DNA from: Phycisphaerales bacterium
Lineage (GTDB): Bacteria; Planctomycetota; Phycisphaerae; Phycisphaerales; UBA1924
Reading direction: 5' to 3'
DNA length: 52,275 nucleotides
Assembly (NCBI GenBank): GCA_041750235.1
Contig: JBGSZV010000258.1
Location: 1 to 52,275 of the forward strand
In this document: positions 1 through 52,275 of the stretch, piece after piece
Position numbering within the stretch: the stretch's first letter is position 1
How the letters are laid out: the number at the start of each line of letters is the position of its first letter
Position numbers and translations under genes: made by a program
The notes under the pieces: generated by a model
Databases searched by the model: none
Told to the model about the DNA's origin: nothing
What the model saw: only the letters and a program-made list of their open reading frames with translations

Positions 1-197
1 ATCGCGCCTAATGGCGCGACCGCGCCGGCAATGCCGTCGGCGGCGTCGTTGGCCGCGAACCAGAGGAAGCGGCGGTGTACGCGCTGGCCCAGATGCGCCG
101 CGCCACCCTGCTCGTTCCGACGCCCTGAGGCCCGCAAGGCCCGTCACTCGCCCGATTTGACGTCCGGCCCCACGCCCGTAGACTTCGCCACTCGACC

Positions 198-272
198 GGC
201 CCCATCGTCTAGCCCGGTCTAGGACGCCAGGTTCTCATCCTGGAAACCGGGGTTCGAATCCCCGTGGGGTCA
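198..272 (+). tRNA. tRNA-Glu (anticodon CUC), 75 nt, CCA not encoded
   Basis: Cloverleaf folded by hand. Acceptor GGCCCCA/TGGGGTC (one G-U), D stem GTCT/GGAC, anticodon stem CCAGG/CCTGG with loop TTCTCAT (anticodon CTC), T stem CGGGG/CCCCG with loop TTCGAAT, discriminator A. Confidence 0.9.
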
Positions 273-347
273 TTGTCCCTTGAGATAGATACGTACATAT
301 CCCCCGCCACGCGGGGACGTCGTATCTGTGGAATCAGCAATCGGCCA
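263..347 (+). repeat. Direct repeat copy R1: tRNA 3' end (cgtggggtca), 14-nt spacer, 41-nt hairpin (287-327), conserved right flank
   Basis: Hairpin AGATACG..CCCCGC-cac-GCGGGG..CGTATCT. The same layout recurs at 25205-25281 and 38986-39059. Confidence 0.85.
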
Positions 348-359
348 AGTCGCCGCAAG

Positions 360-403
360 CAGGCAGAGTTTGTCGTGCGAGAAACCCTGCCTGTTCTCGT
401 TTT
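360..403 (+). terminator. Possible intrinsic terminator (plus-strand orientation)
   Basis: Stem CAGGCAG(a)GTTT / AAAC(c)CTGCCTG with a 10-nt loop, followed by TTCTCGTTTT. Confidence 0.35.
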
Positions 404-406
404 GGA

Positions 407-2395
407 TCACGCCTTCACGGCGATCTGAACACTACACAAAGCTTGCGCATCTGATTTCGCGCCGCCCATCACGATCGGCACACGCCGGATGTGCAACTTC
501 GCCCTTCCCGTGTCGCGGTCGTAGTTGATCGATTCGACGCAGCGCCGGATCGCCGCCTGCCGTTCGTTCACCGCGCCCTCCTTCAACAGACCATCCAAGC
601 ACGCCACGAACCGTGCGGTGTCGTCGATCAGCGCCTTGATCTCCTCGCGACCGAGCGATGCGTGCTCCAGTTCATCCCGTTCGTGCTCCAGCAACTCACG
701 CTCGCGCTGGAGCTCCTTCAGCCGTGCGTCCACAGCCGCTCGGTTCCCCGCCGTGATGTTGTCGAGCAGGTTCCGAGTCGTGAGTTCGAGCTTGTTGATC
801 GCGTGCTCGATCTCCGCGCCGCGCTCAATCGCCCGCTCGCGTTCCGAGCCGATCGACTCCCCCACCGCTCCCGCCAACGCCTTGCGGCCGTGATCGCCCG
901 TGAACGGCTCGTAGGCCTTCAGGACGGCTCGGATTACCGCCTCCTCAATCGCCGCCTGCGGCACCGCACCCCGCTTGCAGACACTTCGACCCCGCCGGAT
1001 GTAGCCGCCGCAGGCGTAGCAGTAGCACTTGGCGCGTGGCGATCCGTCCTTGGGCTTCGCGCCGCTGGGATCGATACAACCCTCATAGCGACTCTGGCAA
1101 TGAGCGCACCGGATCAGACCCGACAGGAGGAACCGTGACCGAGGGCCGGTCCAACCGCCGGTCACCCGCTGATCCGACGTTGGATCCCCAGCGCTCGCGA
1201 TCGCGGCCTGCTGCATGAGTGCCTTCGCCTCATGGAACACGCGACGCGGCACCAGCGCGGGGTGAGCGTCTTGGGTCACCAGCCAGTCGGCCTCGTCGTT
1301 GGGTTCCAGCCGACGACCGTTCTTGCCTCCGATTGCCTTGCGTTCGATGGCTCGACCGTCGCCCGCGATGCGGAAGAATCGAGCATCAGTTCTTCGGTTC
1401 CACGCAAGGTCCCCCGAGTACGCCGGGTTGAGGAGGATGGCCCGGACCGTCGTCATCGCCCATTGCCCGCTGTAGTGGCCCGACCATTCCGGGCCACGCG
1501 CCGTCGGCACGCCCTTGCGATTGAGGTGGTCCGCGATGGCTTTCAGACCCTTGCGCTCCTCGACATAGAGCCGGAAGATCAGCTTGACGGTCTTCACCCG
1601 TTCCTTATCGCTGGGCACCAGCGTGCAGCGGTCGCGCTTCGAGACCGCGATGGATTCACCCCGAGCGAGGATGCGGACCGGTTCTCCCTTCTCGTTGAGC
1701 ATCTGCTTGGTGCCGTCGCGTTCGTACCGGAGGAAGAACAGGAACTGGCCGCTCTGGCTCTCATAGCAAAGGTCGAATCCGAACGGCGGTGCGCCGCCCA
1801 TCCAGAAGCCGCCCGCTTTGTCGCCGTTGGCGTGCTTGGCGATGGTCGCCTTGGAGACCAGCCCTCGGATCGCCACCTTGGCGAGGTCCTTGGACTCCTG
1901 CCGTGCCTGCCATTGCTTGACGGGACGGAGCAGGTCGTCGGTGCCGTCGCCGGTGAAGCCCTCGCTGGCGTAGTGGACCTCGACGCCTGATTGCCGCAGG
2001 AGATGCCTGTAGTAGCCCGCCTCGTCATTGCCGACACGCCCGAAGCGCTTCACGTCGTAGACCACCACGACGCTGAAGTCACAGCCAGGTGCGGCGGCGT
2101 CGGCCATCATCTGCTGGAAAGCCTTACGGCCGATCGTGCTGGTGCCGCTGATGGCGTCGTCGACGTAGCACCGGAGGAGCCGCAGGCCGTTCTCCTCGGC
2201 GTAGCGTTCGACAGCGCGCTTCTGGTCCGGGATCGACTGCTCCTGGCGGTCGGTGGATCGGCGCAGGTAGCCGACGGCACGAGTCGCACGGTGTGGCGTT
2301 GGGCCACGGCTGCGTGGTCGCTTGGATTCGCTGGCGTCAAACGGTAGGTCGCCGGTCTCGCCGTCCGTGATCTGGATGCTGGAATGTTTGCCCAT
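407..2395 (-). CDS. Large serine recombinase (resolvase/invertase N-terminal domain + recombinase domain + zinc ribbon + coiled coil)
   Basis: N-terminal YLRRSTDRQ catalytic-Ser motif, Cys-rich ribbon (CAHCQSRYEG...CYCYACGG) and a long C-terminal coiled-coil-like region. 662 aa. SD GAGGAGG lies upstream of the ATG. Confidence 0.9.
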   Translation of the reverse strand: MGKHSSIQITDGETGDLPFDASESKRPRSRGPTPHRATRAVGYLRRSTDRQEQSIPDQKRAVERYAEENGLRLLRCYVDDAISGTSTIGRKAFQQMMADAAAPGCDFSVVVVYDVKRFGRVGNDEAGYYRHLLRQSGVEVHYASEGFTGDGTDDLLRPVKQWQARQESKDLAKVAIRGLVSKATIAKHANGDKAGGFWMGGAPPFGFDLCYESQSGQFLFFLRYERDGTKQMLNEKGEPVRILARGESIAVSKRDRCTLVPSDKERVKTVKLIFRLYVEERKGLKAIADHLNRKGVPTARGPEWSGHYSGQWAMTTVRAILLNPAYSGDLAWNRRTDARFFRIAGDGRAIERKAIGGKNGRRLEPNDEADWLVTQDAHPALVPRRVFHEAKALMQQAAIASAGDPTSDQRVTGGWTGPRSRFLLSGLIRCAHCQSRYEGCIDPSGAKPKDGSPRAKCYCYACGGYIRRGRSVCKRGAVPQAAIEEAVIRAVLKAYEPFTGDHGRKALAGAVGESIGSERERAIERGAEIEHAINKLELTTRNLLDNITAGNRAAVDARLKELQRERELLEHERDELEHASLGREEIKALIDDTARFVACLDGLLKEGAVNERQAAIRRCVESINYDRDTGRAKLHIRRVPIVMGGAKSDAQALCSVQIAVKA

Positions 2396-2403
2396 CGATA
2401 CCT

Positions 2404-2450
2404 CCTCAACGGCCGTTCGAAAGACCGTTGAGGCGTATCAGGGCGTATCT
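2404..2450 (-). promoter_or_regulatory. 5' leader of the recombinase gene: 9-bp hairpin overlapping the SD, plus tandem GGCGTATC repeats
   Basis: CCTCAACGG (2404-2412) pairs with CCGTTGAGG (2425-2433). On the minus-strand mRNA the 3' arm overlaps GAGGAGG. GGCGTATCA/GGGCGTATCT are tandem at 2432-2450. Confidence 0.4.
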
Positions 2451-2761
2451 CGGGCCGGATAGCGAGGCGATGAATACCTAATCCGATGAGGCACGCGCGT
2501 GTTGGCGTGGATTTGAACGGAAACGGTGGACCTGGTGCTGACCGATCCGCCGTATGGGATCGGGTACGAGAGGCGCCGGTCAAACAGCAGGTCCATCCCC
2601 GCCACCTCGGCCACCGAGTACCCCTCGGCGGTCAGATACTCCACGCACGCGCGGCGGTCTTCGATGGCCAGCGAACTGCCCGCCAGAGAGCCCGCACGCA
2701 GCTGCTGGATCAGTTCCATGACCGGCTTGGCGCTCGGCTGCGCCGTCGATGAACTGCTCAT
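2438..2761 (-). CDS. Small hypothetical protein, translationally coupled to the ParB-methylase; C-terminal third probably not native
   Basis: Its ATG overlaps the upstream stop (ATGA at 2758-2761). The N-terminal 60 aa look protein-like. Beyond about 2580 the frame reads the antisense of a methylase-motif relic. Confidence 0.4.
   Translation of the reverse strand: MSSSSTAQPSAKPVMELIQQLRAGSLAGSSLAIEDRRACVEYLTAEGYSVAEVAGMDLLFDRRLSYPIPYGGSVSTRSTVSVQIHANTRVPHRIRYSSPRYPARDTP
2526..2570 (+). pseudogene. Isolated DNA methyltransferase motif IV relic (VDLVLTDPPYGIGYE)
   Basis: A 15-codon stretch matches the consensus DPPY motif. It is preceded by an in-frame stop at 2514-2516 and followed by non-protein-like sequence. 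Confidence 0.35.
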
Positions 2762-4176
2762 GCGGCCTCGCTCCGCGCCGGCTCATCGAGCTTGTAGCGC
2801 TTGACGAGATCGGCGGGGGCTCTGGCCTCCCCCACTGTTGCGATCCAACGTCGCACGATGACGTCGCAGTACACCGGGCTGATCTCGATGGCGGCGCAGC
2901 GCCGGCCGAGGCGCTCAGCGGCGATGAGCTGGCTGCCCGAGCCGCAGAAGGGCTCGTAGATGAGCGCATTGGGCAGCGTGTGCTGTCTGATCGGGATCTC
3001 GAAGAGCTGCAATGGCTTGCTGGTGGGATGCTCGGTGGGCGCACCGACGGGAATCGTCGGCACCTGCCAGACGCTCGGCAGCACATCGACGGCTCTTCGT
3101 GGGGGCTTGTTGGGCCGGATCCAGCCCATCAGGCACGGCTCGTGCTGCCACGAGTACCAGCTCCTGGTCAGGATCGGCCGGTCCTTGCACCAGATGATCT
3201 GCTGGTGCACGAATGCCCCGTGTTTGGTCCAGACTTCCTCGAGCATCGCCTGACGCCGGGAAGCGTGCCAGCAGTACCAGGCTGCGTCCTTGGTGATCGC
3301 TTCCGCGATCGCGACCGCGATGAACTTGTCGTAGAGGTCTGGGTTGGCATCGAAGTCGTCCCACGTGATGCCGTAGGTGCCGGACCAGTCCTTGTTGGCG
3401 TCCGCCTTGGGCGGCGGAGCCGTTGATCGCTTCGCAGCAACAGTGGTTGATCGCTTCTTCTCGATTCGCGATCGAAGATCCGCCGTGGCGGACTCGAGAT
3501 TCGCTGCTCGGGGCTTCTTCTTGGAAGCAGGGTGGTTCATCCCGTCGTATCCGACCAGGTACGGCGGGTCCGTTGAGAACAGGATCGCGCGGGTGCCGAA
3601 CTCCTTGATCAGCTTCCGCACCTGCTTGGCGTCGGTGCAGTCGCCGCAGAGCAGGCGGTGCTGACCGAGCGCCAGCATCTCGCCGGGTTTGGTGACCGGC
3701 TTGCGCTGGTGCGCGGCGGCCATCTCGGCCTCGACGTCGAAGTTCTCCGGCTGGTCGTCGCCGAGGATCTCCGCGATCAGGTCTCGTGCCTCCGGCATAT
3801 CGAAGCCCGTCAACGTGAGGTCGAAGTCCGGCAGGTGGATCAGCTCATCGAGCAGCTCCGCCAGCTTGGTCTCGTCCCATGCGCCCGCGATCTTGTTGAG
3901 GGCGAGGTTGAGGGCTTTTTCGCGCTCGATGGGGAGGTCGACGACGCTGACTTGGGCGTCTTTGGCCCCTTGGGCGAGCAGGACCTTGAACCGCTGGTGG
4001 CCGCCGACAAGGTGGCCGGTGCGCTTGTTCCAGACCAAGGGCTCCACGCAGCCGAACTCGTCGAGGCTCTTCTTGAGCTTCTCGTACTCGGGGTCGCCGG
4101 GCTGGAGGTCCTTGCGGGGGTTGTACGGCGCGCAGTTGATGCGCGAACACGCGATCGATTGGATGCGCATGAACAA
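2758..4176 (-). CDS. ParB-like nuclease domain fused to an N4/N6 DNA methyltransferase
   Basis: N-terminal ParB-like segment (CVEPLVWNKRTGHLVGGHQRFKVL), motif IV STDPPYLVGYDG and motif I EPFCGSGSQLIAAE. 472 aa. Confidence 0.85.
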   Translation of the reverse strand: MFMRIQSIACSRINCAPYNPRKDLQPGDPEYEKLKKSLDEFGCVEPLVWNKRTGHLVGGHQRFKVLLAQGAKDAQVSVVDLPIEREKALNLALNKIAGAWDETKLAELLDELIHLPDFDLTLTGFDMPEARDLIAEILGDDQPENFDVEAEMAAAHQRKPVTKPGEMLALGQHRLLCGDCTDAKQVRKLIKEFGTRAILFSTDPPYLVGYDGMNHPASKKKPRAANLESATADLRSRIEKKRSTTVAAKRSTAPPPKADANKDWSGTYGITWDDFDANPDLYDKFIAVAIAEAITKDAAWYCWHASRRQAMLEEVWTKHGAFVHQQIIWCKDRPILTRSWYSWQHEPCLMGWIRPNKPPRRAVDVLPSVWQVPTIPVGAPTEHPTSKPLQLFEIPIRQHTLPNALIYEPFCGSGSQLIAAERLGRRCAAIEISPVYCDVIVRRWIATVGEARAPADLVKRYKLDEPARSEAA

Positions 4177-4432
4177 TGGTCCTGATGAGGATGGGGGTGG
4201 TTCAGCTTGTCGTCGATCGGCCGCGATGAACCGATCGGGCAGGCGCCACGCTGGCGACGTTGTGCAGACGTCGCACTCTGACTTCCTCTATCGCGTCAAG
4301 GAATTAAATCCGTCATCGGCAATGTGATCGTGCACTCCTGAACAATTTCTCTATGAGAAACCCCAGCTTCGAGATTTGTGCCGCCGAGCGTGTCCTGTTG
4401 GCTACTCACTTCAACGCGGCCAAGGTGGCGAT

Positions 4433-5017
4433 CTAGGCATCCGCAGTGCTCGTCGCCGGCGTCTTATAGCTTGGGTTTCGCGTAACGACACCGGCCATCC
4501 GGATAGGATCAAGAACTCCAGCGACGACTGCAGCAAACTGACAGATCTCGAGCGCACACCCGTGAGGGTCATATAGCAGTTGGTCGAACGGCACCCGCAA
4601 CACGTCCACACTGATCCTGGGATTGCGGAGAGTGTTCTCCATCTCGTCACGCTGGGTCCGGTAGCGAGCGCGGATCTTGGCGTGGCTGACGCGGATTCCG
4701 ATGATTGCGTGCTGGGTAGCAACCACATCTTCAATGGAACGCTGCATCAGGATGACGCGGTAGGACCTCTGGCGTCCCATCCAATGCAGCAGCCCATGGG
4801 GGACTTCGAGCACTTGATCCGGGCGATGTTCATCGCCCAAATGGTGACCCCGCAACGCTCCTACTCCGATGAGGCCGTCGGGATCGACATGCTGGACATC
4901 GGATCCGCCCGCCTTAAGCATGCTGACCATGAGCGATACACCGGTGCGCGGAAGTCCAGTCACGAGCACTACGGGGCTCTTTGTCGAAGGTGCCAATTCT
5001 GATCGCGTGGCATTCAT
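4433..5017 (-). CDS. Sulfotransferase-family protein (putative)
   Basis: N-terminal P-loop-like PAPS motif VLVTGLPRTGVSL. Visibly lower GC than its neighbours. Confidence 0.5.
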   Translation of the reverse strand: MNATRSELAPSTKSPVVLVTGLPRTGVSLMVSMLKAGGSDVQHVDPDGLIGVGALRGHHLGDEHRPDQVLEVPHGLLHWMGRQRSYRVILMQRSIEDVVATQHAIIGIRVSHAKIRARYRTQRDEMENTLRNPRISVDVLRVPFDQLLYDPHGCALEICQFAAVVAGVLDPIRMAGVVTRNPSYKTPATSTADA

Positions 5018-5224
5018 GGAATTGACTTTCAGAGAGCATATGCGTCGGGAACTAGATGTGCGCTGCAGTTCACAAAGCTGATTTTACGCCGTGAGAATCA
5101 CGGTTTATCCGCAAATGGAACGACCAAAAGGCACCTGAGAACTTGCGACTTGCCCACATTCAGAGCCCTTCCGAGCGCGCCATTGTGGGCAACCGCCCAC
5201 ATGCGCCGATTCACGAAATAGCCC

Positions 5225-5638
5225 TTGATGTTCAGGCCACCTGACGCCCTAGTGGTGGTCATGGAACGCCACAGCAAGCCAACGGAGCAAGACGCCATGC
5301 ACACCTGCACGCCGCACGAACTCGACCCGGGCGAGATCCTGGACACCCTTGCCATGAAGCGCACCGAACCCCGCCGCATGGGCGTCGGGGGTGTCTGGGT
5401 CAGCGGCACCATCGCCGGTCACCGCTTCGAGGCGCTGGTCTTCCCCGAACACGCCGCTGACCCGGGCTTCGAGCTTGAAGGCAGCCGGATCTCCAAGCTC
5501 TGGCTCGCCATTGCCCCACGGGGCGACACCGTCGCCTGCTTCGATCGCGGGTGGGACCTCCAGCCGACCACCCCCGCCGCGGCCGTGATCGTCGACCTGT
5601 TCATCGCCGGGCTTGCCGAGCACGTCTTCGGTCGCTGA
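5225..5638 (+). CDS. Hypothetical protein (start uncertain; alternative ATGs at 5261 and 5297)
   Basis: ORF with protein-like composition. No motif recognised. Confidence 0.4.
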   Translation: MMFRPPDALVVVMERHSKPTEQDAMHTCTPHELDPGEILDTLAMKRTEPRRMGVGGVWVSGTIAGHRFEALVFPEHAADPGFELEGSRISKLWLAIAPRGDTVACFDRGWDLQPTTPAAAVIVDLFIAGLAEHVFGR

Positions 5639-5743
5639 TCGGCGAACGCCTCGAACCACCCCCCACTGCCAGCCGGGAGACCGGGTGCACGGTGATTGCG
5701 CGCCGCAGCGTGCGGCGCGAGTCTCGAAGCATGGAGAAGTGTC

Positions 5744-6256
5744 ATGAGCAGCAAGAAGTCCAAGTCGGCCCCCCAGTCCAAGCCCGCCAAGAGCGCCAAG
5801 CCTGCCAAGGCGGAGGCGACCGTCAAGAAGCCCGATGTCGCGATCGCCGCCACTGAGAAGTCACGCAAGGCCGTGATCGACTCGATCCAGGCACGGTTGG
5901 ACGGCAAGACGTCGCCGCCCAAGGCAACCCCCGTGGCCAAGGTGGCCGGGGGGGCGAAGCGAGGGAATAAGGCTCCCAAGAACGAGATCGCGCCCAAGGG
6001 TGGCCCCAAAGCCAAGCGGTCGCGGCTGAGCGCGCTCGACGCGGCGGCGCAGGTCATCGCCAAGGCGGGCAAGCCGATGCGCGTCCAGGACCTGGTGGAC
6101 GCGATGGCAACCAGCGGTCTCTGGAAGAGCCCGGGCGGCAAGACCCCTGCTGCCACCCTGTCAGCGGCGATCGGGCGCGAGATCAAGACGCTGGGGTCCA
6201 AGGCGCGGTTTAAAAAAGCAGAACGCGGGCTGTTCACGACTGTGAAGCAAAGTTGA
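5744..6256 (+). CDS. Lys/Ala/Pro-rich (histone H1-like) tail fused to a HARE-HTH-type winged helix
   Basis: MSSKKSKSAPQSKPAKSAKPAK low-complexity N-terminus. The C-terminus LSALDAAAQVIAKAGKPMRVQDLVDAM...KTPAATLSAAIGREI...RFKKAERGLFT resembles HARE-HTH. Internal ATG chosen at 5744. Confidence 0.6.
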   Translation: MSSKKSKSAPQSKPAKSAKPAKAEATVKKPDVAIAATEKSRKAVIDSIQARLDGKTSPPKATPVAKVAGGAKRGNKAPKNEIAPKGGPKAKRSRLSALDAAAQVIAKAGKPMRVQDLVDAMATSGLWKSPGGKTPAATLSAAIGREIKTLGSKARFKKAERGLFTTVKQS

Positions 6257-6285
6257 ATCCAAGCAAATGCAAAGGCCCCTGAACG

Positions 6286-6310
6286 AACGCCCGGATCTAG
6301 CCCGGGCGTT
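6286..6310 (+). terminator. Intrinsic terminator hairpin after the HARE-HTH gene
   Basis: AACGCCCGG / CCGGGCGTT 9-bp stem with a 7-nt loop, followed by TCTTACT. Confidence 0.5.
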
Positions 6311-6456
6311 TCTTACTCGGGGTGCAGTGCCGATCGTTGTTCGGTGACCACCGAAATGCCGGAACGGCAAGATGAACAACTTCGCCGCGTTCTCCGCAAA
6401 GTCCGGCTGCGTTAGAGTGGTGGTTCGCCGCGTAAACTGCCGCTTGTCGGCGGAAC

Positions 6457-8337
6457 TCAGGCCGCGATTCGCACCGTATCACATCCGTTTAGAGCGTTGA
6501 CGGCTGCAATGAATCGAGAAACGGGGGTCGGAGTGCTGAGCACCTGCCATTTCCGAGCGCCGATTGCGCCATCGTCCAAGACAACTTGGCCCGCCGGCGA
6601 CAGCATCAAAGTCGGTAGCTCTCTGACTCCAGCCTGCTGCTCCGCACTGACAAGTAGTTCAGCCAACACGCCGCGTTCCTTGGCAGCAGCGATATGAACT
6701 ACAGCAAGATTCGGTGGCTCTTCGCTCGTTGGTTCGGACAGTTCTCTACAGAAGATCCGATACGCATCAATCTCTGGAGCAGCGCTGACGTACAGAGGCC
6801 TGAACGGTACGGTCAACGTCGCTCGGAGTTGCTCAGATCGACGGGGCCAAGGCTCTCCGGTCGCATGCGACATCAGCGCGAACTTGGTGTCATCTGTCTG
6901 CTCTCGCGCCGACTCCTCAATCGCCCGGATCGTCGCGGGCGAAATGTTCAGAGCGCGGCAATGTTCCTCTGTCGGATACGTCGTCTCATTGCCGCTAGTT
7001 CCAAGGAGCATCGCGTGAGCAAGTCGATTGGCCAGACCCAGCCGCAGAATCTCCGACACCCGCGATGGCGCGACGCCTCGTACGTTCCCCGCAGAGAGGT
7101 GGTGGTACATGATCGGTTCCACCAAGTGCTTCGGGAACTTCCAGGCGTTCAACAACCGGTCCATCACGTCGGCGTGATTGAGGAGCAGCATGCGGGACTC
7201 GACCAACTCCAGCGGGGATTGGAGGCGTCGAGCAGTTTCAATGACCCGGATGTACTGGTCTCCCAACGCCTCGGCGAAGATGACTCGACCGAGGTCATGG
7301 AGCAGACCGCTCGTAAATGCGGAGTCCGCCTCAGTCGCGTTCGTAGCGTGAGCGATCTCCGCCGCGATAATGCCGCACGCAATCGAGTGCTCCCAGAACT
7401 GCGTCGTGCTCACATGCTCCTTAAACGCCGGCGAGTTGAAACGCTCGACGACGCCGATGTTCAGCACCGTCTGGCGGATGCTCTCCATGCCGATTCGAAG
7501 GATGGCCTTCTGAACGTTGTCCACGCGATCCCCGCGTGAGTACACAGACGAGTTGGCGATCTTCAGGATCTTGAGAGCCATCGCCTGGTCTTGCCTCACG
7601 GCTTTCGACACAGCCTCCAATGAACCTTTCGGGCTCGCGGTGAGCTTGAGGACTTGGGCAACCGTGGGCGAGAAACCCTTCAATTCCTCGCACGCCTTCA
7701 ATCGTTCCATGAGGTCCGAGCGGGTCAGGATCGGCTTCAAAGACTTGATGTCAATGGCGGCCGCGTTCTCACGCTCGCTCTCGGACAGACACCGCGCGAC
7801 GCACTGCTGCGCAGGCGGAACCATCGATGCCGCAGGCAACTCGTCGTTGCCAACGGGGGGAGCGACCTGCCGGGAGCCGGTCGATGGCGACATGGAGACT
7901 TTCGGAGTCTTCACCGGTGCTGCCGCAGCGGCGGTCGGCGCGGGAGCCGCATTCTCCGGCACAGCCGTGGCCGGGGCGAGCGTGGCCCGCACCTTTTCCA
8001 GCATTGCCCTGAGTGAGAAGCCGGACTTGAGCATGTAGCCAGAGATGCCGAGCTTCACTGCCTCGGTGATCTGAGCGCGGTCAGATTCGGCTGAGAGGAC
8101 GATCACCGGAGTCAGCCTGAGCAACGGGTTTGTGCGCAGCGTTCGCAGAAAAGTGAGGCCATCCATCACCGGCATCCCTAGGTCAAGAAGCACAAGCGAA
8201 GGCCTCGCCACCGAGATCGCGGCCAGCGCTTCTTGGCCGTTACACGCGCTTGTCGTCTCAAATCCCTCGGCGCGCAACACCGCCTCAATAGGTTCCCGGA
8301 ATATGGGCATGTCGTCCACGATGAGGATCGCCGCCAT
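6457..8337 (-). CDS. Response regulator receiver domain fused to an HDOD domain
   Basis: N-terminal REC (ILIVDDMP...VLLDLGMPVMDG...K). Central HDOD-like segment (TVAQVLKLTASPKGSLEAVSKAVRQDQAMALKILKIANSSVY...GLLHDLG). Confidence 0.85.
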   Translation of the reverse strand: MAAILIVDDMPIFREPIEAVLRAEGFETTSACNGQEALAAISVARPSLVLLDLGMPVMDGLTFLRTLRTNPLLRLTPVIVLSAESDRAQITEAVKLGISGYMLKSGFSLRAMLEKVRATLAPATAVPENAAPAPTAAAAAPVKTPKVSMSPSTGSRQVAPPVGNDELPAASMVPPAQQCVARCLSESERENAAAIDIKSLKPILTRSDLMERLKACEELKGFSPTVAQVLKLTASPKGSLEAVSKAVRQDQAMALKILKIANSSVYSRGDRVDNVQKAILRIGMESIRQTVLNIGVVERFNSPAFKEHVSTTQFWEHSIACGIIAAEIAHATNATEADSAFTSGLLHDLGRVIFAEALGDQYIRVIETARRLQSPLELVESRMLLLNHADVMDRLLNAWKFPKHLVEPIMYHHLSAGNVRGVAPSRVSEILRLGLANRLAHAMLLGTSGNETTYPTEEHCRALNISPATIRAIEESAREQTDDTKFALMSHATGEPWPRRSEQLRATLTVPFRPLYVSAAPEIDAYRIFCRELSEPTSEEPPNLAVVHIAAAKERGVLAELLVSAEQQAGVRELPTLMLSPAGQVVLDDGAIGARKWQVLSTPTPVSRFIAAVNALNGCDTVRIAA

Positions 8338-8590
8338 GAAGAAAGCATCGGCTCGCGGGGTTCCTTATTGAAGTTCCTGATCCCTGGCCGCAGGAGTTGC
8401 GTGTGGACACGCAACCGATTCCGGACGCAGTTCCCGACCGCCGAGTCTCATTTACCGTGTTCTGCTTGCGTAGACCGCCTGATGGCGGTTCATGTTTCAT
8501 AATCTGCGGGCGCTGAGGATCTTCGGAGCAGAACGTCCAGCGCGTGATAGCTCACAGCCCTATCATCATTGAGACTATTCAGCACCCCCG

Positions 8591-9022
8591 ATGAAGGTTC
8601 AACGCTCTGGAAGGTACGCGATGGCAGTCGGAAAGGAGTCGAGCAACAACACGGTTCCTTCAAGCCCCGGTGAGGTCGCTCGTCCGCATGTCGCAGGGCC
8701 CGGCGTGGTTTCGGTGCGCTTCAGCATCGAGGAGTTCGCCACACCGCCGGTCCGTGATGCGCTGGTGCTGGGGAGGCGGTCACCGGTCGGGTGTATGGCG
8801 CTGCGGAAGGCGCTGGCGTTTCTCCACACCGCTCCCTTTGTACACATAGAAGTCGATGATGACACGGTCGCCGATATCGTGGTCCGTGAGTCGATCGTGC
8901 GGATCGTCGGGCGCGAGAAGCTCATCGCGCTGGTCCTCCACCGCGTCAAGCCGCTGATGACCGATCTGGACATCCTGCATCTGGACATCGAGGCCAAGCT
9001 GCACCTGGAGGCGGAAGTCTAG
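8591..9022 (+). CDS. Hypothetical protein, in the same frame as the downstream kinase and separated from it by a single TAG
   Basis: The ORF ends at TAG 9020-9022. The kinase ATG at 9032 is in the identical frame. Confidence 0.3.
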   Translation: MKVQRSGRYAMAVGKESSNNTVPSSPGEVARPHVAGPGVVSVRFSIEEFATPPVRDALVLGRRSPVGCMALRKALAFLHTAPFVHIEVDDDTVADIVVRESIVRIVGREKLIALVLHRVKPLMTDLDILHLDIEAKLHLEAEV

Positions 9023-9031
9023 GCCACGGCT

Positions 9032-11293
9032 ATGCATACCCTGTGCGCCATCGACGCCCTCATTGATCGCGTACCCGTCTTCGAGTCCGACCGCTACCCC
9101 GCCGACCTTGCGGCCCGCGAGAGGAGCAGCCAAACGACGCACGTGGCGGTGGTGGATGCGGCGGAGTCTGGCCGGTTCCTTGGACTGTTAGGACTCAAGG
9201 AACTGATGGAACGCCGCCGTGGCGCGGAGCTGACCTTCGGCGATCTGGTGGCCCGCACGACGACGCTCCGGGTCGGTCCACAAACGCCTTTACTGGAAGT
9301 GGTTGACCGACTCATCGAGCACAAGCAGGATGCGGCGGCCGTGCTCGATACAGATGGCCAGTATCTGGGGACGGTGACCGTTGCCGAAGCCCGGCAGCGG
9401 CTGGTGGAGCGCCGAGCCAAGGTCCTTGCAGAAGGCGAGCGGCACTTTCGGTCCATCTTCGAGCAGGTCGCGGTGGGCGTCGCCCAGGTCGCCCCCGACG
9501 GACGCTGGATGGAGGTCAACCCACGGCTGTGCACCATCGTTGGCTACACCAGGGAAGAACTCCTGGCCACGACGCTCTCAGCCATCATACACCCCGATGA
9601 CCAGGGCATCGACCATGACCACATGCTCCGCCTTCTCGCCGGCGAAATGGAGACGTACTCGACGGAGAAGCGATATCGTCGAAAGGACGGCGAGTTCATC
9701 TGGGTCAATGCCACTGTATCGCTGGTACGGGATGTGAAAAGGGGGAGAAGACCTTTGCATTTCGTATCGGTGGTCGAGGACATCAACGCGCGCAAGCTCG
9801 CCGAGGTGGTTGCCGCTGAAGCCGCGGCGAGTCTTGAACTGGCCGTGAAGGCCTCCAATATCGGTCTGTGGGATTGGGACCTGCGCACCAATAGGGCGTG
9901 CTTTTCACGGGTATGGAAGAGCCAGCTCGGTTACGCCGAGCACGAGATTGCCGACGAGTACTTCGAGTGGGAGCGGCGCGTTCACCCTGACGATCTGGGG
10001 TGGGCGAAGTCTCGTATCGAGCGATGCCTCACAGCGCCGTACGGGCCGTACGAGGTCGAGTTTCGCATGCGCCACAAGGATGGCTCATGGCGCTGGATGT
10101 ACACCCGGGGCGAGATCACCCGGGATGCAGTCGGCACGCCGATCCGCATGCTCGGCTGCCACGTCGATGTGACCGAATCAAAGCGGTTGACCAAGGATGC
10201 CCGGGCATCGGCGGCGCTTCTTCGGGCCACGATCGACGCTCTTGCGTTCAGCACCGCCGTCATCGACCGCACGGGACGGGTCGTCATTGTCAATCGATGG
10301 TGGCGCGCGTTCGCAGCGGAGAACGGCGGCGGCTACTCCACCGGGCTTGAAGGGGTCAACTACCTTGACGTCTGCGACCAGGTGTCGGGCGAATTGGCCG
10401 ATGATTCCAGCACCTTCTCCGCTTCGCTGCGATCGGTGCTCGCGGGCGGTTCGGATCCCATGCCCATGGAGTATGCCTGCCATTCTCCGACACAGAAACG
10501 GTGGTTCCAGGCCTGGATTCACGGGTTCTCCCAGGGTGCGGATCGTTTCGCGGTGATCACGCACCAGGATGTCACAGCGGTCCGTCTGGCTGCCGGGCGT
10601 GAAGCGGCCAACCAGCAACGCAAAACGGTCGCCATCATCGCCGCGGGCGTGGCCCACGAGTTCAACAGCTTGCTCTTCGCGGCGGCACTTCAGTTGCACC
10701 GACACCTCCACGGGCCGACGGGTGCTGGCGAGCCGAGCAAGTCGCTGGCGGTCGAGCTGATCCAGCAGGCCCAGTCGCTCGCTTCGGCGCTGCTCGACCT
10801 TTACTCCGGACCGGCGACCGGGCGGACCCAGTTGCTGTCGCTCTACCCGTGGCTGCGCGAGACGGTGGCGCGGCTCGCAACGGTCCTTCCTCCGGGCATC
10901 CACGTCACCACAGAGGTCGAGTTTGATCTACCCGAGGCCATCGGGCACGCTTTGGGACTGGAGCAGGTGCTCCGGAACCTGCTCTTCAACGCCGCCAATG
11001 TGCTGGGCGATCGCGGCGAGATCCGGGTGCGCGCGGCGCTGGCGTCCATCGATGGCCGACCGATGATTGAGATACGCGTCAGCGACAACGGCCCGGGCAT
11101 CCCCGAATCGCTGCGATCTCAAGTCTTTGAGCCGGGATTCACCACCAAGACGCAGGCGTACCGCTCGGGGCTGGGGCTCGCCATTGCGACCCAGCTGCTT
11201 GAGCAGTTCCGCGGCTCGCTTTCCTATGAGCCAGTCACGCCCACGGGTTCGACGTTCATCGTCCGGCTTGACGCCCGACTTGGAGATGCCTGA
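9032..11293 (+). CDS. CBS-pair / multi-PAS sensor histidine kinase
   Basis: CBS-like N-terminus, at least three PAS segments, HisKA H-box AAGVAHEFNSLL, and HATPase_c motifs (NLLFNAANV, DNGPGIP, GLGLA). Confidence 0.85.
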   Translation: MHTLCAIDALIDRVPVFESDRYPADLAARERSSQTTHVAVVDAAESGRFLGLLGLKELMERRRGAELTFGDLVARTTTLRVGPQTPLLEVVDRLIEHKQDAAAVLDTDGQYLGTVTVAEARQRLVERRAKVLAEGERHFRSIFEQVAVGVAQVAPDGRWMEVNPRLCTIVGYTREELLATTLSAIIHPDDQGIDHDHMLRLLAGEMETYSTEKRYRRKDGEFIWVNATVSLVRDVKRGRRPLHFVSVVEDINARKLAEVVAAEAAASLELAVKASNIGLWDWDLRTNRACFSRVWKSQLGYAEHEIADEYFEWERRVHPDDLGWAKSRIERCLTAPYGPYEVEFRMRHKDGSWRWMYTRGEITRDAVGTPIRMLGCHVDVTESKRLTKDARASAALLRATIDALAFSTAVIDRTGRVVIVNRWWRAFAAENGGGYSTGLEGVNYLDVCDQVSGELADDSSTFSASLRSVLAGGSDPMPMEYACHSPTQKRWFQAWIHGFSQGADRFAVITHQDVTAVRLAAGREAANQQRKTVAIIAAGVAHEFNSLLFAAALQLHRHLHGPTGAGEPSKSLAVELIQQAQSLASALLDLYSGPATGRTQLLSLYPWLRETVARLATVLPPGIHVTTEVEFDLPEAIGHALGLEQVLRNLLFNAANVLGDRGEIRVRAALASIDGRPMIEIRVSDNGPGIPESLRSQVFEPGFTTKTQAYRSGLGLAIATQLLEQFRGSLSYEPVTPTGSTFIVRLDARLGDA

Positions 11294-11946
11294 TGAGCAG
11301 CTTCTTTACGATTGTGTTCGCCGATGACCACCCGATCCTGCGGCAGGGACTTGAGGGGCAGTTCGCCGCCATGGAGGGGTTCACGGTCGTCGGCAGCGTC
11401 GGCGATGCCCAGTCGGCGGTAAACCTCTGCCGCGAGCGACGCCCGGATCTGCTGCTGCTGGATGTCGAGATGCCGGGGCGCGATGCGCTGGGGGCCATGA
11501 CCGACATCAAGGCGGTCAGCCCCGACACGCGGATCGTGATCTTTACCGCATTCTGCCGCGATCGGCTGATCGATCTGGCTATTGAAGGCGGGGCCGCTGG
11601 TTACCTGCTCAAGTCCGACTCTCCGCAGCACATCCTCGACGCACTGTCCAGAGTGATGAAGGGCGAGCGGGTGTACTCCAAGGATGTGCTGGCACGCCTC
11701 TCGCGATCGGGCCGTGAGGCGGACCATGGTGATGCTGGTGTGACGCTTCTCTCAACACTCAGCCCACGCGAGCTTGAGGTGCTCCGCTACATCGGCAAAG
11801 GCCAGGACAACGCCACGATGGCGGAGGCCATGCACCTCTCCATCCGGACCGTCGAGCGCCACGTATTGCGGCTGATGCGGCACATGCAGATCGACGACCG
11901 AACGCGCCTCACAGCGCTGGCGCACGAGTGCGGGCTGGTCTCCTGA
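11293..11946 (+). CDS. NarL/FixJ (LuxR-type HTH) response regulator
   Basis: ATGA overlap with the kinase stop. REC (FADDHPILRQG...LLLLDVEMPG) plus a C-terminal LuxR HTH (LSPRELEVLRYIGKGQDNATMAEAMHLSIRTVERH). Confidence 0.9.
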   Translation: MSSFFTIVFADDHPILRQGLEGQFAAMEGFTVVGSVGDAQSAVNLCRERRPDLLLLDVEMPGRDALGAMTDIKAVSPDTRIVIFTAFCRDRLIDLAIEGGAAGYLLKSDSPQHILDALSRVMKGERVYSKDVLARLSRSGREADHGDAGVTLLSTLSPRELEVLRYIGKGQDNATMAEAMHLSIRTVERHVLRLMRHMQIDDRTRLTALAHECGLVS

Positions 11947-12411
11947 ATACCGTCCTCCGGACACGATTGCGCAAGGACACGCAACAAGCCGCCTCAACCG
12001 AAGGGCGATACAAAGGGTGGCTCAGAAGCCGCGCGATTGTTGCTCCGTAGTCGCGTCAAATCCTCCGTGCCGCTGGTGGGGTTGTTCGTCCCACCATCGG
12101 TTTGTCTCTGTCCGCGCTGGAATCACCGCCCCTTCGCCCTCCGTCGCCCTCTGCGCGGCCGGAGGGTGGACGATCGATCAAGGAGACCGGAGTCGTGCCG
12201 CCATTGCTCCGACAGTCCGAAACCCACTCCGCTCCGGCCGGGCCTCACGCTCATCGATGTACGCAGCATGGCGTGCTGCGGGCGGCGCCGCATCTCGAAG
12301 CGCAGCACGAGTGGCTCGTGGGGCGCTCTTGCAAAGGCGAGGTTCGCCGCATCGATCATCCGAAGCATCATCAACAATGCGACGCGCGATGCAGGAAGAG
12401 CGGCGCCTGAG

Positions 12412-15400
12412 ATGACACCACGCAAGGCCGCAATGGCCCTGATCATCGGCGCATCAGCCGTGACCGTGCTCGTCGGCGCGATGACCGTCCCGCTGGCCCG
12501 GAGCGTGGCCCCGACCGTATCAGTGTCCGTTGCCCTTGTCCTTGGTGCGGCAGCGATCCCAGCGATCGCCGTGCCGCTGATCGTCAGGCGACTCCGGCGG
12601 CACTCTCGCAGCGCGCGCGGAAGCCCGCAGTTGAGCGCTGTGCATGGACTGATCGCGCTTGCGTGCGTCGGCGGTGTCATGCTGGTCAGCATCGCGGCGT
12701 GGCGGGCCTGCCAGATCGTCCGCAACCCACATGCCGTGGGACACCCCACGGCGGTCCGGGAGTCGCTGGTGGACACCGGGCGACTGCTCGCTCAGGGCAT
12801 CGAGCGGATCACCACGCCGGCCATGCAGCGCGGGCGGAAGATCGCCGCCGATCCGTGGACCATCGCCGCACTGACGACGGGGAACATCCAGGAGCTCACC
12901 AGCGTGTGCGACGCGGCGATCGCGAACAGCACCGAGATCGACGCGGTGGCCCTGTTCGACGCGCAGGGCCGGATCGTAGCGGTCAACACCCGGTACACCG
13001 ATGGGCGGGAGATCCCGCGCGATCGCGTCGACCGGATCATGGGCACGAGCTTCTCGGATCGAGAGATCATCAACAGTTGCGTGAACAACGCGGCCCGGTC
13101 TGACTCGCTAGAGTTTCAGACGACATGCGACATCACTCCGGCGTTCTTCGATTCCAGTGGGCTCTCTGTTGCGCACTCGATGCCCGTGTACGGCCCGTCG
13201 GGAGCACAGCTGGGCGTGGTCAGCACGCGGCTCCGCTTCGAGCGCATCACCGAACTTGCGGAAGTCCGAAGCTTTGCAGGCGGCCAGGGCACGGTGCGGT
13301 TTGTCACCGACAAGGGCGGGTTCTTCGATGAGGCGTACAACCGAGACGCGGAGCCCCCGATTCCGCCAGAGGAACTCGTGTCGCTCACCGCACCCCTGGC
13401 CGATGGCGGAGCTGACATGTCGACGGTCAGCCGGCGTGGCACCTTCCATGCCTTGTTCCGGATGATCGGGCTGAGAACGACCGACGGCGGGGGCATCCAG
13501 GTGCTGCTCAGCGTCCCTGAAGACTGGGTACGGCGCGAGGCGAACGCCGCGGCAGCGCTCGAGATCGGAACTCCCGCAGCGGCTGGGCTGCTACTTCTCC
13601 TCGTCGCGGCCACGCTGCGCTCTGGTCACCTTGTCAAGCAGCGTGCCCGGGTCGCCGCCATGGCCCTGCGCGAATCCCAAGCCCTGCGCAGCACCCTAGA
13701 CGCGCACGCGCTGGTCTCGGTGGCGGACACGAAGGGCCGGATCATCGAGGTCAACGAGCGGTTCTGTCTGGTCAGCGGGTATTCGCGGGAGGAACTGCTG
13801 GGGCACGACCACCGGGTGCTCAACTCGGGAACCCATCCCAAGGCTTTCTGGGTTGACGTGTGGCGCACGCTCGCGGCCGGACGGCCCTGGCGAGGCGAGG
13901 TGTGCAACAAGGCCAAGGACGGCTCGCTCTACTGGGTAGACACCATCATCGCGCCATTCACCGATGCCGACGGTACGACGACAAAGTACGTTTCGATCCG
14001 AACGGACATCACCGAGCGCAGGCGGACCGAAGACGCCCTCAAGCGCGGTGAAGAACGCTGGCGTGGTGTCATGGACTCGGGCATGTTGGGCCTGTTTATG
14101 TGGGACACCGACGGACGCATCTATGAGGGCAATCAAGCCTTCCTTGAAACCGTGGGGTACTCGACCGAGGACCTGCGCGAAGGCCGCATCCGATGGCGCG
14201 ACATGACCCCGCCGGAACTCGCTCCGCGGGATGAAGAAGCGCTGCGAGAGATCGCCGCGAGCGGGCGATGCCTGCCCTATGAGAAGGAGTACCTACGGAA
14301 GGACGGCTCGCGGGTACCGATCCTCCTCGGAGCCGCGAGATTGTCGGACGGAAAAGCCGACCAGGGCATCGCGTTCGCCATGGACATCACAGACCGCAAG
14401 CGGGCGGATGCGAAGGCCCGCGAAGCGCAGGAGTTTCTTCGCAACGTCATCGACTCGCTCTCAGCTCATACCGTCGTGATCAACAGCGAAGGGACCATTC
14501 TCTCGTTCAATCGCGCCTGGGAGGAGTTTGCGGTTCGCAACGGCGGCGCGGGGGCCGCCGTGCTGGAAGGGGCCAACTATCTGGCCGCCTGCGATCGTGC
14601 CGCGCCCAGGTGCGAGGAAGCCGCCCAGGTTGCGGCGGCGATCCGGGCGGTGCTCGCGGGCGAGTCAAGCCCGCCGATGATCGAGTACGCGTGCCATGCT
14701 CCGCAAGAAAAACGTTGGTTCTTCTGCTCCATCCGAGGCTTCTCGCTCAAGGAGCAGCGCTTCGCGGTCGTCTCACACCTCAACACCACAGCGCTCAAGC
14801 TGGCCGAGCGGGAGCTGACCCGATCCAACGAAGCACTGGCCAAAGCCCACGCCGAAGTGGAAGAACGCGTCAAACAACGAACGGCCCAGCTCGCCGACGC
14901 CACGGTGGCCGCGCAGGCCGCCAGCAAGGCCAAGAGCGAGTTTCTGGCGACGATGAGCCACGAGATCCGCACACCGCTTAACGGTCTGGTGGGCACTCTT
15001 GAGCTTCTTCAGGGCTCATCCCTCAGCGAGCAGCAGAAGCGTTACATCCAGATCGGCAAGACCTCGGCACTGTCGCTCACAAGCGTCATCAACGATATCC
15101 TCGACTTCTCCAAGGTTGAGGCAGGCAAGCTCGAACTCAGCCCCTTGGAGTTCAACCTCCACAGCGCCGTCGGTGACGTGATGGAGATGATGGCAGTACG
15201 GGCCTCGGAGAAGGGCCTCGAGTTGGCGTGCAGCATCGATCCGGCGCTGCCTGTGATGGTGTGCGGGGACGCCGAACGACTGCGACAGATCATCATCAAT
15301 ATGGTCAACAACGCCATAAAGTTCACGGAACACGGGGCCATCACCCTGCGCGTGGCCGGCGTCGGCAGCGGCGCCGATCAGCGCATGCGAATCCGTTTCA

Positions 15401-16548
15401 GTGTCAGGGACACGGGGATCGGGATCCCCAAGGATCGGCTCGACCGACTCTTCAAGGCGTTCTCGCAAACCGATGCCTCGTTCTCACGCAAGTACGGCGG
15501 CACGGGGCTTGGACTGGCCATCTGTAAGCAGCTGGCCGAGCTCATGGGCGGCTGCGTCGGAGTCGAGAGCGAACCCGGCGTCGGCTCGACCTTCTGGTTC
15601 GAGGTCGAACTCCCGGCCGTGGCCGACCAGTCGGTGGCCCTGCCGGCCAGGCTGACGGTGGACTGTCGCAGCCTACGCCTGCTGGTCGTCGAGGACCACG
15701 ATGCGCAGCGCGAGTTCATCGCCGAGTGCCTCGCATCCTTGCAATTCACAGTCGAGACGGCTGCGGACGGCGATGCGGCGCTCGCGATGCTGCTCGAGGC
15801 CGAAGCCGCCGGTCGCCCATTCGCGACGGTGCTGACCGACCAGGAGATGCCGGGGATGGACGGGATCGAAGTGGCGGCTGCGATGCAGTCGAAGGCCGAG
15901 CTCGCGAGCATCCCGGTGATTCTCCTGTCGTCAGCGCTCGAGATTGACCCCGAACGGGTACTGGCAGCCGGTTTTGCCTCTCACCTCACCAAGCCGATCC
16001 GACAGTCGTCGCTCCTGGATGCTGTGATGGCGGCGGTGGCTCCGAGGACAGGGACGATCACCCGCACGAACAACATGGATACCGGTGCGCCGGCGGATCG
16101 GTCACAAGCACTCGAGCAGACCAGTCGCAAACCACGCTTGCGGGTGCTCCTCGCCGAGGACAACGAGATCAATCAGTTGATTGCGTGCGAACTGCTGGCC
16201 AGGAACGGCTTCGACTGCACGGTGGCGTCCAACGGCATCGCCGCGGTGGCAGTCGTGTCGAAGGACCAGTTCGACCTTGTCCTGATGGACTGCCAGATGC
16301 CTGAGATGGATGGGTTCGAAGCCACACGCGAGATCCGCAAGCAAGAGCAGGCCGGAGCGCTCGCTGTACAGAAAGGTCGGCGTCTGCCGATCATCGCGCT
16401 CACAGCCAACGCCCTCAAGGGGGATCGTGAACGCTGCATCGAAGCCGGGATGGATGCGTACTCCACCAAGCCCATCGATCTCAAGCAACTGACAGCGACG
16501 ATCGAATCACTCATATCCGCACAGACGCCAGCCCGCTCGGCGGCGTAG
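12412..16548 (+). CDS. Hybrid sensor histidine kinase (2 TM + periplasmic domain, several PAS, HisKA, HATPase_c, two REC domains)
   Basis: H-box FLATMSHEIRTPLNG, HATPase motifs (NNAIKFT, DTGIGIP, GTGLGLAI), two receiver domains (LLVVEDHD..., VLLAEDNEINQ...VLMDCQMPEMDG). The start was set at an internal ATG before the first TM segment. The 12037 ORF start is probably an artefactual extension. Confidence 0.8.
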   Translation: MTPRKAAMALIIGASAVTVLVGAMTVPLARSVAPTVSVSVALVLGAAAIPAIAVPLIVRRLRRHSRSARGSPQLSAVHGLIALACVGGVMLVSIAAWRACQIVRNPHAVGHPTAVRESLVDTGRLLAQGIERITTPAMQRGRKIAADPWTIAALTTGNIQELTSVCDAAIANSTEIDAVALFDAQGRIVAVNTRYTDGREIPRDRVDRIMGTSFSDREIINSCVNNAARSDSLEFQTTCDITPAFFDSSGLSVAHSMPVYGPSGAQLGVVSTRLRFERITELAEVRSFAGGQGTVRFVTDKGGFFDEAYNRDAEPPIPPEELVSLTAPLADGGADMSTVSRRGTFHALFRMIGLRTTDGGGIQVLLSVPEDWVRREANAAAALEIGTPAAAGLLLLLVAATLRSGHLVKQRARVAAMALRESQALRSTLDAHALVSVADTKGRIIEVNERFCLVSGYSREELLGHDHRVLNSGTHPKAFWVDVWRTLAAGRPWRGEVCNKAKDGSLYWVDTIIAPFTDADGTTTKYVSIRTDITERRRTEDALKRGEERWRGVMDSGMLGLFMWDTDGRIYEGNQAFLETVGYSTEDLREGRIRWRDMTPPELAPRDEEALREIAASGRCLPYEKEYLRKDGSRVPILLGAARLSDGKADQGIAFAMDITDRKRADAKAREAQEFLRNVIDSLSAHTVVINSEGTILSFNRAWEEFAVRNGGAGAAVLEGANYLAACDRAAPRCEEAAQVAAAIRAVLAGESSPPMIEYACHAPQEKRWFFCSIRGFSLKEQRFAVVSHLNTTALKLAERELTRSNEALAKAHAEVEERVKQRTAQLADATVAAQAASKAKSEFLATMSHEIRTPLNGLVGTLELLQGSSLSEQQKRYIQIGKTSALSLTSVINDILDFSKVEAGKLELSPLEFNLHSAVGDVMEMMAVRASEKGLELACSIDPALPVMVCGDAERLRQIIINMVNNAIKFTEHGAITLRVAGVGSGADQRMRIRFSVRDTGIGIPKDRLDRLFKAFSQTDASFSRKYGGTGLGLAICKQLAELMGGCVGVESEPGVGSTFWFEVELPAVADQSVALPARLTVDCRSLRLLVVEDHDAQREFIAECLASLQFTVETAADGDAALAMLLEAEAAGRPFATVLTDQEMPGMDGIEVAAAMQSKAELASIPVILLSSALEIDPERVLAAGFASHLTKPIRQSSLLDAVMAAVAPRTGTITRTNNMDTGAPADRSQALEQTSRKPRLRVLLAEDNEINQLIACELLARNGFDCTVASNGIAAVAVVSKDQFDLVLMDCQMPEMDGFEATREIRKQEQAGALAVQKGRRLPIIALTANALKGDRERCIEAGMDAYSTKPIDLKQLTATIESLISAQTPARSAA

Positions 16549-16557
16549 GAGATTCCC

Positions 16558-17001
16558 ATGATTGATCAACCAGGAGCTGATGCACGAGCATTTGCCGGCA
16601 GGCCGGACACCCGCGGACCTCCTTTGGATACGTCTGCCCTGTTGCAGCAGTGCATGGGCAACGCCGAGCTAGTGGTCATGCTGGTCGACAAGTTCGAGAA
16701 GCAGGCCTGTGAGGACATCGCACGGATCGAGCAAGCCATTGCTACGAGAGATGTCGGACAGACGACCCGAGTATCGCACGCGCTCAAGGGCGCGGCCGGG
16801 GCGCTGTCTGCGATCGATGTACAGAGAACCGCAGCGGATATCGAGCTCTCCGCCCGCGAGAACCGGCTGGAGTCCGCCGCGGAGTGCTTCAACGAACTGA
16901 AGGCGGAGGTCGATCGTTGCTTGGCCTACTTACCCACCGTTCGCGCTGTTGCAAATGGCGCGGCACGGACCTCGACCCCTGAACCCGAAAGGATCCCATG
17001 A
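16558..17001 (+). CDS. Hpt (histidine phosphotransfer) domain protein
   Basis: HALKGAAGALSA phosphotransfer motif. AGGAG SD. Sits between the hybrid kinase and a response regulator. Confidence 0.8.
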   Translation: MIDQPGADARAFAGRPDTRGPPLDTSALLQQCMGNAELVVMLVDKFEKQACEDIARIEQAIATRDVGQTTRVSHALKGAAGALSAIDVQRTAADIELSARENRLESAAECFNELKAEVDRCLAYLPTVRAVANGAARTSTPEPERIP

Positions 17002-18014
17002 GAATTCTGGTCGCCGACGACTCCGACATCATTCGTACGCTCATGCAGACGACGCTTGCGAGCGCCGGTTTCGATGTCATCACAGCGACCGATGGAACCG
17101 AAGCATTCGAGATGCTGTGCGCAGGCGAGGCGAGGATGGTGATCTCCGATTGGGAGATGCCCGGGATGACCGGCCCTGAGCTCTGCCAGAAGCTGCGGGC
17201 CGCCGACCTGCCCAACTATATCTACGTCATGCTCGTAACTTCACACACAGCCGCCGAGGAACGCGTCGCGGGGCTCGCCGCAGGAGCGGACGATTTTGTC
17301 GCCAAGCCATTCAATCCCGCTGAACTGATCGAACGAGCCCGCGCGGGTGAACGAGTGCTCTCGCTTGAGACCCGTGATGTAGCCATCTTTGCCATGGCGA
17401 AACTAGCGGAGTCGAGGGACCCCGAGACTGGAGCGCATCTCGAGCGCGTGCAGGGCTACACCCGCGTCCTCGCACAGCAACTCGCTGCCCTGGAAAAATA
17501 CAAAGACATCGTGGACGCCGAGTACATCCGGCTGATGCACCTCACCAGTCCGCTGCACGATATTGGGAAGGTCGGTGTTCCAGACTCGGTCCTGCTCAAG
17601 CCCGATCGCCTGACGGACTTTGAGTTCACAATCATGAAGACACACGCTGCAATAGGTGCGGAAACTTTGGACGCAGCTCTCGCCAAGTTCCCGAACACCA
17701 AGTTCCTCCAAATGGCTCGCGACATCGCCGCAACACACCACGAACGCTGGGACGGTTCGGGGTACCCAAACGGTCTCGTCGGACCCGCCATCCCACTCAG
17801 CGGCCGCATCATGGCTCTCGCCGATGTCTATGACGCTCTGACATCCAAGCGTGTGTACAAGAACGCGTTCACGCACGAGATCGCACGATCGATGATCCTC
17901 AAAGATGCTGGCACGCACTTCGACCCGGACATCGTCGCGGCATTCGTGCGTTCCGAGCAACAGTTTATCGACATCCGTGCGCAGTACGCGGAGTCTCAAG
18001 CGATCGCGGCGTAG
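16998..18014 (+). CDS. Response regulator with an HD-GYP domain (RpfG-type c-di-GMP phosphodiesterase)
   Basis: ATGA overlap with Hpt. REC (ILVADDSD...ISDWEMPGMTG), HD (PLHDIGKVGVP) and HHERWDGSGYP motifs. Confidence 0.9.
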   Translation: MRILVADDSDIIRTLMQTTLASAGFDVITATDGTEAFEMLCAGEARMVISDWEMPGMTGPELCQKLRAADLPNYIYVMLVTSHTAAEERVAGLAAGADDFVAKPFNPAELIERARAGERVLSLETRDVAIFAMAKLAESRDPETGAHLERVQGYTRVLAQQLAALEKYKDIVDAEYIRLMHLTSPLHDIGKVGVPDSVLLKPDRLTDFEFTIMKTHAAIGAETLDAALAKFPNTKFLQMARDIAATHHERWDGSGYPNGLVGPAIPLSGRIMALADVYDALTSKRVYKNAFTHEIARSMILKDAGTHFDPDIVAAFVRSEQQFIDIRAQYAESQAIAA

Positions 18015-18052
18015 GCAGCGATCAACGGTTCTGCGGGAACGGAACCGATACG

Positions 18053-18196
18053 GTTGTCTTCTCGATCGGCTATGGCCCCGATCAAGCGGGAGAACCATCC
18101 ATGAACTTCGGTGCCATCAACAAAGACGGCGGTGAACCGAGACTCAACGTCGCCATTACCCGGGCACGCATGCGGCTACAGGTGTTCTCATCGCAC
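18053..18196 (+). pseudogene. C-terminal remnant of an SF1 (Upf1/DNA2-like, AAA_12-type) helicase
   Basis: The frame reads VVFSIGYGPDQAGEPSMNFGAINKDGGEPRLNVAITRARMRLQVFSSH, including the GGE-RLNVAxTRAR helicase motif. There is no upstream helicase body, and the sequence is non-homologous after SSH. Confidence 0.5.
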
Positions 18197-18500
18197 GGTT
18201 GCGTTGCGCCGACCTTTAGCCCCCGTCCCAGAACACGCGTTATGCCTTGTCGAAACAACTGTGAAGTACTGGGCAACTCGGGGGCACTTTGTCTCAAGAA
18301 CCAGCGTCCCACCTTCCACTAGAAGGCCTCGTCACGATGGCAGCGGCGCTGTGAGCACGGAAGTCTAGGGACCGTATGGTCGCGGCTTCCCTGTACAGTT
18401 GCTTGCGCAACCTGACCCCACTCTTAACCCCAACTTCGCGCGGCCACGGAAATGTGTGGGGCGCTGGTGCCACTGCAACTGCTAGCCGCTTACATTGTTA

Positions 18501-18528
18501 CTTGTGGACGCTGCGCAACCGGCTAGAA
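18501..18528 (+). promoter_or_regulatory. Candidate sigma70-type promoter for the lipoprotein/CHAT genes
   Basis: TTGTGG - 16 nt - TAGAAT, about 70 nt upstream of the 18597 ATG. Confidence 0.25.
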
Positions 18529-18596
18529 TGCTGGTTCCGTCGCACTCGTGAGCGAGGGTATCGAGTTCCGCAAGTAACCATCGGCTGGAGGTGTTC

Positions 18597-19016
18597 ATGC
18601 GCGCTATCTCGGCTTGTCGACAACTGTTCGTACTTTCACTCTGCGCGATCGCCACTTCTAGCGTCACGGGCTGTTGCGCACGCAAAGTCAGCTTCGCACT
18701 GGGTGCGGACGTGACCACCGGCCAGTTGGAAGGCAAGGTAGACATTGAACTGCGAAGTGATGCAGAGTGTCGCGCGTACAAGATCATGGCGCAGGCAATG
18801 GATGCCTTCGCGATCGAAGTCAACAAATGTTTGACGGTGCCCGACCCGCTTAAGTGTCGTGAGATCGCGACCACGAACTATAAGGCCACCGCCGACATCA
18901 TGTACCAAGAGCTTCAACGACTTCAAGGCCTACGCGGATTCGATGTTCAAGCGAAAGATGTGCTTGCCGAGCTGACCCGGCTGCGGGATCGGTATCTGGC
19001 TTCGATCGGCCGGTAA
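18597..19016 (+). CDS. Small Cys-containing lipoprotein, hypothetical
   Basis: Signal peptide with lipobox SSVTGC. GGAGG SD 5 nt upstream. A/T-richer codon usage than flanking genes. Confidence 0.5.
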   Translation: MRAISACRQLFVLSLCAIATSSVTGCCARKVSFALGADVTTGQLEGKVDIELRSDAECRAYKIMAQAMDAFAIEVNKCLTVPDPLKCREIATTNYKATADIMYQELQRLQGLRGFDVQAKDVLAELTRLRDRYLASIGR

Positions 19017-19067
19017 ACACACCACAGCGCAATCGTGTCTGGTGGATCCACATGACTGGGAGGCGGA

Positions 19068-22004
19068 ATGCTGCGCGCACGATCGAGACATCGATACATC
19101 GTTGTCCTCATAGCTCTTTGCGCTGCGGGGTGCGCGACTTCTCCGTCCCCCACCCGACCGATGTCACAGTCTGATCCGCTGCCTTCGTCAGACCCCGATG
19201 ACTTTCTGATTGAACTGGGCCATTTGCTAGCAGCCCATGCAAGCGACGAGACCGCAACTATCGATTCACTGGCGGAGGGATGCCCTGCGAGCGCGGAGCC
19301 GGCAAGCGAACTCACGGGCACTTCTGCCGCCACCCAGACCGCAGAACTCACGCTCGAGCAGTTGGCTATCGCTGAAGGCTTCGTCGATCGCCTCGTTCAG
19401 ATCTCTGGCCAACGCAAACTTGGGCGTGTCTCAGCCAACGGCCTCCCGCCTTCAGAGCTTTACGATGCCGGAGTTGATGCTGGCTTGCCGACGCTTGCAG
19501 CACTCTGGTGCACAGCACGAACGGTTCATTCGGTTGCGCTTGTCTCTAGTCCAGCGTACTGGAAGGCGATCGCGCTGACGTGCGAGTCAGCCAGACTGCC
19601 AGAACACGCTGCGGAAGCGCTTCGTATCATGGCCGACTGCGATAACGCCGGTTCAATGACAAGCATATATGCACTCCGCAGTGCGGCATTTCAGTATGTT
19701 GACGCTGGCCTGATCCACTTTGGAGAGTCTGCGCTTGCAGCAGCAGTTGAGGCATTCGACCGATTGCCGTCGTCGATGCAGTCGGGCGTTCAGAGAGCTT
19801 CCCTGATGCTTGATGAAGCTAAGATGGACTTTCGCCAAGCCCGCTACGACACGACGATCGAGAAGGCGTCCCGTGCTTTGTCTCACTTGACCGCAACGAG
19901 CGGTTCTGCGGCAGACTTGCCAATCGAGAAACTGATGTTCTCAGCGAAGTCCCTGGCGATGCGCGCTCGGATTCAAATGGCACTCGCTAAATCCGACACT
20001 TCGGAGCTATTGAGCCTTCGCAGCGCCGCACTGCTTGTGGCTAGCGAAGCATCACAGAGTCCGGCTGTACCAGAAGTTGAGCGTCCCGTTCGCGTGCTGG
20101 AACTCTTGAACTCGATTCAACTCATTGACCTCGTCGCTGGCGCATCGGTTGAGCAAGAAGCGGCAGACTTCGCGATGTCGGATCAGACACGCGCTGCCGT
20201 TGAAATCGTCTTGCCCAATCTCGGAGCAGCCGAGCTTGATGCCAAGGCATGCCTGGAGCTGTTCAAGCTGCACGCTCGATCGTTTGATTGGCCCGACGAG
20301 TTGTGGAAGCGGCACACCACTGACCGTCTCCTCGCGTTCGCGTTGCCTCGAAGCACTGACCCAACCTGGAGAAAGATCGGGTACTTGTTCCTAGCGAACC
20401 AGATCGGCGCGGAGGCGACTTCGGGCTTGGGGCTCGTGCGGGATCGAGATCGTCGATTGTACCGCACGACCAACGGCCACGTGCTCGCAGAACTCTTCGT
20501 GGAAGCGAGTGTCGGCACGATCGAGCTCTACCCCAATCAGCGCGATTCGCTCATGGAACTGTCGCTCATGGCAGTGGAGAGAATGCGATCCGCGGGGATC
20601 ACGGAACAGCAGTCCGCCCGGCTGATAGAGAGCGATGCGGAGATCCGTCGCTCGCTCGTGCTGCTGGAGAGATACCACGCATTCTTGGACAACGCTGACT
20701 TCTTGGACTTGCTTAAGGGGACTTCGGACCGCCAACTCGTGCCAAAGAACGTTCTTGAGTATGCGGACCGTCTCAAGCAGCTTGTTGCTGCACGACATGA
20801 TCGCGCTTTGACAGAGCTCCAGTCTACGCTCGGTCCATTGTCCGGATACTTCGCTCGGGAGTTGGACCATCAAACGATTGGTCTCCCAATGAGTGAGCAT
20901 GATGCGTGCCTTGTGCTGTTTGTCGGCGAGCAAATGTTTGTGTCTTGGGTGGTTCAGCCCGGACGACCGGTAAAGTACTCCGTGAATCGAGAGTGGACTG
21001 CAACGGGGGTGCGCAAATGGCGCGACCAAGCTCTGTCGGATCTCCAAGCAGCGCGAAGCTGGTCGGAGCTAGAGCATTCTGTGAATCTCCAGCTGAACCC
21101 ATTTGCTCGCTGGATTCTGTCATCTGTTCCGACTGACGTCGAACGGCTGTATGTGGTGTGCCCGAGCGAGTTATCTGATATTCCGATCGAAGCACTTCCG
21201 CTGGCTTCAGGTCGAAGAGCTGCAGATGTACTGCAGTTGAGCTATGTTCCCAGCCTGCTGTGGCTGTCGAGCATGACCGACGAAGCCACTCGCCGAGAAT
21301 TGGCGTGGCGTTCGGGTGAAACGGGCGCGCTGGTCGTCGCTTCGGCTGAAGGCGTCGACGCACCCGGACGCCACCTCGCGCCGCTGATCGGCATGAGCAC
21401 AGAAGCGTCAGCCGTTGCTACCTCGGTTCGTCGCATCCGTCAGAGTGAACGTACGCGACAGCTCCGCGCGCTGGTAAGCCTCTTGAGCCATTTCAAGGAA
21501 CATATGGCTCCGAACGAGATGTCTGCGTTCGAAATGAGCAAGTTCCGGGAGTTGGCCAGCGCAGCTGGTTTTGTGTACTTGGGAGCTCACGGCGTGAAGA
21601 CTCCGGGCGACGATTTGTTGTCGTTTTTCGGTGTGGCAGACCCGGCTACTCACGAGTATGTGACAGCGGAGTCCATGCTCGACCTTGAGTTGCGATCCAC
21701 GGACCTAGTCCTACTCGCAGCATGTTCGAGCCTCCACGCGGGGTTTGATCAGGCCGAAGAGCCACTCGGGTTGTTCAGGCCGTTCTTGCTCTCCGGTGTG
21801 AGCTCAGTGGTCGGACCGTGCCAGGACGTAATGGAGGCATACGCAGGGCCATTCGTCAGGTCATTCTGCGGTCGGCTGGTTGAACAAGGTAAGACCCGGG
21901 CGTTTCACAGTGTGCGGAATGAAATGTTGCTGAGCGACCGAGTGCCCCCAAAGGAGATTCTGAAATGGCGATTCACCGGCGTGATGGATACCGTCCGTCA
22001 ATGA
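19068..22004 (+). CDS. CHAT-domain (caspase-like) protease with a lipoprotein signal peptide and a long helical-repeat N-terminal region
   Basis: N-terminus MLRARSRHRYIVVLIALCAAGC. C-terminal CHAT His/Cys dyad context (FVYLGAHGV...DLVLLAACSS). 978 aa. Lower GC. Confidence 0.75.
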   Translation: MLRARSRHRYIVVLIALCAAGCATSPSPTRPMSQSDPLPSSDPDDFLIELGHLLAAHASDETATIDSLAEGCPASAEPASELTGTSAATQTAELTLEQLAIAEGFVDRLVQISGQRKLGRVSANGLPPSELYDAGVDAGLPTLAALWCTARTVHSVALVSSPAYWKAIALTCESARLPEHAAEALRIMADCDNAGSMTSIYALRSAAFQYVDAGLIHFGESALAAAVEAFDRLPSSMQSGVQRASLMLDEAKMDFRQARYDTTIEKASRALSHLTATSGSAADLPIEKLMFSAKSLAMRARIQMALAKSDTSELLSLRSAALLVASEASQSPAVPEVERPVRVLELLNSIQLIDLVAGASVEQEAADFAMSDQTRAAVEIVLPNLGAAELDAKACLELFKLHARSFDWPDELWKRHTTDRLLAFALPRSTDPTWRKIGYLFLANQIGAEATSGLGLVRDRDRRLYRTTNGHVLAELFVEASVGTIELYPNQRDSLMELSLMAVERMRSAGITEQQSARLIESDAEIRRSLVLLERYHAFLDNADFLDLLKGTSDRQLVPKNVLEYADRLKQLVAARHDRALTELQSTLGPLSGYFARELDHQTIGLPMSEHDACLVLFVGEQMFVSWVVQPGRPVKYSVNREWTATGVRKWRDQALSDLQAARSWSELEHSVNLQLNPFARWILSSVPTDVERLYVVCPSELSDIPIEALPLASGRRAADVLQLSYVPSLLWLSSMTDEATRRELAWRSGETGALVVASAEGVDAPGRHLAPLIGMSTEASAVATSVRRIRQSERTRQLRALVSLLSHFKEHMAPNEMSAFEMSKFRELASAAGFVYLGAHGVKTPGDDLLSFFGVADPATHEYVTAESMLDLELRSTDLVLLAACSSLHAGFDQAEEPLGLFRPFLLSGVSSVVGPCQDVMEAYAGPFVRSFCGRLVEQGKTRAFHSVRNEMLLSDRVPPKEILKWRFTGVMDTVRQ

Positions 22005-22064
22005 GCAGCCTTCAAGGATCAACCCCGCTGGCCAAGTGTCACGACAAACTGCTCTCACAGTCGG

Positions 22065-22877
22065 CTAGCACCTCGCGCTGCACGGCGTTCCGCGGAGATT
22101 TGCCGGATAGTGAGTACAGGGGAGCGGCGACCCTCGCAGTTCGTGCGCCGACCGGATCTCTCCCTCGTTGCCGCAGAGCTTTCGATAGATGGGAATGCGG
22201 TGTTCGCCCGCCCACTCAGTGAAGTAGTCGGTGAGGAGGTCCAACGCGGCATACGCCAGCTGCGCGTTCGCCGCGATGACTTGCTGCTGCGGCCCCGCGT
22301 CGCCGTACCGGCTCGCCTCCTTGTCCAACAACTCATCCCGCAAGAAGCCCAGGCACCGCATGCAGGGACCGCCGGGTTCAGACAACAGCACTTGCCCGCC
22401 CACCCGATGATGCCCTGAGGCCAGCCGCTTCACGCTCATCCCGATATCAATGAGAGGGATCATGTACCGACGCGCAGCGGCCTCCAGTTGATCCCTCCCC
22501 GCAAATGAGTCGACACAGCTGAAGACCACGTCGCACGATCGCAGCGCCGGGGCTTGGTCACGCCAGTCTGCTTGGTGGACCTCGATCTCCGCGCTGGGCT
22601 GAAGGCCACGAATCAAGCGCGTCATGATCTCTGTCTTGGGCCGTGAGGCTCGAATGTCCTCATCCGTGATGCCGACCAAGCGATGACGATGCACTTCCGA
22701 AACCGGTTTGGGATCGAAGAGCACATAGTGCTGAAATCCATAGTGGGCGAGACCCTGCACGATGTGGGACCCCCCTCCGCTCAGCCCGACGACACCGATT
22801 CGCGCCGACCGCATCGCGGCGCCGAGGCGAGGCTCCAGGAAGCCCTGCCGATTATCCGACTGCGAGATCGCGACCAT
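22065..22877 (-). CDS. ThiF/MoeB-family E1-like adenylyltransferase (BilD-like)
   Basis: Rossmann motif IGVVGLSGGGSHIVQGL, downstream CVDSFAGR and GGPCMRCLGF. Start chosen at the ATG with GGAGG 9 nt upstream (ORF-track start 22913 is also possible). Confidence 0.8.
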   Translation of the reverse strand: MVAISQSDNRQGFLEPRLGAAMRSARIGVVGLSGGGSHIVQGLAHYGFQHYVLFDPKPVSEVHRHRLVGITDEDIRASRPKTEIMTRLIRGLQPSAEIEVHQADWRDQAPALRSCDVVFSCVDSFAGRDQLEAAARRYMIPLIDIGMSVKRLASGHHRVGGQVLLSEPGGPCMRCLGFLRDELLDKEASRYGDAGPQQQVIAANAQLAYAALDLLTDYFTEWAGEHRIPIYRKLCGNEGEIRSAHELRGSPLPCTHYPANLRGTPCSARC

Positions 22878-23442
22878 TGGGAAACACCTCCATCGGGCGA
22901 CCGACGACCACAACGCGACCGTGCGAGGACGGTCGGCTGTGACCGGGTAGCCATACTTGAGCGGTCAAGGAGTCGTCACTGAGGACGATCGCGCCGTGCA
23001 CACCATCGGGTTGCGCCGCCTTCCACGCGTTGACGAGCTTTGGGTAGGACGCCAGATCGACTCGGCTGAATCCGGGCGCTCCCTTTCCATGATGAGCATG
23101 CACGTGAAGCACCCCCACGCCATCGCTGAGAGCACGCTGAATGGTGGAGGTGATCGGAGCCGCCCCGATTCGCGCCCCCACGGTCTTGTCTTCGATGTAG
23201 CCGGATTCAGTGACGGGCTCATAGTCCACGACCAGAATGATCGTTTCGTCGCGCGCCCCCACTCCGCTTCGCGTGTAGAGAAACCCGACTCGTTCATATG
23301 CGACCGGGTGCGGGCGGCTCAGGTCCGCCCGCACCCGGTCCAGAAGCAGCTTCTCGATTCGGAGCACCCAGTTCACCGCGTCACCCCCAAATGCTCGGCG
23401 AAGAGTTCCGCCAGTCGCAGACCTGGCTTCTTGATGCTCCAC
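22852..23442 (-). CDS. JAB/MPN (JAMM) metallopeptidase (BilC-like)
   Basis: Conserved Glu (AYERVGFLY) and HVHAHHGKGAPGFSRVD (HxH-x7-S-x2-D). An alternative GTG start at 23376 forms a GTGA overlap with the E2 stop. Confidence 0.85.
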   Translation of the reverse strand: MEHQEARSATGGTLRRAFGGDAVNWVLRIEKLLLDRVRADLSRPHPVAYERVGFLYTRSGVGARDETIILVVDYEPVTESGYIEDKTVGARIGAAPITSTIQRALSDGVGVLHVHAHHGKGAPGFSRVDLASYPKLVNAWKAAQPDGVHGAIVLSDDSLTAQVWLPGHSRPSSHGRVVVVGRPMEVFPNGRDLAVG

Positions 23443-23720
23443 GAGTACTTTGTCCAGTTGCGGTCCAGACGGTGTTCGCTGGACGGATTCTGGTTCCGAG
23501 ATGATCGAGTGGTGAGTGGATGCGCAAAGAACATCTTGCTGGTGCCGTGGTCTTCTTGACGCCCCGGCTCAAACATGACGTCGCACGCCCCCGGCTGGCA
23601 TCCGTCGCGGAGGGGAAGGGCAGGAAACAGCCAGAACGTCCTGCCGCTCTCCTCGTGCACTTGGAACTTGCCGAACAGGCGGACGACTTCGTCGATTTGG
23701 TCTTGGGGAAAGTTGGTCAT
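23373..23720 (-). CDS. Small E2/UBC-like protein (prokaryotic E2 family, BilB-like), assignment by context and weak motif
   Basis: 115 aa, located between the Ubl and JAB genes. Candidate catalytic Cys in LRDGCQPGACDVMFEP. GAGG SD before ATG 23720. Confidence 0.55.
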   Translation of the reverse strand: MTNFPQDQIDEVVRLFGKFQVHEESGRTFWLFPALPLRDGCQPGACDVMFEPGRQEDHGTSKMFFAHPLTTRSSRNQNPSSEHRLDRNWTKYSWSIKKPGLRLAELFAEHLGVTR

Positions 23721-23728
23721 GGTGCACC

Positions 23729-23977
23729 TCAGGAAGCGCACGCGCTGTCGGGCTGGCTGAGAAACAACTCACGTCCGACGATGTCGACGAACGCGGCGTT
23801 GTCGAGCGGCACCACGCGCCCGTCGATCACCTGGAGCAGCACATCGCACTCGGGCACGCCGAAGATGACCTTGAGCTTTGCCACCAGAGACGGCCCCGAC
23901 GGGATGTCGAAGGGCTTGTTGTTGCAGCTGACGGTGACGGTCGGGCCGGCCGAAACGGGATTCGATGTCGTTGTCAT
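23729..23977 (-). CDS. Single-domain ubiquitin-like beta-grasp protein (BilA-like / multiubiquitin-type), 82 aa
   Basis: First gene of the operon, with GGAGG SD 5 nt before ATG 23977. The pattern VTVSCNNKPFDIPSG...VPECDVLLQVIDGRVVPLDNAAFVDIVGRELF fits a beta-grasp. It ends ...SQPDSACAS with no terminal Gly. Confidence 0.55.
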   Translation of the reverse strand: MTTTSNPVSAGPTVTVSCNNKPFDIPSGPSLVAKLKVIFGVPECDVLLQVIDGRVVPLDNAAFVDIVGRELFLSQPDSACAS

Positions 23978-24162
23978 TGAGACCTCCGGAAGGATTGCGA
24001 AACGCGGAACGCCGGACCACATGGACTGACGTCCCAGAACTGGGGCAGTTTTGCCGTGAGAACCCGTACTGTCAATAGCGCTGACATGGAATTCTGTGGT
24101 TTTTGCTGACCACGGATGCCAGCCTCATTGACCTTCCGCATCCGCCGGTTTACCGTTCAAGC
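23978..24162. promoter_or_regulatory. Divergent promoter/operator region between the Ubl operon and the XRE-ImmA genes
   Basis: 185-nt gap between divergent starts. Short inverted repeats TGTCA-N7-TGACA (24070-24086) and GTGGT-N8-ACCAC (24096-24113). Confidence 0.45.
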
Positions 24163-24534
24163 ATGGCCAAACCCCTAGCAGTAGACGTCCACGAACGAGA
24201 CCTCTACACCCAAATAGGGGCCCGAATCCGAAAGCTGCGTGAGGAAGCCAAGCTCTCTCAAGAGCAGCTCGCCCAGGGTGTGGGCCTGACGCGGACGTCG
24301 ATCACCAACGTTGAGCAGGGCAAGCAGAAGATGCTGCTCCACACTTTCGTGGAGATCGCTCACCAGCTATCCGTGGACCCAGCAGAAATGCTTCGCCCCG
24401 CAGTCGGTCCTCCATCCACGGCTGCCGTGCCGCGGGACGCGATCCCGTCCGGCCTGCCAGCCAAGGAGCGCGAGTTCATCGAACGCGGACTCGCCGTGGC
24501 GTCCAAGCGCACTCGGACCCCAGCCCGAAGCTAA
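24163..24534 (+). CDS. XRE-family HTH transcriptional regulator (CapH-like)
   Basis: IGARIRKLREEAKLSQEQLAQGVGLTRTSITNVEQGKQ is a classic Cro/C1 HTH. Confidence 0.8.
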   Translation: MAKPLAVDVHERDLYTQIGARIRKLREEAKLSQEQLAQGVGLTRTSITNVEQGKQKMLLHTFVEIAHQLSVDPAEMLRPAVGPPSTAAVPRDAIPSGLPAKEREFIERGLAVASKRTRTPARS

Positions 24535-24537
24535 GCC

Positions 24538-25074
24538 ATGCCCGCCAGTCGCCAGCAAATTCAGGACTTGGCGACCAACTTGCTCGCCGAGTGCGGAGTG
24601 GATCGCCTCCCGGTCCCGGTAGAAGCCATCGCGCGGCGGTGTGGAGCCGTCGTGGTGCAGGTCGACGCCGATGACGAACTATCCGGCTTCTTGATGAGAC
24701 GCCCTGCTGCAGAGGGAAATCTGATCGGTGTCAACCGGGCGCACCACCCCCTTCGCCGGCGCTTCACTGTCGCCCACGAACTTGGGCACATGCTGCTGCA
24801 CACCCAGGAACCCCTGCACGTTGACCGCCAGACCGGGGTCTTCCTTCGGAACCACGTGTCATCCGCAGGCGTGGAGCGGAACGAGACCGAGGCGAACCTC
24901 TTCGCAGCAGAACTCCTCATGCCGAAGGAATGGGTGCTCCAACACTTCGCCCAGCGAAGAGACCCTCAGGTGGTCGAAGATGCCGAACTTCGAGAGTTGG
25001 CCAAGCGGTTCGGCGTGAGCCAGCAGGCGATGACCATTCGCCTCGCCAACCTCGGGGCGATTAGCCTCGGCTGA
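24538..25074 (+). CDS. ImmA/IrrE-family zinc metallopeptidase (CapP-like)
   Basis: HELGHMLLH (HExxH) motif, followed by the conserved E...ANLFAAELLMP segment. Lies 3 nt after the XRE stop. Confidence 0.85.
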   Translation: MPASRQQIQDLATNLLAECGVDRLPVPVEAIARRCGAVVVQVDADDELSGFLMRRPAAEGNLIGVNRAHHPLRRRFTVAHELGHMLLHTQEPLHVDRQTGVFLRNHVSSAGVERNETEANLFAAELLMPKEWVLQHFAQRRDPQVVEDAELRELAKRFGVSQQAMTIRLANLGAISLG

Positions 25075-25204
25075 GGCAATTGGGCCTGTCACCATTCGCT
25101 CGACCGCCAAGCCGCAAGTATTTGACGTTTCTATACTTACGGCGATTGGCAGACACCAAAAGGGTGACACAACCGCCACCGAAATATCCTCGTCCGCCTA
25201 TGAT

Positions 25205-25281
25205 CGTGGGGTCACTTTCCCTCACAAGATACGCACCACATCCCGCCACCGCGGGATGTCGTATCTGCGCGCCAATCGTGC
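25205..25281 (+). repeat. Direct repeat copy R2: duplicated tRNA-Glu 3' end (cgtggggtca), 12-nt spacer, 40-nt hairpin (25227-25266)
   Basis: The 10-mer is identical to tRNA positions 263-272. Hairpin AGATACG..ATCCCGC-cacc-GCGGGAT..CGTATCT. Right flank contains caatcg. Confidence 0.85.
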
Positions 25282-25294
25282 TTGCCGCTCGAGA

Positions 25295-27118
25295 TTAGCC
25301 ACAGCTTGATCCGAACACGCTGAGCATGACCGACAGGTCCGCGCCGTTCACGAATCCGTCGCCGTTGATATCGGCGCCCGAGCCCGGATCAACGGATGAA
25401 CCGAACTGCGACAGCAGCACCGAAAGGTCTGCCCCGTTGATCAACTGATCGCCGTTGACATCGCCGGCGCAGTAGGGAGGAACCACGAGTTCTGCCGTCG
25501 CCATCAGGATCGGCGCTCCACGCCCGGTCCGCGACCACAGATCGTGCAGGACCTCGCCCCAGTTGTCGCTGACGTTGTTGTTCCGCAGCTCCTCGATGTA
25601 GTGCTTCGGCGTGTTCTGGTAGTACACGTTCGCCACCGCGCGCACGGCACCCGCGGGGACCGAGTAATTCACGTCCGCCCAGTACTGCCCGTCGGCATAG
25701 GTCGCCCCCACCACCGGCGCGCCGCCCGCGATGTACCGCGCGTTGTTGAAACCCCTCGGCGGGATGCGGTTGTCCTTGACGATGGTGTCGGCGAGCGACA
25801 TGTGGCCCGTCGGACCCGCGGGAAGTCCGGTCACGCCCGCCGCATAATCGCTCAATCCCACGTGCATCTCAAACACCGTCGTCGATGCTTCATCGAGTTC
25901 CGCGGTCGTATCGTCGTACGCTCCTCGCTCGGCGATCAGCGCATCGGACGCATCAAAGTACTTCACGTTCACCCACACACGCCGCCCTTCGATGTGACCG
26001 GTCGGCAGTTTGTGACCACTCTCGTTCACGACCCGCACCCGCAGGTTCAGTCCCAGTCGCGCCAGCGACAGCGACGCCGCCCGCTGCAGCATGCTCACCG
26101 CCTTGGCACGCCCGGCGGCAATATCCGCCTGATTCACATTCGGATCGTCCTGCGTGTACTCCGCGATCAAGTCCAGCACCTGCGCGGCAGCGCCCGAGAA
26201 ATCGTGCCGCTTGATGTCCGGGCGCGTCGGCCCGAAGAAGCAGCCCTTGCCCTCCACCGTCGGCATGTGGCAGTCCTGACACGTGCTCACCGTCGTCAGA
26301 GAGCCGCCGAACCGCCCATCCATGTTGACCCCGCCGTTCGCAAATGCGCTGAGCTTCCACTCTGTGTACGTACGCTCCAGTGGGAACTGCGCCCAAGGGT
26401 CGGGATTCGGGTTGCTCTCGTCGATCGTGTTGTAGCGGTACGTCCCGTCTGGCTGCTTGGTCGTCGCGACATTTCCCACATCGTGGCACGTGCCGCACAT
26501 GTCGCCGCTTCGCATGAACGCTGAGGCAATCGTGGTGTGACCCGACGACGCATCCGTGTACGGCCCGCGCCGCGTCCCGGACGGGTCAAGCACGAACATC
26601 GCGTTCCCGAAGAACCCCGGGATATCCGCCAATTGGCTCAGAATGGTTTGATCCACCGCGGGGCTGATGCCCGGCTTGTACACGGGATCGACCATGCTGT
26701 GACAGAAGTGGCAGTTCACGCCGTCGCGATCGACCGCGTCCAGTGTGCTGCCGTCGGCCTGGTTCGCATGCCCGGTCACGATGGCCATCGGAACGTGGCA
26801 CCGCAGGCAGTAATACCCGACGTTGTCCACGTCCTGATTGGCGGTGCTCATCTGCGCAAAGAACAGCGGATCGCGCCCCGCCTGGCCCATCAGGCTGCCG
26901 TTCCAGCTGCTGAAGGGTTCGGAGTTCGCGTCGAAGTTGCCGTGGCACATGCTGCAGTTGTTGGACGTGGTGATCGCGCTGGGCGACACGTCCCCTACCT
27001 GCGTGCCGGGAACGTGGAAGTCCTCAAGTGTCATCGGGATGGGCGAGGCAGTTGCGCCCGCGAAAGCCAAGAGCACGGTTCCGGTGCCGCACAGTCGGAC
27101 GAGGGACGCGGATCGCAT
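25295..27118 (-). CDS. Secreted pentaheme c-type cytochrome with a C-terminal dockerin-like repeat pair
   Basis: Five CxxCH sites (CSMCH, CLRCH, CHFCH, CGTCH, CQDCH), an N-terminal signal peptide, and a C-terminus DVNGDQLINGADLSVLLSQFGS / DINGDGFVNGADLSVMLSVFGS. AAGGAG SD. Confidence 0.8.
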   Translation of the reverse strand: MRSASLVRLCGTGTVLLAFAGATASPIPMTLEDFHVPGTQVGDVSPSAITTSNNCSMCHGNFDANSEPFSSWNGSLMGQAGRDPLFFAQMSTANQDVDNVGYYCLRCHVPMAIVTGHANQADGSTLDAVDRDGVNCHFCHSMVDPVYKPGISPAVDQTILSQLADIPGFFGNAMFVLDPSGTRRGPYTDASSGHTTIASAFMRSGDMCGTCHDVGNVATTKQPDGTYRYNTIDESNPNPDPWAQFPLERTYTEWKLSAFANGGVNMDGRFGGSLTTVSTCQDCHMPTVEGKGCFFGPTRPDIKRHDFSGAAAQVLDLIAEYTQDDPNVNQADIAAGRAKAVSMLQRAASLSLARLGLNLRVRVVNESGHKLPTGHIEGRRVWVNVKYFDASDALIAERGAYDDTTAELDEASTTVFEMHVGLSDYAAGVTGLPAGPTGHMSLADTIVKDNRIPPRGFNNARYIAGGAPVVGATYADGQYWADVNYSVPAGAVRAVANVYYQNTPKHYIEELRNNNVSDNWGEVLHDLWSRTGRGAPILMATAELVVPPYCAGDVNGDQLINGADLSVLLSQFGSSVDPGSGADINGDGFVNGADLSVMLSVFGSSCG

Positions 27119-27277
27119 CGGATGACTCCTTCTTGAACTGGACTGTATTTCTGGACCTTTATATCCATTGTTAGCCTACCCAGTATCGGCATGCGGTCAA
27201 GTAAGGTCTTTATTCTTGCCGACCGTTTTAGTGGATATTGACATCCAGTTTTTAAGCCGTAGTCTCAACCCGGAGGC

Positions 27278-29284
27278 GTGGCCCCCGCCATTATGAACCC
27301 TCTCCCACCCGATGTGCACCTGCCCGTCCTGAAGACTCGCCCCGCCAAAGGCCGGATCCCGCGTTGGCGCATCGCGTGCCTTGTCGCGGTCAATCTGCTG
27401 ATTCTCGCCCACATCCTGCACTGGCAGTTCGCGGGCAGGACCATGGCGTCGTGTCAGTTGTCGGACGCGATGCATACCCTCGAGCTCGGCGAGATCAATC
27501 CGGGCTTTGTGCTCCTTGGTCTGGCACTCCTCATCACACTCGTCTTCGGCCGCTTCTTCTGCGGATGGGCATGCCACATGGGAGCGCTGCAGGACGCCTG
27601 CGGCTGGCTGCTGCGCCGGTGCGGCATTCGCCCCGCGCCGCTGCGCTCCCGGCTGCTGGGGTACATCCCCATCCTGCTCGGGGTGTACATGTTCATCTGG
27701 CCATCGCTGAAGCGCGCCGCGCTCCTGCCGCTTCTTGAATCGGTCGCACCCTCCGCTGCTGCCTGGTTCAAGCCTGTCGCGCACGCCGACAACTTCTCGA
27801 TCGCGCTCACGACCAGCGACCTCTGGGAGCGTCTGCCGGGTGCGATCATCGCCGTCCCGTTCCTGCTCATCTGCGGCTGCGCGACTGTCTACTTCCTTGG
27901 AGCACGCGGTCTCTGCCGGTTCGGCTGCCCATACGCCGGACTCTTCAAGCCCGCCGCCGCACTCAGTCCCGGAGGCGTGGTTGTCGATCCGGCGCGATGC
28001 GACGGCTGCGGCCTGTGCACCGCCGCCTGCAGCCAGAACGTCCGCGTGCTGGATGAGACTCGCTTGTACGGCGCCGTCATCGATCCGGCCTGCATCCGTT
28101 CTCTCGATTGCCTGGCGGCCTGCCCGCAGAACGCCCTCTCGCTCCGCTCCGGCCCGCCGGTGATCGTGCGTCGCATCCGCAGCACAGGCCATGCTTCTGA
28201 CACCTCATGCATTCCATGGAAGCACGATGCTCTGCTTCTCGCAGCATTTGCCCTGTCGTTCTTCATCCTCCGCGGGCTCTACTCCACCATCCCGATGCTC
28301 ATGGCCGTCGGAATGGCACTGTGCGTGTCCGGCGTTTGCTGGCAGGCCATCCGGCTTATTCAAGAGCCCAACGTTGCCTTCCGGCGTTTGCAGTTCAAGC
28401 GCGCGGGACGCCTGCGACTCCCAGGACGTGTGCTGGTCGGCGCGCTCCTTGTCACCGTCCTGCTGTTGTCACACTCCGCCGCGATCCGCCTGCTGCTCTG
28501 GCGCGCACGGATCCTGGACGATCAGATCACCGCCACCCGCGATGAAGCGACGCAAGGGTTGGCCTCCGAGCTGGACCGCCAGCGCGCGAGCCGTGCGGAG
28601 AGCCTGTATCGTGCGGCCTCCTCGTGGACTTCGGGTGGCTTCGCGATGTTCGATTCTCCCGAGATCAACTTCCGATGCGCCTGGCTGCAGATGGTGCAGG
28701 GTCACCTCGATCAAGCCCAGGAGACGTTGATGCGCGCGCTCACCGTTCCCGCACAGACCGATGCCGCCGCCGCCGAACTCGCGAGCGTTCGATTTTCACA
28801 AGGCGACATGGACGGCACACTCCGCTTTCTCTTCGACGCTCACGCGAGTGCGGCGCGACCGGCCCCGAGAACATCACGCCTCCTCGCCGGCATGCTGTCC
28901 TCGCTGGGCGACACTGCCGGCGCCGAGCGCGTGCTCTGCTCTTCCGCCGAACGTTGGCCCGAGGACGCTGCCAGTCGTGCTGCGCTCGGCGAGTTCTTCC
29001 TCGCGACCGGTCGAACGGAGCTCGCCCTGCCGGAACTCAAGACCGCTGCCACGCTTCAGCCAAAGAACCCCGCAACCGCGCGACTCTTCGCTTTCGCCCT
29101 GCAACAGCAAGGCCAGCTCGACGCCGCGCTGGCACAGCTTCGGCGTGCGTCACGGCTGGACACACACAACGCAGAGCACGACGCCGCCCTGGGCGCCCAA
29201 TGGCTGGCCGCATCCGGTCGCGCCGAGGAATCAATCGCGTGGAAGAGCTCGGTGCATCGCGCTACCGAGACGTCAGAGCCCTGA
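27278..29284 (+). CDS. NapH/NosH-like polytopic 4Fe-4S membrane protein fused to C-terminal TPR repeats
   Basis: FFCGWACHMGALQ, CRFGCPYAG, CDGCGLCTAACSQNV, CIRSLDCLAACPQNA. Several TM segments. The C-terminal roughly 250 aa is TPR-like. Start is GTG 27278 or ATG 27293. Confidence 0.75.
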   Translation: MAPAIMNPLPPDVHLPVLKTRPAKGRIPRWRIACLVAVNLLILAHILHWQFAGRTMASCQLSDAMHTLELGEINPGFVLLGLALLITLVFGRFFCGWACHMGALQDACGWLLRRCGIRPAPLRSRLLGYIPILLGVYMFIWPSLKRAALLPLLESVAPSAAAWFKPVAHADNFSIALTTSDLWERLPGAIIAVPFLLICGCATVYFLGARGLCRFGCPYAGLFKPAAALSPGGVVVDPARCDGCGLCTAACSQNVRVLDETRLYGAVIDPACIRSLDCLAACPQNALSLRSGPPVIVRRIRSTGHASDTSCIPWKHDALLLAAFALSFFILRGLYSTIPMLMAVGMALCVSGVCWQAIRLIQEPNVAFRRLQFKRAGRLRLPGRVLVGALLVTVLLLSHSAAIRLLLWRARILDDQITATRDEATQGLASELDRQRASRAESLYRAASSWTSGGFAMFDSPEINFRCAWLQMVQGHLDQAQETLMRALTVPAQTDAAAAELASVRFSQGDMDGTLRFLFDAHASAARPAPRTSRLLAGMLSSLGDTAGAERVLCSSAERWPEDAASRAALGEFFLATGRTELALPELKTAATLQPKNPATARLFAFALQQQGQLDAALAQLRRASRLDTHNAEHDAALGAQWLAASGRAEESIAWKSSVHRATETSEP

Positions 29285-29372
29285 GCGGCCCTGCCCACCG
29301 GCTGGACCCTGAAAGTCCGATCACGGGCATCTCAGGCAGTTATCCACCGCCGCGAAACCTCAGGAATCGCTG

Positions 29373-29401
29373 TTGACTCCGACCCTTTGGGTCGATATAA
29401 C
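29373..29401 (+). promoter_or_regulatory. Candidate promoter for the cytochrome c - nosZ operon, with an inverted repeat in the spacer
   Basis: TTGACT - 17 nt - TATAAC. The spacer contains CCGACCC-TTT-GGGTCGA. Confidence 0.35.
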
Positions 29402-29464
29402 TATATACAACTCCAGTTATCTCTCATGCGACAGCGAAGGCTGGGCACTGACGGAGACCAAACA

Positions 29465-30421
29465 ATGCAGCTCGCACCAACCCCACGCCAGGCCGCGACC
29501 CTCCAAGCCGCCGTGCAGTGCGGTTCTACGCCAGCGTCCCGGGGTAGCGGACTCAGGGAATGCGGCATCGCCGCGCTCTGGGCCGTTCTGACAGCGGCCG
29601 TCATCGCCGCTCCCGGCGGGATTTCAATCTTCACTGATCTGCGCAACAAGGAGCGTGCCCGCCTCGCCGCCATCGAAGCCGCGCAGGCCTACGAACGCAT
29701 CGTCGCCGCTCCTGCGGCCGCGAGCCTTCCCCTCGAGCAGGCCGCCCATGGCCGCGATCTGTTCGCGACCACGTGCGTTGCCTGTCACGGCCCGACGGGC
29801 ACCGGTGTCACCGGGCTCGGCAAAAACCTCTGCGAGAGCGACTTCGTCGCCGCCACGAGCGATGCCGATCTCGTGCAGTTCATCATCACGGGCCGCGCCA
29901 CCGCCAACCCGCCCATGCCGCCGCGAGCCGGTCGTCCGGAACTCACCGATGCAGACATCGCAGACCTCGTCATCTACCTTCGCGGCCTGCAGGATGCACG
30001 GCGCATGCCCGAACTGCCGGAAATGGTGGTCGCCAAGGTGGAAGTCACCGCGGACGACAAAGCCAAGGCCCTCGAAGCCGCCGGCGGAGACGAGGAACTC
30101 GCGGGCTGGATCGCCAGCGGCAAGAAGATCTACGCCACGACCTGCATCGCCTGCCATGGACCCGACGGCACCGGTGTCAAGGGCAATGGCAAGCCGCTGA
30201 CGACCAGCGAGTTCGTCGCCTCGCTCAACGACGACGAACTCCTCGCCTTCATCTTGAAGGGTCGTGATCCGAGCGATCCAAAGAACACCACCGGCGTCGG
30301 CATGCCGCCCCGTGGCGGCAACCCAGCGCTCTCTGAGGACGATCTGCTCGACGTCATCTCTTACCTGCGTTCACTTCAGCTGGCCCAGACAGCCAAGCAG
30401 TCATCCGCATCAGCCAACTGA
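29465..30421 (+). CDS. Membrane-anchored diheme class I cytochrome c (NosC-like electron donor)
   Basis: Two CxxCH sites (CVACHGPTGTG, CIACHGPDGTG), each followed by a distal Met context (PPMPPR / GMPPRGG). One N-terminal TM helix. Confidence 0.8.
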   Translation: MQLAPTPRQAATLQAAVQCGSTPASRGSGLRECGIAALWAVLTAAVIAAPGGISIFTDLRNKERARLAAIEAAQAYERIVAAPAAASLPLEQAAHGRDLFATTCVACHGPTGTGVTGLGKNLCESDFVAATSDADLVQFIITGRATANPPMPPRAGRPELTDADIADLVIYLRGLQDARRMPELPEMVVAKVEVTADDKAKALEAAGGDEELAGWIASGKKIYATTCIACHGPDGTGVKGNGKPLTTSEFVASLNDDELLAFILKGRDPSDPKNTTGVGMPPRGGNPALSEDDLLDVISYLRSLQLAQTAKQSSASAN

Positions 30422-30481
30422 CCGTTCATGGCGCCGCGCTGCCGTGTGGAAGCGCCCCGCCCGAACCAAGGAGACCTCACC

Positions 30482-32578
30482 ATGACACGCGCCCCCCGGA
30501 ACAGGGCCGTACTCTCGATGCTCACACTCTCGCTCGCCGCGGGGGCTGTCTTGCAAGCAACGGCGCCCGATGCCATCGCGCAAACGGAAGGCCGACGTCG
30601 TCGAAGCTCGTCTCAGGAAGCAAAGCCCGTCGAGCTCACCGCCGAGCAAGTCGGCATGCTCACCAAGCTCGCCAACGAGCGCAAGCTCAACGTCGATGAC
30701 CTCATGGCCGCCGCCAAGACGTACCTCCCCAGCGGACGCCACGACGAATACGTCCTCTTCTCCTCGGGCGGCCAGAGCGGCCAGATCTTCGCGATCGGCG
30801 TCCCCAGCATGCGCCTCCTGCGCTCGATCGCCGTCTTCACCCCTGAATCCTGGCAGGGCTACGGATTCGCCGGCATGGATGACCCTGTCCTCGAGCAGCT
30901 CAAGATCAATGACAAGCTCGTCGCCTGGGGCGATACCCACCATCCGGCGCTCTCGGAAACCAACGGCGAGTACGACGGCCAGTTCCTCTTCATCGGCGAC
31001 AAGGCCAACGCACGCCTGGGCATCATCGATCTGCGCGACTGGGAAACCAAGCAGATCGTCAAGAACCCGCTCACCATCAGCGACCACGGCGCTGCGTTTG
31101 TGACGCCCAACACTGACTACATCGTCGAGGGCGGCCAGTACGCGACCGTCCTGGGCTACGGCTACGCGCCGCCCGAGGAGTACCAAAAGTCCTACCGCGG
31201 CATGGTCACCCTCTGGAAGTTCGATCGCGCCAAGGGCCGCGTAGACACCGCCAAGTCCTTCGCGATCGAACTCCCGCCCTACTGGCAGGACCTTGCCGAC
31301 GCGGGCAAAAACGCCAGCGACGGCTTCATCTTCATCAACTCCTTCAACACCGAGATGGCTGTTGGCGGCATCGAGAAGGGCAACCCGCCCTTCGAGGCCG
31401 GGGCCAGCAAGCGCGACATGGACTATCTCCACATCATCGACTGGAAGAAGGCCGAGCAGGCCTTCGCCGCCGGCAAAGCCAAGATGATCAACGGCTTCCC
31501 CGTGCTCCCGCTCGAAATCACATCCGCCGAGGGCATTCTCCACTTCACACCCGAGCCCAAGAGCCCGCACGGCGTCGATGTCACCCCCGACGGCAAGTTC
31601 ATGGTCGTCGCCGGCAAGCTCGACCCCCACGTCACCGTTTACTCCATCGACAAGATCAAGTCAGCCATCGCCGAGAAGAAGTTCAGTGGTACGGACGCCT
31701 ACGGCGTTCATATCCTGGATTTCGACTCGGTCCGCGAAGCACAGGTCGAACTCGGCCTTGGCCCGCTGCACACCCAGTTCGATGACAAGGGCTACGCATA
31801 CACATCGCTCTTCCTTGACTCTGCCGTTGCACGCTGGAGCTTGGGCGGTGACTACGCCAAACTCCACAGCGAGCAGCCGTGGAAGCTCGTGCACAAGACG
31901 CCCGTTCAGTACAACATCGGCCACCTCTGCGCCGCCGAAGGCGATACCACCACCCCAGACGGTCGCTTCCTGATCTCGATGTCCAAGTGGTCGGTCGACC
32001 GTTTCCTCAACACCGGCCCCCTGCTCCCGCAGAACTTCCAGCTCCTCGACATCGCCGCGCCGGGAACCACCATGCCGGTGATCTACGACCTCCCCATCGG
32101 CGTCGGCGAGCCCCACTACTGCCAGATGATCAAGGCCGACAAACTCAAGACCTGGAACGTCTACCCCGAGGTCGGCTGGAACCCGCACACGCAGATGCTC
32201 GATCCACGCTCGCCCAAGAAGGGACAAGAAGGCGTGGTGCGCGACGGCAACAAGGTCACCGTCAACATGACCGCCATCCGCAGCCACTTCAATCCTGAGC
32301 ACGTCGAGGTCAACCAGGGCGATGAGGTCACATGGCGCATCGTGGCCATGGAGACCACACCCGACGCCACCCACGGCTTCTGCATCGGCGCGTACAACAT
32401 CAACCTCTCCCTGGAGCCCGGCGAGTTCACCGAGTTCAAGTTCATCGCAGACGAGCCCGGAACCTATCCCTTCTACTGCACCGAATTCTGCTCCGCGCTG
32501 CACCTTGAAATGATGGGCTATCTGCACATCAAGCCGACGGCCGCGCAGTCGTCCGCTTCCAATCCCTCAGACAACTGA
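30482..32578 (+). CDS. nosZ: Nitrous-oxide reductase NosZ, Sec-type (clade II) signal peptide
   Basis: Beta-propeller body (HGVDVTPDGKFMVVAGKLDPHVTVY) and CuA motif FYCTEFCSALHLEMMGY. The signal peptide MTRAPRNRAVLSML lacks a twin-Arg motif. AAGGAG SD. Confidence 0.93.
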   Translation: MTRAPRNRAVLSMLTLSLAAGAVLQATAPDAIAQTEGRRRRSSSQEAKPVELTAEQVGMLTKLANERKLNVDDLMAAAKTYLPSGRHDEYVLFSSGGQSGQIFAIGVPSMRLLRSIAVFTPESWQGYGFAGMDDPVLEQLKINDKLVAWGDTHHPALSETNGEYDGQFLFIGDKANARLGIIDLRDWETKQIVKNPLTISDHGAAFVTPNTDYIVEGGQYATVLGYGYAPPEEYQKSYRGMVTLWKFDRAKGRVDTAKSFAIELPPYWQDLADAGKNASDGFIFINSFNTEMAVGGIEKGNPPFEAGASKRDMDYLHIIDWKKAEQAFAAGKAKMINGFPVLPLEITSAEGILHFTPEPKSPHGVDVTPDGKFMVVAGKLDPHVTVYSIDKIKSAIAEKKFSGTDAYGVHILDFDSVREAQVELGLGPLHTQFDDKGYAYTSLFLDSAVARWSLGGDYAKLHSEQPWKLVHKTPVQYNIGHLCAAEGDTTTPDGRFLISMSKWSVDRFLNTGPLLPQNFQLLDIAAPGTTMPVIYDLPIGVGEPHYCQMIKADKLKTWNVYPEVGWNPHTQMLDPRSPKKGQEGVVRDGNKVTVNMTAIRSHFNPEHVEVNQGDEVTWRIVAMETTPDATHGFCIGAYNINLSLEPGEFTEFKFIADEPGTYPFYCTEFCSALHLEMMGYLHIKPTAAQSSASNPSDN

Positions 32579-32664
32579 CACCGCAGCGTCCGCGCCGAGC
32601 GAAAGCCCCGCGCGGGCATTGATCCGCACATTCAGGTCGCAACAACGGTGCAAGGAAACCACCC

Positions 32665-33339
32665 ATGTCCCGCATCGCAAACTATCTCATCGGCCCGCGA
32701 ATTCCTCTGGAAGAACTCCAGGCTCATCGCTGGCGATACCTCACACCCACGTTCATCCTCATGCTCGCGCGTGTCCTCCTGCTCCTTTCAATTTTCCTTC
32801 CCTACTGGCACATGGAGCTCGAAGCTCCGCAGTACCCCAACGGCCTGTTTCTCACCGCGTACGTCAATCACCTGCAGGGCGATGTCAAGGAGATCGACGG
32901 CCTCAACCACTACATCGGCATGCGTCCGCTCGAACAGGCCGCCGCGTTCGAGCGGGCCGCTTCGGTGTGGCTGATCGTCGCCATGTTCCTTCTCGTTGAA
33001 GGCGCGGCATTCATTCACAGCAAGTGGGCCGTGCTCCTCGCACTTCCCGCCGTCGGCTTCCCCGCCGGCTTCCTCGTGGACCTCCACTTCTGGATGAAGA
33101 CCTTTGGCCAGAACCTCGACCCCTCGGCGCCGCTGTCGGCGTCCGTCAAGCCGTTTATCCCAACCGTACTCGGCGAGGGAGGCATCGGACAGTTCAAGAC
33201 CTACGCGGACCTCGGATGGGGCTACTGGCTTGCCGTGGGCTGTGCCGTCCTGACCATCATCGGCTTTGTCTTCCACCGTCGCGCGTATCGCCCGCTCTAC
33301 CTCAGGACTCTCCGCGAATCGGCCGCCGGTGTCGCATGA
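32665..33339 (+). CDS. NosB-like integral membrane protein (clade II nos accessory)
   Basis: Multi-TM protein located directly between nosZ and nosD. ATGA coupling to nosD. Confidence 0.6.
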   Translation: MSRIANYLIGPRIPLEELQAHRWRYLTPTFILMLARVLLLLSIFLPYWHMELEAPQYPNGLFLTAYVNHLQGDVKEIDGLNHYIGMRPLEQAAAFERAASVWLIVAMFLLVEGAAFIHSKWAVLLALPAVGFPAGFLVDLHFWMKTFGQNLDPSAPLSASVKPFIPTVLGEGGIGQFKTYADLGWGYWLAVGCAVLTIIGFVFHRRAYRPLYLRTLRESAAGVA

Positions 33340-34772
33340 ACACGCGAAACTTCCCCATTCACTGCTTTTCGCTTCTGCTCGCGCTGGCAGGTTCCAACCC
33401 TGTGCTCGCCCAGGAGCACGCCGCGCCCACCTCCATCGCGCCGCGTCCAGCATCACTGCCACTCGGCCAGATCGGGCGCCGCATCGAAGCCGCGCCGGAG
33501 GGATCCATCATCACCGTCGAACCCGGCATCTACCGTGAGCACCTTCGAATCACAAAGCCAATCACCCTTCGCGCACGTCCCGGCGCGGTGATCGACGGCG
33601 ACGGAAGCGGCGACATCATCGAAATCACCGCGCCGGATGTCATCATCGACGGCTTCACCATCCGCAATACCGGCATTGACCTCGACCAGGAGAACGCCGC
33701 CATCCGCGCGCTCGCCCCGCGGGTCACCATCGAGAACAACACCCTCGAAGACATCCTCTTTGGCATCGACCTCCGCGAAGCACCCGGCAGTGTCATCCGC
33801 GGAAATCGCATCGGAGGCAAGAACCTCGATTCAGCACGCCGCGGTGACGGCCTCCGCCTCTGGCGCTCCGACGACACCATCGTCGAGTCCAACACCATCC
33901 ACGACGGACGCGACGCCATCCTCTGGTACTCCAAGGGTGTGACTGTCCGCAACAATACCGTCCATGACAGCCGCTACGGCCTGCACCTCATGTACAGCGA
34001 CGATGTGCGGATCGAGGGCAACCGGCTGACCGCCAACTCCGTAGGCGTGTACCTCATGTACAGCGCGGGCGTGGAACTCCGCCACAACATCCTCATCCGC
34101 AACCGCGGGCCCAGCGGCTACGGGATCGGCCTCAAGGAAACGGACCGATTCACTGTCTCGGACAACCTCATCTCCGGCAACCGCGTCGGCATCTACATCG
34201 ATGGCTCGCCCTTCACTGACAAGCAGCCCGGACTCTTCAGGGGCAACACCCTCGCCTTCAACGACATCGGCATCACCTTCCTCCCGTCGGCCAAAGGCAA
34301 CCTCCTCGCAGGCAACAACTTTGTAGACAACATCGATCAGATCAGCGTCGCGGGACGCGGCAATCTCGATGCGAATCAGTTCTGGGATGGCGAGCGCGGG
34401 AACTTCTGGAGCGACTACACCGGGTACGACCTCAACGGTGATGGCGTCGGCGACTTCGTTCACGAATCCCAGACGCTCTTCGAGAACCTGCTCGACCGCG
34501 AACCCCGCCTTCGTCTGTTCCTCTTCAGCCCCGCGCAGCAAGCGATCGAGTTCGTCGGACGCGCCGTTCCCGCGATCCGCCCAGAGCCCAAGTTCACGGA
34601 CGAGGTCCCTCTCATGCACCCCGTCCCGATCGACATACCGGGCGTCGCTCAAGGCCGTCGATCCTGGTCCATGCTCGGCGCGAGTGCGGCGCTCCTTGTT
34701 CTCGGAGCCTTGATCACATGCATCGGACGCGGCCCAGCCTTCTGCAAGTCACGCAACGGAGCCACTCCATGA
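33336..34772 (+). CDS. nosD: NosD, periplasmic parallel beta-helix copper-processing protein
   Basis: Signal peptide, then repeated beta-helix units (IENNTLEDILFGIDL, VRNNTVHDSRYGLHLMYS, IEGNRLTANSVGVYLMYS, ISGNRVGIYID). Confidence 0.88.
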   Translation: MNTRNFPIHCFSLLLALAGSNPVLAQEHAAPTSIAPRPASLPLGQIGRRIEAAPEGSIITVEPGIYREHLRITKPITLRARPGAVIDGDGSGDIIEITAPDVIIDGFTIRNTGIDLDQENAAIRALAPRVTIENNTLEDILFGIDLREAPGSVIRGNRIGGKNLDSARRGDGLRLWRSDDTIVESNTIHDGRDAILWYSKGVTVRNNTVHDSRYGLHLMYSDDVRIEGNRLTANSVGVYLMYSAGVELRHNILIRNRGPSGYGIGLKETDRFTVSDNLISGNRVGIYIDGSPFTDKQPGLFRGNTLAFNDIGITFLPSAKGNLLAGNNFVDNIDQISVAGRGNLDANQFWDGERGNFWSDYTGYDLNGDGVGDFVHESQTLFENLLDREPRLRLFLFSPAQQAIEFVGRAVPAIRPEPKFTDEVPLMHPVPIDIPGVAQGRRSWSMLGASAALLVLGALITCIGRGPAFCKSRNGATP

Positions 34773-35668
34773 TCCAGATCCACCAGGTCACGCGGAAGTT
34801 CGGTCGGGCCCGTGCCGTGGACAACCTCTCGCTCGACATCCCCGCCGGCGCCAGCGTCGCGCTCTGGGGCGCCAATGGCGCCGGAAAGACCACGCTCATT
34901 CGCTGCGTCCTTGGCCTGCTCCGATTCAAGGGACGCATCACTGTTGGCGGGCACGACGTGACGCGTCACGGCAAGGCCGCGCGCATGCTCATCGGCTATG
35001 TGCCCCAGGAACTCGGCTTCTACGACGACCTCCGCGCCGCCGAGTCGCTCCGATTCTTTGGACGACTCAAGGGACTGAACACACATTCGTCCAGTGAGTC
35101 GCTCGCCCGGGTCGGCTTGGAGGGGCAGGACCACAAGCGGATCCGCGAACTCTCGGGCGGCATGAAGCAGCGCCTCGCGCTCGCCATCGCCATGCAGGGG
35201 GATCCGCCCGTGCTCGTGCTCGACGAAGTCACCGCCAGCCTCGACGCCTGCGGCCGCGCGGAGTTCATCCGGCTCCTCTCCAGGCTCTCGAACGACGGCC
35301 GCACGATGCTCTTTGCGTCCCATCGCATCGAAGAAGTCAGCACGCTCGCGTCACGCGTCATCCTCTTTGAGAAAGGACGCATCCAAGACCAGTGCGCCTC
35401 CCACGAACTTGCCGATCGCATCGGCTCCTCCTCGATTCTGCACCTGGTCCTCCAGCCGCCGGTGCGCGAACTTGCCATGACCGCACTCCGCACCGGCGGC
35501 TTCTCCCCGCGGATGAACGGCGTGGGGATCGTCGTCCCCGTACCCGCCGAGCAGAAGGCCGCACCCTTCCGGCTCCTCGCCGAAGCACGGATCACCATCG
35601 ACGACTTCGAGCTCATGGCCGCCGGGGCTGAACACACCAGCCACCCTCGCATGGAGGCCGCCCAATGA
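34769..35668 (+). CDS. nosF: NosF, ABC transporter ATPase
   Basis: Walker A GANGAGKTT, signature LSGGMKQRL, Walker B VLVLDE. ATGA overlaps on both sides. Confidence 0.88.
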   Translation: MIQIHQVTRKFGRARAVDNLSLDIPAGASVALWGANGAGKTTLIRCVLGLLRFKGRITVGGHDVTRHGKAARMLIGYVPQELGFYDDLRAAESLRFFGRLKGLNTHSSSESLARVGLEGQDHKRIRELSGGMKQRLALAIAMQGDPPVLVLDEVTASLDACGRAEFIRLLSRLSNDGRTMLFASHRIEEVSTLASRVILFEKGRIQDQCASHELADRIGSSSILHLVLQPPVRELAMTALRTGGFSPRMNGVGIVVPVPAEQKAAPFRLLAEARITIDDFELMAAGAEHTSHPRMEAAQ

Positions 35669-36540
35669 CCGCGCTCTCAACGACGCTTGTGACTCATGCA
35701 CGCCCGCCCTCGGCGATCCGCAACATTCGAACCATCGCCGGCCGCGAGCTTCGCGAGAGCCTCCGCAGCCGCTGGTTCATCCTCTACACAATCGCATTCG
35801 CGGTGCTAGGTCTGGGCATTTCATTCGTCTCCGCAGCCGGCGCGGGCGGGCTCGGGCTCTCAGGCTACGGCCGCACAACCGCCGGTCTCATCAATCTGGT
35901 GCTCCTGGTCGTGCCGCTCATGGCGCTCACCGCCGGCGCAGGCTCCATCGCCTCCGATCGCGAGCGGGGCATGCTCCCCTATCTCCTCGCCCAGCCGCTC
36001 GCCCGCTTCGAACTCCTGCTCGGCAAGTATCTGGGACTCGCCGCGGCGCTGGCCGCCTGTCTGTCCCTCGGCCTTGGCGCGTGCGCCGGCATCCTCGCAT
36101 GGAAGGGCGGCGGCTCGCAGCCCGCCGCGATGCTCTGGCTCGCCGGTCTTTCACTCTTGCTCGCGCTGGGCATGCTCAGTGTGGGAATGCTCATCTCAAC
36201 GCTCGCTCGCCGAGCGTCCATGGCCATCGGAGTCGCCATCTTCCTCTGGCTCGCGCTGGTCTTCGTGAGTGATCTTGCCCTCATGGCCGGCGCGATCGCA
36301 ATGCGGTTCCGCATCGAAGAACTCTTCGCCCTCAGCCTCGTCAATCCGCTTCAGGTCTTCAAGATGTGGTCGCTCCACGCGGTGGACGCGACCCTCGACG
36401 TCCTCGGACCCGCCGGTCTGTACGCCATGGACGAGTACGCCGACCGGCTCCACCTCATCTTCGGCGCCTGCCTCGCGGTGTGGATCTTCCTCCCGCTCGC
36501 GCTCGCCGTCGTCGTCTTCTCTCGGAGGTCGCCGTTATGA
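35665..36540 (+). CDS. nosY: NosY, ABC-2 type permease
   Basis: Six predicted TM segments, positioned between nosF and nosL. Confidence 0.85.
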   Translation: MTALSTTLVTHARPPSAIRNIRTIAGRELRESLRSRWFILYTIAFAVLGLGISFVSAAGAGGLGLSGYGRTTAGLINLVLLVVPLMALTAGAGSIASDRERGMLPYLLAQPLARFELLLGKYLGLAAALAACLSLGLGACAGILAWKGGGSQPAAMLWLAGLSLLLALGMLSVGMLISTLARRASMAIGVAIFLWLALVFVSDLALMAGAIAMRFRIEELFALSLVNPLQVFKMWSLHAVDATLDVLGPAGLYAMDEYADRLHLIFGACLAVWIFLPLALAVVVFSRRSPL

Positions 36541-37061
36541 ACCGCCGATCCCTACTCCGGCTGTCCGCCGTCGCTCTTTGCTTGCTTCCAACACTGCTCC
36601 TGGCCGGCGGCTGCGACCGCGCCGAACTCAACGGCCCGCCCGATCTTCGCGTCGGGCGCGACGAGTGCGGTGAATGCGGCATGATCATCAACGAGGACCG
36701 CTGCTCCTGTGCCTTTCTCATCGAGCGCGAGGGCGTTCGCGAACACGTCATGTTCGACGACATTGGTTGCCTGCTCGACTTCGAGCACCAGTCCAACGAG
36801 GGAGTGCGAATCATCGACGGCTTCGTCCGTGATCACGCCTCCCGCGCCTGGGTTCCGGTCGATACCGCCGCCTTCCTGATGGCCGACCGCGAGATCCTCA
36901 AGACGCCGATGGGCTCGGGGATCGTCGCCTTCGGCACGCGCGCGGACGCCCAATCGCTGCGAGCGAGCGTCGGCGGCGAGATCCTCGACTACCAGCAACT
37001 CCGACCGGCACGCCGCGCTTGGATGGAAGCCCGCTTCGGCAAGGAACGTCCAGCATCGTGA
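36537..37061 (+). CDS. nosL: NosL, copper-chaperone lipoprotein
   Basis: Lipobox LLAGGC, CGECGM motif, and a MGSGIVAF segment typical of NosL. Confidence 0.8.
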   Translation: MNRRSLLRLSAVALCLLPTLLLAGGCDRAELNGPPDLRVGRDECGECGMIINEDRCSCAFLIEREGVREHVMFDDIGCLLDFEHQSNEGVRIIDGFVRDHASRAWVPVDTAAFLMADREILKTPMGSGIVAFGTRADAQSLRASVGGEILDYQQLRPARRAWMEARFGKERPAS

Positions 37062-37089
37062 TGCGATGATGCAGCACCGGAGGTGAAAC

Positions 37090-37569
37090 ATGCTCTCCCA
37101 GACAGTCGAGTACGCACTGCGGGCCATGATCTACCTCGCTTCTTTCGGCGATTCGGCCGTCAACTGCGAAACCCTCTCCGGTCAGACACGCGTCCCCGCC
37201 GGCTATCTCTCCAAGGTCATGCGCGATCTGGTCTGCGCCAACCTCGTTCGCTCCTACCGCGGGCCGCACGGCGGATTCACAATCGCTCGCCATCCGGACA
37301 CCATCTCTCTTCTTGACGTGGTGAACGCCGTGGACCCAATCCACCGTATCGGGAGCTGCCCCCTCGACAACCCCCTCCATTCAACGCTCTGTCCCTTGCA
37401 CAAGCGCCTCGACGACGCCATCGAGCACGTCGAACGCACGTTCCGTGAAACCTCTCTCGGCTCCGTGCTCTCCGGCCCCGGCGGCACGGGCGCCTGCAAA
37501 GCCCTCTTTCCCTCCCGCCCAACCGCACGACCGAACGCAGGAGAGCCCAGCAATGACAACCACCATTGA
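37090..37569 (+). CDS. Rrf2-family transcriptional regulator (paralog 1)
   Basis: MLSQTVEYALRAMIYLA...GYLSKVMRDL winged HTH. Cys cluster SCPLDNPLHSTLCPLH. Confidence 0.85.
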   Translation: MLSQTVEYALRAMIYLASFGDSAVNCETLSGQTRVPAGYLSKVMRDLVCANLVRSYRGPHGGFTIARHPDTISLLDVVNAVDPIHRIGSCPLDNPLHSTLCPLHKRLDDAIEHVERTFRETSLGSVLSGPGGTGACKALFPSRPTARPNAGEPSNDNHH

Positions 37570-38293
37570 TCCAACCGTCACACTGGCCGACCTGACCGCT
37601 TGCCATCCCGAGCTCATTCCGCTCTTGCAGCGCCTTCGTCTTGATTACTGTTGCGGCGGCGCTCAGCCGCTTGAATCAGCCTGCCTCCGACGTGGGCTGG
37701 TATTCAGCGACGTATGCAACCAGCTCCATCTCGCGATGAACCCGCGCGAACAGCCGGCCCTCCGCAACTGGCAGGACGCCTCAATGACCGCACTGGCCGA
37801 TCACATCGAGGCCACGCATCACGCCTTCGTACGAACGAGCATGGAGTCTCTCAAGGCGCTGGCTGAGAAGGTCGCTGCGGCCCACGCCGAGAATCATCCG
37901 GAACTGAAGGAACTCCGCGGGCTCATCGCCCTGCTTGATGCCGACATGCACGATCACATGATCCGCGAGGAGCGCGTGCTCTTCCCCTGGCTCCGTCGGC
38001 TTGAGCGTCCAACCGAGATCACCAGCGGCCCGCCGTGGAGCGTCAAACGACCCATCGACTGCATGGTCCACGACCACGACGATGTCGCCGACCTGCTCCG
38101 TCAGATCCGCGGCCTGACCCATGACTTCACGCCGCCCCCTGACGCCTGCGGCGCCTTCCGCGCCCTCCTGTCACTCCTTGCCAACTTCGAAGCCGACACC
38201 CACACTCACATCCACCTCGAGAACAACATCCTCTTCCCCGCCGGCTTGCGTGCCGAGCAGGACCAACAGCAAGGGAAGGGCAACGCGCAATAA
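37553..38293 (+). CDS. Repair-of-iron-centres di-iron protein (RIC; ScdA/YtfE family)
   Basis: ScdA_N motif (LRLDYCCGG) plus hemerythrin-like His/Glu motifs (HHAFV, HMIREERVLFPW, HDHDD, HIHLENNILFP). The internal ATG at 37553 has an AGGAG SD. Confidence 0.85.
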   Translation: MTTTIDPTVTLADLTACHPELIPLLQRLRLDYCCGGAQPLESACLRRGLVFSDVCNQLHLAMNPREQPALRNWQDASMTALADHIEATHHAFVRTSMESLKALAEKVAAAHAENHPELKELRGLIALLDADMHDHMIREERVLFPWLRRLERPTEITSGPPWSVKRPIDCMVHDHDDVADLLRQIRGLTHDFTPPPDACGAFRALLSLLANFEADTHTHIHLENNILFPAGLRAEQDQQQGKGNAQ

Positions 38294-38367
38294 CCACCGT
38301 CCCCTGGTTTGCCGGACATCCGGATACACTTCTCCCGTTCTACCACCGCCTCCCCCGGAAACCGGAC

Positions 38368-38823
38368 ATGCTCTCACAGACCGTCGAATACGCGCTGCGC
38401 GCCATGGTCCATCTCGCCACCCTGGAGCCCGGCGGCACCGCCAACAGTGAAACCATCTCCCAGCGAACCCAAGTCCCTCAGGGCTACCTCTCCAAGGTTC
38501 TGCGCGATCTCGTCGTCGCCGGGCTGATCAGGTCGCAACGCGGGCCCAACGGCGGCTTCGCACTTGACATCGAACCCTCTCGCATCTCGATGCTCGACGT
38601 CGTCAATGCCGTGGATCCCTTCAAACGCATTCACTCCTGCCCCCTCGGCAACCCGGCACACGTGAAGCTCTGTCCACTGCACCAGCGAATCGACGATGCC
38701 CTCGACCTCATCGAGAAGCAGTTCGGACGCACGATGCTCTCAGAAGTGATCGAAACAAAGGCCCGCACTGGCGGTCAGTGCAGTTCACTCCTCAGCCCGA
38801 CCATCCGAGGCCGGAAGCACTGA
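38368..38823 (+). CDS. Rrf2-family transcriptional regulator (paralog 2)
   Basis: MLSQTVEYALRAMVHLA...GYLSKVLRDL. Cys cluster SCPLGNPAHVKLCPLH. Confidence 0.85.
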   Translation: MLSQTVEYALRAMVHLATLEPGGTANSETISQRTQVPQGYLSKVLRDLVVAGLIRSQRGPNGGFALDIEPSRISMLDVVNAVDPFKRIHSCPLGNPAHVKLCPLHQRIDDALDLIEKQFGRTMLSEVIETKARTGGQCSSLLSPTIRGRKH

Positions 38824-38985
38824 ACCACAGAATGCGCCATTGGCTCGGGACCTTTGCGATGCGTTTGGGAGCTGCCAGTCACTCCACAGCCATGTGACTC
38901 AGGCTGGTTGACACACCCCGGGGCCCCTGGAAGTAGCCGACACGCCGGCGCCCAAGTCTCGGCGTCCGACGACGAGCCCGGGCTC

Positions 38986-39059
38986 ATCGTGCCTTGAACA
39001 AAGTACGCCCTTATCCCCCGGCACGAGGGGGACGTCGTACTTATGGGCTCAGCAACCGG
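38986..39059 (+). repeat. Direct repeat copy R3 (most diverged): atcgtg..ccttga remnant, 42-nt hairpin (39001-39042), conserved right flank
   Basis: Hairpin AAGTACG..TCCCCC-ggcacga-GGGGGA..CGTACTT. The right flank atgggctcagcaaccgg matches R1 gtggaatcagcaatcgg at 13 of 17 positions. Confidence 0.75.
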
Positions 39060-39211
39060 ACAACACCGCACACCCACCTGACGCCATTGCGGCGCAGATG
39101 AACCCAACTTCAGCGTCAGATCACTCAGTATCCACATCGCTCCGACACACTGCACAGGACTTCATCGCGTGCTTTACAAACTGCACGGCACAGCCTTTGA
39201 GACAGGAGTCC

Positions 39212-39466
39212 ATGCACATGATCTCAATCGACCGCCTCTTCACCGCCGCCGATGCACTCCTCGACGCGGTGCACTCCGAAGGGAACAGCGCGACCATGGA
39301 TATGCTTGTCGAGGAACCGCCCGAAGGAGAGCAGATCCCCGATGGAGTCTTCACCGCAATTGAGCTTACCGAGGCGCTCAATATGCTCTACCGACTCGGA
39401 CTCGTCGATGACCGGACCTTGGGCGTCACCGAGACAGACCAGGACGAACTCACCGACTGGGCGTGA
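39212..39466 (+). CDS. Small acidic hypothetical protein
   Basis: CAGGAG SD before ATG 39212. No recognisable motif. Confidence 0.3.
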   Translation: MHMISIDRLFTAADALLDAVHSEGNSATMDMLVEEPPEGEQIPDGVFTAIELTEALNMLYRLGLVDDRTLGVTETDQDELTDWA

Positions 39467-39475
39467 TGCAGCGCC

Positions 39476-39943
39476 CTATCCCCGCCACTTCTCGCGGACC
39501 ACTCCGCCCTCGAGCCGAACCATCGTCGTCATGTTCGACGGCTTCCGCTCATCATCACCGCCCAGATCCATCACATTCACGAACGAGCCCTCGACCGCCG
39601 CCAGCCGGTACGCCCACACAAGGAGCGCCCCGCCATCGCGTAGCTCAAGCTTCCGATCCGGCTCTCCCAAGGCAGCCAGCAGCCATTCCTCGCTCGTCTT
39701 GTCCACTTCGATCGCCTTGTACAGGTCCTCGCTGACAAACGTGCCGTCATACCTCACGCTCGGACCCTGCATCTGCATCTGAATGGTCACCGGTCCATCG
39801 AGTCGAAGCGCGGCCTCCATCTTGAGCGGCTGCGACGTGTCAACGCACCCGCTTCCGGCGACACAGATCACTCCGATCAAGAGGATGGCGGTGCGTGACG
39901 CACGACGCCATCCTCTTGTATCGCCACCTGCACGACTTCGCAT
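39476..39943 (-). CDS. Hypothetical lipoprotein (possibly SmpA/OmlA-like)
   Basis: Signal peptide with lipobox VAGSGC. Confidence 0.45.
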   Translation of the reverse strand: MRSRAGGDTRGWRRASRTAILLIGVICVAGSGCVDTSQPLKMEAALRLDGPVTIQMQMQGPSVRYDGTFVSEDLYKAIEVDKTSEEWLLAALGEPDRKLELRDGGALLVWAYRLAAVEGSFVNVMDLGGDDERKPSNMTTMVRLEGGVVREKWRG

Positions 39944-39959
39944 CGATCGTTCCTTCCAA

Positions 39960-40142
39960 TCACAGATTGACGGAGGGTCCGCCGCGACCCATCAATCCAA
40001 CAACCAGAGACACCAGGAACAACACCACAAAGACAAAGAACAGGATCTTCGCGATCGAAGCAGCACCGGCCGCGATACCGCCGAAGCCGAAAACCGCTGC
40101 AATGATCGCCACGATAAAGAACGCGATGGCCCAGCGAAGCAT
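39960..40142 (-). CDS. DUF1328 (UPF0391) small membrane protein
   Basis: [38 protein letters not shown] is the family hallmark. AAGGAG SD. Confidence 0.75.
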
Positions 40143-40436
40143 GTTCAGCTCCTTTCCGATGGATATTGGGATATGAGTACCGACACGCAAGCAGACGGCA
40201 GGATCCGCGTCGCCGCTCTCCCTCCCGCATACCTGCAGCATCGCTCCTCCGTACACCCGCCCAATGAACTGTGCGTGAGTTTGAACTCACTCCCGCAAAC
40301 CGTTTGCCCACGAAACTCTGCCGTGAGGAGCGATTCACGCCAGTCTCACACCACGCGCGCGATCGCGTCGAATGCTCAACGGTCGCGACCGACCTGTCGC
40401 CTCTGCACACATCACAAATCTCCAGAGGAGCACGCC

Positions 40437-40928
40437 ATGAAGATTGAAACACTGCACGATCTGTTCGTTCACGAACTTCGGGACATCTACTACGCCGAAA
40501 AGCAGCTTGTGAAAGCCCTGCCAAAGATGGAAAAGATGGCGACCAACGCCAAGTTGAAGAAGGCCATCGGCGATCACCACAAGGAAACCATCGGCCATGT
40601 GGATCGTCTCGAACAGATCTTCCAGCTGGTCGAGGTCGCCGCACGTGGCATCAAGTGCGAAGCCATGGATGGCCTCCTCGCGGAAGCCAACGAGACCCTT
40701 GCAGAGATCGAGGATACCGACGTCCGCGACGCCGCCATCATCGCGTCCGCCCAGCGGGTCGAACACTACGAAATTGCGGCCTACGGCACAGCCCGTGCCT
40801 TTGCCCGACGCCTGGGACTCAATGATGCAGCCGACCTGCTCACCGCGACCATCGATGAAGAGGGCGCCGCCGACAAAGCCCTGACCAAGATCGCCGAAAG
40901 CTCTGTCAACAGCGCGGCCATCGCCTGA
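40437..40928 (+). CDS. YciE/DUF892 ferritin-like stress protein
   Basis: LFVHELRDIYYAEKQLVKALPKM...HHKETIGHVDRLEQIF...VEHYEIAAYGT. Confidence 0.85.
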   Translation: MKIETLHDLFVHELRDIYYAEKQLVKALPKMEKMATNAKLKKAIGDHHKETIGHVDRLEQIFQLVEVAARGIKCEAMDGLLAEANETLAEIEDTDVRDAAIIASAQRVEHYEIAAYGTARAFARRLGLNDAADLLTATIDEEGAADKALTKIAESSVNSAAIA

Positions 40929-40969
40929 CACCAGCATACTTCAAGACCACTTCCCAGGAGAAAAGACCG

Positions 40970-41284
40970 ATGACAACTGCATCAAACACGACCCGTACTC
41001 CGTTCGGAGCCGACTCGAACTCCGCCACACTCACGGACGTCAAACGCGATGCGATGGCGCTCAAGGATGACGCGGCGTCCTACCTTGCCGGCACCGCCAA
41101 TGCTGGCGTGGATGCGCTCAAACGCGGCGCGGAGTCGGTGGCCGAGAAGGGCAAGACCGTCGTCGCAAAGGGTGACAAGGCAATGCAGTCCGCGTGCGAT
41201 TACATCGGCGAACGTCCACTCACGTCCATTCTCATCGCAGTCGGCGTCGGTGCGATCATCGGACGACTGTTCCACAAACGATGA
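40970..41284 (+). CDS. ElaB/YqjD/DUF883-family membrane-anchored stress protein
   Basis: Helical N-terminus and a C-terminal anchor ERPLTSILIAVGVGAIIGRLF. Confidence 0.7.
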   Translation: MTTASNTTRTPFGADSNSATLTDVKRDAMALKDDAASYLAGTANAGVDALKRGAESVAEKGKTVVAKGDKAMQSACDYIGERPLTSILIAVGVGAIIGRLFHKR

Positions 41285-41323
41285 GCCGGCGGTAGAACGA
41301 CACCCATTCCCGCACATTGAAGG

Positions 41324-41375
41324 CCCGGCGACGATGCAGCGCTCATTCCGCGTTCATCATCGCCGGGTCTTTCTA
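41324..41375 (+). terminator. Intrinsic terminator after the DUF883 gene
   Basis: CCCGGCGACGATG / CATCATCGCCGGG (12 of 13 pairs), followed by TCTTTCTACTT. Confidence 0.45.
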
Positions 41376-41428
41376 CTTGACGACAATCAAGCCTGTTCGC
41401 GTGACGTTCGCTGCAAAGGTAAACCGTC

Positions 41429-41710
41429 TCAGGATCGCGATCGTCGATTCCGGTCATCCACAGATTCGACCGGGCTATGTTCGTCAATGTCACTGACCGC
41501 AACCATGAGCTGAACCACCGACACCAGAAACGCCGTCAGGCTGAAGATGAACAGCACATGCAGCCATGTCTGTTCGTGGAACAACGGACCGGTGAACACC
41601 CGGAAGCCCAGGCCAATCGCGACGACCGCTGAGGCCGCGAGAAACAGCCAGAGGCGTCCGCCACGGCTGAAACGCTTAAGCAGCGAGGATGGATGTCGTG
41701 ATGGTCCCAT
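41429..41710 (-). CDS. Hypothetical two-TM membrane protein
   Basis: Hydrophobic segments only. Start uncertain. Confidence 0.3.
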   Translation of the reverse strand: MGPSRHPSSLLKRFSRGGRLWLFLAASAVVAIGLGFRVFTGPLFHEQTWLHVLFIFSLTAFLVSVVQLMVAVSDIDEHSPVESVDDRNRRSRS

Positions 41711-41784
41711 GTGTCGATTCTCGACCATGAGGGTGACAAACACCTGACGTCAGCGTGAAATCCACCTCATCTGGACCGAAGCCC

Positions 41785-43293
41785 TCACGTCTCCGAGAGA
41801 GATTCAACGCCGTCCAGCTTTGCAAGCGGAAAGCGAACGCAGAAGTCACACCCAGCGCCCGCCCTGTTCTCAAACGTGATCCTTCCAGAGTGCATCTCGG
41901 CAATTCCCTGGGCGATCGCGAGTCCCAGCCCGGTGCCGCGACCCCGCGCCACCTCCGAGGGCGATTGCACGAAACGATCGAACAGAGTCCCCGCAATCTC
42001 CGGTGCGATCCCGGGCCCCTGGTCCCGCACACACACGCTTACCGTTCCCTCCGACATCTCCGCAATGATCTCAACCCTGCTGCCGTGAGGCGAGAACTTG
42101 ATGGCGTTGCGAATCAACCCGTCGATCATCGTCTGCAGCAGCGTCGGATCACCCGCCACCGTCGAGTTGCTCGCCTCTCCATCCAGCAACGTCGGGACCA
42201 GCGTGACCGAGTACTGTCGGGCCATGATGCCGCACTGCTCGACCGCGCTCATCACCACATCGTTGATGAAAACCACCTCGCTCTTGAGGAGCGCCTTCCC
42301 CGCATGCACTTTGGCCAAAAGCAGGAAGCTCTCCACGAGCTTTCCCATCCTCTTCATCTCCTCGTGAACGCTCCCGACAAACCGCGCCCCTTCGTCGTTG
42401 AGTCCTGCGCGGTCAATCGTCTGAGCCTCCGCCAGTAGCACCGCGATGGGCGTCTTGAGCTCATGCGCGACATTCGAGAGGAATCGCTCCTGGGCACGGA
42501 ACGCCTGCCGCAGGCTCTCGCGTGTCTCACGCAGTGAACTCTGCAGCACTTGGAGTTCCGCGACGCTCGTATTCGGTCCTGCCTCTTCCTCCTCAAGGTG
42601 CTCCGGGCGCAGCGTCGTTGCCAACTGCGTCAGACGCGAAAGCGGCCCCAGCAGGCGACCGGTCACCAGCCATCCCGCGACGCCTGAAGCAACCACGCCC
42701 ATCCCGATCAGCAGCAGCACGGGCCGCTCCACCGCGTTCGCCATCTGCGCGAAGTAGTGCTGCGAGATCGTCAACGATACGACGACCGGTTCGTGTCCGC
42801 CTTTCATCGCAGGAACCATGGCAGTCCACGCGCCCGATGAAAGGTCTTCGCCCAGCCAGTCCAGAGACCGTGCACCCTGCTTCAGAAGGACAGGTTGCTT
42901 TGACTCAAACACCTCCTGAACCATGACCATCTTCGAACTCGGCGGATCCGCCACCGTGCTCGCCAGAATGCCGCCGCCCAGCCCGTACACGACAATCGCG
43001 AACCGCTCCGGGACGATGAACAACAGGTGGTTCGCGGCGAACTTCGCCAAGTCGTCGCGAGAAAGCTCCCCCTGATGCGACTCAACTTCCCGCACGATCC
43101 GAGACAGTCGAAGCCGGATCCGATGCGTCATCGTCTCGTCAAGTGAACGTCGGTTATACAGGATCAGCACCACGCACAGGGTGCCTTGGATGATTGTCGA
43201 GAGCATGATGATGAGCAGCGTGACACGCCAGCGGAGGGACCCCACTCGTTGATTCGACCGCTGCAGTGTGGTTTCGCCCGCCGACTCGCTCAC
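41785..43293 (-). CDS. Sensor histidine kinase (TM - periplasmic - HAMP - HisKA - HATPase_c)
   Basis: H-box FLSNVAHELKTPIA, N/G boxes (IRNAIKFS, DQGPGI, GTGLGLAIA). GTG start. Confidence 0.88.
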   Translation of the reverse strand: MSESAGETTLQRSNQRVGSLRWRVTLLIIMLSTIIQGTLCVVLILYNRRSLDETMTHRIRLRLSRIVREVESHQGELSRDDLAKFAANHLLFIVPERFAIVVYGLGGGILASTVADPPSSKMVMVQEVFESKQPVLLKQGARSLDWLGEDLSSGAWTAMVPAMKGGHEPVVVSLTISQHYFAQMANAVERPVLLLIGMGVVASGVAGWLVTGRLLGPLSRLTQLATTLRPEHLEEEEAGPNTSVAELQVLQSSLRETRESLRQAFRAQERFLSNVAHELKTPIAVLLAEAQTIDRAGLNDEGARFVGSVHEEMKRMGKLVESFLLLAKVHAGKALLKSEVVFINDVVMSAVEQCGIMARQYSVTLVPTLLDGEASNSTVAGDPTLLQTMIDGLIRNAIKFSPHGSRVEIIAEMSEGTVSVCVRDQGPGIAPEIAGTLFDRFVQSPSEVARGRGTGLGLAIAQGIAEMHSGRITFENRAGAGCDFCVRFPLAKLDGVESLSET

Positions 43294-43297
43294 ACGT

Positions 43298-43972
43298 TTA
43301 CTCCATCACGCCAAACCTGTACCCCACGCCCTTCACAGTGTGGATGAGTTCGGTCTCAAAGCCGCGGTCCAGCTTACGCCGGAGCGCCGAAACATACACA
43401 TCCACCACGTTGCTCGTCGGCTCGAACGCCAGATCCCAGACTTTCTCACCGATCTGCGTGCGCGACAGCACCCGGTTCGGGTTCCGCATGAAGTACTCGA
43501 GCAGCGCGAACTCCTTGTTCGAAAGCTCGACCTTCTCCTCGCCACGCTTCGCGACTCGCGAGTACAGGTCGAGTTCCAGACCCTCATACCGCAGGCACCT
43601 CGACTCCGACGCCTCGCCACGCCGCAGCAACGCCCGGATCCGCGCCAACAGCTCCTCGAACTCGAACGGCTTGGTCAGATAGTCATCGGCGCCGGCATCG
43701 AGGCCCTGGACCTTTTCATCGGTCCCCGAAAGTGCCGTGAGCATCAGCACCTTTGTCTTCACGCCGCGACGACGCAGATTCCTGCAGATCTCAACGCCGT
43801 CCCGGTCCGGTAGCATGAGATCGAGCAACACGATGTCGTACACGCCCGACGCAGCGAGATCTTCGCCTTCAAATCCTGAATGACACTCGTCCGCGGCAAA
43901 GCCGTGCTCTTGGAGGCCCTTGCGAATCGCCGCGGCCATCTTCGGATTGTCTTCAACGACCAATGCACGCAT
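43298..43972 (-). CDS. OmpR/PhoB-family response regulator
   Basis: MRALVVEDNPKMA...VLLDLMLPDRDG, C-terminal winged helix (LSNKEFALLEYFMRN...IHTVKGVGYRF). GGAGG SD. Confidence 0.9.
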   Translation of the reverse strand: MRALVVEDNPKMAAAIRKGLQEHGFAADECHSGFEGEDLAASGVYDIVLLDLMLPDRDGVEICRNLRRRGVKTKVLMLTALSGTDEKVQGLDAGADDYLTKPFEFEELLARIRALLRRGEASESRCLRYEGLELDLYSRVAKRGEEKVELSNKEFALLEYFMRNPNRVLSRTQIGEKVWDLAFEPTSNVVDVYVSALRRKLDRGFETELIHTVKGVGYRFGVME

Positions 43973-44270
43973 TGTGTTCCCACCTCCACGCGCTGTGAAC
44001 TCACGCGCATGAGAGAAGCGTAGCCTCGAATGCCCCTTCGCGTCGCCGAGGCGCTCACACCACCTACAACATGAAAACTTGCTCATGTCACGCCCGCTGA
44101 GCGGCGCTGGGCGCAGTGCACCCATGAACTGCCTTTCACGGCACGTTCACCACCCCCATCCATCGCAGGCACATCCTTCAAGCACACCGGGATCACTGGT
44201 CGGAGCGCACGATATTCTCGCGGCCGTGCGGCCGCGACCTCCGCCCCTCCCGCACGCAAAGGAACACTAC

Positions 44271-45845
44271 ATGTCACGCACACACACCATTGCCACGCTG
44301 ACGTGCGCTGCCGGTCTCGCGATCAGCGCCGCGGCGGTTGCCCAGTCGGATCGAAGCATGATGCCGCCCACCCGCGATGGGCAGCGCTACCAGGAGACCG
44401 CTCAGCGGCCGATGGAATCCGCTCGCGGCTATACGTTCATGAGCTGCCAGAAGCTCGACGGCATGACCGTCGTCGGGCCGGACTCGAAGTCCATCGGCGA
44501 GGTGAGCAACGTCGTCTTCGATCGCCTGACCGGCCGGATCGAAGCGCTCGCGGTCGACCTCGGCCTGCTCTCAAAGACAGTCAGCGTGCCCTTCAGCCAG
44601 TTCAGCTGGGATACCACCCAGGACGACGGCGCCCGCCTCGCGCTCTCCATGACCGAAGAGCAGCTCAAGGCGATGCCCGCCTTCGATAAGGGCAGATTGG
44701 AGAGCTACCAGCCCTCCAATCGCGCCGACACCGGCAACAATCTCGGTGACCCCTTCCCTTCGAACCAAGCAGCATCCGCGACCGCGTCGGGCACCATCGA
44801 ACGTATTGAAGTACTCGAGATGCCCAACGGCGACGAGTACACCGTCGCAGTGCTTTCCAACGGCTCCTCGCCCAGGCGTGTCGCACTCGGCCCCTCGTGG
44901 TACACGCGCGGCGCGACCTATGTTCCGTTCCGCGGCGCCAAGGTCAATGTGAAGGGATACGAGATCGAGCGCAACGGCCAGCCCCTTTTCGTTGCCACCG
45001 AGATCACGGACGCCAAGGGCGGGACCGCCACCTACCGAGACCAGACCGGAAAGCCCCACTGGGAGCGCACCGCCAGCAACACGCCAGAGTCGTATCGCAG
45101 CCGCTATATGCTGCTGAGCGCGCTCGATGGTCGAGACGTGCAGGCCCACGCGCAATCATGCGGAAGTGTTCACGATGTCATCATCGAACGCGGCGGCGGT
45201 CAGATCGCTTTCCTGTCGATCGATCCCAACGAGAACTTCCTGGGCATCGCTGACACCAAGCGGCTGGTCCCCTTCTCGCTCGCTGTGATCCCTGCCGAAG
45301 GACCGGCACAGATTGATGCATCGAAGGAGATGGTCGTCGCCAGTATCGAAACTCCTGACGATGTCACCACGCTCTCCGGCACCGATCGCCTCACGGCCGC
45401 CTATCGCGCATTCGGTGTGGAAACACCCCGCTACCGCACCCACGCTTCCCAGCCCATGGGTAAGAACTCTGACACCGATCTGTCCAACACCGGCGCCTGG
45501 CAACGCATCGGTTCAAGCATCAAGGCGACTGACGACGCCGCACGGGTCCGCGTCAGCGGCACCGTCGAGTCGATCGAAACCAGAACGCTCGGCGAAGGCA
45601 TCGGCCAGGTGCGTGTTCTCCGGCTGAACGACAGCGGCAAGACCTACGAGGTCATCGTGGGGCCGCCGGCGTATCTCGCACGTCAGAAGGCTGTCCTCGC
45701 GTCTGGAAACCGCGTCGACCTCTCGCTGACGCCCATGCGCATCGACTCCCGCGAGTACTGGATCGCGAACTCGTACCAGACGAGTGACGGCAACGTCGTT
45801 CTTTGGGACGACACCGGCCGCCCCGCGTGGAACTCAAGCCGCTAA
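44271..45845 (+). CDS. Secreted protein with two PRC-barrel-like domains
   Basis: Signal peptide ending AAVAQS. PRC-like segments (LDGMTVVGPDSKSIGEVSNVVFDRLTGRIEALAV; LDGRDVQAHAQSCGSVHDVIIERGGGQIAFLSI). Confidence 0.6.
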   Translation: MSRTHTIATLTCAAGLAISAAAVAQSDRSMMPPTRDGQRYQETAQRPMESARGYTFMSCQKLDGMTVVGPDSKSIGEVSNVVFDRLTGRIEALAVDLGLLSKTVSVPFSQFSWDTTQDDGARLALSMTEEQLKAMPAFDKGRLESYQPSNRADTGNNLGDPFPSNQAASATASGTIERIEVLEMPNGDEYTVAVLSNGSSPRRVALGPSWYTRGATYVPFRGAKVNVKGYEIERNGQPLFVATEITDAKGGTATYRDQTGKPHWERTASNTPESYRSRYMLLSALDGRDVQAHAQSCGSVHDVIIERGGGQIAFLSIDPNENFLGIADTKRLVPFSLAVIPAEGPAQIDASKEMVVASIETPDDVTTLSGTDRLTAAYRAFGVETPRYRTHASQPMGKNSDTDLSNTGAWQRIGSSIKATDDAARVRVSGTVESIETRTLGEGIGQVRVLRLNDSGKTYEVIVGPPAYLARQKAVLASGNRVDLSLTPMRIDSREYWIANSYQTSDGNVVLWDDTGRPAWNSSR

Positions 45846-45872
45846 ATCCATCCTCAGCATCTGAATGCGACA

Positions 45873-45905
45873 CAGGGACCGGCTTTGTCCGGTCCCTGTT
45901 CGTTT
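45873..45905 (+). terminator. Intrinsic terminator after the PRC-barrel gene
   Basis: CAGGGACCGG / CCGGTCCCTG 10-bp stem with loop CTTTGT, followed by TTCGTTT. Confidence 0.65.
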
Positions 45906-46026
45906 GGACAGAGCCGCCTGAAGGCGGATTCAGACGGGGTTCACGATGCACCATGTGATCAACCGGATACTTCAGTGTCCGCACGCACAAACCTTTTCTA
46001 CGCGTGCTTCACTCGGAGATACCCCA

Positions 46027-46212
46027 ATGCAGCACGAAACCGAAAGCCTCCACAGCAACGCCTCCACCAGTCCGAAACTCCGCGCTCTTCTCGCATGTGC
46101 GGCCGCCTTGCACTGCGCCGCCATGCTGGGATGCAACACGACTAAGGGCGTCGGAAAAGATGTCGAGGACCTCGGCGAAGGGATTCAGGACGTCGCTGAA
46201 GACGACGACTGA
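46027..46212 (+). CDS. Entericidin-like small lipoprotein
   Basis: Lipobox MLGC followed by NTTKGVGKDVEDLGEGIQDVAED, which resembles EcnA/B. Confidence 0.55.
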   Translation: MQHETESLHSNASTSPKLRALLACAAALHCAAMLGCNTTKGVGKDVEDLGEGIQDVAEDDD

Positions 46213-46270
46213 AATCTCCATACATCGGGAAACACCCCAGCGCGATGGCCAAATCAGTCACCGCGGCATC

Positions 46271-46303
46271 AAGGGACGCCTCATTGGCGTCCCTTCTGCG
46301 TTT
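46271..46303 (+). terminator. Intrinsic terminator after the entericidin-like gene
   Basis: AAGGGACGCC / GGCGTCCCTT 10-bp stem with loop TCATT, followed by CTGCGTTT. Confidence 0.55.
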
Positions 46304-46454
46304 CCTGGATGCCGGTGCCTCCAGTCAAGTTCAAGAAGGCTTGCAAGTGAACCACGATTCACTGGTTATTCAGCCGGACGCCACCCCGCTCTGCGAAACT
46401 GAAAGTGTGACGCGTGCGACAGTCGGACCTTGAAGTCGACCACGCACAGAAGAG

Positions 46455-47273
46455 ATGGAGGAACATCACATGCGACTCAACACGATCCAGGTCGATCCGC
46501 AGTCCCGCGATGCCAGTTCGTCTGAGGATCTCAAGGCGGCGAGTGAATCAACCCTTGCCGGTCTCATCGTGAATCATGGCAGCACCGCAGCCCGCAACGA
46601 ACTCGTCGAGCGCAACCTCGGCCTCGTTCGGGCGATCGCCCGCGAGTTCTCGCAATCCGGATCTCGCTACGACGATCTCGTCGCGGAGGGCAACATGGCG
46701 CTCATCCGCGCGGCCGAACGATTCGATCCCGATCGCGGCGTGAAGTTCGGCAGCTACGCAGCCATCTGGATCCGGCACGCGATGCGCTCCGCCCGGGCAG
46801 CCAGCATTCGCCCGGTGCACGTGCCGGCACGAATGCTGCGTGAACTGCGCCAGCTTGCCGCGGCCAGAGCCGAACTGACGACCGAGCTCGACCGGGCGCC
46901 AACCGCCGCGGAACTGGCCGAGAGAACCGGGATGTCGCGGGCCCACATCCGCGAACTCGAAGCGCGGGCCGATCTCCTGGAACCGGTCCGCACGATCGAC
47001 CCCGCCGACTGCGCTGCGACGCACGCTCCCTCACCCGCCGATGCGGCCATCGGCGAGCTGGACCTCGAACCAACTGATTCCGACCGACTGCGCACCCTCG
47101 TCGCCAGACTGCCGCCCCCCGAGCGCGAGGCCATCTCTCGCTGCTTCGGCCTTACCGACGCCGAACCGATGACGCTCCGCGCCGTCGCCCAATCGATGGA
47201 CCTCAACGCCGCCGCGGTCCGCAAACTGCTCCGCAGCGGCATGGTCCGACTCAGAAGTGCCGTGGCGGCGTAG
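46455..47273 (+). CDS. Sigma-70 family alternative sigma factor (group 3-like, regions 2-4)
   Basis: Region 2 DLVAEGNMALIRAAERFDPDRGVKFGSYAAIWIRHAM. Region 4 HTH near the C-terminus (MTLRAVAQSMDLNAAAVRKL). Confidence 0.85.
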   Translation: MEEHHMRLNTIQVDPQSRDASSSEDLKAASESTLAGLIVNHGSTAARNELVERNLGLVRAIAREFSQSGSRYDDLVAEGNMALIRAAERFDPDRGVKFGSYAAIWIRHAMRSARAASIRPVHVPARMLRELRQLAAARAELTTELDRAPTAAELAERTGMSRAHIRELEARADLLEPVRTIDPADCAATHAPSPADAAIGELDLEPTDSDRLRTLVARLPPPEREAISRCFGLTDAEPMTLRAVAQSMDLNAAAVRKLLRSGMVRLRSAVAA

Positions 47274-47326
47274 CCATCGGCATCACACGCGAAGTGCACT
47301 TACACACTCACCAAAGGAGTTCTTCA

Positions 47327-47524
47327 ATGAACTGGGATCAAGTCGAAGGAAACTGGAAGCAGGTCAAGGGTAAGCTCCGCGAGAAGTGGGGCCGAATCAC
47401 CGACGACGAGTTCGACACCATCGGCGGCAAGAAGGACCAGCTCATCGGCAAGGTCCAGGAGGTCTACGGCAAGACGCGCGAGGAAGCCGAGCGCGACGTG
47501 GACGAATGGTGCAGGACGAGCTGA
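47327..47524 (+). CDS. CsbD-family stress protein
   Basis: MNWDQVEGNWKQVKGKLREKWGRITDDEFDTIGGKKDQLIGKVQEVYG is near-consensus CsbD. AAAGGAG SD. Confidence 0.88.
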   Translation: MNWDQVEGNWKQVKGKLREKWGRITDDEFDTIGGKKDQLIGKVQEVYGKTREEAERDVDEWCRTS

Positions 47525-47556
47525 CATTCAACGACACCAATCAGCCAAAATGAACG

Positions 47557-47582
47557 AGGCGTGCCGGGCACGCCTTGTTTCA
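47557..47582 (+). terminator. Intrinsic terminator after csbD-like gene
   Basis: AGGCGTG / CACGCCT stem with loop CCGGG, followed by TGTTTCATT. Confidence 0.5.
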
Positions 47583-47618
47583 TTGCCCACCAAGGCTTCT
47601 GGCTCAAACGACGACACG

Positions 47619-49685
47619 CTAACGTGGCAGAATGTGGCCGAGCTCGATGCGGCGGTACTCTTCGTCCAAGGCGAGCAGTCGGTTCCGATCAGCCAGCAGG
47701 CGGCCGCTGTAAGCGTTCTTAAGCGCTCGGACCGCGAGAATGTGAGCAGGGCTGTACCGCTCAGACGATGGCAACTGTGCGATGTACTCGCGAACAAGCC
47801 CCGCAGCTTCGGCAACTTCTTCAAAAGTGTCGGCATCCATCGGACGTGCTGAGAACGTGGCGCCCTGACGTAACCAGTGGTCCTTGATGATCGCAGCCGC
47901 ATGCAGCATCGAAACATACCGGACCATATCATCTCCACTTCCGACCTTCGCCCTCCACTTGTCGAGAGATCGAGCGAGCATTCCTCGAAGCTCGGGATGA
48001 TCTTGTTTATCACTCAGCATCCAGTGGCCAAGCGTGACCTCCCAGATAAGGGGCATCGTTTGATTCTCGCGGCCTTCCGCTCTTGCTCGGTCAATTTCTG
48101 TCTTGAGGAGCTGGTACCGCTGCCCGAACATGTACTCGTCGAAGCGTTTCCTTCCCAGAATGCTTACCGCATCAATCTGTTCCATGAGCCAGATCGTGGG
48201 CAGCAGATTGGCGCCGAAGTTGACGCGCGCATTAACCTGATTCGCATCCATGATCTTCTGCTCATAGACCGCGTACGTTTGGTCCTGCTGGTACGCCATT
48301 CCCATGGCCATCAGAGCTCCGCCAGTCAGAACGCCGCACCCGATACTGGCCGCTGCCAACAGTGGCCGACGCCGCGCCCACAGCATCGCTCGACGCACCG
48401 GTCCGGAGCGCCGCGACACGACAGGTCGTCTCTCGGCCCAGCGCTCCAACTCATCCGCGAACTCCGCCGCCGACGCAAAGCGGTCCGAAGGCCGCTCAGC
48501 GAGTGACTTCTGAATGATGGCATCGATATCGGCGTCCAGCCCAGTCGCCACTTTCGTCACTTCGGTGCCGTCACGTTGCACCCGGGTATGCCGGTGAGCA
48601 ATCTCCCGTGCTGTTCGTCCGTTGGGAAGAGACCGCATCAATCCGTAGTAGAAAAGTCCTCCGAGCGCGTAGAGATCCGCCGGGATCGCCACAGAGCCGG
48701 GTTCTTCACGAAACTGCTCGGGGGCAATGAACGCGAGGTTCCCAAGTGGCCCGCCGGCCGTGCCGCGAATCACTTCGTCACCCGGATCCACCACTCTTGC
48801 GGCAACACCGAAATCCGCCACTTTGGGCGAACCATCCTCTGCGATCAGCACATTCCCCGGCTTGAGATCGCAGTGCACCAGGCCCGCATGATGCGCCGCA
48901 TGAACACCACGCGCCACCTGCGCGATCAGGCGTGCGGTTTGTCGCGCCCATCCCTTCGTGCTGCGATCAGGCAGCGCGCCGTCGAGCGTCCCACCAGGAA
49001 CGTACTCATAGACGATGAAATCGTCGCCATCGCCCGAAACGCCGCGGTCAAAGACGCGCACGACGTTGGGGTGGTTGATCCGCCGCGCCTTCGCCGCTTC
49101 GTCCATAAGGCGATGGCGTGCGCGCTCGCTCCGATGGCCGCCAGCCAGCAACTTGATCGCCACAAGCGGCCGATGCGCCCGGTCCGCCAGCAGCCGATCT
49201 TCCGCGAGGAACACCTGTCCGTGCGCCCCTTGGCCAAGCATCCGGATGAGGTTGTACCGCGGGACCCCGCTTTCAATGAGCGGCCCGAACTCGCACGGCA
49301 GCTCCCGATCCGGCGCAGAAGCCCCCCCCTCCGGAGAGCGACCCGACAGAAGCCCGGCATTCAGCGCCGCCGCTTCGCGGATGTGCTCAGCCAAATGCGG
49401 GTAGTGACCCGTGAGTTCTTCCACCACACGCGCATCCGGCAAGCCGCCGTGCGACCGCTGGCGCAGCACCACATCGATCGCCGCATCAAGCGCGACCAGG
49501 CGGTTCGCAAGATCCGGGACAAGGCGTAGGTACCGATCGAGGCTCGCCGAGTCCGAGTCAACCGTCGAATCCCACGACTCTTCACGGATCAGATCAGCGA
49601 GTTCATCATCACTCATCCCGGCGGCGCCCACCCCGCGCTCCACCAGATACGTCTCGATCTTCGGCGAATGCCCAACGCTACTCAT
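47619..49685 (-). CDS. Ser/Thr protein kinase with a TM segment and a C-terminal extracytoplasmic domain
   Basis: GQGAHGQVFLA...VAIK, HCDLKPGNVL, DFG, APE motifs. Start chosen at ATG 49685, overlapping the ECF sigma stop by 8 nt. Confidence 0.88.
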   Translation of the reverse strand: MSSVGHSPKIETYLVERGVGAAGMSDDELADLIREESWDSTVDSDSASLDRYLRLVPDLANRLVALDAAIDVVLRQRSHGGLPDARVVEELTGHYPHLAEHIREAAALNAGLLSGRSPEGGASAPDRELPCEFGPLIESGVPRYNLIRMLGQGAHGQVFLAEDRLLADRAHRPLVAIKLLAGGHRSERARHRLMDEAAKARRINHPNVVRVFDRGVSGDGDDFIVYEYVPGGTLDGALPDRSTKGWARQTARLIAQVARGVHAAHHAGLVHCDLKPGNVLIAEDGSPKVADFGVAARVVDPGDEVIRGTAGGPLGNLAFIAPEQFREEPGSVAIPADLYALGGLFYYGLMRSLPNGRTAREIAHRHTRVQRDGTEVTKVATGLDADIDAIIQKSLAERPSDRFASAAEFADELERWAERRPVVSRRSGPVRRAMLWARRRPLLAAASIGCGVLTGGALMAMGMAYQQDQTYAVYEQKIMDANQVNARVNFGANLLPTIWLMEQIDAVSILGRKRFDEYMFGQRYQLLKTEIDRARAEGRENQTMPLIWEVTLGHWMLSDKQDHPELRGMLARSLDKWRAKVGSGDDMVRYVSMLHAAAIIKDHWLRQGATFSARPMDADTFEEVAEAAGLVREYIAQLPSSERYSPAHILAVRALKNAYSGRLLADRNRLLALDEEYRRIELGHILPR

Positions 49686-50355
49686 GGCCCACCTCCGGCC
49701 CCAGCTTCTCGCGCAGCCTGTCACGCAACTTCGACCAGCGCCACCGGATCGTTCCTTCCGGTAGCTCCAGACACTCTGCGATCTCCGTCAACGGCACATC
49801 ATTCATCCACATCGAAAGCACTTGGCGGTCGGTCTCGTCGTCCACCAGCCCGAACACCTGCTCAATCGCGATGACCGCACCGTCCTGCCCCTGGCGCTCC
49901 GCTTCCTCCATCCGACGAAGCACCTCGTTCGCGAAGGGTGAATCCTCTGATTCCGTTCGCCGTAACCGACGCTGAATCCGCCCCTTCTCTGTCACCGAGT
50001 TATTCGCGATCGTGAATATCAGCGCCCAAAGCTGCTCTTCGCTCGCAGCCTCCACTCCGCCACGCCGCACCACCTGATCCAGCCGACGCGCCACGGTGGA
50101 GAGCACATCCTGCGAGTCGAAGATCCGCCGCATCCCCGGGCTCAGCTTGTGGCGCACCCGCGCGCGGACCCTCGATCCATAACGATCAAGGAACTCCGCT
50201 GCGGCAACACGATCGCCGGCACGCATGCGCACCAGCAACGATTCGATCGTGCCCCCACCAAAAGCCCTTGGCACAACCAATCTCCTTCCACAGGTCTGTG
50301 GGATCGACACCCATCGTCCCACTTCACCCCCCATCGAGCAAGGGATTACCGGCAC
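49678..50355 (-). CDS. ECF-type sigma-70 family sigma factor (start uncertain)
   Basis: Region 2 (FLDRYGSRVRARVRHKL..., DSQDVLSTV) and region 4 (VPLTEIAECLELPEGTIRWRWSKLR). Confidence 0.8.
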   Translation of the reverse strand: MPVIPCSMGGEVGRWVSIPQTCGRRLVVPRAFGGGTIESLLVRMRAGDRVAAAEFLDRYGSRVRARVRHKLSPGMRRIFDSQDVLSTVARRLDQVVRRGGVEAASEEQLWALIFTIANNSVTEKGRIQRRLRRTESEDSPFANEVLRRMEEAERQGQDGAVIAIEQVFGLVDDETDRQVLSMWMNDVPLTEIAECLELPEGTIRWRWSKLRDRLREKLGPEVGHE

Positions 50356-50528
50356 TGGCAGCCGCTTGCCAAGATCGCCCAGTGCTTGGAACCCGAACAG
50401 AAAATTCTCTCCAACCCGGAAAAAAGCGCCAACGCCACACCTTTGGGTGTCGCCTTCCCACAGGCAAGGGGTGCTGAAGTCCGGATCGTAACCGGCGCGG
50501 CATCCCCACAGATCTGTGGAGGTGCCAA

Positions 50529-50735
50529 ATGCGGTCGGTGTGTGCCCGCCAAGCTCGGCGGCTCGTTAGCAGCACGGTGATCCTGGCATCCACGCTGATC
50601 GGCGCTGCCCCGTCCGCCCACGCTGAAGAACTCCCGATTCCCATCGTCATTCCAATCCCGCCCTTCATCGTGTTTCCTCCCACACCGCCGCCGCCCGCCC
50701 CGCCCACAGAGCCCGATCCCGACGACAATTGGTGA
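50529..50735 (+). CDS. Small secreted proline-rich peptide (hypothetical)
   Basis: GGAGG SD 6 nt upstream. Signal peptide ending SAHA, then a PIPIVIPIPPFIVFPPTPPPPAPPTEP tract. Confidence 0.3.
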   Translation: MRSVCARQARRLVSSTVILASTLIGAAPSAHAEELPIPIVIPIPPFIVFPPTPPPPAPPTEPDPDDNW

Positions 50736-50738
50736 GCC

Positions 50739-51077
50739 ATGATCATGCCCAATCCAAACCCCGTTCGACGAACATCGAACACTGACGCCCTCGCTGACGA
50801 TCTCAGCAAGCGCATCATCGAAGTCATTCAACCCTGCACCAACTCGCAGGTCGGTCGCCTGATCGGGGTCTCCGATGAGACCATCCGACGCATCCGACAC
50901 GGCGACCAGCCCTCCGTCCGCGTCGTCCTCGGCCTCTGCCAAGCCTTCGAAATATCCGCCGACTGGCTGCTTCTCGGACGTGGCGACGCCCCAACCATCG
51001 ACCACCAGGCCGTCGTGGAGCCCAAGACACGCGGCATGCGCCACAGAGATTACGCCAGCCTCAACCAGGCCCGCTGA
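50739..51077 (+). CDS. Small HTH protein (phage CI/Cro-like DNA-binding domain)
   Basis: NSQVGRLIGVSDETIRRIRHGDQPSVRVVLGLCQAFEISADWLLLGRG. Confidence 0.55.
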   Translation: MIMPNPNPVRRTSNTDALADDLSKRIIEVIQPCTNSQVGRLIGVSDETIRRIRHGDQPSVRVVLGLCQAFEISADWLLLGRGDAPTIDHQAVVEPKTRGMRHRDYASLNQAR

Positions 51078-52275
51078 CAACCAGGACGCGAACGTCCGTC
51101 ATCTCCTCCATCGCGAAACGCACCCCCTCGCGACCCAGCCCCGACTGCTTCAAGCCGCCGTAGGGCATGTTGTCCATGCGCCAAGTCGGCACATCGTTCA
51201 CGATCACCCCGCCCACTTCCAGTTCCTCAAACGCCCGCCGCGCATTCGTGAGTGAGTCGGTGAACACCCCGCACTGCAGCCCGAACACACTGTCATTGGC
51301 AAAGCGGATCGCCTCGCCGATCTCCTCGCACTTCTGTAGGATCGCCACCGGCCCAAAGACCTCCTGACACGCCAGCCGCGCCGAAGGCGCGACCTCCTCC
51401 AGTAGCGTCGGCGCGTACACCGAACCGTCCCGCCGACCGCCGCACAACACCCGTGCGCCGCCCACAACCGCTTCGCTCACCCACTCCTCAACCCGCTTCG
51501 CTTCCTTCTCGCTGATCAGCGGGCCCACCACCGTCGCTTCATCACGCGGATCGCCCGCTTTCATCGCGGTCGCCCGCGTAACCAGCGCCTCCTTCAGCGG
51601 TTCGTACACACTCCGGTGCGCCAGCACCCGCTGCACACTGATGCACGACTGCCCGGCGTACGCAAACGCCCCATTCGCAATCTTCGGAGCCGCCTTCTCG
51701 ACATCCACGCCCGTATCCACGATGCACGCCGCGTTCCCGCCCAGCTCCAGCACGAAGCGCTTGCGCCCCGCTCGTTCCTTGAGTTTCCATCCCACCGCCG
51801 GCGAACCGGTAAAGCTCAGCAGCTTGATCCGCTCGTCCTCGCTGAACAGCTCGATCCCGTCCTTCACCACCGTCAAGATGCTCCACGAGCCCTTGGGCAA
51901 CTCCGTCTCCGCCAGAATCTCCCCCAGCATCAACGACGTCAACGGCGTCCGCGGGTCCGGCTTCGCGACAAACGGGCACCCCACCGCGATCGCCGGCCCC
52001 ACCTTGTGCGCCAGCAGGTTCAACGGAAAGTTGAACGGCAGCACAAACGAGCATGCACCCACCGGCACCCGTTTCCACAGCCCCTGATATCCCGCCCCCC
52101 GCGGCGACACATCCAGCGCAATCGTCTCCCCCCGCACCCGGCCGCACTCCTCCGCCGACATCCGGAACGTTTCGATCGCCCGCGCCACCTCGCCCCGCGC
52201 CAACGTGATCGGCTTCCCCGCCTCCGCCGAGAGCACACGCGCGAACTCCTCCGCCCGCTCGGTCATTCGCCGCAC
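51061..52275 (-). CDS. NAD(P)-dependent aldehyde dehydrogenase, partial (N-terminus lies beyond the window)
   Basis: ALDH motifs (FTGSPAVG, ELGGNA, catalytic QSCISVQR, EEVFGPV). The ORF runs off the right edge. Confidence 0.9.
   Translation of the reverse strand: MRRMTERAEEFARVLSAEAGKPITLARGEVARAIETFRMSAEECGRVRGETIALDVSPRGAGYQGLWKRVPVGACSFVLPFNFPLNLLAHKVGPAIAVGCPFVAKPDPRTPLTSLMLGEILAETELPKGSWSILTVVKDGIELFSEDERIKLLSFTGSPAVGWKLKERAGRKRFVLELGGNAACIVDTGVDVEKAAPKIANGAFAYAGQSCISVQRVLAHRSVYEPLKEALVTRATAMKAGDPRDEATVVGPLISEKEAKRVEEWVSEAVVGGARVLCGGRRDGSVYAPTLLEEVAPSARLACQEVFGPVAILQKCEEIGEAIRFANDSVFGLQCGVFTDSLTNARRAFEELEVGGVIVNDVPTWRMDNMPYGGLKQSGLGREGVRFAMEEMTDVRVLVVSGPG

Follow-up and report, generated by a model that had tools for sequence, protein, structure and literature searches.

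Two putative integrative islands in tandem at the 3′ end of a planctomycete tRNA-Glu gene and their association with a family of large serine recombinases

In the SCC and SCCmec elements of staphylococci, the large serine recombinases CcrAB and CcrC integrate DNA at the 3′ end of rlmH (orfX). Direct repeats bound these elements and a usable target is regenerated, which leads to tandem stacking; the resulting arrays also contain cassettes which lack a recombinase and which may move in trans. In classical tRNA islands and ICEs (P4-type islands, ICEclc), a tyrosine integrase gene is located beside the tRNA gene and the tRNA 3′ end is duplicated at the borders. Tandem accretion and decay of the distal repeats occur for these elements as well. 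The serine integrases of the phages phiC31, Bxb1 and TP901-1 mostly target protein-coding genes, and their minimal sites of about 40-50 bp have few bases in common. The tycheposons of Prochlorococcus integrate at tRNA genes, neighbouring elements being separated only by a partial tRNA copy; newcomers push older elements deeper into the island, degenerate remnants are found, and the cargo includes genes for nutrient and energy metabolism (bioRxiv 10.1101/2020.12.28.424599). [quoted passage not shown]

The window, i.e. the complete stretch of 52,275 nucleotides analysed here, contains a tRNA-Glu(CUC) gene (198-272, forward strand, anticodon CTC; ARAGORN, and Rfam RF00005 with 58 bits) that is identical to the one at a related locus (L042). 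A consensus scan returned a promoter-like site upstream of it (TTGACG-16-TAGACT, 157-184, forward strand), which is no more than a pattern match. The last 10 nt of the tRNA (263-272, cgtggggtca, CGTGGGGTCA) are the identity block common to the first two of three direct repeats on the forward strand, referred to as R1, R2 and R3. R1 (263-347, an attL-type junction) consists of this tRNA end, a 14-nt spacer, a 41-nt hairpin (287-327) and a flank with GCAATCGG; this had been correctly described in a first-pass annotation, except that the flank (gtggaatcagcaatcgg) ends at 344 and not at 347. It includes a GAGA box (GAGATAGATA, 282-291) that is conserved across the recombinase family described below. 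R2 (25205-25281) has an intact 10-nt copy of the tRNA end, a degenerate GAGA box, a hairpin (25227-25266) and CAATCG. R3 (38980-39059, an attR-type junction) has a decayed tRNA end (GGGCTCA), a degenerate GAGA box, a hairpin (39001-39042) in which stem changes are compensated, and a flank that matches that of R1 at 13 of 17 positions.

The sequences of R2 and of R3, the latter initially delimited as 38986-39059, read as first reported, and the three direct copies are real. When the whole window was searched with R1 by blastn, R3 (75% over 84 nt with one gap, E=1.2e-12) and R2 (75.8% over 66 nt, E=4.5e-5) were the only notable matches, and a profile built from the three copies found exactly three copies in the window, which is above chance. 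The left part of R3 had been thought to be limited to atcgtg..ccttga. However, an ungapped match between GGGCTCATCGTGCCTTGAACAAAGTACG of R3 (38980-39007) and GGGGTCATTGTCCCTTGAGATAGATACG of R1 (266-293), with 20 of 28 positions identical, runs further to the left, and R3 thus keeps a decayed tRNA 3′ end. The repeats bracket two regions, island 1 (273-25204) and island 2 (25282-38938). The core-to-core spacing is 24,942 nt between R1 and R2 and about 13,772 nt between R2 and R3, in agreement with the island sizes of about 24.9 kb and 13.7 kb proposed before.

The hairpins fold and their stems covary among the copies; their pattern had no chance match in 100 shuffles. They are not followed by a terminator-like T-run and so are not intrinsic terminators in the sense of a GC-rich stem-loop plus T-run; a scan of positions 1-600 found no intrinsic terminator. 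At two related loci without an adjacent recombinase gene (L058, L063), the tRNA-Glu gene is followed by a hairpin and then by TTTT.

A gene for a large serine recombinase (LSR; 407-2395, reverse strand) is convergent with the tRNA-Glu gene. It is intact and codes for a protein of 662 aa in which the N-terminal catalytic domain (Resolvase, PF00239, E=8e-23) is followed by the Pfam domains Recombinase (PF07508, E=8e-20) and Zn_ribbon_recom (PF13408, E=1e-10). The catalytic-serine motif Y43-x-R45-R46-S47-T48-D49-R50-Q51 is invariant among the 30 homologues compared. By domains and motif the protein is predicted to be a large serine recombinase. The stop codon is 135 nt from the end of the tRNA and about 60 nt from R1, so that the gene indeed abuts R1. 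The 787 homologues are chiefly from Planctomycetota. We surveyed 80 LSR loci from species-representative genomes and found a tRNA gene downstream of the LSR stop codon, always convergent, in 26 of them (tRNA-Glu in 12, tRNA-Met in 14), the distance being within about 300 nt in eleven loci. Two of the closest homologues (P0003 with 63%, P0005 with 58%) each abut a tRNA-Glu gene. A related island occupies the same tRNA locus in L042, where the upstream flank is homologous as well; the LSR and methylase of that island are homologous to those of island 1. The consensus of 19 LSR-adjacent sites is GGGGTC.TT.T..TT.GAGA..GATA.G...C.TATC, accompanied by a covarying hairpin. R1 conforms to this consensus while the GAGA box is degenerate at R2, at R3 and at other sites away from an LSR.

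A conserved segment, the P arm, marks the distal end of island 1 (25151-25204, forward strand). It carries the motif AAGGGTGACACAACCGCCACC at 25160-25180 and continues to CGTCCGCCTATGAT; immediately left of R2 it reads AAAGGGTGACAAAACCGCCACC...CTATGAT. The same arm is found left of tRNA-end mimics in L001, L029 and L088, and a variant form in L003-L006, L008, L020, L065 and L074. In about 10 other loci (L001, L029, L065, L003-L006, L008, L020, L074), it adjoins LSR genes at junctions that lack a tRNA. Two pairs among the loci are each located on one contig, with LSR copies about 56 kb (L005/L006) and 42 kb (L008/L011) apart. According to the computed coordinates, the P-arm junction lies directly beside the more distal LSR of each pair (L006, L008), which is the layout expected of tandem arrays. 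Left of R3 there is a sequence (38939-38979, forward strand; GACAC-GCCGGCGCC...CGTCCGACGACGAGCCC) that is colinear with the arm at R2 and appears to be the decayed P arm of island 2. The two arms align with a local score of 12, compared to 6.7 +/- 1.26 for the null (p ~0.003), and the 30-mers ending at the core agree at 20 of 30 positions, a match not equalled elsewhere on either strand of the window. This match is modest, and it suggests that R2 and R3 have in common an arm of about 50 nt rather than only the short left flank (t)(g/c)atcgtg noted before.

The three repeats behave as attachment-site junctions of an LSR family that is abundant in Planctomycetota. We consider it fairly likely that two integrative islands have been stacked in tandem at the 3′ end of tRNA-Glu(CUC) by this planctomycete recombinase family. 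The attP of each element would combine a short stretch mimicking the tRNA 3′ end with two arms, the conserved P arm on the distal side and, on the proximal side, a P′ arm composed of the GAGA box and hairpin beside the recombinase stop codon. Crossover would take place in the terminal 10 nt of the tRNA or immediately beyond them (263 to about 283 in the window). The tRNA would retain its own 3′ end, the island-borne GAGA box and hairpin would replace the native downstream hairpin, and the P arm would come to mark the distal island end. The junction newly formed next to the tRNA would still be target-like owing to the resemblance of the P′ arm to the native downstream region, so that a second element could enter there and push the first one outward. 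At R3, the P arm of island 2 would then border on the original flank in the chromosome; at R2, the P arm of island 1 would meet what used to be the proximal end of island 2; and at R1, the tRNA would be followed by the proximal end of island 1. The nos-carrying island 2 would have arrived first and would since have lost its recombinase and acquired the chromosomal skew while its sites decayed. The hairpin may provide a replacement 3′ structure or may act as an insulator between the convergent transcripts of tRNA and LSR.

For serine integrases, a 2-bp crossover and sites of about 40-50 bp are sufficient. This chemistry does not call for similarity over about 80 nt that includes the hairpin and the GCAATCGG flank, and the proposed scenario also has to assume that P′ arms originate from the native region downstream of the tRNA or imitate it. 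To our knowledge, characterised serine integrases do not normally recombine attP with a site resembling attL.

The two islands differ in composition. GC skew is -0.001 in island 1, but -0.138 in island 2, close to the -0.156 of the flank, and the skew at third codon positions separates island 1 from the rest in the same way, whichever strand the genes are on. As it lacks the skew of the chromosome, island 1 looks recent. Besides the LSR, it carries an N6/N4 DNA methylase, a large two-component signalling cluster, a CHAT protein, E1(ThiF)/E2-like genes and a CapH/CapP-like pair of HTH protein and metallopeptidase (Pfam, PADLOC). Island 2 contains a multihaem cytochrome with dockerin (25295-27118, reverse strand) and a clade II (Sec-type) nosZ (about 30482-32578). 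Further genes (Pfam) code for a Fer4/TPR protein, a dihaem cytochrome c, nosD, nosF, nosY, a ScdA/hemerythrin protein and two Rrf2 proteins. With cupredoxin and propeller domains in NosZ, together with nosD/F/Y, an accessory cytochrome and Fe-S proteins, this is a clade II nos cluster; nosL was not found in the window. The gene order is the same in L090, L092 and L094, and the nosZ homologues (79-84% identity) are named 'Sec-dependent nitrous-oxide reductase' by their sources. No recombinase or LSR remnant was detected in island 2 by tblastn.

Since it shares the skew of the flank and is devoid of a recombinase, island 2 looks old, and the earlier assignment of R3 as the older junction is borne out by this skew and by the decay of its core, P arm and GAGA box. 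The same two properties would fit a nos region that is ancestral chromosome next to tRNA-Glu and has never been cargo; island 1 would then be the only true island, and R3 would have arisen by segmental copying or be what is left of an older, unrelated element after most of it was deleted. nosZ is near-universal and well conserved across the Phycisphaerae, and L088 shares the nos cluster, the neighbouring cytochrome and the R2 junction. However, nos clusters are differently flanked in three other Phycisphaerae lineages, and the colinear P arm, tRNA-end copy and hairpin at R3 occur in correct order and orientation, which argues that the stretch from tRNA to R3 has been inserted, unless there was a later rearrangement. 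We thus regard an ancestral nos region as unlikely and prefer two successive integrations.

The presence of the R2 junction in L088, a relative whose cytochrome shows 80% identity, implies that this arrangement is old or that it travels as a block. Left of the R2 core, the window and L088 are highly similar (91% for an ImmA-like gene, with 77% at third positions, and 83% for the P arm). The core itself is identical (10/10), and similarity breaks sharply there: to the right it is 54% for the remainder of R2 and 76% for the cytochrome (58% at third positions). The crossover is only bounded, by the identity block of R1 and R2 and by this break at 25205-25225. Slightly less probable still than an ancestral nos region is the entry of the whole 38.8 kb as a single composite element that ends in R1 and R3. 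In this case, R2 would be an internal attP-like junction from an earlier host, as in composite SCC elements. Such an origin would account for the shared junction in L088 and for R1 being closer to R3 than to R2, and attP-like junctions within long contigs are common in the LSR family. But the two halves differ sharply in GC skew and in silent-site divergence from L088, which argues for different residence times, and the P arm and core of R3 are far more decayed than those of R2.

A REP-like nature of the dispersed type, or the role of a generic terminator, is largely refuted and very improbable for the hairpin repeat, whose three copies would then be unrelated to integration. GC-rich hairpins do follow many tRNA genes, including tRNA-Glu in L058 and L063. 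But the scattered copies looked for on an earlier suggestion are missing: the repeat occurs only three times in the window, and its matches in 1.29 Mb of related loci are confined to the ends of tRNA-Glu genes and to island junctions. Its copies take in the tRNA end and non-hairpin flanks, belong to no Rfam family and lack the T-run.

Site-specific integration beside tRNA-Glu, as initially proposed, is well supported by the convergence of LSR family and tRNA genes, the island-end arm at R2, the break at the core in L088, the skew of island 1 and the distribution of the hairpin. This support covers the repeats as traces of such integration and an LSR island abutting the tRNA; for island 2, movement as a discrete element is putative. 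Neither an empty site, nor a single-island site, nor a circular junction was seen; the proteins of the window itself are absent from the records searched, and the nearest flank homologue in the metagenome collection is only 41% identical. As neither an empty site nor an excision product was found, we only infer mobility for island 2.

Among the described systems, the locus resembles SCC/SCCmec in having an LSR at the 3′ end of a conserved gene and putative tandem elements bounded by the same repeat, one of them recombinase-less (three repeats, one LSR). It differs in host phylum, in its target, which is a tRNA end with the downstream region and not a protein-coding gene, in its longer repeats (about 80 nt) with a hairpin, and in the conserved distal P-arm motif about 25-45 nt from the core. 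With tycheposons it has in common the integrase and tRNA target, stacked elements with tRNA-end copies, decayed remnants and cargo for energy metabolism. However, the copied part of the tRNA is only about 10 nt, the remaining repeat being downstream of the tRNA, and the locus is not a tycheposon since neither island has a replication-type Pfam domain. P4-type islands and ICEclc likewise have an integrase gene beside a tRNA gene and borders at which the tRNA 3′ end is repeated, and they also show stacking in tandem and decayed distal repeats. Here the recombinase belongs to another family (there is no Phage_integrase domain in the window), its gene is convergent with the tRNA, and the identity block within the tRNA is only 10 nt. 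The three-domain architecture, the catalytic serine motif and the location of the gene beside the proposed attP are as for phiC31, Bxb1 and TP901-1, from which the locus differs by an attL-attR similarity over about 80 nt and by an attL that appears to be reusable as a target.

Island 1 looks able to excise. Island 2 may no longer be a discrete mobile unit, or may never have been one, and its mobilisation in trans by the recombinase of its neighbour now seems unlikely from the degenerate GAGA boxes at R2 and R3. In summary, the accumulation of islands beside a tRNA gene is clearly exemplified by this locus, although it is not fundamentally new. The host, a Phycisphaerae-type planctomycete, carries an apparently recent LSR island beside the tRNA and an apparently older, recombinase-less nos island beyond it.

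The only tRNA gene in the window is tRNA-Glu(CTC) at 198-272, with a promoter-like site (pattern match only) at 157-184. Its 3′ end and a downstream hairpin form the unit that recurs as R1 (263-347), R2 (25205-25281) and R3 (38980-39059). Each copy consists of the last bases of the tRNA, a spacer of 12-14 nt, a hairpin of 40-42 nt and a short flank with CAATCG or CAACCG. The window is a complete contig of 52,275 nt with a G+C content of 58-68%; searched with R1, it gave R3 (75% identity over 84 nt, E=1.2e-12), R2 (75.8% identity over 66 nt, E=4.5e-5) and nothing else notable. A profile built from R1, R2 and R3 found exactly three copies. Sequence reading, the R1 search and the three-copy profile thus bear out the three direct repeats of the first-pass annotation, and their similarity is far above chance.

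According to that annotation, R3 had kept only atcgtg..ccttga of its left part. The repeat itself stands; the truncation does not, as the ungapped alignment to R1 begins at GGGCTCA (38980-38986), so that R3 retains a decayed tRNA 3′ end. Nor is the left flank common to R2 and R3 a hexamer, as had been proposed: alignment gives an arm of about 50 nt instead. At R2 this arm, the P arm of the distal island end, occupies 25151-25204 (AAAAGGGTGACACAACCGCCACC...CGTCCGCCTATGAT). In direct pairwise alignment the left flank of R3 is colinear with it (GACAC-GCCGGCGCC...CGTCCGACGACGAGCCCGGGCTCA), with a local score of 12, where random windows give 6.7 +/- 1.26 (p about 0.003). Of the 30 nt that run up to the R3 core, as we call the tRNA-end copy, 20 match the R2 arm, and no other place in the window matches it as well. 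A P-arm profile (nhmmer) did not detect the left flank of R3, which was matched by pairwise alignment alone, so the P-arm match at R3 is weak. With its colinear flank and this 30-nt match, R3 has, in decayed form, the order P arm, core and hairpin that marks the right end of an island.

Island 1 (273-25204) codes for an intact large serine recombinase (LSR) of 662 aa on the minus strand (407-2395). Nearly all of its 787 homologues (E<=1e-20) are from Planctomycetota and Phycisphaerae. A genome scan revealed tRNA-Glu (12 cases) or tRNA-Met (14 cases) downstream of the LSR stop codon in 26 of 80 loci, in 11 of them within about 300 nt. All 26 tRNAs are opposite in strand to the LSR, which is the convergent geometry of the window. 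As genomes carry about one tRNA gene per 100 kb, this represents a very strong enrichment. P0003 (63%) and P0005 (58%), which are among the closest homologues, both abut tRNA-Glu. In locus L042 (contig CAYMNQ010000006.1) the tRNA is identical to that of the window, its upstream flank is homologous to window positions 26-103, and the island has the LSR and a methylase in common with island 1. A more distant LSR clade (43-51% identity) is convergent with tRNA-Met(CAT) (L047, L054, L070, L076, L078, L081 and others). Some LSR genes of this clade end 0-10 nt from the tRNA or overlap it, and their junction cores terminate in ...CCCCGCTACCA.

Alignment of 19 LSR-adjacent sites yielded the consensus GGGGTC.TT.T..TT.GAGA..GATA.G...C.TATC, followed by a GC-rich hairpin in which pairing is kept while the sequence varies. 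R1 is an exact fit to this consensus. The box is degenerate at R2, at R3, at the junction in L088 and at the tRNA-proximal sites of L058 and L063, none of which directly adjoins an LSR. The covarying stems point to selection for pairing. The hairpin belongs to no Rfam family (a scan of the window returned the tRNA only), and a terminator scan found nothing at R1, where the hairpin is without a T-run. It may give the tRNA a new 3′ structure in place of its own, or insulate the convergent transcripts from each other.

The P arm precedes the tRNA-end mimic at tRNA-less sites in L001 (the closest LSR homologue, 66%), L029 and L088, and variants of it occur in L003-L006, L008, L020, L065 and L074. 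At every such site except L088 it lies just past the LSR stop codon. The sites are ordered P arm, core, GAGA box, hairpin, LSR, which may represent an intact attP or, equally, the junction of two stacked elements. The distal motif of the arm, TGACAAAAC(C)GCCACC (in brief TGACAAAACCGCCACC), is too far from the core for a standard serine-integrase half-site. As (A)AGGGTGACAAAACCGCCACC it is found at 25160-25180 of the window, L001 11718-11738, L029 12377-12397, L088 5614-5634 and L065 12106-12126. At island ends of the tRNA-Glu and the tRNA-Met subfamily alike, the motif is conserved, with the tRNA-end mimic following about 25-45 nt to its right.

Two pairs of loci suggest tandem stacking. The LSR copies of L005 and L006 are separated by about 56 kb on one contig, and those of L008 and L011 by about 42 kb on another; computed coordinates place the P-arm junctions of L006 and L008 directly beside their own LSR. 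This layout is as expected if one element ends where the next one starts. In addition, L029 and L071 are paralogous elements of one genome, one at a P-arm junction and the other at tRNA-Glu, with cores and hairpins that are 96.6% identical over 87 nt. Far island ends were looked for as direct repeats within 10 kb upstream of the LSR in each related locus; none was found, and these islands are probably longer than the fetched flank. In some related loci, the tRNA-adjacent att copy has a second, partial copy at a distance of only 135-215 nt: L012 (9822-9847 and 9957-9982, including part of the T arm), L070 (12175-12210 and 12388-12423) and L057 (18583-18613 and 18782-18812). They possibly mark where elements were excised or deleted.

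Besides the LSR, island 1 carries a type II-like DNA methylase and a large two-component signalling cluster (6457-18014). This cargo is unusually large, with an HDOD response regulator, a CBS-PAS histidine kinase, a LuxR response regulator, an Hpt protein, a receiver-HD protein and a hybrid kinase of 1,503 aa with several PAS and two receiver domains. Further right are a CHAT-domain protein of 978 aa (19068-22004) and an E1(ThiF)/E2-like operon on the minus strand (22065-24022). The right end is formed by a CapH/CapP-like pair, divergent from this operon, which consists of an XRE HTH protein (24103-24534) and an ImmA-type metallopeptidase (24538-25074; PADLOC capP, E=7e-35). Together with the adjoining CHAT gene, the region 22065-25074 looks like a regulated ubiquitin-like or defence module.

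Island 2 (25282-38938) begins with a multihaem cytochrome with a C-terminal dockerin-like domain (25295-27118), accompanied by a Fer4/TPR protein, a dihaem cytochrome c, clade II nosZ, nosD, nosF, nosY, two Rrf2 genes and a ScdA/hemerythrin gene. The paralogous Rrf2 genes (37088-37433 and 38366-38714) are direct repeats, 70-85% identical and 1,278-1,281 nt apart. They enclose the ScdA/hemerythrin gene where the nos module ends distally; in the relatives L092 and L094, a single Rrf2 gene is found at this position. A tblastn search with the LSR found no second recombinase or remnant past 2.5 kb in the window, island 2 included. The flank beyond R3 opens with a stretch of lower GC (58-60%; 39060-41750) that holds small stress-type genes, among them genes for small membrane proteins and a DUF892/YciF-like gene at about 40450-40928; the flank also carries a two-component pair, sigma factors, a kinase and an aldehyde dehydrogenase. 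The long ORF at 39783-40928 is probably mis-started, as the DUF892 domain spans only residues 223-379.

The two islands differ in their apparent age. GC skew is -0.001 in island 1, -0.138 in island 2 and -0.156 in the flank to the right of R3; the cumulative curve is level over island 1 and, past about 25 kb, declines steadily up to the contig end. At third codon positions, island 1 is set apart from island 2 and the flank in the same way on either gene strand, so the split reflects replication-strand bias and not codon use. Island 1, without the skew of the flank, thus appears recent, while island 2, with a skew like that of the flank, appears long resident. The cytochrome gene is the only gene of island 2 without host-type third-position skew.

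Separate histories are also indicated by L088, a relative with a cytochrome of 80% identity that is colinear with window positions 24688-27049 and on to nosZ. Along this segment, identity is 91% for the ImmA-like gene (third positions 77%), 83% for the P arm, 10/10 for the core, 54% for R2-right, the part of R2 past the core, and 76% for the cytochrome (third positions 58%). Similarity breaks at 25205-25225, so that R2 is a junction of DNA segments with differing histories, and the crossover is placed at or just past the tRNA-end copy, not beyond the hairpin. A crossover past the hairpin, or within its loop, was rejected, as the break in L088 is at the core and the hairpin arms covary as a unit. 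The R2 junction is already found in L088, possibly by block transfer or by old inheritance.

The nos clusters of three other Phycisphaerae lineages occupy different neighbourhoods, and no att-like repeat, P arm or tRNA-Glu was found at them. The position of the cluster therefore varies, which does not in itself demonstrate movement by the LSR route. Mobile-element genes follow the distal end of the cluster in two of the other Phycisphaerae genomes: a tyrosine integrase (L092, 19623-21329) beside tRNA-Leu (19801-19885), and HARE-HTH, DUF2924 and a different serine recombinase (L094, 19298-22091). The window and L088 are the only cases in which the dockerin-type cytochrome adjoins nos genes. Its homologues P0123 and P0124 are beside succinate dehydrogenase and beta-eliminating lyase genes, with neither nos nor tRNA-Glu nearby; in other Phycisphaerae, homologues of 64-65% (L089 10001-11827; L096 10001-11833) lie between genes of these two types.

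Under the mechanism that we propose, attP would be built from three parts (P arm, tRNA-end mimic, and GAGA box plus hairpin), and the LSR would recombine it with the tRNA-Glu end, so that the tRNA receives a new downstream box and hairpin from the island. This island-borne arm is similar to the native sequence downstream of the tRNA, so that the junction next to the tRNA would still be target-like, and later elements would insert there and displace earlier ones outward. Island 2 would have arrived first and island 1 afterwards. Serial site-specific integration at tRNA-Glu, as suggested in the first-pass annotation, has strong support in the case of island 1 and is plausible in that of island 2. 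A metagenome scan for an empty site with the histidine kinase of the flank (41785-43293) found no relative above 41% identity, and L084 was uninformative; neither an empty nor a single-module site was found, nor an excision circle. Searches for exact matches to the LSR and nosZ products of the window gave no record.

It is well known that islands accumulate in tandem at a tRNA gene and that their distal repeats decay, and the structure described here is a clear example of this kind; what is new is the delineation of the site architecture for the planctomycete LSR family. SCC elements follow the same displacement pattern, and the outward displacement proposed for the window resembles theirs. 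It likewise resembles that of tycheposons, in which newcomers push older elements outward (bioRxiv 10.1101/2020.12.28.424599).

The likely att-site architecture of a large, uncharacterised LSR family could be defined from sequence alone. As integration tools, serine integrases that naturally target tRNA ends and whose sites are reusable would be of practical interest. We consider it rather unlikely, if worth stating, that attP of the planctomycete LSR family has evolved to copy the last bases of the tRNA and to bring in a replacement hairpin downstream, so that each integration recreates the target, islands stack indefinitely at tRNA-Glu and tRNA-Met, and a resident LSR might still mobilise, as whole units, neighbours without a recombinase of their own, for instance the 13.8-kb nos module. 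If this were true, TGACAAAAC(C)GCCACC would be an accessory site for the recombinase or its directionality factor, and nitrous-oxide reduction would be a horizontally mobile trait among Phycisphaerae. The presence of a complete clade II N2O-reductase cluster within att-bounded DNA raises the question whether N2O-sink capacity travels among Phycisphaerae on such islands.

What the first reader, a model, noticed from the sequence alone, without database searches (positions are those of the whole stretch)
287..327. Covarying 40-42 nt hairpin inside each repeat: candidate recombination site or structured RNA
All three copies (287-327, 25227-25266, 39001-39042) fold the same way. There is an outer 7-bp stem, an asymmetric internal loop (6-7 nt on the 5' side, 2-4 nt on the 3' side), and an inner G/C stem capped by a loop containing CAC. 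The stems differ between copies in a compensated way. The outer stem is AGATACG/CGTATCT in R1 and R2 but AAGTACG/CGTACTT in R3, with two paired changes. The inner stem is CCCCGC/GCGGGG, ATCCCGC/GCGGGAT and TCCCCC/GGGGGA. Preserved pairing argues for selection on dyad symmetry or structure. It could be a serine-recombinase att site with inverted half-sites, a cruciform, or an RNA element. It has no U-tract, so it is not a standard terminator.
Basis: seen in the sequence. Interest (0 to 1): 0.7.

Follow-up and report, generated by a model that had tools for sequence, protein, structure and literature searches.

The report
Terminator-like hairpin in island attachment repeats
The three hairpins are real and sit in three copies of the attachment-site repeat left by serine-recombinase genomic islands stacked behind a tRNA-Glu gene, but each most likely works as a portable transcription stop or insulator for the tRNA rather than as the DNA crossover point, so it is a fairly ordinary part of an undescribed island family.

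Summary
All three hairpins exist at the stated coordinates and fold as described (z -2.9 to -5.7). R3 carries two compensated outer-stem pairs.

They are not free-standing. Each lies in a ~90-110 nt imperfect direct repeat: a tRNA-Glu 3' end or degenerate copy, a 9-nt spacer, a purine-rich box, then the hairpin. The repeats bound a 25-kb island encoding a 662-aa large serine recombinase (LSR) and a 13.7-kb nos segment, both directly 3' of tRNA-Glu(CTC).

LSR homologues in Planctomycetota MAGs repeatedly sit convergent with tRNA-Glu and carry the same module. The box is conserved, while the GC-rich stem-loop varies freely in sequence and length. Hairpin type follows the right-hand neighbour (the LSR), not the left flank, so the crossover lies left of the hairpin, near the tRNA 3' end.

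In relatives the equivalent hairpin is an unmistakable intrinsic terminator with a GUCGUUUUUGG tail. The window's 3' outer strand (GUCGUAUCUGUGG) aligns with that tail.

Best reading: a terminator or insulator stem-loop that each island brings to replace the tRNA trailer. Its 5' strand overlaps a probable recombinase half-site box. The crossover-in-loop reading is disfavoured. No Rfam family matches. Interest is modest.

The parts
157..184 (+). Promoter-like site (TTGACG-16-TAGACT) upstream of the tRNA
198..272 (+). tRNA-Glu(CTC), the integration target. CCA is not encoded.
   Evidence: Rfam tRNA, 58 bits.
262..350 (+). Repeat R1 (attL-type junction): tRNA 3' end CGTGGGGTCA, 9-nt spacer, box, hairpin, then the conserved ..CAGCAATCGG tail
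282..301 (+). Conserved purine-rich box GAGATAGATACG-TA-CATATC (family consensus GAGAnnGAnAnG-TG-CnTATC). Probable right-arm recombinase recognition box. It contains the 5' outer-stem strand of the hairpin.
   Evidence: Absent from 120 unrelated tRNA-Glu loci.
287..327 (+). Hairpin copy 1: outer stem 287-293/321-327, inner stem 302-307/311-316, loop CAC
358..405 (+). Second stem-loop (358-395) with tail UUCUCGUUUUGG, ending at the LSR stop codon. Terminator-like on the tRNA-sense strand.
   Evidence: z -3.0 on +, -4.1 on -.
407..2395 (-). Large serine recombinase, 662 aa, convergent with the tRNA
   Evidence: invariant Y43, R45, R46, S47 and flanking residues in the N-terminal Resolvase-domain region.
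273..25216 (.). Island 1 (~25 kb). Cargo: LSR, type II MTase, HDOD/PAS/HK/RR signalling genes, CHAT, E1-like ThiF, CapP-like M78 peptidase.
   Evidence: Bounded by R1 and R2.
25100..25216 (+). Conserved non-coding right end of island 1 (P arm), ending in a degenerate tRNA 3' end ..TCCTCGTCCGCCTATGATCGTGGGGTCA. Homologous to the arm in L081.
25205..25290 (+). Repeat R2, the junction between the right end of island 1 and the next segment
25227..25266 (+). Hairpin copy 2. It lies between the convergent M78 peptidase gene (ends 25074) and the cytochrome gene (stop at 25295).
25267..38974 (.). Segment 2 (13.7 kb): nos (N2O reductase) cluster with no recombinase gene
38960..39065 (+). Repeat R3: degenerate junction (CCCGGGCTCA in place of CGTGGGGTCA), hairpin, then the ..CAGCAACCGG tail
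39001..39042 (+). Hairpin copy 3, with two compensated pairs in the outer stem

Best explanation
The window shows a tRNA-Glu(CTC) gene followed by two tandem inserted segments. The first is a 25-kb island that encodes a large serine recombinase (LSR). The second is a 13.7-kb nos segment with no recombinase.

The three repeats R1, R2 and R3 are the attachment-site junctions: attL, an island-island junction, and a degenerate terminal junction. Recombination most probably occurs at or just after the tRNA 3' end (about 266-276 in R1). The whole trailer to the right of that point therefore travels with the DNA on its right. That trailer comprises the 9-nt spacer, the purine-rich box and the hairpin.

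The hairpin is best explained as a terminator or insulator stem-loop. It would act as RNA, mainly on the tRNA-sense strand and possibly in both directions. Each island carries one at its left end so that the displaced tRNA keeps a 3' trailer or terminator, and so that tRNA read-through does not run antisense into the convergent recombinase gene.

The 5' strand of the outer stem lies inside the conserved box, which probably serves as the distal recognition motif of the recombinase's right half-site. The 3' strand is the diverged U-rich terminator tail, and it has drifted to pair with that constrained box.

Shown: the repeat anatomy, the association with the LSR family, the variability of the hairpin against the conservation of the box, and the linkage of hairpin type to the right arm. 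Inferred: the exact crossover position, terminator activity, and binding of the box by the recombinase.
For: (1) Anatomy. The repeats show 74% column identity over ~149 columns. Each starts with the tRNA 3' end or a degenerate copy of it. The LSR lies directly next to R1.

(2) Family. There are 786 LSR homologues at E <= 1e-30, mostly from Planctomycetota and Phycisphaerae MAGs. Of the 80 genome loci, 10 have tRNA-Glu and 7 have tRNA-Met on the opposite strand to the LSR. A trailer profile finds the same module in 18 of the 80 genome loci, and also in L081-L083.

(3) The box GAGAnnGAnAnG-TG-CnTATC is conserved. The following stem-loop differs completely in sequence, stem length (6-14 bp) and loop between elements, yet is almost always present. 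Trailer z-scores are mostly -2 to -5, but four are weaker than -1.2.

(4) Hairpin type follows the right-hand neighbour. The LSR-proximal type ..TGGTGCATAACGGCC.. occurs behind a true tRNA (L004), behind island ends (L002, L003, L005) and behind pseudo-tRNA stubs (L001c3, L083c3). Copies not next to an LSR carry a different hairpin. The right arm of R1 resembles that of L081 (LSR 66% identical). The left arm of R2 matches the island-end arm of L081.

(5) Terminator homology. At the same position, L012, L060, L036 and L026 have hairpin + UUUUGUUUG or GUCGUUUUUGG. The tRNA-Met relatives L044, L051, L075 and L078 have textbook terminators (z -3.4 to -8.1). In L075 and L078 these are built as an A-rich/U-rich outer stem around a GC inner stem, and they are kept even inside the LSR ORF. 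The tails of R1-R3 (GUCGUAUCUGUGG, GUCGUAUCUGCG, GUCGUACUUAUGG) align with that tail.

(6) Other terminator-like hairpins in the window share this architecture or tail: 47549-47584 and 45867-45903 + UUCGUUUGG.

(7) All three copies lie at the 3' end of at least one transcription unit.

(8) Across 22 copies, G-U pairs number 28 on the tRNA-sense strand and 12 on the other.

(9) Of 120 unrelated tRNA-Glu loci sharing the same 3' 22-mer, none has the box or an LSR. The module therefore belongs to the element family.
Against: The window copies have no clean U-tract (3-4 U in the 10 nt after the inner stem).

R1 is followed 30 nt later by a second, better terminator-like hairpin (358-405), so the first may be redundant as a terminator.

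For R2 and R3 the minus-strand fold is slightly more stable.

The outer stem is present in only some lineages: the window, L068/L026, L060 and L081.

Several LSR-proximal hairpins (L001c3, L004, L006) are weak (z about 0 to -1).

No empty site from a close relative could be recovered, so the native trailer is unknown.

The crossover position is inferred from junction comparisons only. The dyad-symmetry analysis was marginal for island-end copies and absent for tRNA-adjacent copies.

No transcript data exist.
Confidence: 0.55

Rival explanations
1. The hairpin is itself the LSR attachment site: a ~41-bp pseudo-palindrome whose outer arms are the half-site motifs, with the crossover in the CAC loop.
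For: An LSR gene is adjacent. The element is 41 bp long, with inverted arms 14-20 bp from its centre. That is the range where zinc-ribbon-domain motifs lie in LSR sites (attB 11-19, attP 16-24; PMC3783163). The element occurs at all three junctions.
Against: In homologous elements the spacing between the arms ranges from 27 to ~45 nt, and the inner sequence is unrelated. Many lineages lack the 3' arm altogether (L082, L001-L005, L012). The halves of one copy pair better with each other than with halves from another copy. Hairpin type is inherited with the right arm only. A loop crossover would also leave the ~45-nt tRNA-like left homology of R2 unexplained.
Confidence: 0.08
2. The hairpin is a recombination accessory. 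It could be a second, overlapping recombinase-binding site (inverted copies of the ATACG-type motif). It could instead be an extrudable cruciform that modulates site choice or directionality, or permits serial (tandem) capture of islands.
For: The 5' outer strand lies inside the conserved LSR-associated box. In the window, the 3' strand is a perfect inverted copy of it in all three junctions, and the two changed together in R3. Tandem arrays are frequent in this family (L001, L083, L009 and the window).
Against: The outer stem is not general in the family. No LSR is known to need secondary sites or cruciforms: 'small (<50 bp) substrates' (PMC1470463 abstract; PMC3783163). The variable geometry argues against a protein-binding role.
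Confidence: 0.12
3. It is a structured non-coding RNA, or a tRNA 3'-processing or stability element (a trailer-derived sRNA), rather than a terminator.
For: It lies directly downstream of a tRNA that lacks an encoded CCA. There is a G-U bias on the tRNA-sense strand. Pairing is preserved through changes.
Against: No Rfam family matches, even at E <= 1. There are no conserved loop or bulge nucleotides, and the stem register is not conserved between lineages. That pattern is typical of generic hairpins, not of specific RNA folds. R2 and R3 are not next to a tRNA.
Confidence: 0.08
4. It is a relic with no present function. All copies descend from one ancestral tRNA-trailer hairpin, and they still pair only because they are young.
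For: R1-R3 are 83% identical over the hairpin. With three copies the covariation cannot be tested statistically. Some family members have decayed hairpins.
Against: R3 has two adjacent fully compensated pairs and R2 has one. Across the family a stable hairpin is retained although its sequence has turned over completely.
Confidence: 0.15

Closest known systems
Intrinsic (often bidirectional) terminators downstream of tRNA genes and between convergent genes
   Same: A GC-rich stem-loop directly after a tRNA, or between convergent genes. A purine/A-rich 5' flank pairs with a U-rich 3' flank. Sequence is free while structure is kept. Relatives at the same position have a canonical U-tract.
   Different: The window copies have an interrupted U-tract (GUCGUAUCUGUGG), an 8+4-nt internal loop, and a 5' flank that is a conserved element-specific box. 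Termination has not been tested.
Large serine recombinase att sites (A118/LI, Bxb1, phiC31)
   Same: An LSR is adjacent. The junction repeats flank the element. A conserved box lies roughly 13-22 bp from the inferred crossover, where zinc-ribbon-domain motifs lie (PMC3783163).
   Different: Classical attP and attB are ~40-50 bp and share little beyond the central dinucleotide. Here the junction copies are homologous over >100 bp, target a tRNA 3' end and include a hairpin. No clear dyad or central dinucleotide could be defined.
SCCmec-type composite islands (CcrAB serine recombinases; own knowledge)
   Same: Serine-recombinase elements accumulate in tandem at the 3' end of one conserved gene. 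They are separated by imperfect direct repeats of the integration site, and some segments lack their own recombinase.
   Different: The target there is rlmH/orfX, not a tRNA. The repeats are ~15-20 bp and contain no hairpin module. The recombinase clade and the host phylum also differ.
tRNA-targeting tyrosine-integrase islands and prophages (own knowledge)
   Same: The element carries a copy of the target's 3' part, so the gene unit is restored after integration. Displaced degenerate 3' ends mark the far junctions. Tandem arrays form at one tRNA.
   Different: The recombinase here is a serine enzyme. The restored part is mainly the trailer or terminator rather than the tRNA body (Glu clade).
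Integron attC and other hairpin recombination sites (own knowledge)
   Same: An imperfect hairpin with unpaired bases, structure conserved over sequence, associated with mobile DNA.
   Different: attC sites are recombined as folded single strands by a tyrosine integrase (IntI) and flank cassettes. There is no integron integrase here, and no evidence that the crossover lies in the hairpin.

Membership tests
LSR attachment site (the hairpin itself as the site) | A large serine recombinase gene adjacent to or within the bounded element | tested here: met
   ORF at 407-2395 (-) with Resolvase + Recombinase + Zn_ribbon_recom domains. Invariant Y43, R45, R46, S47 and flanking residues in the N-terminal Resolvase-domain region.
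LSR attachment site (the hairpin itself as the site) | Fixed-geometry ~40-50 bp pseudo-palindrome, with half-sites of ~20-25 bp around a central crossover dinucleotide, conserved among related recombinases | tested here: not met
   Arm spacing ranges from 27 to ~45 nt and the inner sequence is unrelated among homologous elements. The 3' arm is absent in many. The reference geometry is from PMC3783163.
LSR attachment site (the hairpin itself as the site) | The crossover lies inside the site, so the junction copies are chimeras of left and right parents | tested here: not met
   Hairpin type segregates as a unit with the right-hand neighbour. Own halves pair better than swapped halves (sequence).
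LSR attachment site (the hairpin itself as the site) | Recombinase binds and recombines the site | not testable with these tools
   Needs in vitro recombination or EMSA.
att-junction repeats of a tRNA-targeting integrative island (the ~100-nt repeat as a whole) | Direct repeats bound the element. One is at the tRNA 3' end, and the others carry a partial or degenerate tRNA 3' end. | tested here: met
   R1 is at the tRNA. R2 has CGTGGGGTCA and R3 has CCCGGGCTCA.
att-junction repeats of a tRNA-targeting integrative island (the ~100-nt repeat as a whole) | The same recombinase family shows the same target and the same module in other genomes | tested here: met
   10 tRNA-Glu-adjacent loci and 18 loci with the module among the 80 genome loci, plus L081-L083.
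att-junction repeats of a tRNA-targeting integrative island (the ~100-nt repeat as a whole) | An empty site, or an excised circle with the reciprocal junction | tested here: inconclusive
   No close relative of the host was found. L081 shows an island-end arm joined to an LSR-side arm, but whether this is a circle or a tandem array could not be decided.
Intrinsic (Rho-independent) terminator | Stable GC-rich stem-loop | tested here: met
   -18.6 to -23.7 kcal/mol, z -2.9 to -5.7.
Intrinsic (Rho-independent) terminator | U-tract immediately 3' of the stem | tested here: inconclusive
   The window tails are only partly U-rich. They were not listed among the terminator-like sites in 1-20000 for R1. 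Homologous positions in L012, L060, L036, L044, L051, L075 and L078 have clear U-tracts.
Intrinsic (Rho-independent) terminator | Located at the 3' end of a transcription unit | tested here: met
   R1 lies after the tRNA and before the LSR stop. R2 lies between convergent genes. R3 lies 180 nt after the Rrf2 gene.
Intrinsic (Rho-independent) terminator | Causes transcript 3' ends | not testable with these tools
   Needs Term-seq, RNA-seq or an in vitro assay.
Described structured RNA family (Rfam) | Match to a curated covariance model | tested here: not met
   Only the tRNA passes the gathering score. Nothing overlaps the hairpins at E <= 1.

The most novel reading that the evidence does not exclude
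The stem-loop is a functional part of the recombination system of an undescribed clade of tRNA-targeting large serine recombinases. Its two outer strands are inverted copies of the distal half-site motif. They would form a second, overlapping binding site, or an extrudable cruciform or RNA switch. This would regenerate a usable target next to the tRNA after each integration and so drive tandem stacking of islands, including recombinase-less cargo such as the nos cluster.
Probability: 0.12. Interest if true: 0.7.

Novelty: new variant of a known kind. Interest (0 to 1): 0.3.

Why it matters
As a terminator-type hairpin inside att repeats, the element itself is ordinary.

The context is the useful part. 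It defines a large, undescribed family of serine-recombinase islands in Planctomycetota and Phycisphaerae. These target the 3' ends of tRNA-Glu and tRNA-Met, carry their own tRNA trailer or terminator, and stack in tandem.

That gives concrete attL/attR/attP predictions for a recombinase clade that could be tested as a genome-engineering tool. It also flags a nosZ (N2O reductase) gene cluster that sits between two such junctions and may therefore be mobilisable.

Finally, it is a caution for covariation-based RNA discovery. Portable terminators embedded in att repeats mimic covarying structured RNAs.

Tried and rejected
(1) A viral-contig scan with the tRNA-end + box pattern returned 35 hits. 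All were chance or unrelated coding sequence, so there is no evidence for a phage origin.

It returned 120 loci from many phyla. None has the box or an LSR. This is useful as a negative control but gave no empty site of the host.

(3) A homologue search with the DUF892 neighbour of R3, meant to find an unoccupied site, found no close orthologue (best 57% identity over the domain only).

(4) The narrow covariance model of the three hairpins found no further copies in 639 kb. A MAFFT alignment of 15 family trailers is not in structural register, so column-wise covariation across the family was not computed. Hairpin presence and z-scores were used instead.

(5) A dyad-symmetry scan to locate an LSR-type centre gave a marginal peak 2-3 nt after the tRNA discriminator in island-end copies (0.37 against a background of 0.24). 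It gave none in tRNA-adjacent copies, so it is not used as proof.

(6) I first considered a crossover at the centre of the mini-palindrome GATAnG-NN-CnTATC (perfect in L082, L012 and L001). I dropped it because L083 copies diverge straight after GGGGTCGT, and because the spacer+box type is lineage-specific together with the LSR-side arm.

(7) Two literature searches found no described LSR family that targets tRNA 3' ends with a hairpin-bearing att repeat.

(8) Rfam at a permissive threshold found nothing.

Full report
**1. Observation**

The three hairpins are present exactly where stated.
- R1 (287-327): AGATACG-TACATATC-CCCCGC-CAC-GCGGGG-ACGT-CGTATCT.
- R2 (25227-25266): AGATACG-CACCAC-ATCCCGC-CACC-GCGGGAT-GT-CGTATCT.
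- R3 (39001-39042): AAGTACG-CCCTTA-TCCCCC-GGCACGA-GGGGGA-CGT-CGTACTT.

Each folds as an outer 7-9-bp stem, an asymmetric internal loop and a GC inner stem, on either strand. On the + strand the z-scores are -3.98, -5.73 and -2.91.

On the three-copy alignment, 97% of the proposed pair cells form pairs, against 30-58% when the partners are slid. R3 has two adjacent outer-stem pairs changed on both sides. With three sequences the shuffle control cannot give significance (61/500). In the inner stem there is one true double change (R2). The rest is register slippage in C/G runs.

A covariance model built from the three copies recovers only these three in 639 kb. No Rfam family matches.

**2. Context in the window**

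The hairpins are embedded in longer imperfect direct repeats (74% column identity over ~149 columns). Each repeat begins with the 3' end of tRNA-Glu or a degenerate copy of it: CGTGGGGTCA in R1 and R2, CCCGGGCTCA in R3.

tRNA-Glu(CTC) lies at 198-272, with a promoter-like site at 157-184. A 662-aa large serine recombinase (LSR) with Resolvase, Recombinase and Zn_ribbon_recom domains lies at 407-2395 on the opposite strand.

R1 and R2 bound a 25-kb segment. It carries the LSR, a type II methyltransferase, many signalling proteins, a CHAT protein, an E1-like ThiF and a CapP-like M78 peptidase. R2 and R3 bound a 13.7-kb nos cluster that has no recombinase.

**3. The family**

The LSR has 786 homologues at E <= 1e-30. 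Nearly all named ones come from Planctomycetota or Phycisphaerae MAGs, and 190 places in the genome collection encode a relative.

In the 80 loci fetched, 10 have tRNA-Glu (TTC or CTC), 7 have tRNA-Met and 1 has tRNA-Ser. The tRNA is always on the strand opposite the LSR.

Downstream of tRNA-Glu there is a shared module:
- the tRNA end;
- a ~9-nt spacer;
- a box, GAGAnnGAnAnG-TG-CnTATC;
- a GC-rich stem-loop.

A profile of this module finds it in 18 of the 80 genome loci, in L081-L083 (the closest LSRs, 59-66% identical) and in the window.

Copies fall into two classes by their left flank. One class follows a genuine tRNA T-arm. The other follows a conserved island end (..CACCCTATGGTTTTGGGGTC) that looks like a decayed tRNA 3' end. 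The left flank of window R2 (TCCTCGTCCGCCTATGATCGTGGGGTCA) is the same arm as in L081 (TCCTCGTCCCAGCATGATCGTGGGGTCA), with homology over ~100 nt.

R1 is therefore an attL-type junction (tRNA | island left end). R2 is island right end | next segment. R3 is a degenerate junction of the same kind.

Of 120 unrelated metagenomic tRNA-Glu loci with the identical 3' 22-mer, none has the box or an LSR. The module therefore belongs to the element family and not to tRNA-Glu genes in general.

**4. Where the crossover is**

Three observations place it left of the hairpin, near the tRNA 3' end.

(a) tRNA-type and island-end-type copies start to resemble each other at TGGGGTC.

(b) Among the closely related elements L001-L005 and L083, the LSR-proximal hairpin type (..GATATGGTGCATAACGGCC[T/G]CC..) occurs behind three different left flanks. 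These are a real tRNA (L004), island ends (L002, L003, L005) and pseudo-tRNA stubs (L001c3, L083c3). Copies not followed by an LSR carry another hairpin (..GGTGCCTATCGGCCTTCGCG..). In L083, neighbouring copies diverge immediately after GGGGTCGT.

(c) The right arm of R1 resembles the right arm of L081, while the right arm of R2 does not.

In addition, the two halves of each window hairpin fit each other better than halves from different copies. That is expected if each hairpin is inherited as one piece.

A dyad-symmetry scan gave only a marginal centre 2-3 nt after the discriminator base in island-end copies. It gave none in tRNA-adjacent copies. The exact crossover therefore remains inferred.

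If the crossover is at about 274, the 5' outer strand AGATACG (287-293) lies 13-19 bp from it. That is the range where LSR zinc-ribbon-domain motifs lie: 11-19 in attB and 16-24 in attP, with 25-bp half-sites (PMC3783163). The box may then be the right-arm recognition motif. This step is inference.

**5. What the hairpin does**

Across the family the box is conserved. The stem-loop turns over completely in sequence, stem length and loop size, yet is nearly always there. This is selection on pairing, not on sequence or geometry, and it is hard to reconcile with a recombinase footprint.

At the same position other members have plain intrinsic terminators:
- L012: stem + AUUUUGUUUGUGG.
- L060 and L036: stem + GUCGUUUUUGG.
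- tRNA-Met-targeting relatives L044 and L051: stem + GUCGUUU.
- L075 and L078: AAAGAAG-GC stem-CUUCUUU, z -7 to -8, retained even though it lies inside the 3' end of the LSR ORF.

The tails of R1-R3 (GUCGUAUCUGUGG, GUCGUAUCUGCG, GUCGUACUUAUGG) align with this GUCGUUUUUGG tail.

Two other terminator-like hairpins in the window are comparable. One is at 47549-47584, between convergent genes. The other is at 45867-45903 with tail UUCGUUUGG. Textbook terminators are not enriched in this DNA (8 found against 11.7 expected).

All three copies lie at the 3' end of at least one gene. Over 22 copies, G-U pairs are more frequent on the tRNA-sense strand (28 against 12).

The most likely mechanism is this. 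Integration at the tRNA 3' end separates the tRNA from its own trailer. The island supplies a replacement stem-loop that ends tRNA transcription and shields the convergent LSR gene from antisense read-through. The displaced copies remain at the distal junctions.

**6. Caveats**

- The window copies lack a clean U-tract.
- R1 is followed by a second, better terminator-like hairpin at 358-405.
- R2 and R3 fold slightly better on the minus strand.
- The outer stem exists in only some lineages: the window, L068/L026, L060 and L081.
- Some LSR-proximal hairpins are weak.
- There are no transcript or recombination data.

A role of the dyad in recombinase binding or in tandem capture therefore cannot be excluded. 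I give this about 0.1-0.2 in total.

**7. Comparison and verdict**

The arrangement works like two known systems. One is tRNA-targeting integrative islands that restore the target's 3' part. The other is SCC-type tandem arrays made by serine recombinases. The hairpin works like an intrinsic or bidirectional terminator.

It is not a member of any described RNA family. It fails the geometry and chimera tests for being an LSR att site itself.

The element family appears undescribed in the searched literature. Its features are LSR islands at tRNA-Glu and tRNA-Met 3' ends in Planctomycetota, long homologous junction repeats and a portable trailer hairpin. It is nonetheless a variant of known kinds. 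Interest is modest (0.3).

Noticed in passing
window 25295-38823: A complete nos (N2O reductase) cluster lies exactly between junction repeats R2 and R3, with no recombinase of its own. It comprises a multihaem cytochrome, a 4Fe-4S/TPR protein, cytochrome c, NosZ (30428-32578), NosD, NosF, NosY, two Rrf2 regulators and ScdA. It may be a mobilisable or remnant island.
   Followed up: partly
window 358-405: A second strong stem-loop (358-395) is followed on the + strand by UUCUCGUUUUGG and ends at the LSR stop codon. It looks like a better tRNA-sense terminator than the hairpin under study.
   Followed up: partly
window 25100-25215; L081 ~11690-11800: There is a ~100-nt conserved non-coding segment at the island's right end, with a GGGTGACA(C/A)AAC box. 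Other lineages carry CTATGACAAAAAGGACACC at the same place. It could be a regulator or RDF binding site, or a promoter.
   Followed up: no
window 38969-38990: A near-perfect 22-bp palindrome, ACGAcGAGCCC|GGGCTCaTCGT, lies in the tRNA-like part of R3. The GGGGTC to GGGCTC change is mirrored by GAGCCC upstream.
   Followed up: no
L001 ~4976-5349; L083 ~12263-12562; L009 ~7610-7785: Tandem ~135-190-nt mini-units consist of trailer + hairpin + a pseudo T-arm. A motif GGGGTTCGTAGCG / TATGAACCC recurs near LSRs of the tRNA-Met type (L021, L024, L035, L044, L051, L067). Its function is unknown.
   Followed up: no
L083 9365-12286: An IS1595-family element (terminal inverted repeats ATGCACTTGACATAAC) has inserted into the trailer copy next to the LSR, splitting the att module.
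   Followed up: no
L073, L075, L078: In tRNA-Met-targeting relatives, the 3' end of the LSR ORF overlaps the 3' half of the tRNA gene on the other strand. The tRNA's terminator hairpin lies inside the LSR coding sequence.
   Followed up: partly
window 19068-25074: The island cargo near the right end includes a CHAT-domain protein, an E1-like ThiF (weak PADLOC E1-E2 hits) and a CapP-like M78 peptidase (PADLOC capP, 7e-35). This may be a defence or damage-responsive regulatory module.
   Followed up: partly
window 37088-37433 and 38366-38714: Two paralogous Rrf2 regulator genes, 1.28 kb apart (70-85% DNA identity), flank the ScdA-like gene at the end of the nos segment.
   Followed up: no

Follow-up and report, generated by a model that had tools for sequence, protein, structure and literature searches.

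The described systems closest to the locus presented here are the Bub and Bil operons, together with the ThiF/MoeB-type and JAB-processed sulfur carriers. Type I Bub, or class 6e.1, consists of BubAB, BubCD, and BubE (Ye et al., bioRxiv 10.1101/2024.11.21.623953), whereas Type II Bub (6e.2) comprises BubA, BubBD, and BubE, with the E2 fused to the E1 and usually without a JAB. Bub is the only known group of ubiquitin-like cascades with oxyester rather than thioester intermediates, on a Tyr and a Ser, which were shown by mutagenesis (bioRxiv 10.1101/2024.11.21.623953). According to the same authors, every Bub operon has the DUF6527 serine protease BubE, on which their catalogue, with its 544 operons, was seeded (bioRxiv 10.1101/2024.11.21.623953). 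Phage protection has so far not been demonstrated for Bub operons, 39% of which carry regulators of the CapH/CapP or CapW/BrxR type; DNA damage is a cue for regulators of the CapH/CapP and BrxR types. Class 6e has also been read with a role for its E2-like member as an RWD-like Ubl-binding adaptor (Iyer et al. 2006). In Bil, the BilD E1s are IAD-AAD-CYS multidomain proteins, and in the BilB E2s the catalytic Cys is conserved, with a His adjacent to it (PMC10557695).

We have analyzed a stretch of 52,275 nucleotides from a Phycisphaerales bacterium (contig JBGSZV010000258.1; here, the window) that codes for a four-gene operon, all four proteins of which are homologous to components of Type I Bub. 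The genes are stand-alone relatives of the cysteine-free Bub machinery and not of Bil. We read the operon as a stand-alone four-gene relative of Type I Bub ("6e") whose conjugation cascade most likely works without catalytic cysteines, and we assign this reading a probability of roughly 0.6. It is apparently an undescribed but conserved variant, in which the serine protease of Bub is missing and the Ubl ends in serine instead of glycine.

Operon structure

The operon occupies positions 22065-23977 on the minus strand, with the genes in the order Ubl, E2-like protein, JAB, and E1. The raw minus-strand ORFs lie at 23729-24022, 23373-23741, 22852-23442, and 22065-22913. Within them, the best starts are ATG 23977 for the Ubl, with GGAGG 7 nt upstream; ATG 23720 for the E2-like protein, preceded by GAGGTG; GTG 23376 for the JAB, which overlaps the stop codon of the E2 gene as GTGA; and ATG 22877 for the E1. 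The gene calls in the near-identical loci L001 and L002 back these starts. The products have 82, 115, 174, and 270 aa, respectively. An earlier note on this DNA, made from its letters and open reading frames, had described four tightly coupled minus-strand genes with these same coordinates and sizes, and it was correct in seeing in them an operon of the conjugation type, Ubl-E2-JAB-E1, for which a role in defense is plausible. The operon is real, and it does code for a Ubl, an E2, an E1, and a peptidase of the JAB type. The JAB-E1 and E2-E1 fusions of Bub were not found, and the four genes are separate ORFs both in the window and in the related loci examined for gene structure. Rare Ubl-E2 fusions are the only ones in the family.

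Ubiquitin-like protein

The Ubl (23729..23977, minus strand) was characterized from its SD sequence, an AF2 model, and Foldseek, and it consists of a single beta-grasp domain of the multi-ubiquitin type followed by a flexible tail. The beta-grasp fold that the earlier note had proposed for this protein is borne out by the AF2 model, which has beta-grasp topology with a pLDDT of 83. The top Foldseek matches are multi-ubiquitin proteins from Citrobacter, M. brachiatum, and E. coli and residues 155-229 of BubA (BubA(155-229)), with TM scores of 0.66-0.71 and an rmsd of about 2 A. Multi-domain relatives of the Ubl match the Pfam family Multi_ubiq, and this type of beta-grasp Ubl is common to Bub, including Type II, and the present family.

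The C-terminus is different. The stand-alone Ubls of Type I Bub end exactly at a Gly, whereas those of the present family end in [G/A]-x-[S/A]-[S/A] at a fixed length, with SS, AS, or SA as the final pair and a mostly conserved G at position -4. In the window, the tail reads ...SQPDSACAS, in which Gly is absent. In Bil Ubls, for their part, all members share a C-terminal Gly, either final or followed by a short nonconserved extension, unlike the DSACAS end of the window Ubl; the N-terminal parts of the Ubls are varied in both families and include coiled coils.

E2-like protein

The E2-like protein (23373..23720, minus strand) has a diverged UBC fold of the BubB type, as assessed with AF2, Foldseek, and hhalign. 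The earlier note's UBC assignment is thus supported by structure prediction, with a pLDDT of 85 and a pTM of 0.81 for the AF2 model. The top Foldseek match is Citrobacter BubB (9eae_C; TMq, 0.71; E, 0.056), whereas canonical UBCs score about 0.4. Profile alignment to Type I BubB with hhalign gives a probability of 92% and an E of 6e-7 at 11% identity, so that the match is remote. The link to Bub was drawn from the fold search and from profile-profile comparison with plasmid-derived BubB sequences; PDB sequence searches with the single E2, Ubl, or JAB gave nothing useful, and the E2 family profile had no match among PDB sequences. The Pfam family Prok-E2_E matches the protein only below threshold (E 0.009). 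Queried with the E2 by itself, a word-indexed search for homologues returned one protein, and an exhaustive HMMER search of 1.84 billion proteins found 82 representatives of the family.

Residues W89, S93, W94, and H110 are invariant, with W89 and Ser93 each present in 153 of 153 family members. Ser93, the candidate nucleophile, aligns in hhalign with the catalytic Ser of BubB, within "WSRH," which corresponds to S333 of Citrobacter. An invariant Ser in place of the Cys is shared with Type I Bub. The surroundings of this residue differ, as the Ser of Type I is accompanied by a His(+2) and an Asp, whereas here the +2 residue is K, R, Q, or S, K62 (R/K in the family) stands at the position of Bub D299, and the companions of the Ser are a W, K/R62, and H110. 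In Type II Bub, a Lys and a His accompany the E2 Ser, and K/R62 and H110 are candidate counterparts that could mimic this pattern.

The active site had been placed by the earlier note at a CxxxxC motif. This motif exists in the window as C41-x4-C46 but is not conserved; in the two sets of members, position 41 is a Cys in 53/68 and 3/85 and position 46 in 17/68 and 2/85, and no Cys is invariant among the 153 family members. Position 51 is a Glu in the window and a Cys in about 85% of the family, so a thioester route is conceivable in those members.

E1 and JAB peptidase

The E1 (22065..22877, minus strand) has a single ThiF-type adenylation domain according to Pfam ThiF and to hhalign against BubCD. 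The ThiF match (1e-21), the Gly-rich loop GLSGGGS, and a CxxC agree with the earlier identification of a ThiF-type E1. The CxxC (C172-x2-C175) is one half of a structural Zn site, C172/C175/C254/H256, and not a catalytic motif. Citrobacter BubCD is the best PDB sequence match, at 3e-12 with the single sequence and 4e-25 with a profile, and ThiF/MoeB are the next closest after Bub. With hhalign, the alignment to BubCD runs end to end with its single adenylation domain (100%; E, 1.8e-42). Neither a CYS insertion nor a catalytic-cysteine domain is present in the E1. Within the crossover segment (176-198), no Cys is conserved, and a tyrosine, Y191, is invariant (15/15); in the alignment, it is two positions off the invariant Tyr of BubCD. 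Type I Bub and the present family thus have in common an E1 with one adenylation domain, whose crossover loop is free of Cys and bears an invariant Tyr, and the cysteine-free Ser/Tyr logic extends to Type II.

Between the E2 and E1 genes, as in Bil, lies the gene for a stand-alone JAB/JAMM metallopeptidase (22852..23376, minus strand), identified from its invariant motif and from hhalign to the JAB of BubCD. E28, H93-x-H95, and S104-x2-D107 are invariant in the family, as is H91; the earlier note had rightly called the catalytic motif intact, but the spacing that it gave as x7 is x8 when aligned to BubC. The best PDB match of the JAB profile is the JAB domain of BubCD (E 0.015), collinear over 75-167/75-165, and when four BubCD proteins were compared by hhalign through their N-terminal domain, the probability was 95.5% and the E 1.6e-8 over 163 columns. 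None of the 65 JAB homologues has a Pfam domain on record. The domain order Ubl, E2, JAB, E1 is common to Type I Bub and this family, but the JAB is fused to the E1 in every row of the Bub catalogue considered here and is a separate gene in the window. Compared with Type II Bub, the present operon has unfused genes, includes a JAB, and lacks BubE.

Absence of BubE

The Bub serine protease is missing from the loci of the present family that were searched. Using Pseudanabaena BubE as the query, phmmer found no match in the window or in loci L001 to L021, L023, and L024, while the control, a Type I Bub locus (L022), was matched. In the same set, no protein with the pattern C-x3-C...H-x2-C was found. 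Pfam PF20137 is absent from the lists of the neighbors, and the annotated plasmid loci do not have BubE, whereas true Bub loci have it.

Regulatory genes

The operon is separated by a divergent intergenic region (23978..24162) from two genes on the plus strand, and this region presumably contains the promoters and an operator of both the operon and the regulator pair. We found neither a sigma-70 consensus site nor an inverted repeat within it. The first gene (24103..24534, plus strand; probable start at ATG 24163, which gives 123 aa as in L002) codes for a CapH-like XRE-type HTH repressor (Pfam HTH_31/HTH_3, 2e-11; PADLOC capH, 1.2e-9). The second (24538..25074, plus strand) codes for a 178-aa ImmA/IrrE (M78) metallopeptidase with an HExxH motif, identified with Pfam (Peptidase_M78, 1.4e-24) and PADLOC (capP, 6.8e-35). 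As the match to capP covers only the N-terminal part of the profile (positions 3-154 of 242), this is a short, ImmA-like form of CapP.

A divergent HTH and M78 pair beside the promoter is the arrangement of CapH/CapP regulation, and a matching one is found in L002, L004, L011, L023, and L032. Regulators across the family are either CapH/CapP-like or BrxR/WYL. Association with such regulators and with mobile elements or defense contexts is another feature shared with Type I Bub, and the HTH and ImmA/IrrE pair, together with the defense-island contexts, suggests a damage- or phage-induced role.

Distribution, selection, and genomic context

The four-gene order is kept in all 21 of the loci first fetched with jackhmmer, from hosts of many phyla that include Planctomycetota, Acidobacteriota, Nitrospiraceae, and Proteobacteria. 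Retrieval of loci with a subset of nine JAB sequences covered 10 genomes. On plasmids, the order is kept in 8 of 10, and the annotated plasmid loci L031 and L032 show all four genes. Conjugation or mobilization is possible for nine of these 10 plasmids, the family is frequent on conjugative plasmids beside TA modules, and the plasmid hosts include culturable Rhizobium, Bosea, Methylocystis, and Sphingobium, with homologues in R. leguminosarum pRL4b1 and Bosea Vaf18. In the copy on a Spirosoma plasmid, the JAB match and the E1 match fall within one annotated CDS, which adjoins a Tn3 transposase. No match to the family was obtained in the viral contigs and phage genomes searched. All four genes are under purifying selection, with a dN/dS of 0.07-0.27 for every gene against two close relatives.

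Neighbors across the loci include EcoRII/Dcm/Vsr, RES-Xre, Mrr, NACHT, Thoeris, and XhoI, and there was no rhodanese, sulfurtransferase, or biosynthetic neighbor in any locus. A CHAT protease encoded downstream in the window was considered as an effector and rejected, as it is not kept beside the cassette in other loci, and no gene stands out as a target or an effector. We searched for a repeat of the 3' end of the tRNA-Glu and did not find one, so a boundary of the island could not be set.

Proposed mechanism and alternative readings

In the mechanism that we propose, a homodimer-type E1 would adenylate the small-residue C-terminus of the 82-aa Ubl, Tyr191 of the crossover loop would accept the Ubl as an oxyester, and the Ubl would then pass to Ser93 of the BubB-like E2, helped by K/R62 and H110, and finally to a lysine of a target. 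The separate JAB would act as the sole peptidase, either trimming extended or fused Ubl precursors or removing conjugates; in Bub proper, conjugate removal is the job of BubE, which this family lacks. Expression would be blocked by the HTH repressor and released upon activation of the ImmA/IrrE peptidase, comparable to CapH/CapP after DNA damage or infection. A more far-reaching version is that the family constitutes a third, self-contained Bub-like type, with a cysteine-free E1(Tyr)-E2(Ser) relay, a Ubl activated at its C-terminal Ser/Ala, a stand-alone JAB in place of BubE, and a layout like that of Bil reached by convergence; we hold this version tentatively, as somewhat doubtful in its entirety.

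The earlier note had assigned the operon to the Bil architecture, which would imply an antiphage system with a thioester cascade, catalytic Cys residues on the E1 and E2, and attachment of the Ubl to phage structural proteins. The layout itself stands, as Bil genes are also four in number, unfused, and arranged as Ubl-E2-JAB-E1, and both the defense-like genomic context and the frequent Cys at E2 position 51 would fit. The assignment is not supported: the multidomain eukaryote-like E1 (IAD-AAD-CYS), the Cys/His E2, and the Gly C-terminus of Bil are all missing here, where a 270-aa E1 that has just one adenylation domain and lacks the CYS insertion is accompanied by an E2 without an invariant Cys (with Glu at position 51 in the window) and a Ubl without the conserved Gly. 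Moreover, sequence and fold searches alike gave Bub parts as the best matches, even though BilA-D structures are also in the PDB. PADLOC 2.0.0 had no match to the window Ubl, E2, or JAB, which is weak evidence on Bil. The Bil reading is therefore largely refuted, and we regard it as highly improbable; the earlier note's own hedge, a less studied multiubiquitin/prokaryotic-E2 clade, pointed in the right direction. For all four proteins, the best matches are parts of Type I Bub.

A different view of the chemistry is suggested by the sulfur carriers. Like ThiF/MoeB with ThiS/MoaD, the present family has a single-domain E1 of the homodimer type, with a Zn site that includes a CxxC, and a small beta-grasp partner. 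In the JAB-processed carriers CysO/Mec+ and QbsE/QbsD, the peptidases Mec+ and QbsD remove terminal residues of CysO and QbsE, exposing a Gly, and the JAB may likewise trim the tail here. The E2-like protein would then be a noncatalytic, RWD-like Ubl-binding adaptor, the E1 would only adenylate, for sulfur transfer or some other small-molecule or peptide modification, and the JAB would expose the Gly. The lack of a conserved E2 Cys, the proximity of the E1 to ThiF/MoeB once Bub is set aside, and the two-residue [S/A][S/A] extension past the mostly conserved G at -4, which resembles a propeptide removed by a JAB, all agree with this view, as does the account of class 6e by Iyer et al. (2006). 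Nevertheless, the aligned Ser has been shown to serve catalysis in Bub E2s of the same fold, and an invariant Ser93, W89, and H110 would be unexpected in a mere adaptor. The neighborhoods, with defense-type regulators that respond to damage and with defense or mobile contexts in place of sulfur-transfer or biosynthetic genes, also differ from those of sulfur carriers, and the presence of an E2-fold protein with an invariant Ser is a further difference. We consider such an adaptor role improbable.

With a chemistry like that of the Bub-type cascade preferred here, the role of the operon could still be a general DNA damage or stress response or the maintenance of plasmids and ICEs instead of antiphage immunity. 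The response of CapH/CapP- and BrxR-type regulators to DNA damage points that way, as do the Bub operons without phage protection so far, the frequent occurrence on conjugative plasmids beside TA modules, and the absence from the phage genomes and viral contigs searched. Against this, the family is found repeatedly beside bona fide defense systems (RM, Thoeris, NACHT, and Mrr), and CBASS and other immune operons are under these same regulators; we find this role rather unlikely, although by no means far-fetched.

Significance

The window Ubl, E2, and JAB each fall below the thresholds of Pfam, NCBIfam, and PADLOC. As the models miss three of the four proteins, systems of this kind are invisible to defense annotation and easily mislabeled as Bil. 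Their presence in many phyla and on conjugative plasmids of culturable bacteria makes them experimentally tractable. Bub chemistry probably exists in a minimal four-gene layout without BubE, which separates the essential components (the Ubl, the E2 with its Ser, and the E1 with its Tyr) from the accessory ones. Last, if the non-glycine C-terminus is the reactive end of the Ubl, it would widen the rules for E1 substrates.

Gene structure and distribution of the cassette

ORF calling returned four consecutive open reading frames on the minus strand (22065-24022), which confirms the Ubl-E2-JAB-E1 operon described in the earlier note, with product sizes (82, 115, 174, and 270 aa) in agreement. The Ubl starts at an ATG at 23977 with GGAGG upstream, and the E2-like protein at an ATG at 23720, 8 nt past the Ubl stop codon, with GAGGTG upstream. 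The starts of the remaining two genes were chosen after the gene calls of two close relatives (loci L001 and L002): a GTG at 23376 for the JAB, whose GTGA overlaps the E2 stop codon, and an ATG at 22877 for the E1, overlapping the end of the JAB gene. As dN/dS between the window and these two relatives was 0.07-0.27 for each of the four genes, we consider all of them expressed, constrained proteins.

The E1 was the only cassette protein recognized in library searches (Pfam ThiF, 1e-21). The E2 gave a subthreshold match to Prok-E2_E (E value, 0.009), and neither the Ubl nor the JAB had a match in Pfam, NCBIfam, or PADLOC. We found 65 JAB homologs (about 168 aa, 36-48% identity), for which no Pfam domain is recorded, and an exhaustive HMMER scan of 1.84 billion proteins recovered 82 E2 representatives, nearly all 111-120 aa long, with a small number in which two or three beta-grasp domains precede the E2 in a fusion. 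In a set of loci made up of the contexts of homologs plus 10 genome loci, iterative searches of the ORFs found all four proteins, in identical order, in 21/21. Hosts belong to the Planctomycetota, Acidobacteriota, Nitrospiraceae, Alpha-, Beta-, and Gammaproteobacteria, and Chloroflexota. The JAB has matches on ten PLSDB plasmids, which in eight cases span 80% or more of the protein. These plasmids come from bacteria such as Rhizobium leguminosarum, R. indigoferae, Bosea vaviloviae, Methylocystis rosea, Methylovirgula, Bradyrhizobium, and Sphingobium herbicidovorans; no match was found among the phage genomes or viral contigs searched. At two plasmid loci (L031 and L032), RefSeq labels the genes "multiubiquitin domain-containing protein," hypothetical, hypothetical, and "ThiF family adenylyltransferase."

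Predicted folds and active sites

The E2 model (85-sequence alignment; pLDDT 85, pTM 0.81) runs helix, four-strand meander, beta-hairpin, helix, and its first-ranked Foldseek match in the PDB is Citrobacter BubB (9eae_C; TMq 0.71, rmsd 3.6 Å, probability 1.0), with canonical UBCs reaching only about 0.4. The predicted Ubl (pLDDT 83) has a beta-grasp fold and a disordered tail, and its best matches (TM 0.66-0.71, rmsd about 2 Å) are multi-ubiquitin proteins of Citrobacter, Methylobacterium brachiatum, and E. coli ZDHYS365, together with BubA(155-229); multidomain relatives of the Ubl match Pfam Multi_ubiq. These models and fold matches bear out the assignment of a beta-grasp Ubl and a UBC-fold E2 and argue against the possibility that the two short proteins have neither fold.

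The earlier note had presented the operon as a Bil-like antiphage candidate; in Bil, the E2 carries a catalytic Cys next to a His, and the Ubl universally has a Gly (PMC10557695). The Bil label is wrong. The parts match Type I Bub; the E2 has no invariant Cys. In profile comparisons with reference Type I Bub operons from plasmids (Pseudanabaena PCC 7367, Nostoc PCC 7120, P. galeata, and Mesorhizobium 131-2-5), hhalign probabilities were 100% for the E1 against its Bub counterpart (E value, 1.8e-42), 95.5% for the JAB against the BubCD N-terminal domain (1.6e-8), and 92% for the E2 against BubB (6e-7). A PDB sequence search likewise placed Citrobacter BubCD as the closest solved relative of the E1, before ThiF and MoeB. 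The proposed E2 active site, C41-x4-C46, is poorly conserved. The invariant residue is instead Ser93 (153/153 sequences, as is W89), which aligns on the Ser of "QRWSRH" in BubB, the catalytic S333 in the Pseudanabaena-Citrobacter alignment. At E2 position 51, 51/68 and 81/85 members have Cys, and the window (about 23568-23570) and its close relatives have Glu. In the E1, the Zn site is of the usual kind (C172, C175, C254, and H256), and the crossover segment after C172/C175 has no conserved Cys; it holds an invariant Tyr191, two positions off the invariant Bub Tyr in the profile alignment. In Bub, this Tyr of the E1 and the Ser of the E2 carry the Ubl as oxyesters, as shown by mutagenesis (bioRxiv 10.1101/2024.11.21.623953). 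We are confident, at a probability of about 0.9, that the four proteins are Bub-type homologs forming one functional unit; the hedge toward a less studied multiubiquitin clade was right.

Differences from Type I Bub

A DUF6527 serine protease, BubE, is said to be present in every Bub operon, and the catalogue of 544 operons was itself seeded on DUF6527 (bioRxiv 10.1101/2024.11.21.623953). We found no BubE-like protein in the window, in the related loci searched (L001-L021, L023, and L024), or in the Pfam lists of their neighbors. While the JAB is fused to the E1 in every catalogue row covered (same source), it is a gene of its own in the loci of the window family examined. The catalytic Ser of Type I Bub is partnered by a His at +2 and an Asp, whereas the family has K/R/Q/S at +2 and R/K (K62 in the window) in place of the Asp; E2 H110 is nearly invariant in the family.

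The tail of the Ubl differs as well. True Type I Bub stand-alone Ubls end exactly at Gly (KANFG*, TTTEG*), the site where BubC cuts the fused form (bioRxiv 10.1101/2024.11.21.623953), but those of the window family end in [G/A]-x-[S/A]-[S/A]* (SGGSS, DGGAS, VGQSS, DAASA, and SACAS in the window). Tail length is fixed, with one or two extra residues in only about 5/53, and in natural Ubl-E2 fusions the junction falls directly after this motif. If the analogy to Bub holds, Ser or Ala would be the reactive end of the mature Ubl; alternatively, the JAB could remove the last residues and expose the G/A at -4.

Class 6e was defined by a polyUbl, an inactive E2-like protein, a JAB-E1 fusion, and a Zn protein (Iyer et al. 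2006), and the Bub papers, like a 2026 follow-up, worked with the DUF6527-based operon set. We found no description of an unfused four-gene form that lacks BubE and has a Ubl ending in SS in the open-access literature, outside which an earlier mention is possible. The cassette is a variant of Bub-type machinery, apparently without earlier description in that literature.

Regulators and genomic surroundings

Divergent from the cassette lie an XRE-type HTH gene (24103/24163-24534; PADLOC capH, 1.2e-9) and an ImmA/IrrE M78 peptidase gene (24538-25074, plus strand; capP, 6.8e-35). The latter codes for a short form (178 aa, covering only the N-terminal 154 of the 242 capP profile positions), while its counterparts at other family loci have 270-297 aa, so it may lack the sensing domain or have another one. 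Across the family, the divergent partner is either such an HTH plus M78 peptidase pair or a BrxR/WYL regulator. In a Rhizobium plasmid (L023, 2024-3427) and a Methylocystis plasmid (L032, 1048-2439), a short ImmA/IrrE gene is directly followed by one for an "exonuclease domain-containing protein" that might belong to the regulatory module.

Converging on the E1 gene end is a plus-strand gene (19068-22004) for a 978-aa protein with a C-terminal CHAT (caspase-like) protease domain. As it was not found beside the cassette in related loci, it is probably independent, possibly another conflict system. Elsewhere in the window, genes for a large serine recombinase (407-2395, minus) and for an N6/N4 DNA methyltransferase (2758-4176, minus) come directly after a tRNA-Glu(CTC) gene. 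This stretch (198-4176) may mark the boundary of an integrated element, and no second copy of the tRNA-Glu 3' end was found within the window. Two-component signaling genes are densely clustered at 6457-18014 (an HDOD response regulator, a PAS/CBS histidine kinase, a LuxR-type response regulator, a 1503-aa hybrid kinase, and a response regulator with an HD domain), and the gene at 25295-27118 (minus) combines, unusually, a multihaem cytochrome (Cytochrome_C7/MtrC-like matches) with a C-terminal dockerin type I domain.

Neighbors of the family loci include EcoRII/Dcm/Vsr, Mrr, NACHT, RES-Xre, UvrD plus PD-(D/E)XK, XhoI, and Thoeris. A UvrD-type helicase and PD-(D/E)XK nuclease adjoin the cassette at three independent loci (L006, 3057-6005; L023, 7023-12777; L031, 6167-9444), and the cassette in L006 and L031, like a true Type I Bub operon in L027, is flanked by RES-Xre toxin-antitoxin pairs; both recurrences may reflect linkage or mere defense-island clustering. 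In the alphaproteobacterial L016, the E1 match is split into two pieces about 2.6 kb apart (6420-7067 and 9674-10072), which suggests an insertion into the gene. In L025 (6001-12000), the Ubl is fused to the E2 through apparent loss of its stop codon (…SGGSFVM…), the JAB is seemingly split, and the locus has a BrxR/WYL regulator on one side and XhoI plus a Thoeris system (SIR2/STALD, ThsB TIR) on the other.

Proposed role

From CapH/CapP, we infer that the HTH protein would repress the cassette and that the ImmA/IrrE peptidase would relieve this repression upon DNA damage or infection. The E1 would then adenylate the Ubl tail and hold the Ubl as a Tyr191 oxyester, from which it would move to Ser93 of the E2 and be passed to lysines of target proteins. 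The JAB would trim precursors and/or deconjugate, standing in for BubE. We regard this oxyester route as somewhat favored. For Bub itself, the Bub papers have so far not demonstrated a phage phenotype; an antiphage role of the cassette family is a tentative reading, to which we give slightly less than even odds.

Follow-up and report, generated by a model that had tools for sequence, protein, structure and literature searches.

Gene content of the nos module

The window, meaning the whole stretch of 52,275 nt that we analysed, lies on contig JBGSZV010000258.1 of a Phycisphaerales (Planctomycetota) genome (GCA_041750235.1). Between two repeats designated R2 and R3 it holds 12 genes, which were identified by profile and motif searches and agree with the gene content described in an earlier note on this DNA.

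25295-27118, minus strand: pentahaem c-type cytochrome (cyt5), five CxxCH motifs and a C-terminal dockerin domain
27278-29284, plus strand: NapH/NosH-like polyferredoxin membrane protein, Fer4_5/4Fe-4S, weak NapH match, C-terminal TPR
29387-30421, plus strand: dihaem cytochrome c, NosC-like (cyt2), two CxxCH motifs
30428-32578, plus strand: nosZ, Sec-dependent (clade II) N2O reductase, TIGR04246, CuA motif
32665-33339, plus strand: nosB-like membrane protein of 224 aa immediately after nosZ, about four hydrophobic segments
About 33336-34772, plus strand: nosD, Pfam NosD, with TIGR04247 among the nosDFYL profile matches
34718-35668, plus strand: nosF, Pfam ABC_tran
35665-36540, plus strand: nosY, Pfam ABC2_membrane_2
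36537-37061, plus strand: nosL, Pfam NosL
37090-37569, plus strand: first Rrf2, Pfam/NCBIfam searches
37550-38293, plus strand: RIC/YtfE-type di-iron repair protein, TIGR03652
38368-38823, plus strand: second Rrf2 (Rrf2b), Pfam/NCBIfam searches

NosZ scored 815 bits against the Sec-dependent model TIGR04246 (cutoff 625) and 393 bits against the TAT-type model TIGR04244, which is below the cutoff of 625. The protein encoded after nosZ matched no Pfam or NCBIfam profile; its position and predicted topology suggest that it is nosB-like, and it is conserved after nosZ in relatives (53-81%). The maturation genes nosD, nosF, nosY and nosL are all present, and domain and profile searches returned no NosR- or NosX-type match among the 12 genes. 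These results support the earlier description of a complete clade II nos module. They also agree that the module lacks a recombinase of its own, as no recombinase or integrase domain was found in any of the 12 genes. The dihaem cytochrome c gene is kept immediately 5' of nosZ in 53 relatives. Cyt5 belongs to a family with more than 2000 homologues and probably forms a quinol-to-NosZ electron route together with the NapH-like/TPR protein.

Three related repeats and a serine-recombinase island at tRNA-Glu

As the earlier note had also read it, a recombinase-bearing island at tRNA-Glu directly precedes the nos module. The features of this region, the three repeats and the chromosomal block that follows the module are listed below.

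198-272, plus strand: tRNA-Glu(CTC), the integration target (ARAGORN)
263-357, plus strand: R1, attL of island 1; core CGTGGGGTCA (263-272), trailer, two-tier hairpin (287-327) and about 30 nt distal to it
273-25204: island 1, a 24.9-kb serine-recombinase integrative island (Pfam, NCBIfam, PADLOC)
407-2395, minus strand: large serine recombinase (LSR) adjoining tRNA-Glu(CTC); PF00239 Resolvase, PF07508 Recombinase, PF13408 zinc ribbon
2758-4176, minus strand: MTase, island 1
6457-18014: two-component and phosphorelay genes, island 1
19068-22004: CHAT, island 1
22065-22913, minus strand: ThiF/E1-like, island 1
24103-24534: CapH-like HTH, island 1
24538-25074: CapP/M78, island 1
25170-25268, plus strand: R2, attR of island 1; P arm (about 25170-25204), core CGTGGGGTCA (25205-25214), native tRNA-Glu trailer and hairpin (25227-25266)
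38945-39070, plus strand: R3, relic att-like site; P-arm-like stretch (38945-38976), degenerate core CCCGGGCTCA (38977-38986), trailer, hairpin (39001-39042) and R1-like distal stretch
39098-52275: downstream chromosomal block; g39218, lipoprotein g39476, DUF1328, DUF892, DUF883, HK/RR, PRC-barrel/MamS_MamX, sigma factor, Ser/Thr kinase

Island 1 carries its three-domain LSR at one end and attachment sites at both, and the same target is reused in other genomes. In another genus (L172), the tRNA-Glu(CTC) locus is orthologous, with a shared upstream gene, and bears an element of this family in the same layout of tRNA, hairpin and convergent serine recombinase; the nos cluster of that genome lies on a different contig from the element. 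The distance from a related recombinase to tRNA-Glu(CTC) is 80 nt in L091 and about 2.7 kb in L089. The recombinase search of genome contigs returned three loci only. L089 was considered as a model for the island boundary and rejected because its recombinase is 2.7 kb away and its trailer equals those of L084 and L135, which have no recombinase nearby.

Alignment showed a significant relationship among R1, R2 and R3, each of which copies the 3' end of tRNA-Glu with its trailer and hairpin, so the proposal that tRNA-Glu-derived repeats bracket the nos module held up. R1 (263-357) aligned with R2 (25205-25268) at z = 16.9. R1 and R3 (approximately 38977-39070) are the most similar pair (z = 21.4), with about 78% identity over a 92-nt alignment that includes some 30 nt past the hairpin. 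The earlier note had allowed that R3 might prove unrelated to R1 and R2 on statistical alignment; its relation to R1 is strong, and direct similarity of R2 to R3 is weak (z = 2.6). The last 10 nt of the tRNA (CGTGGGGTCA) recur as an exact copy in R2, and the R3 core (CCCGGGCTCA) is a degenerate version that matches at 7 of 10 positions.

All three repeats share one two-tier hairpin fold, and the outer stem in R3 contains two compensatory pairs (AGATACG/CGTATCT versus AAGTACG/CGTACTT). The left half of R3 resembles the island P arm (p approximately 0.001-0.006), unlike the tRNA T-arm (p = 0.44). Its right half matches only the right half of R1 (z = 19.7), to which it is nearer than R2 is. No U-tract was found at R3. 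Upstream of R2 and of R3, nothing significantly matched the 5' part of the tRNA (p = 0.49 and 0.81, respectively), and we therefore rejected the idea that R3 is a decayed full tRNA-Glu pseudogene. Within the window, the repeats and the hairpin had no matches besides R1, R2 and R3. The hairpin was likewise absent from 1.5 Mb of relatives' nos loci and from the intergenic regions of the sister contigs described below, which argues against a dispersed repeat, and a metagenome scan for the R1/R3 hairpin pattern gave no matches. Native tRNA-Glu trailers elsewhere have the same hairpin type in L138 and possibly in L172. R3 is present in the strain contigs L146 and L148 and was not found in L156, L149 or L153.

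R2 is the right attachment site (attR) of island 1, because conservation between the window and a sister contig, L167, drops at the 10-nt core. A crossover at the centre of the hairpin is disfavoured, as conservation falls right after CGTGGGGTCA. The direct repeats that flank the R2-R3 module are thus both derived from the target site, yet island 1 accounts for R2.

The nos locus in the sister species and across the family

The sister species is represented by two short contigs from one metagenome sample, L167 and L156, which probably derive from a single genome. L167 carries, in order, CapP/M78 (96% amino acid identity), an R2 homologue sharing the P arm and core, cyt5 (80%), NapH-TPR (52%), cyt2 (66%) and the start of nosZ. 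L156 carries the end of RIC, Rrf2b (74%), a 38-aa ORF, g39218 and g39476. No R-like sequence was found in L156 between Rrf2b and g39218, where the 38-aa ORF occupies the spot; this ORF also occurs in L149 and L153. Taken together, the two contigs indicate that nos keeps its neighbours on both sides in the sister species, without R3.

The downstream block is syntenic with L149 (a sister lineage) from window position 39098 onward, and this gene group stays together in distant relatives. In L149, the neighbour of the g39218 block is a kdp operon. Neither a tRNA-Glu abutting this block nor any other clean empty site was found in any genome compared. A g39476 profile recovered from the genome contigs only relatives of at most 55% identity, with neither nos nor tRNA-Glu nearby, and one distant locus in a metagenome scan.

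The R2-R3 module showed no presence/absence variation in L146, L148 and the sister species, a set of few short contigs. The comparison of close relatives at tRNA-Glu that the earlier note had suggested therefore gave a divided answer: the arrangement is unchanged in these genomes, and the context of nos differs across the family. Vertical conservation at this position likewise holds for one sister lineage (L167/L156) and not for the family as a whole. As a separate observation, nosD-F-Y may have undergone allele replacement between near-identical strains. This is possibly the sole hint of gene flow and, if real, may point to homologous recombination rather than site-specific mobility.

We compared the divergence of the module with that of its surroundings using the excess identity at fourfold sites. 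Between the window and the sister species, this measure was 0.63 for M78, 0.15 for cyt5, 0.01 for NapH, 0.21 for cyt2, 0.08 for the NosZ N-terminus, -0.04 for Rrf2b, 0.04 for g39218 and -0.01 for g39476; core genes gave 0.04-0.24 against L149. Fourfold sites and intergenic DNA are saturated between the two species. The nos genes are therefore as diverged as the flanking chromosome, near saturation, and the end of the island is much younger. Island 1 thus has a history distinct from its flanks (0.63 versus at most 0.24 for chromosomal genes).

Composition gave a similar picture. The plus-strand GC3 skew is -0.01 in island 1, -0.30 in nos and -0.28 downstream in either gene orientation; cyt5, unlike the minus-strand genes further downstream, has a skew near 0. 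Set against the core genome, as the earlier note had proposed, the module thus resembles the downstream chromosome and not island 1. In relatives, the skew of nos ranges from -0.53 to +0.33 and follows the local flanks (r = 0.70, n = 51), which indicates that it was acquired in place.

About 60 other Phycisphaerales species possess the cyt2-nosZBDFYL-Rrf2 core, with NosZ identities of 70-84%, and the NosZ of the window is roughly equidistant from its relatives (mean 77.5%, maximum 82.5%). The DNA within 10 kb of nos at 80 loci of relatives contained no tRNA-Glu, no copy of the 10-nt core, no M78 and no related recombinase. Some tRNA of varied identity lies near nos in 16 of the 80, close to chance by a back-of-envelope estimate, and tRNA enrichment was rejected on that basis. 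The flanks of nos are shared within small subgroups only, inside which NosZ identity is only partly above background; flank synteny neither proves nor refutes mobility at such deep distances. The context of nos differs in all other genera, which means that the cluster moved, or that genomes rearranged, over longer timescales. Nos adjoins tRNA-Glu in this lineage only; in other genera, the usual native neighbour downstream of this tRNA is a CheY-like regulator.

Origin of the arrangement and comparison with known systems

We consider it probable that nos is an old chromosomal resident next to a serine-recombinase island hotspot and not a mobile satellite island. In this model, a clade II N2O-respiration cluster with the core cyt c-nosZBDFYL-Rrf2/RIC would sit in the chromosome and, in this genus, directly downstream of tRNA-Glu(CTC), which would serve as a repeated integration target for the LSR island family. 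Island 1 would have integrated by a crossover within the final 10 nt of the tRNA or immediately beside them. At R1, the resulting attL would comprise the tRNA followed by copies of the trailer and terminator hairpin that the island brought in, beside the recombinase gene. At R2, the attR would join the island P arm and 10-nt core to the native trailer and a hairpin that probably also ends the convergent cytochrome gene. The third, decayed att-like copy, R3, with its P-arm-like left half, would have arisen in this lineage once nos was in place, replacing the conserved 38-aa ORF between Rrf2b and g39218. The best reading is that the island family left it behind as an att relic in this lineage alone, most likely the scar of earlier activity. 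Because the sister species has nos without R3 and nos is as diverged as the chromosome, the bracket would be a by-product of island traffic at this tRNA and would not mark the ends of a nos island.

Some observations run against a resident nos. R3 is built as an attR on the far side of nos should be, and a tRNA-derived repeat that lies 13.7 kb from the tRNA is most simply explained if the intervening DNA integrated there. The missing empty site, the cyt5 skew near 0 and the varied context of nos between genera point the same way. Nos could instead have entered the genus ancestor as cargo of an older tRNA-Glu island, with the right half of R2 as its left (P') arm and R3 as its attR, the recombinase having been lost and the composition ameliorated. 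This would explain the build of R3 (P-arm-like left half, degenerate tRNA core, trailer), the proximity of nos to tRNA-Glu in this lineage only, and a cyt5 convergent to the att site where family members have the recombinase. However, the sister species has the 38-aa ORF in place of R3 between the same neighbours. R3 also remains 78% identical to R1 despite saturation at fourfold and intergenic sites, and an older scar should have decayed. Moreover, a tandem-array model predicts the opposite of the closeness of R3 to the right half of R1. Ancient integration of nos is thus considerably less probable than residence. In a slightly less probable extended form, the ancient serine-recombinase island seeded N2O respiration here, R3 stayed recognisable as attR because its hairpin is functional, and low-frequency recombination by the resident recombinase may persist. 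If true, this would show by what concrete means nos could pass between members of the Phycisphaerales.

It is improbable that R3 came about independently of any integrative element, as a duplicate of the tRNA-Glu trailer and terminator hairpin that ectopic recombination, for instance, placed behind the Rrf2b operon to serve as its terminator. The compensatory changes that keep the hairpin, and the native trailers of the same type, agree with such an origin, but a left half that resembles the P arm and not the tRNA does not, and neither does the missing U-tract.

The earlier note took the bracket to define a satellite-type island or a fixed remnant. A remnant has the standing given above; an active satellite, excised and integrated in trans by the island 1 recombinase with or without island 1, is very unlikely. 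Att-like sequences in direct orientation do flank the module, and a recombinase of the cognate family adjoins it. However, R2 belongs to island 1 and barely resembles R3, whose core is degenerate; no presence/absence variation was seen; silent-site divergence and strand skew match the chromosome; and att fragments or a related recombinase accompany nos in none of the 80 relatives. Had nos sat on a mobilisable island, this would have offered a mechanism to explain why clade II nosZ is distributed so patchily and how N2O-sink capacity spreads. A composite 38.7-kb island from R1 to R3, with nos as cargo and R2 as an internal relic, is just as unlikely: R1 and R3 are the most similar pair, but the divergence measure differs between adjacent segments (0.63 for M78 versus 0-0.2 for nos), as does strand skew, conservation shifts at the R2 core, and the family members in L172 and L091 lack nos.

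Collectively, nos in this Phycisphaerales family looks long-resident and largely vertically inherited, which fits the low horizontal transfer stated for nosZ (PMC11409646) and its phylogenetic clustering in the SM1A02 family (PMC11266412). In practical terms, att-like repeats beside a tRNA hotspot can flank genes that belong to the chromosome, and such a bracket does not by itself make them an island.

Clade II nos clusters of Bacteroidota, Gemmatimonadota, Anaeromyxobacter and Wolinella share with this module a TIGR04246 NosZ preceded by a c-type cytochrome and followed by nosB, the genes nosDFYL, a nearby NapH/NosH-like ferredoxin protein and the absence of nosR and nosX; a sec signal and nosB mark the clade (PMC11409646). 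Unlike in those clusters, the NapH-like protein here has a C-terminal TPR domain, a dockerin-bearing pentahaem cytochrome takes the place of NosG/C1/C2, and two Rrf2 regulators and a RIC protein come with the cluster; about 7 of 80 relatives, and no more, have the cyt5/NapH-TPR pair near nos. The clade II-type nos cluster of Methylacidiphilum caldifontis IT6 was placed in a genomic island and attributed to horizontal transfer on the basis of an IslandViewer prediction and NosZ phylogeny (PMC11102522), whereas the comparative and compositional tests here argue against recent transfer.

As in tandem tRNA-targeting islands, classically those with tyrosine integrases, tRNA 3'-end repeats mark the boundaries, the island brings a substitute tRNA end and trailer, and one tRNA is followed downstream by several att copies. 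In contrast, the enzyme here is a large serine recombinase, and the segment between the second and third repeats, which holds nos, behaves as resident chromosome. Like SCCmec (CcrAB) and the fdxN element (XisF), island 1 is a cargo-bearing element with an LSR at one of its ends, and it occupies the 3' end of a conserved gene. Its LSR has weak NCBIfam similarity to CcrB, CcrC and XisF, with all scores far below the family cutoffs. Unlike those elements, island 1 targets a tRNA gene and carries signalling and defence-like genes.

Gene content around tRNA-Glu(CTC)

The window derives from a Phycisphaerales (Planctomycetota) genome and has a G+C content of 63%. Its main features, from the tRNA gene to the last of three related repeats (R1 to R3; tRNA-Glu 3' end, trailer and hairpin), are as follows.

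198-272: tRNA-Glu(CTC)
263-357: repeat R1
Island 1 (273-25204), start: large serine recombinase of 662 aa, convergent on tRNA-Glu(CTC) and 135 nt from it, with Resolvase, Recombinase and zinc-ribbon domains
Island 1, behind the recombinase: N6/N4 methyltransferase
Island 1, behind the recombinase: large set of two-component and phosphorelay genes
Island 1: CHAT protein and ThiF/E1-like protein
Island 1, ending at 25074: CapH-like HTH and CapP/M78 peptidase pair
25205-25268: repeat R2
25295-27118: pentahaem cytochrome (cyt5), first gene of the nos module, with five CxxCH motifs and a C-terminal type I dockerin domain
nos module: NapH-like 4Fe-4S membrane protein with TPR repeats
nos module: dihaem cytochrome c (cyt2)
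nos module: nosZ, Sec-type (TIGR04246, 815 bits against a cutoff of 625)
nos module: nosB-like membrane protein
nos module: nosD, nosF, nosY and nosL
nos module, end: Rrf2, RIC and a second Rrf2 (Rrf2b)
38977-39070: repeat R3

Domain and profile matches agree with the gene list that the earlier note gave for the stretch between R2 and R3, from the pentahaem cytochrome to Rrf2-RIC-Rrf2. All genes of the nos module (25295-38823) were annotated and no recombinase was found among them, as the note had claimed; its recombinase-bearing island at the tRNA, adjoining nos, was likewise recovered.

Several observations concern individual genes. The right end of island 1 (19068-25074) resembles a defence module, with a CHAT protease-like protein, a ThiF/E1-like protein (weak PADLOC E1-E2 matches), a CapH-like HTH protein (1e-9) and a CapP metallopeptidase (7e-35). 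The cyt5 family is very large (2276 homologues at E<1e-50, mostly in Phycisphaerae) and usually does not adjoin nos. The longest direct repeats of the window (families D1, D2 and D6; 70-85% identity; 37088-37433 and 38366-38714) are the paralogous Rrf2 genes on either side of RIC. Downstream, 39218-46300 holds a stress-type group (DUF1328, DUF892/YciE-like, DUF883, an entericidin-like peptide, PRC-barrel/MamS_MamX and an OmpR-type two-component pair) that is kept together in distant Phycisphaerales; its response regulator is 97% identical to the counterpart in sister lineage L149.

The recombinase island family and the three repeats

Other Phycisphaerales also have related serine recombinases at tRNA-Glu(CTC) or close by. 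In L091 the distance is 80 nt, with the same small gene and methyltransferase following as in the window; in L089 it is 2.7 kb. At L172, a tRNA-Glu locus orthologous to that of the window with the same gene upstream, the layout is also alike (tRNA, hairpin, convergent recombinase, then methyltransferase and CHAT protein), and the nos cluster of that genome is on a separate 400-kb contig. Large serine recombinase islands of one family target the 3' end of tRNA-Glu(CTC) (window 198-2395; L172 10001-12325; L091; L089) and bring a tRNA end and trailer hairpin of their own. The recombinase family is large in Planctomycetota, with 754 homologues at E<1e-80. tRNA targets are classically linked to tyrosine integrases. 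In many Phycisphaerales (L081-L145), a CheY-like single-domain response regulator follows tRNA-Glu(CTC) at a distance of about 560 nt and is probably its ancestral downstream neighbour; no counterpart was found in the window after R2 or R3.

The kinship of the three repeats, also claimed earlier, was assessed from local alignment scores against dinucleotide shuffles. R1 and R2 scored 16.9 sd above the shuffles, and R1 and R3 scored 21.4 sd, with a 92-nt alignment of about 78% identity. Both strands of the window were scanned and no further match was found. The last 10 nt of the tRNA recur exactly in R2 and at 7 of 10 positions in R3, and the 5' part of the tRNA was found at neither. All three repeats share one two-tier hairpin fold (-22 to -24 kcal/mol), in which two outer-stem pairs are altered on both sides in R3. 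This hairpin is of the type that trails tRNA-Glu in other genera (L138, L085/L172), and in L085/L172 a serine recombinase lies just past it.

Divergence of the nos module and its flanks

The best NosZ matches come from about 60 Phycisphaerales MAGs (70-84% identity), and a core of cyt2-nosZ-B-D-F-Y-L-Rrf2 occurs in about 60 species. The NosZ of the window is about equidistant from all relatives (mean 77.5%, maximum 82.5%; family-wide mean 76.6%), and these identities do not point to a recent donor. Of 80 nos loci of relatives, none has a tRNA-Glu within 10 kb, the 10-nt core from the tRNA 3' end, or a related recombinase or M78. Flanks outside the nos module are mostly unique, with synteny common to small subgroups only, so gene context gives no verdict at deep distances.

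Comparing the composition of the module with its surroundings, as the earlier note had proposed, went against a recently imported block. Plus-strand GC3 skew is -0.01 in island 1, -0.30 in the nos module and -0.28 in the downstream block, where it holds for genes in both orientations. By this measure the nos module sides with the downstream chromosome, except for cyt5 with its skew near 0, and island 1 stands apart. Across the nos clusters of 51 relatives the skew ranges from -0.53 to +0.33 and tracks the local flanks (r=0.70), indicating that it was gained in place and is not intrinsic to nos genes. This strong, orientation-independent negative skew (about -0.3) covers the nos module and everything downstream of it in the window (25000-52275), with an abrupt stop at the island 1 boundary.

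The key comparison was with L167, a contig of a sister species reached via the closest cyt5 homologue (80%). Its order is CapP/M78 (96% aa), an R2 homologue, cyt5 (80%), NapH-TPR (52%), cyt2 (66%) and the start of nosZ; CapP is thus 96% identical where its neighbours are only 52-80% identical. Silent sites were compared as well.

Excess identity at fourfold-degenerate sites of conserved residues, corrected for base composition
M78 (island 1), window vs sister species: 0.63
cyt5, window vs sister species: 0.15
NapH-TPR, window vs sister species: 0.01
cyt2, window vs sister species: 0.21
NosZ N-terminus, window vs sister species: 0.08
Rrf2b, window vs sister species: -0.04
g39218 (gene after R3), window vs sister species: 0.04
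g39476 (gene after R3), window vs sister species: -0.01
Downstream core genes, window vs L149: 0.04-0.24 (0.24 for the 97%-identical response regulator)

These values indicate that nos diverged together with the chromosome and that the island end has a far more recent common ancestor.

Across R2, the window and L167 share about 85% identity as far as CGTGGGGTCA on the island side, falling to about 60% past it. Conservation thus drops at the 10-nt core or close to it, where we place the crossover. On this placement, the distal half of R2 is the native tRNA trailer, and nos already stood directly behind tRNA-Glu when island 1 came.

The right junction is seen in L156, from the same sample as L167, which reads RIC end, Rrf2b (74% aa), 209 nt, a 38-aa ORF, g39218 and g39476. 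This small hydrophobic ORF is conserved (MNKLVRGGIAGFAAWKWGGGL...YLLGYL) upstream of the g39218 orthologue in three sister lineages (L149 10967-11083; L153 1742-1858; L156 876-992), adjoining g39218 in L149 and L153 too; in L149 its upstream neighbour is a kdp operon. No R-like sequence was found in these intergenic regions of L156, L149 and L153. In the window the ORF is missing and R3 stands in its place, with synteny to L149 picking up again at 39098, just beyond R3. R3 is present in the near-identical strain contigs L146 and L148. We infer that L156 and L167 belong to one genome, in which case nos would have the same neighbours on both sides in the two species, and R3 would be specific to the lineage of the window. 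The block that the earlier note wanted sought in close relatives would thus be there, without R3.

L148 (ENA ERZ25039597 contig_44854) is 96-100% identical to the window over nosL-DUF1328 and 33341-33590, and 70-89% identical (mostly 80-87%), with many indels, across nosD-nosF-nosY (33590-36340). Either homologous recombination has replaced alleles within the nos cluster, or the assembly is chimeric or noisy.

Origin of the nos module and of R3

Taken together, we favor a reading in which the clade II nos cluster is resident and was inherited vertically, next to a hotspot for serine-recombinase islands, and in which R2 is the attR of the island and R3 a later relic; we regard this as reasonably likely. 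The anatomy behind the satellite-type island of the earlier note stands. Its interpretation is not supported, as nos diverged with the chromosome, and R1 and R2 both belong to island 1.

A fixed remnant, in which an ancient integration brought nos, is a doubtful though possible alternative. The form of R3 speaks for it, as does the adjacency of nos to tRNA-Glu in the lineage of the window only. The age of R3 bears on it directly: intergenic DNA of the window and the sister species is unalignable, and R3 is still 78% identical to R1, extending about 30 nt beyond the hairpin. R3 therefore postdates the split of the two species and, by the same token, the arrival of nos at this position. An active satellite is very unlikely.

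As for R3 itself, its left 42 nt match the P arm of L167 (the island-side stretch left of the core; 69% ungapped, p about 0.001) and that of the window (p about 0.006), with no resemblance to the tRNA T-arm (p=0.44). Its right half is similar only to the right half of R1 (z=19.7). The two halves together identify R3 as an att-type sequence of the island 1 family, which, judged from its sequence, would be either an attR or an attP-like hybrid. Its position between Rrf2b and g39218 may go back to a secondary-site integration and a later deletion, or to an earlier element that decayed.

A predicted genomic island that holds nos is already on record (PMC11102522), and even reading the present module as an island would thus add no new category.
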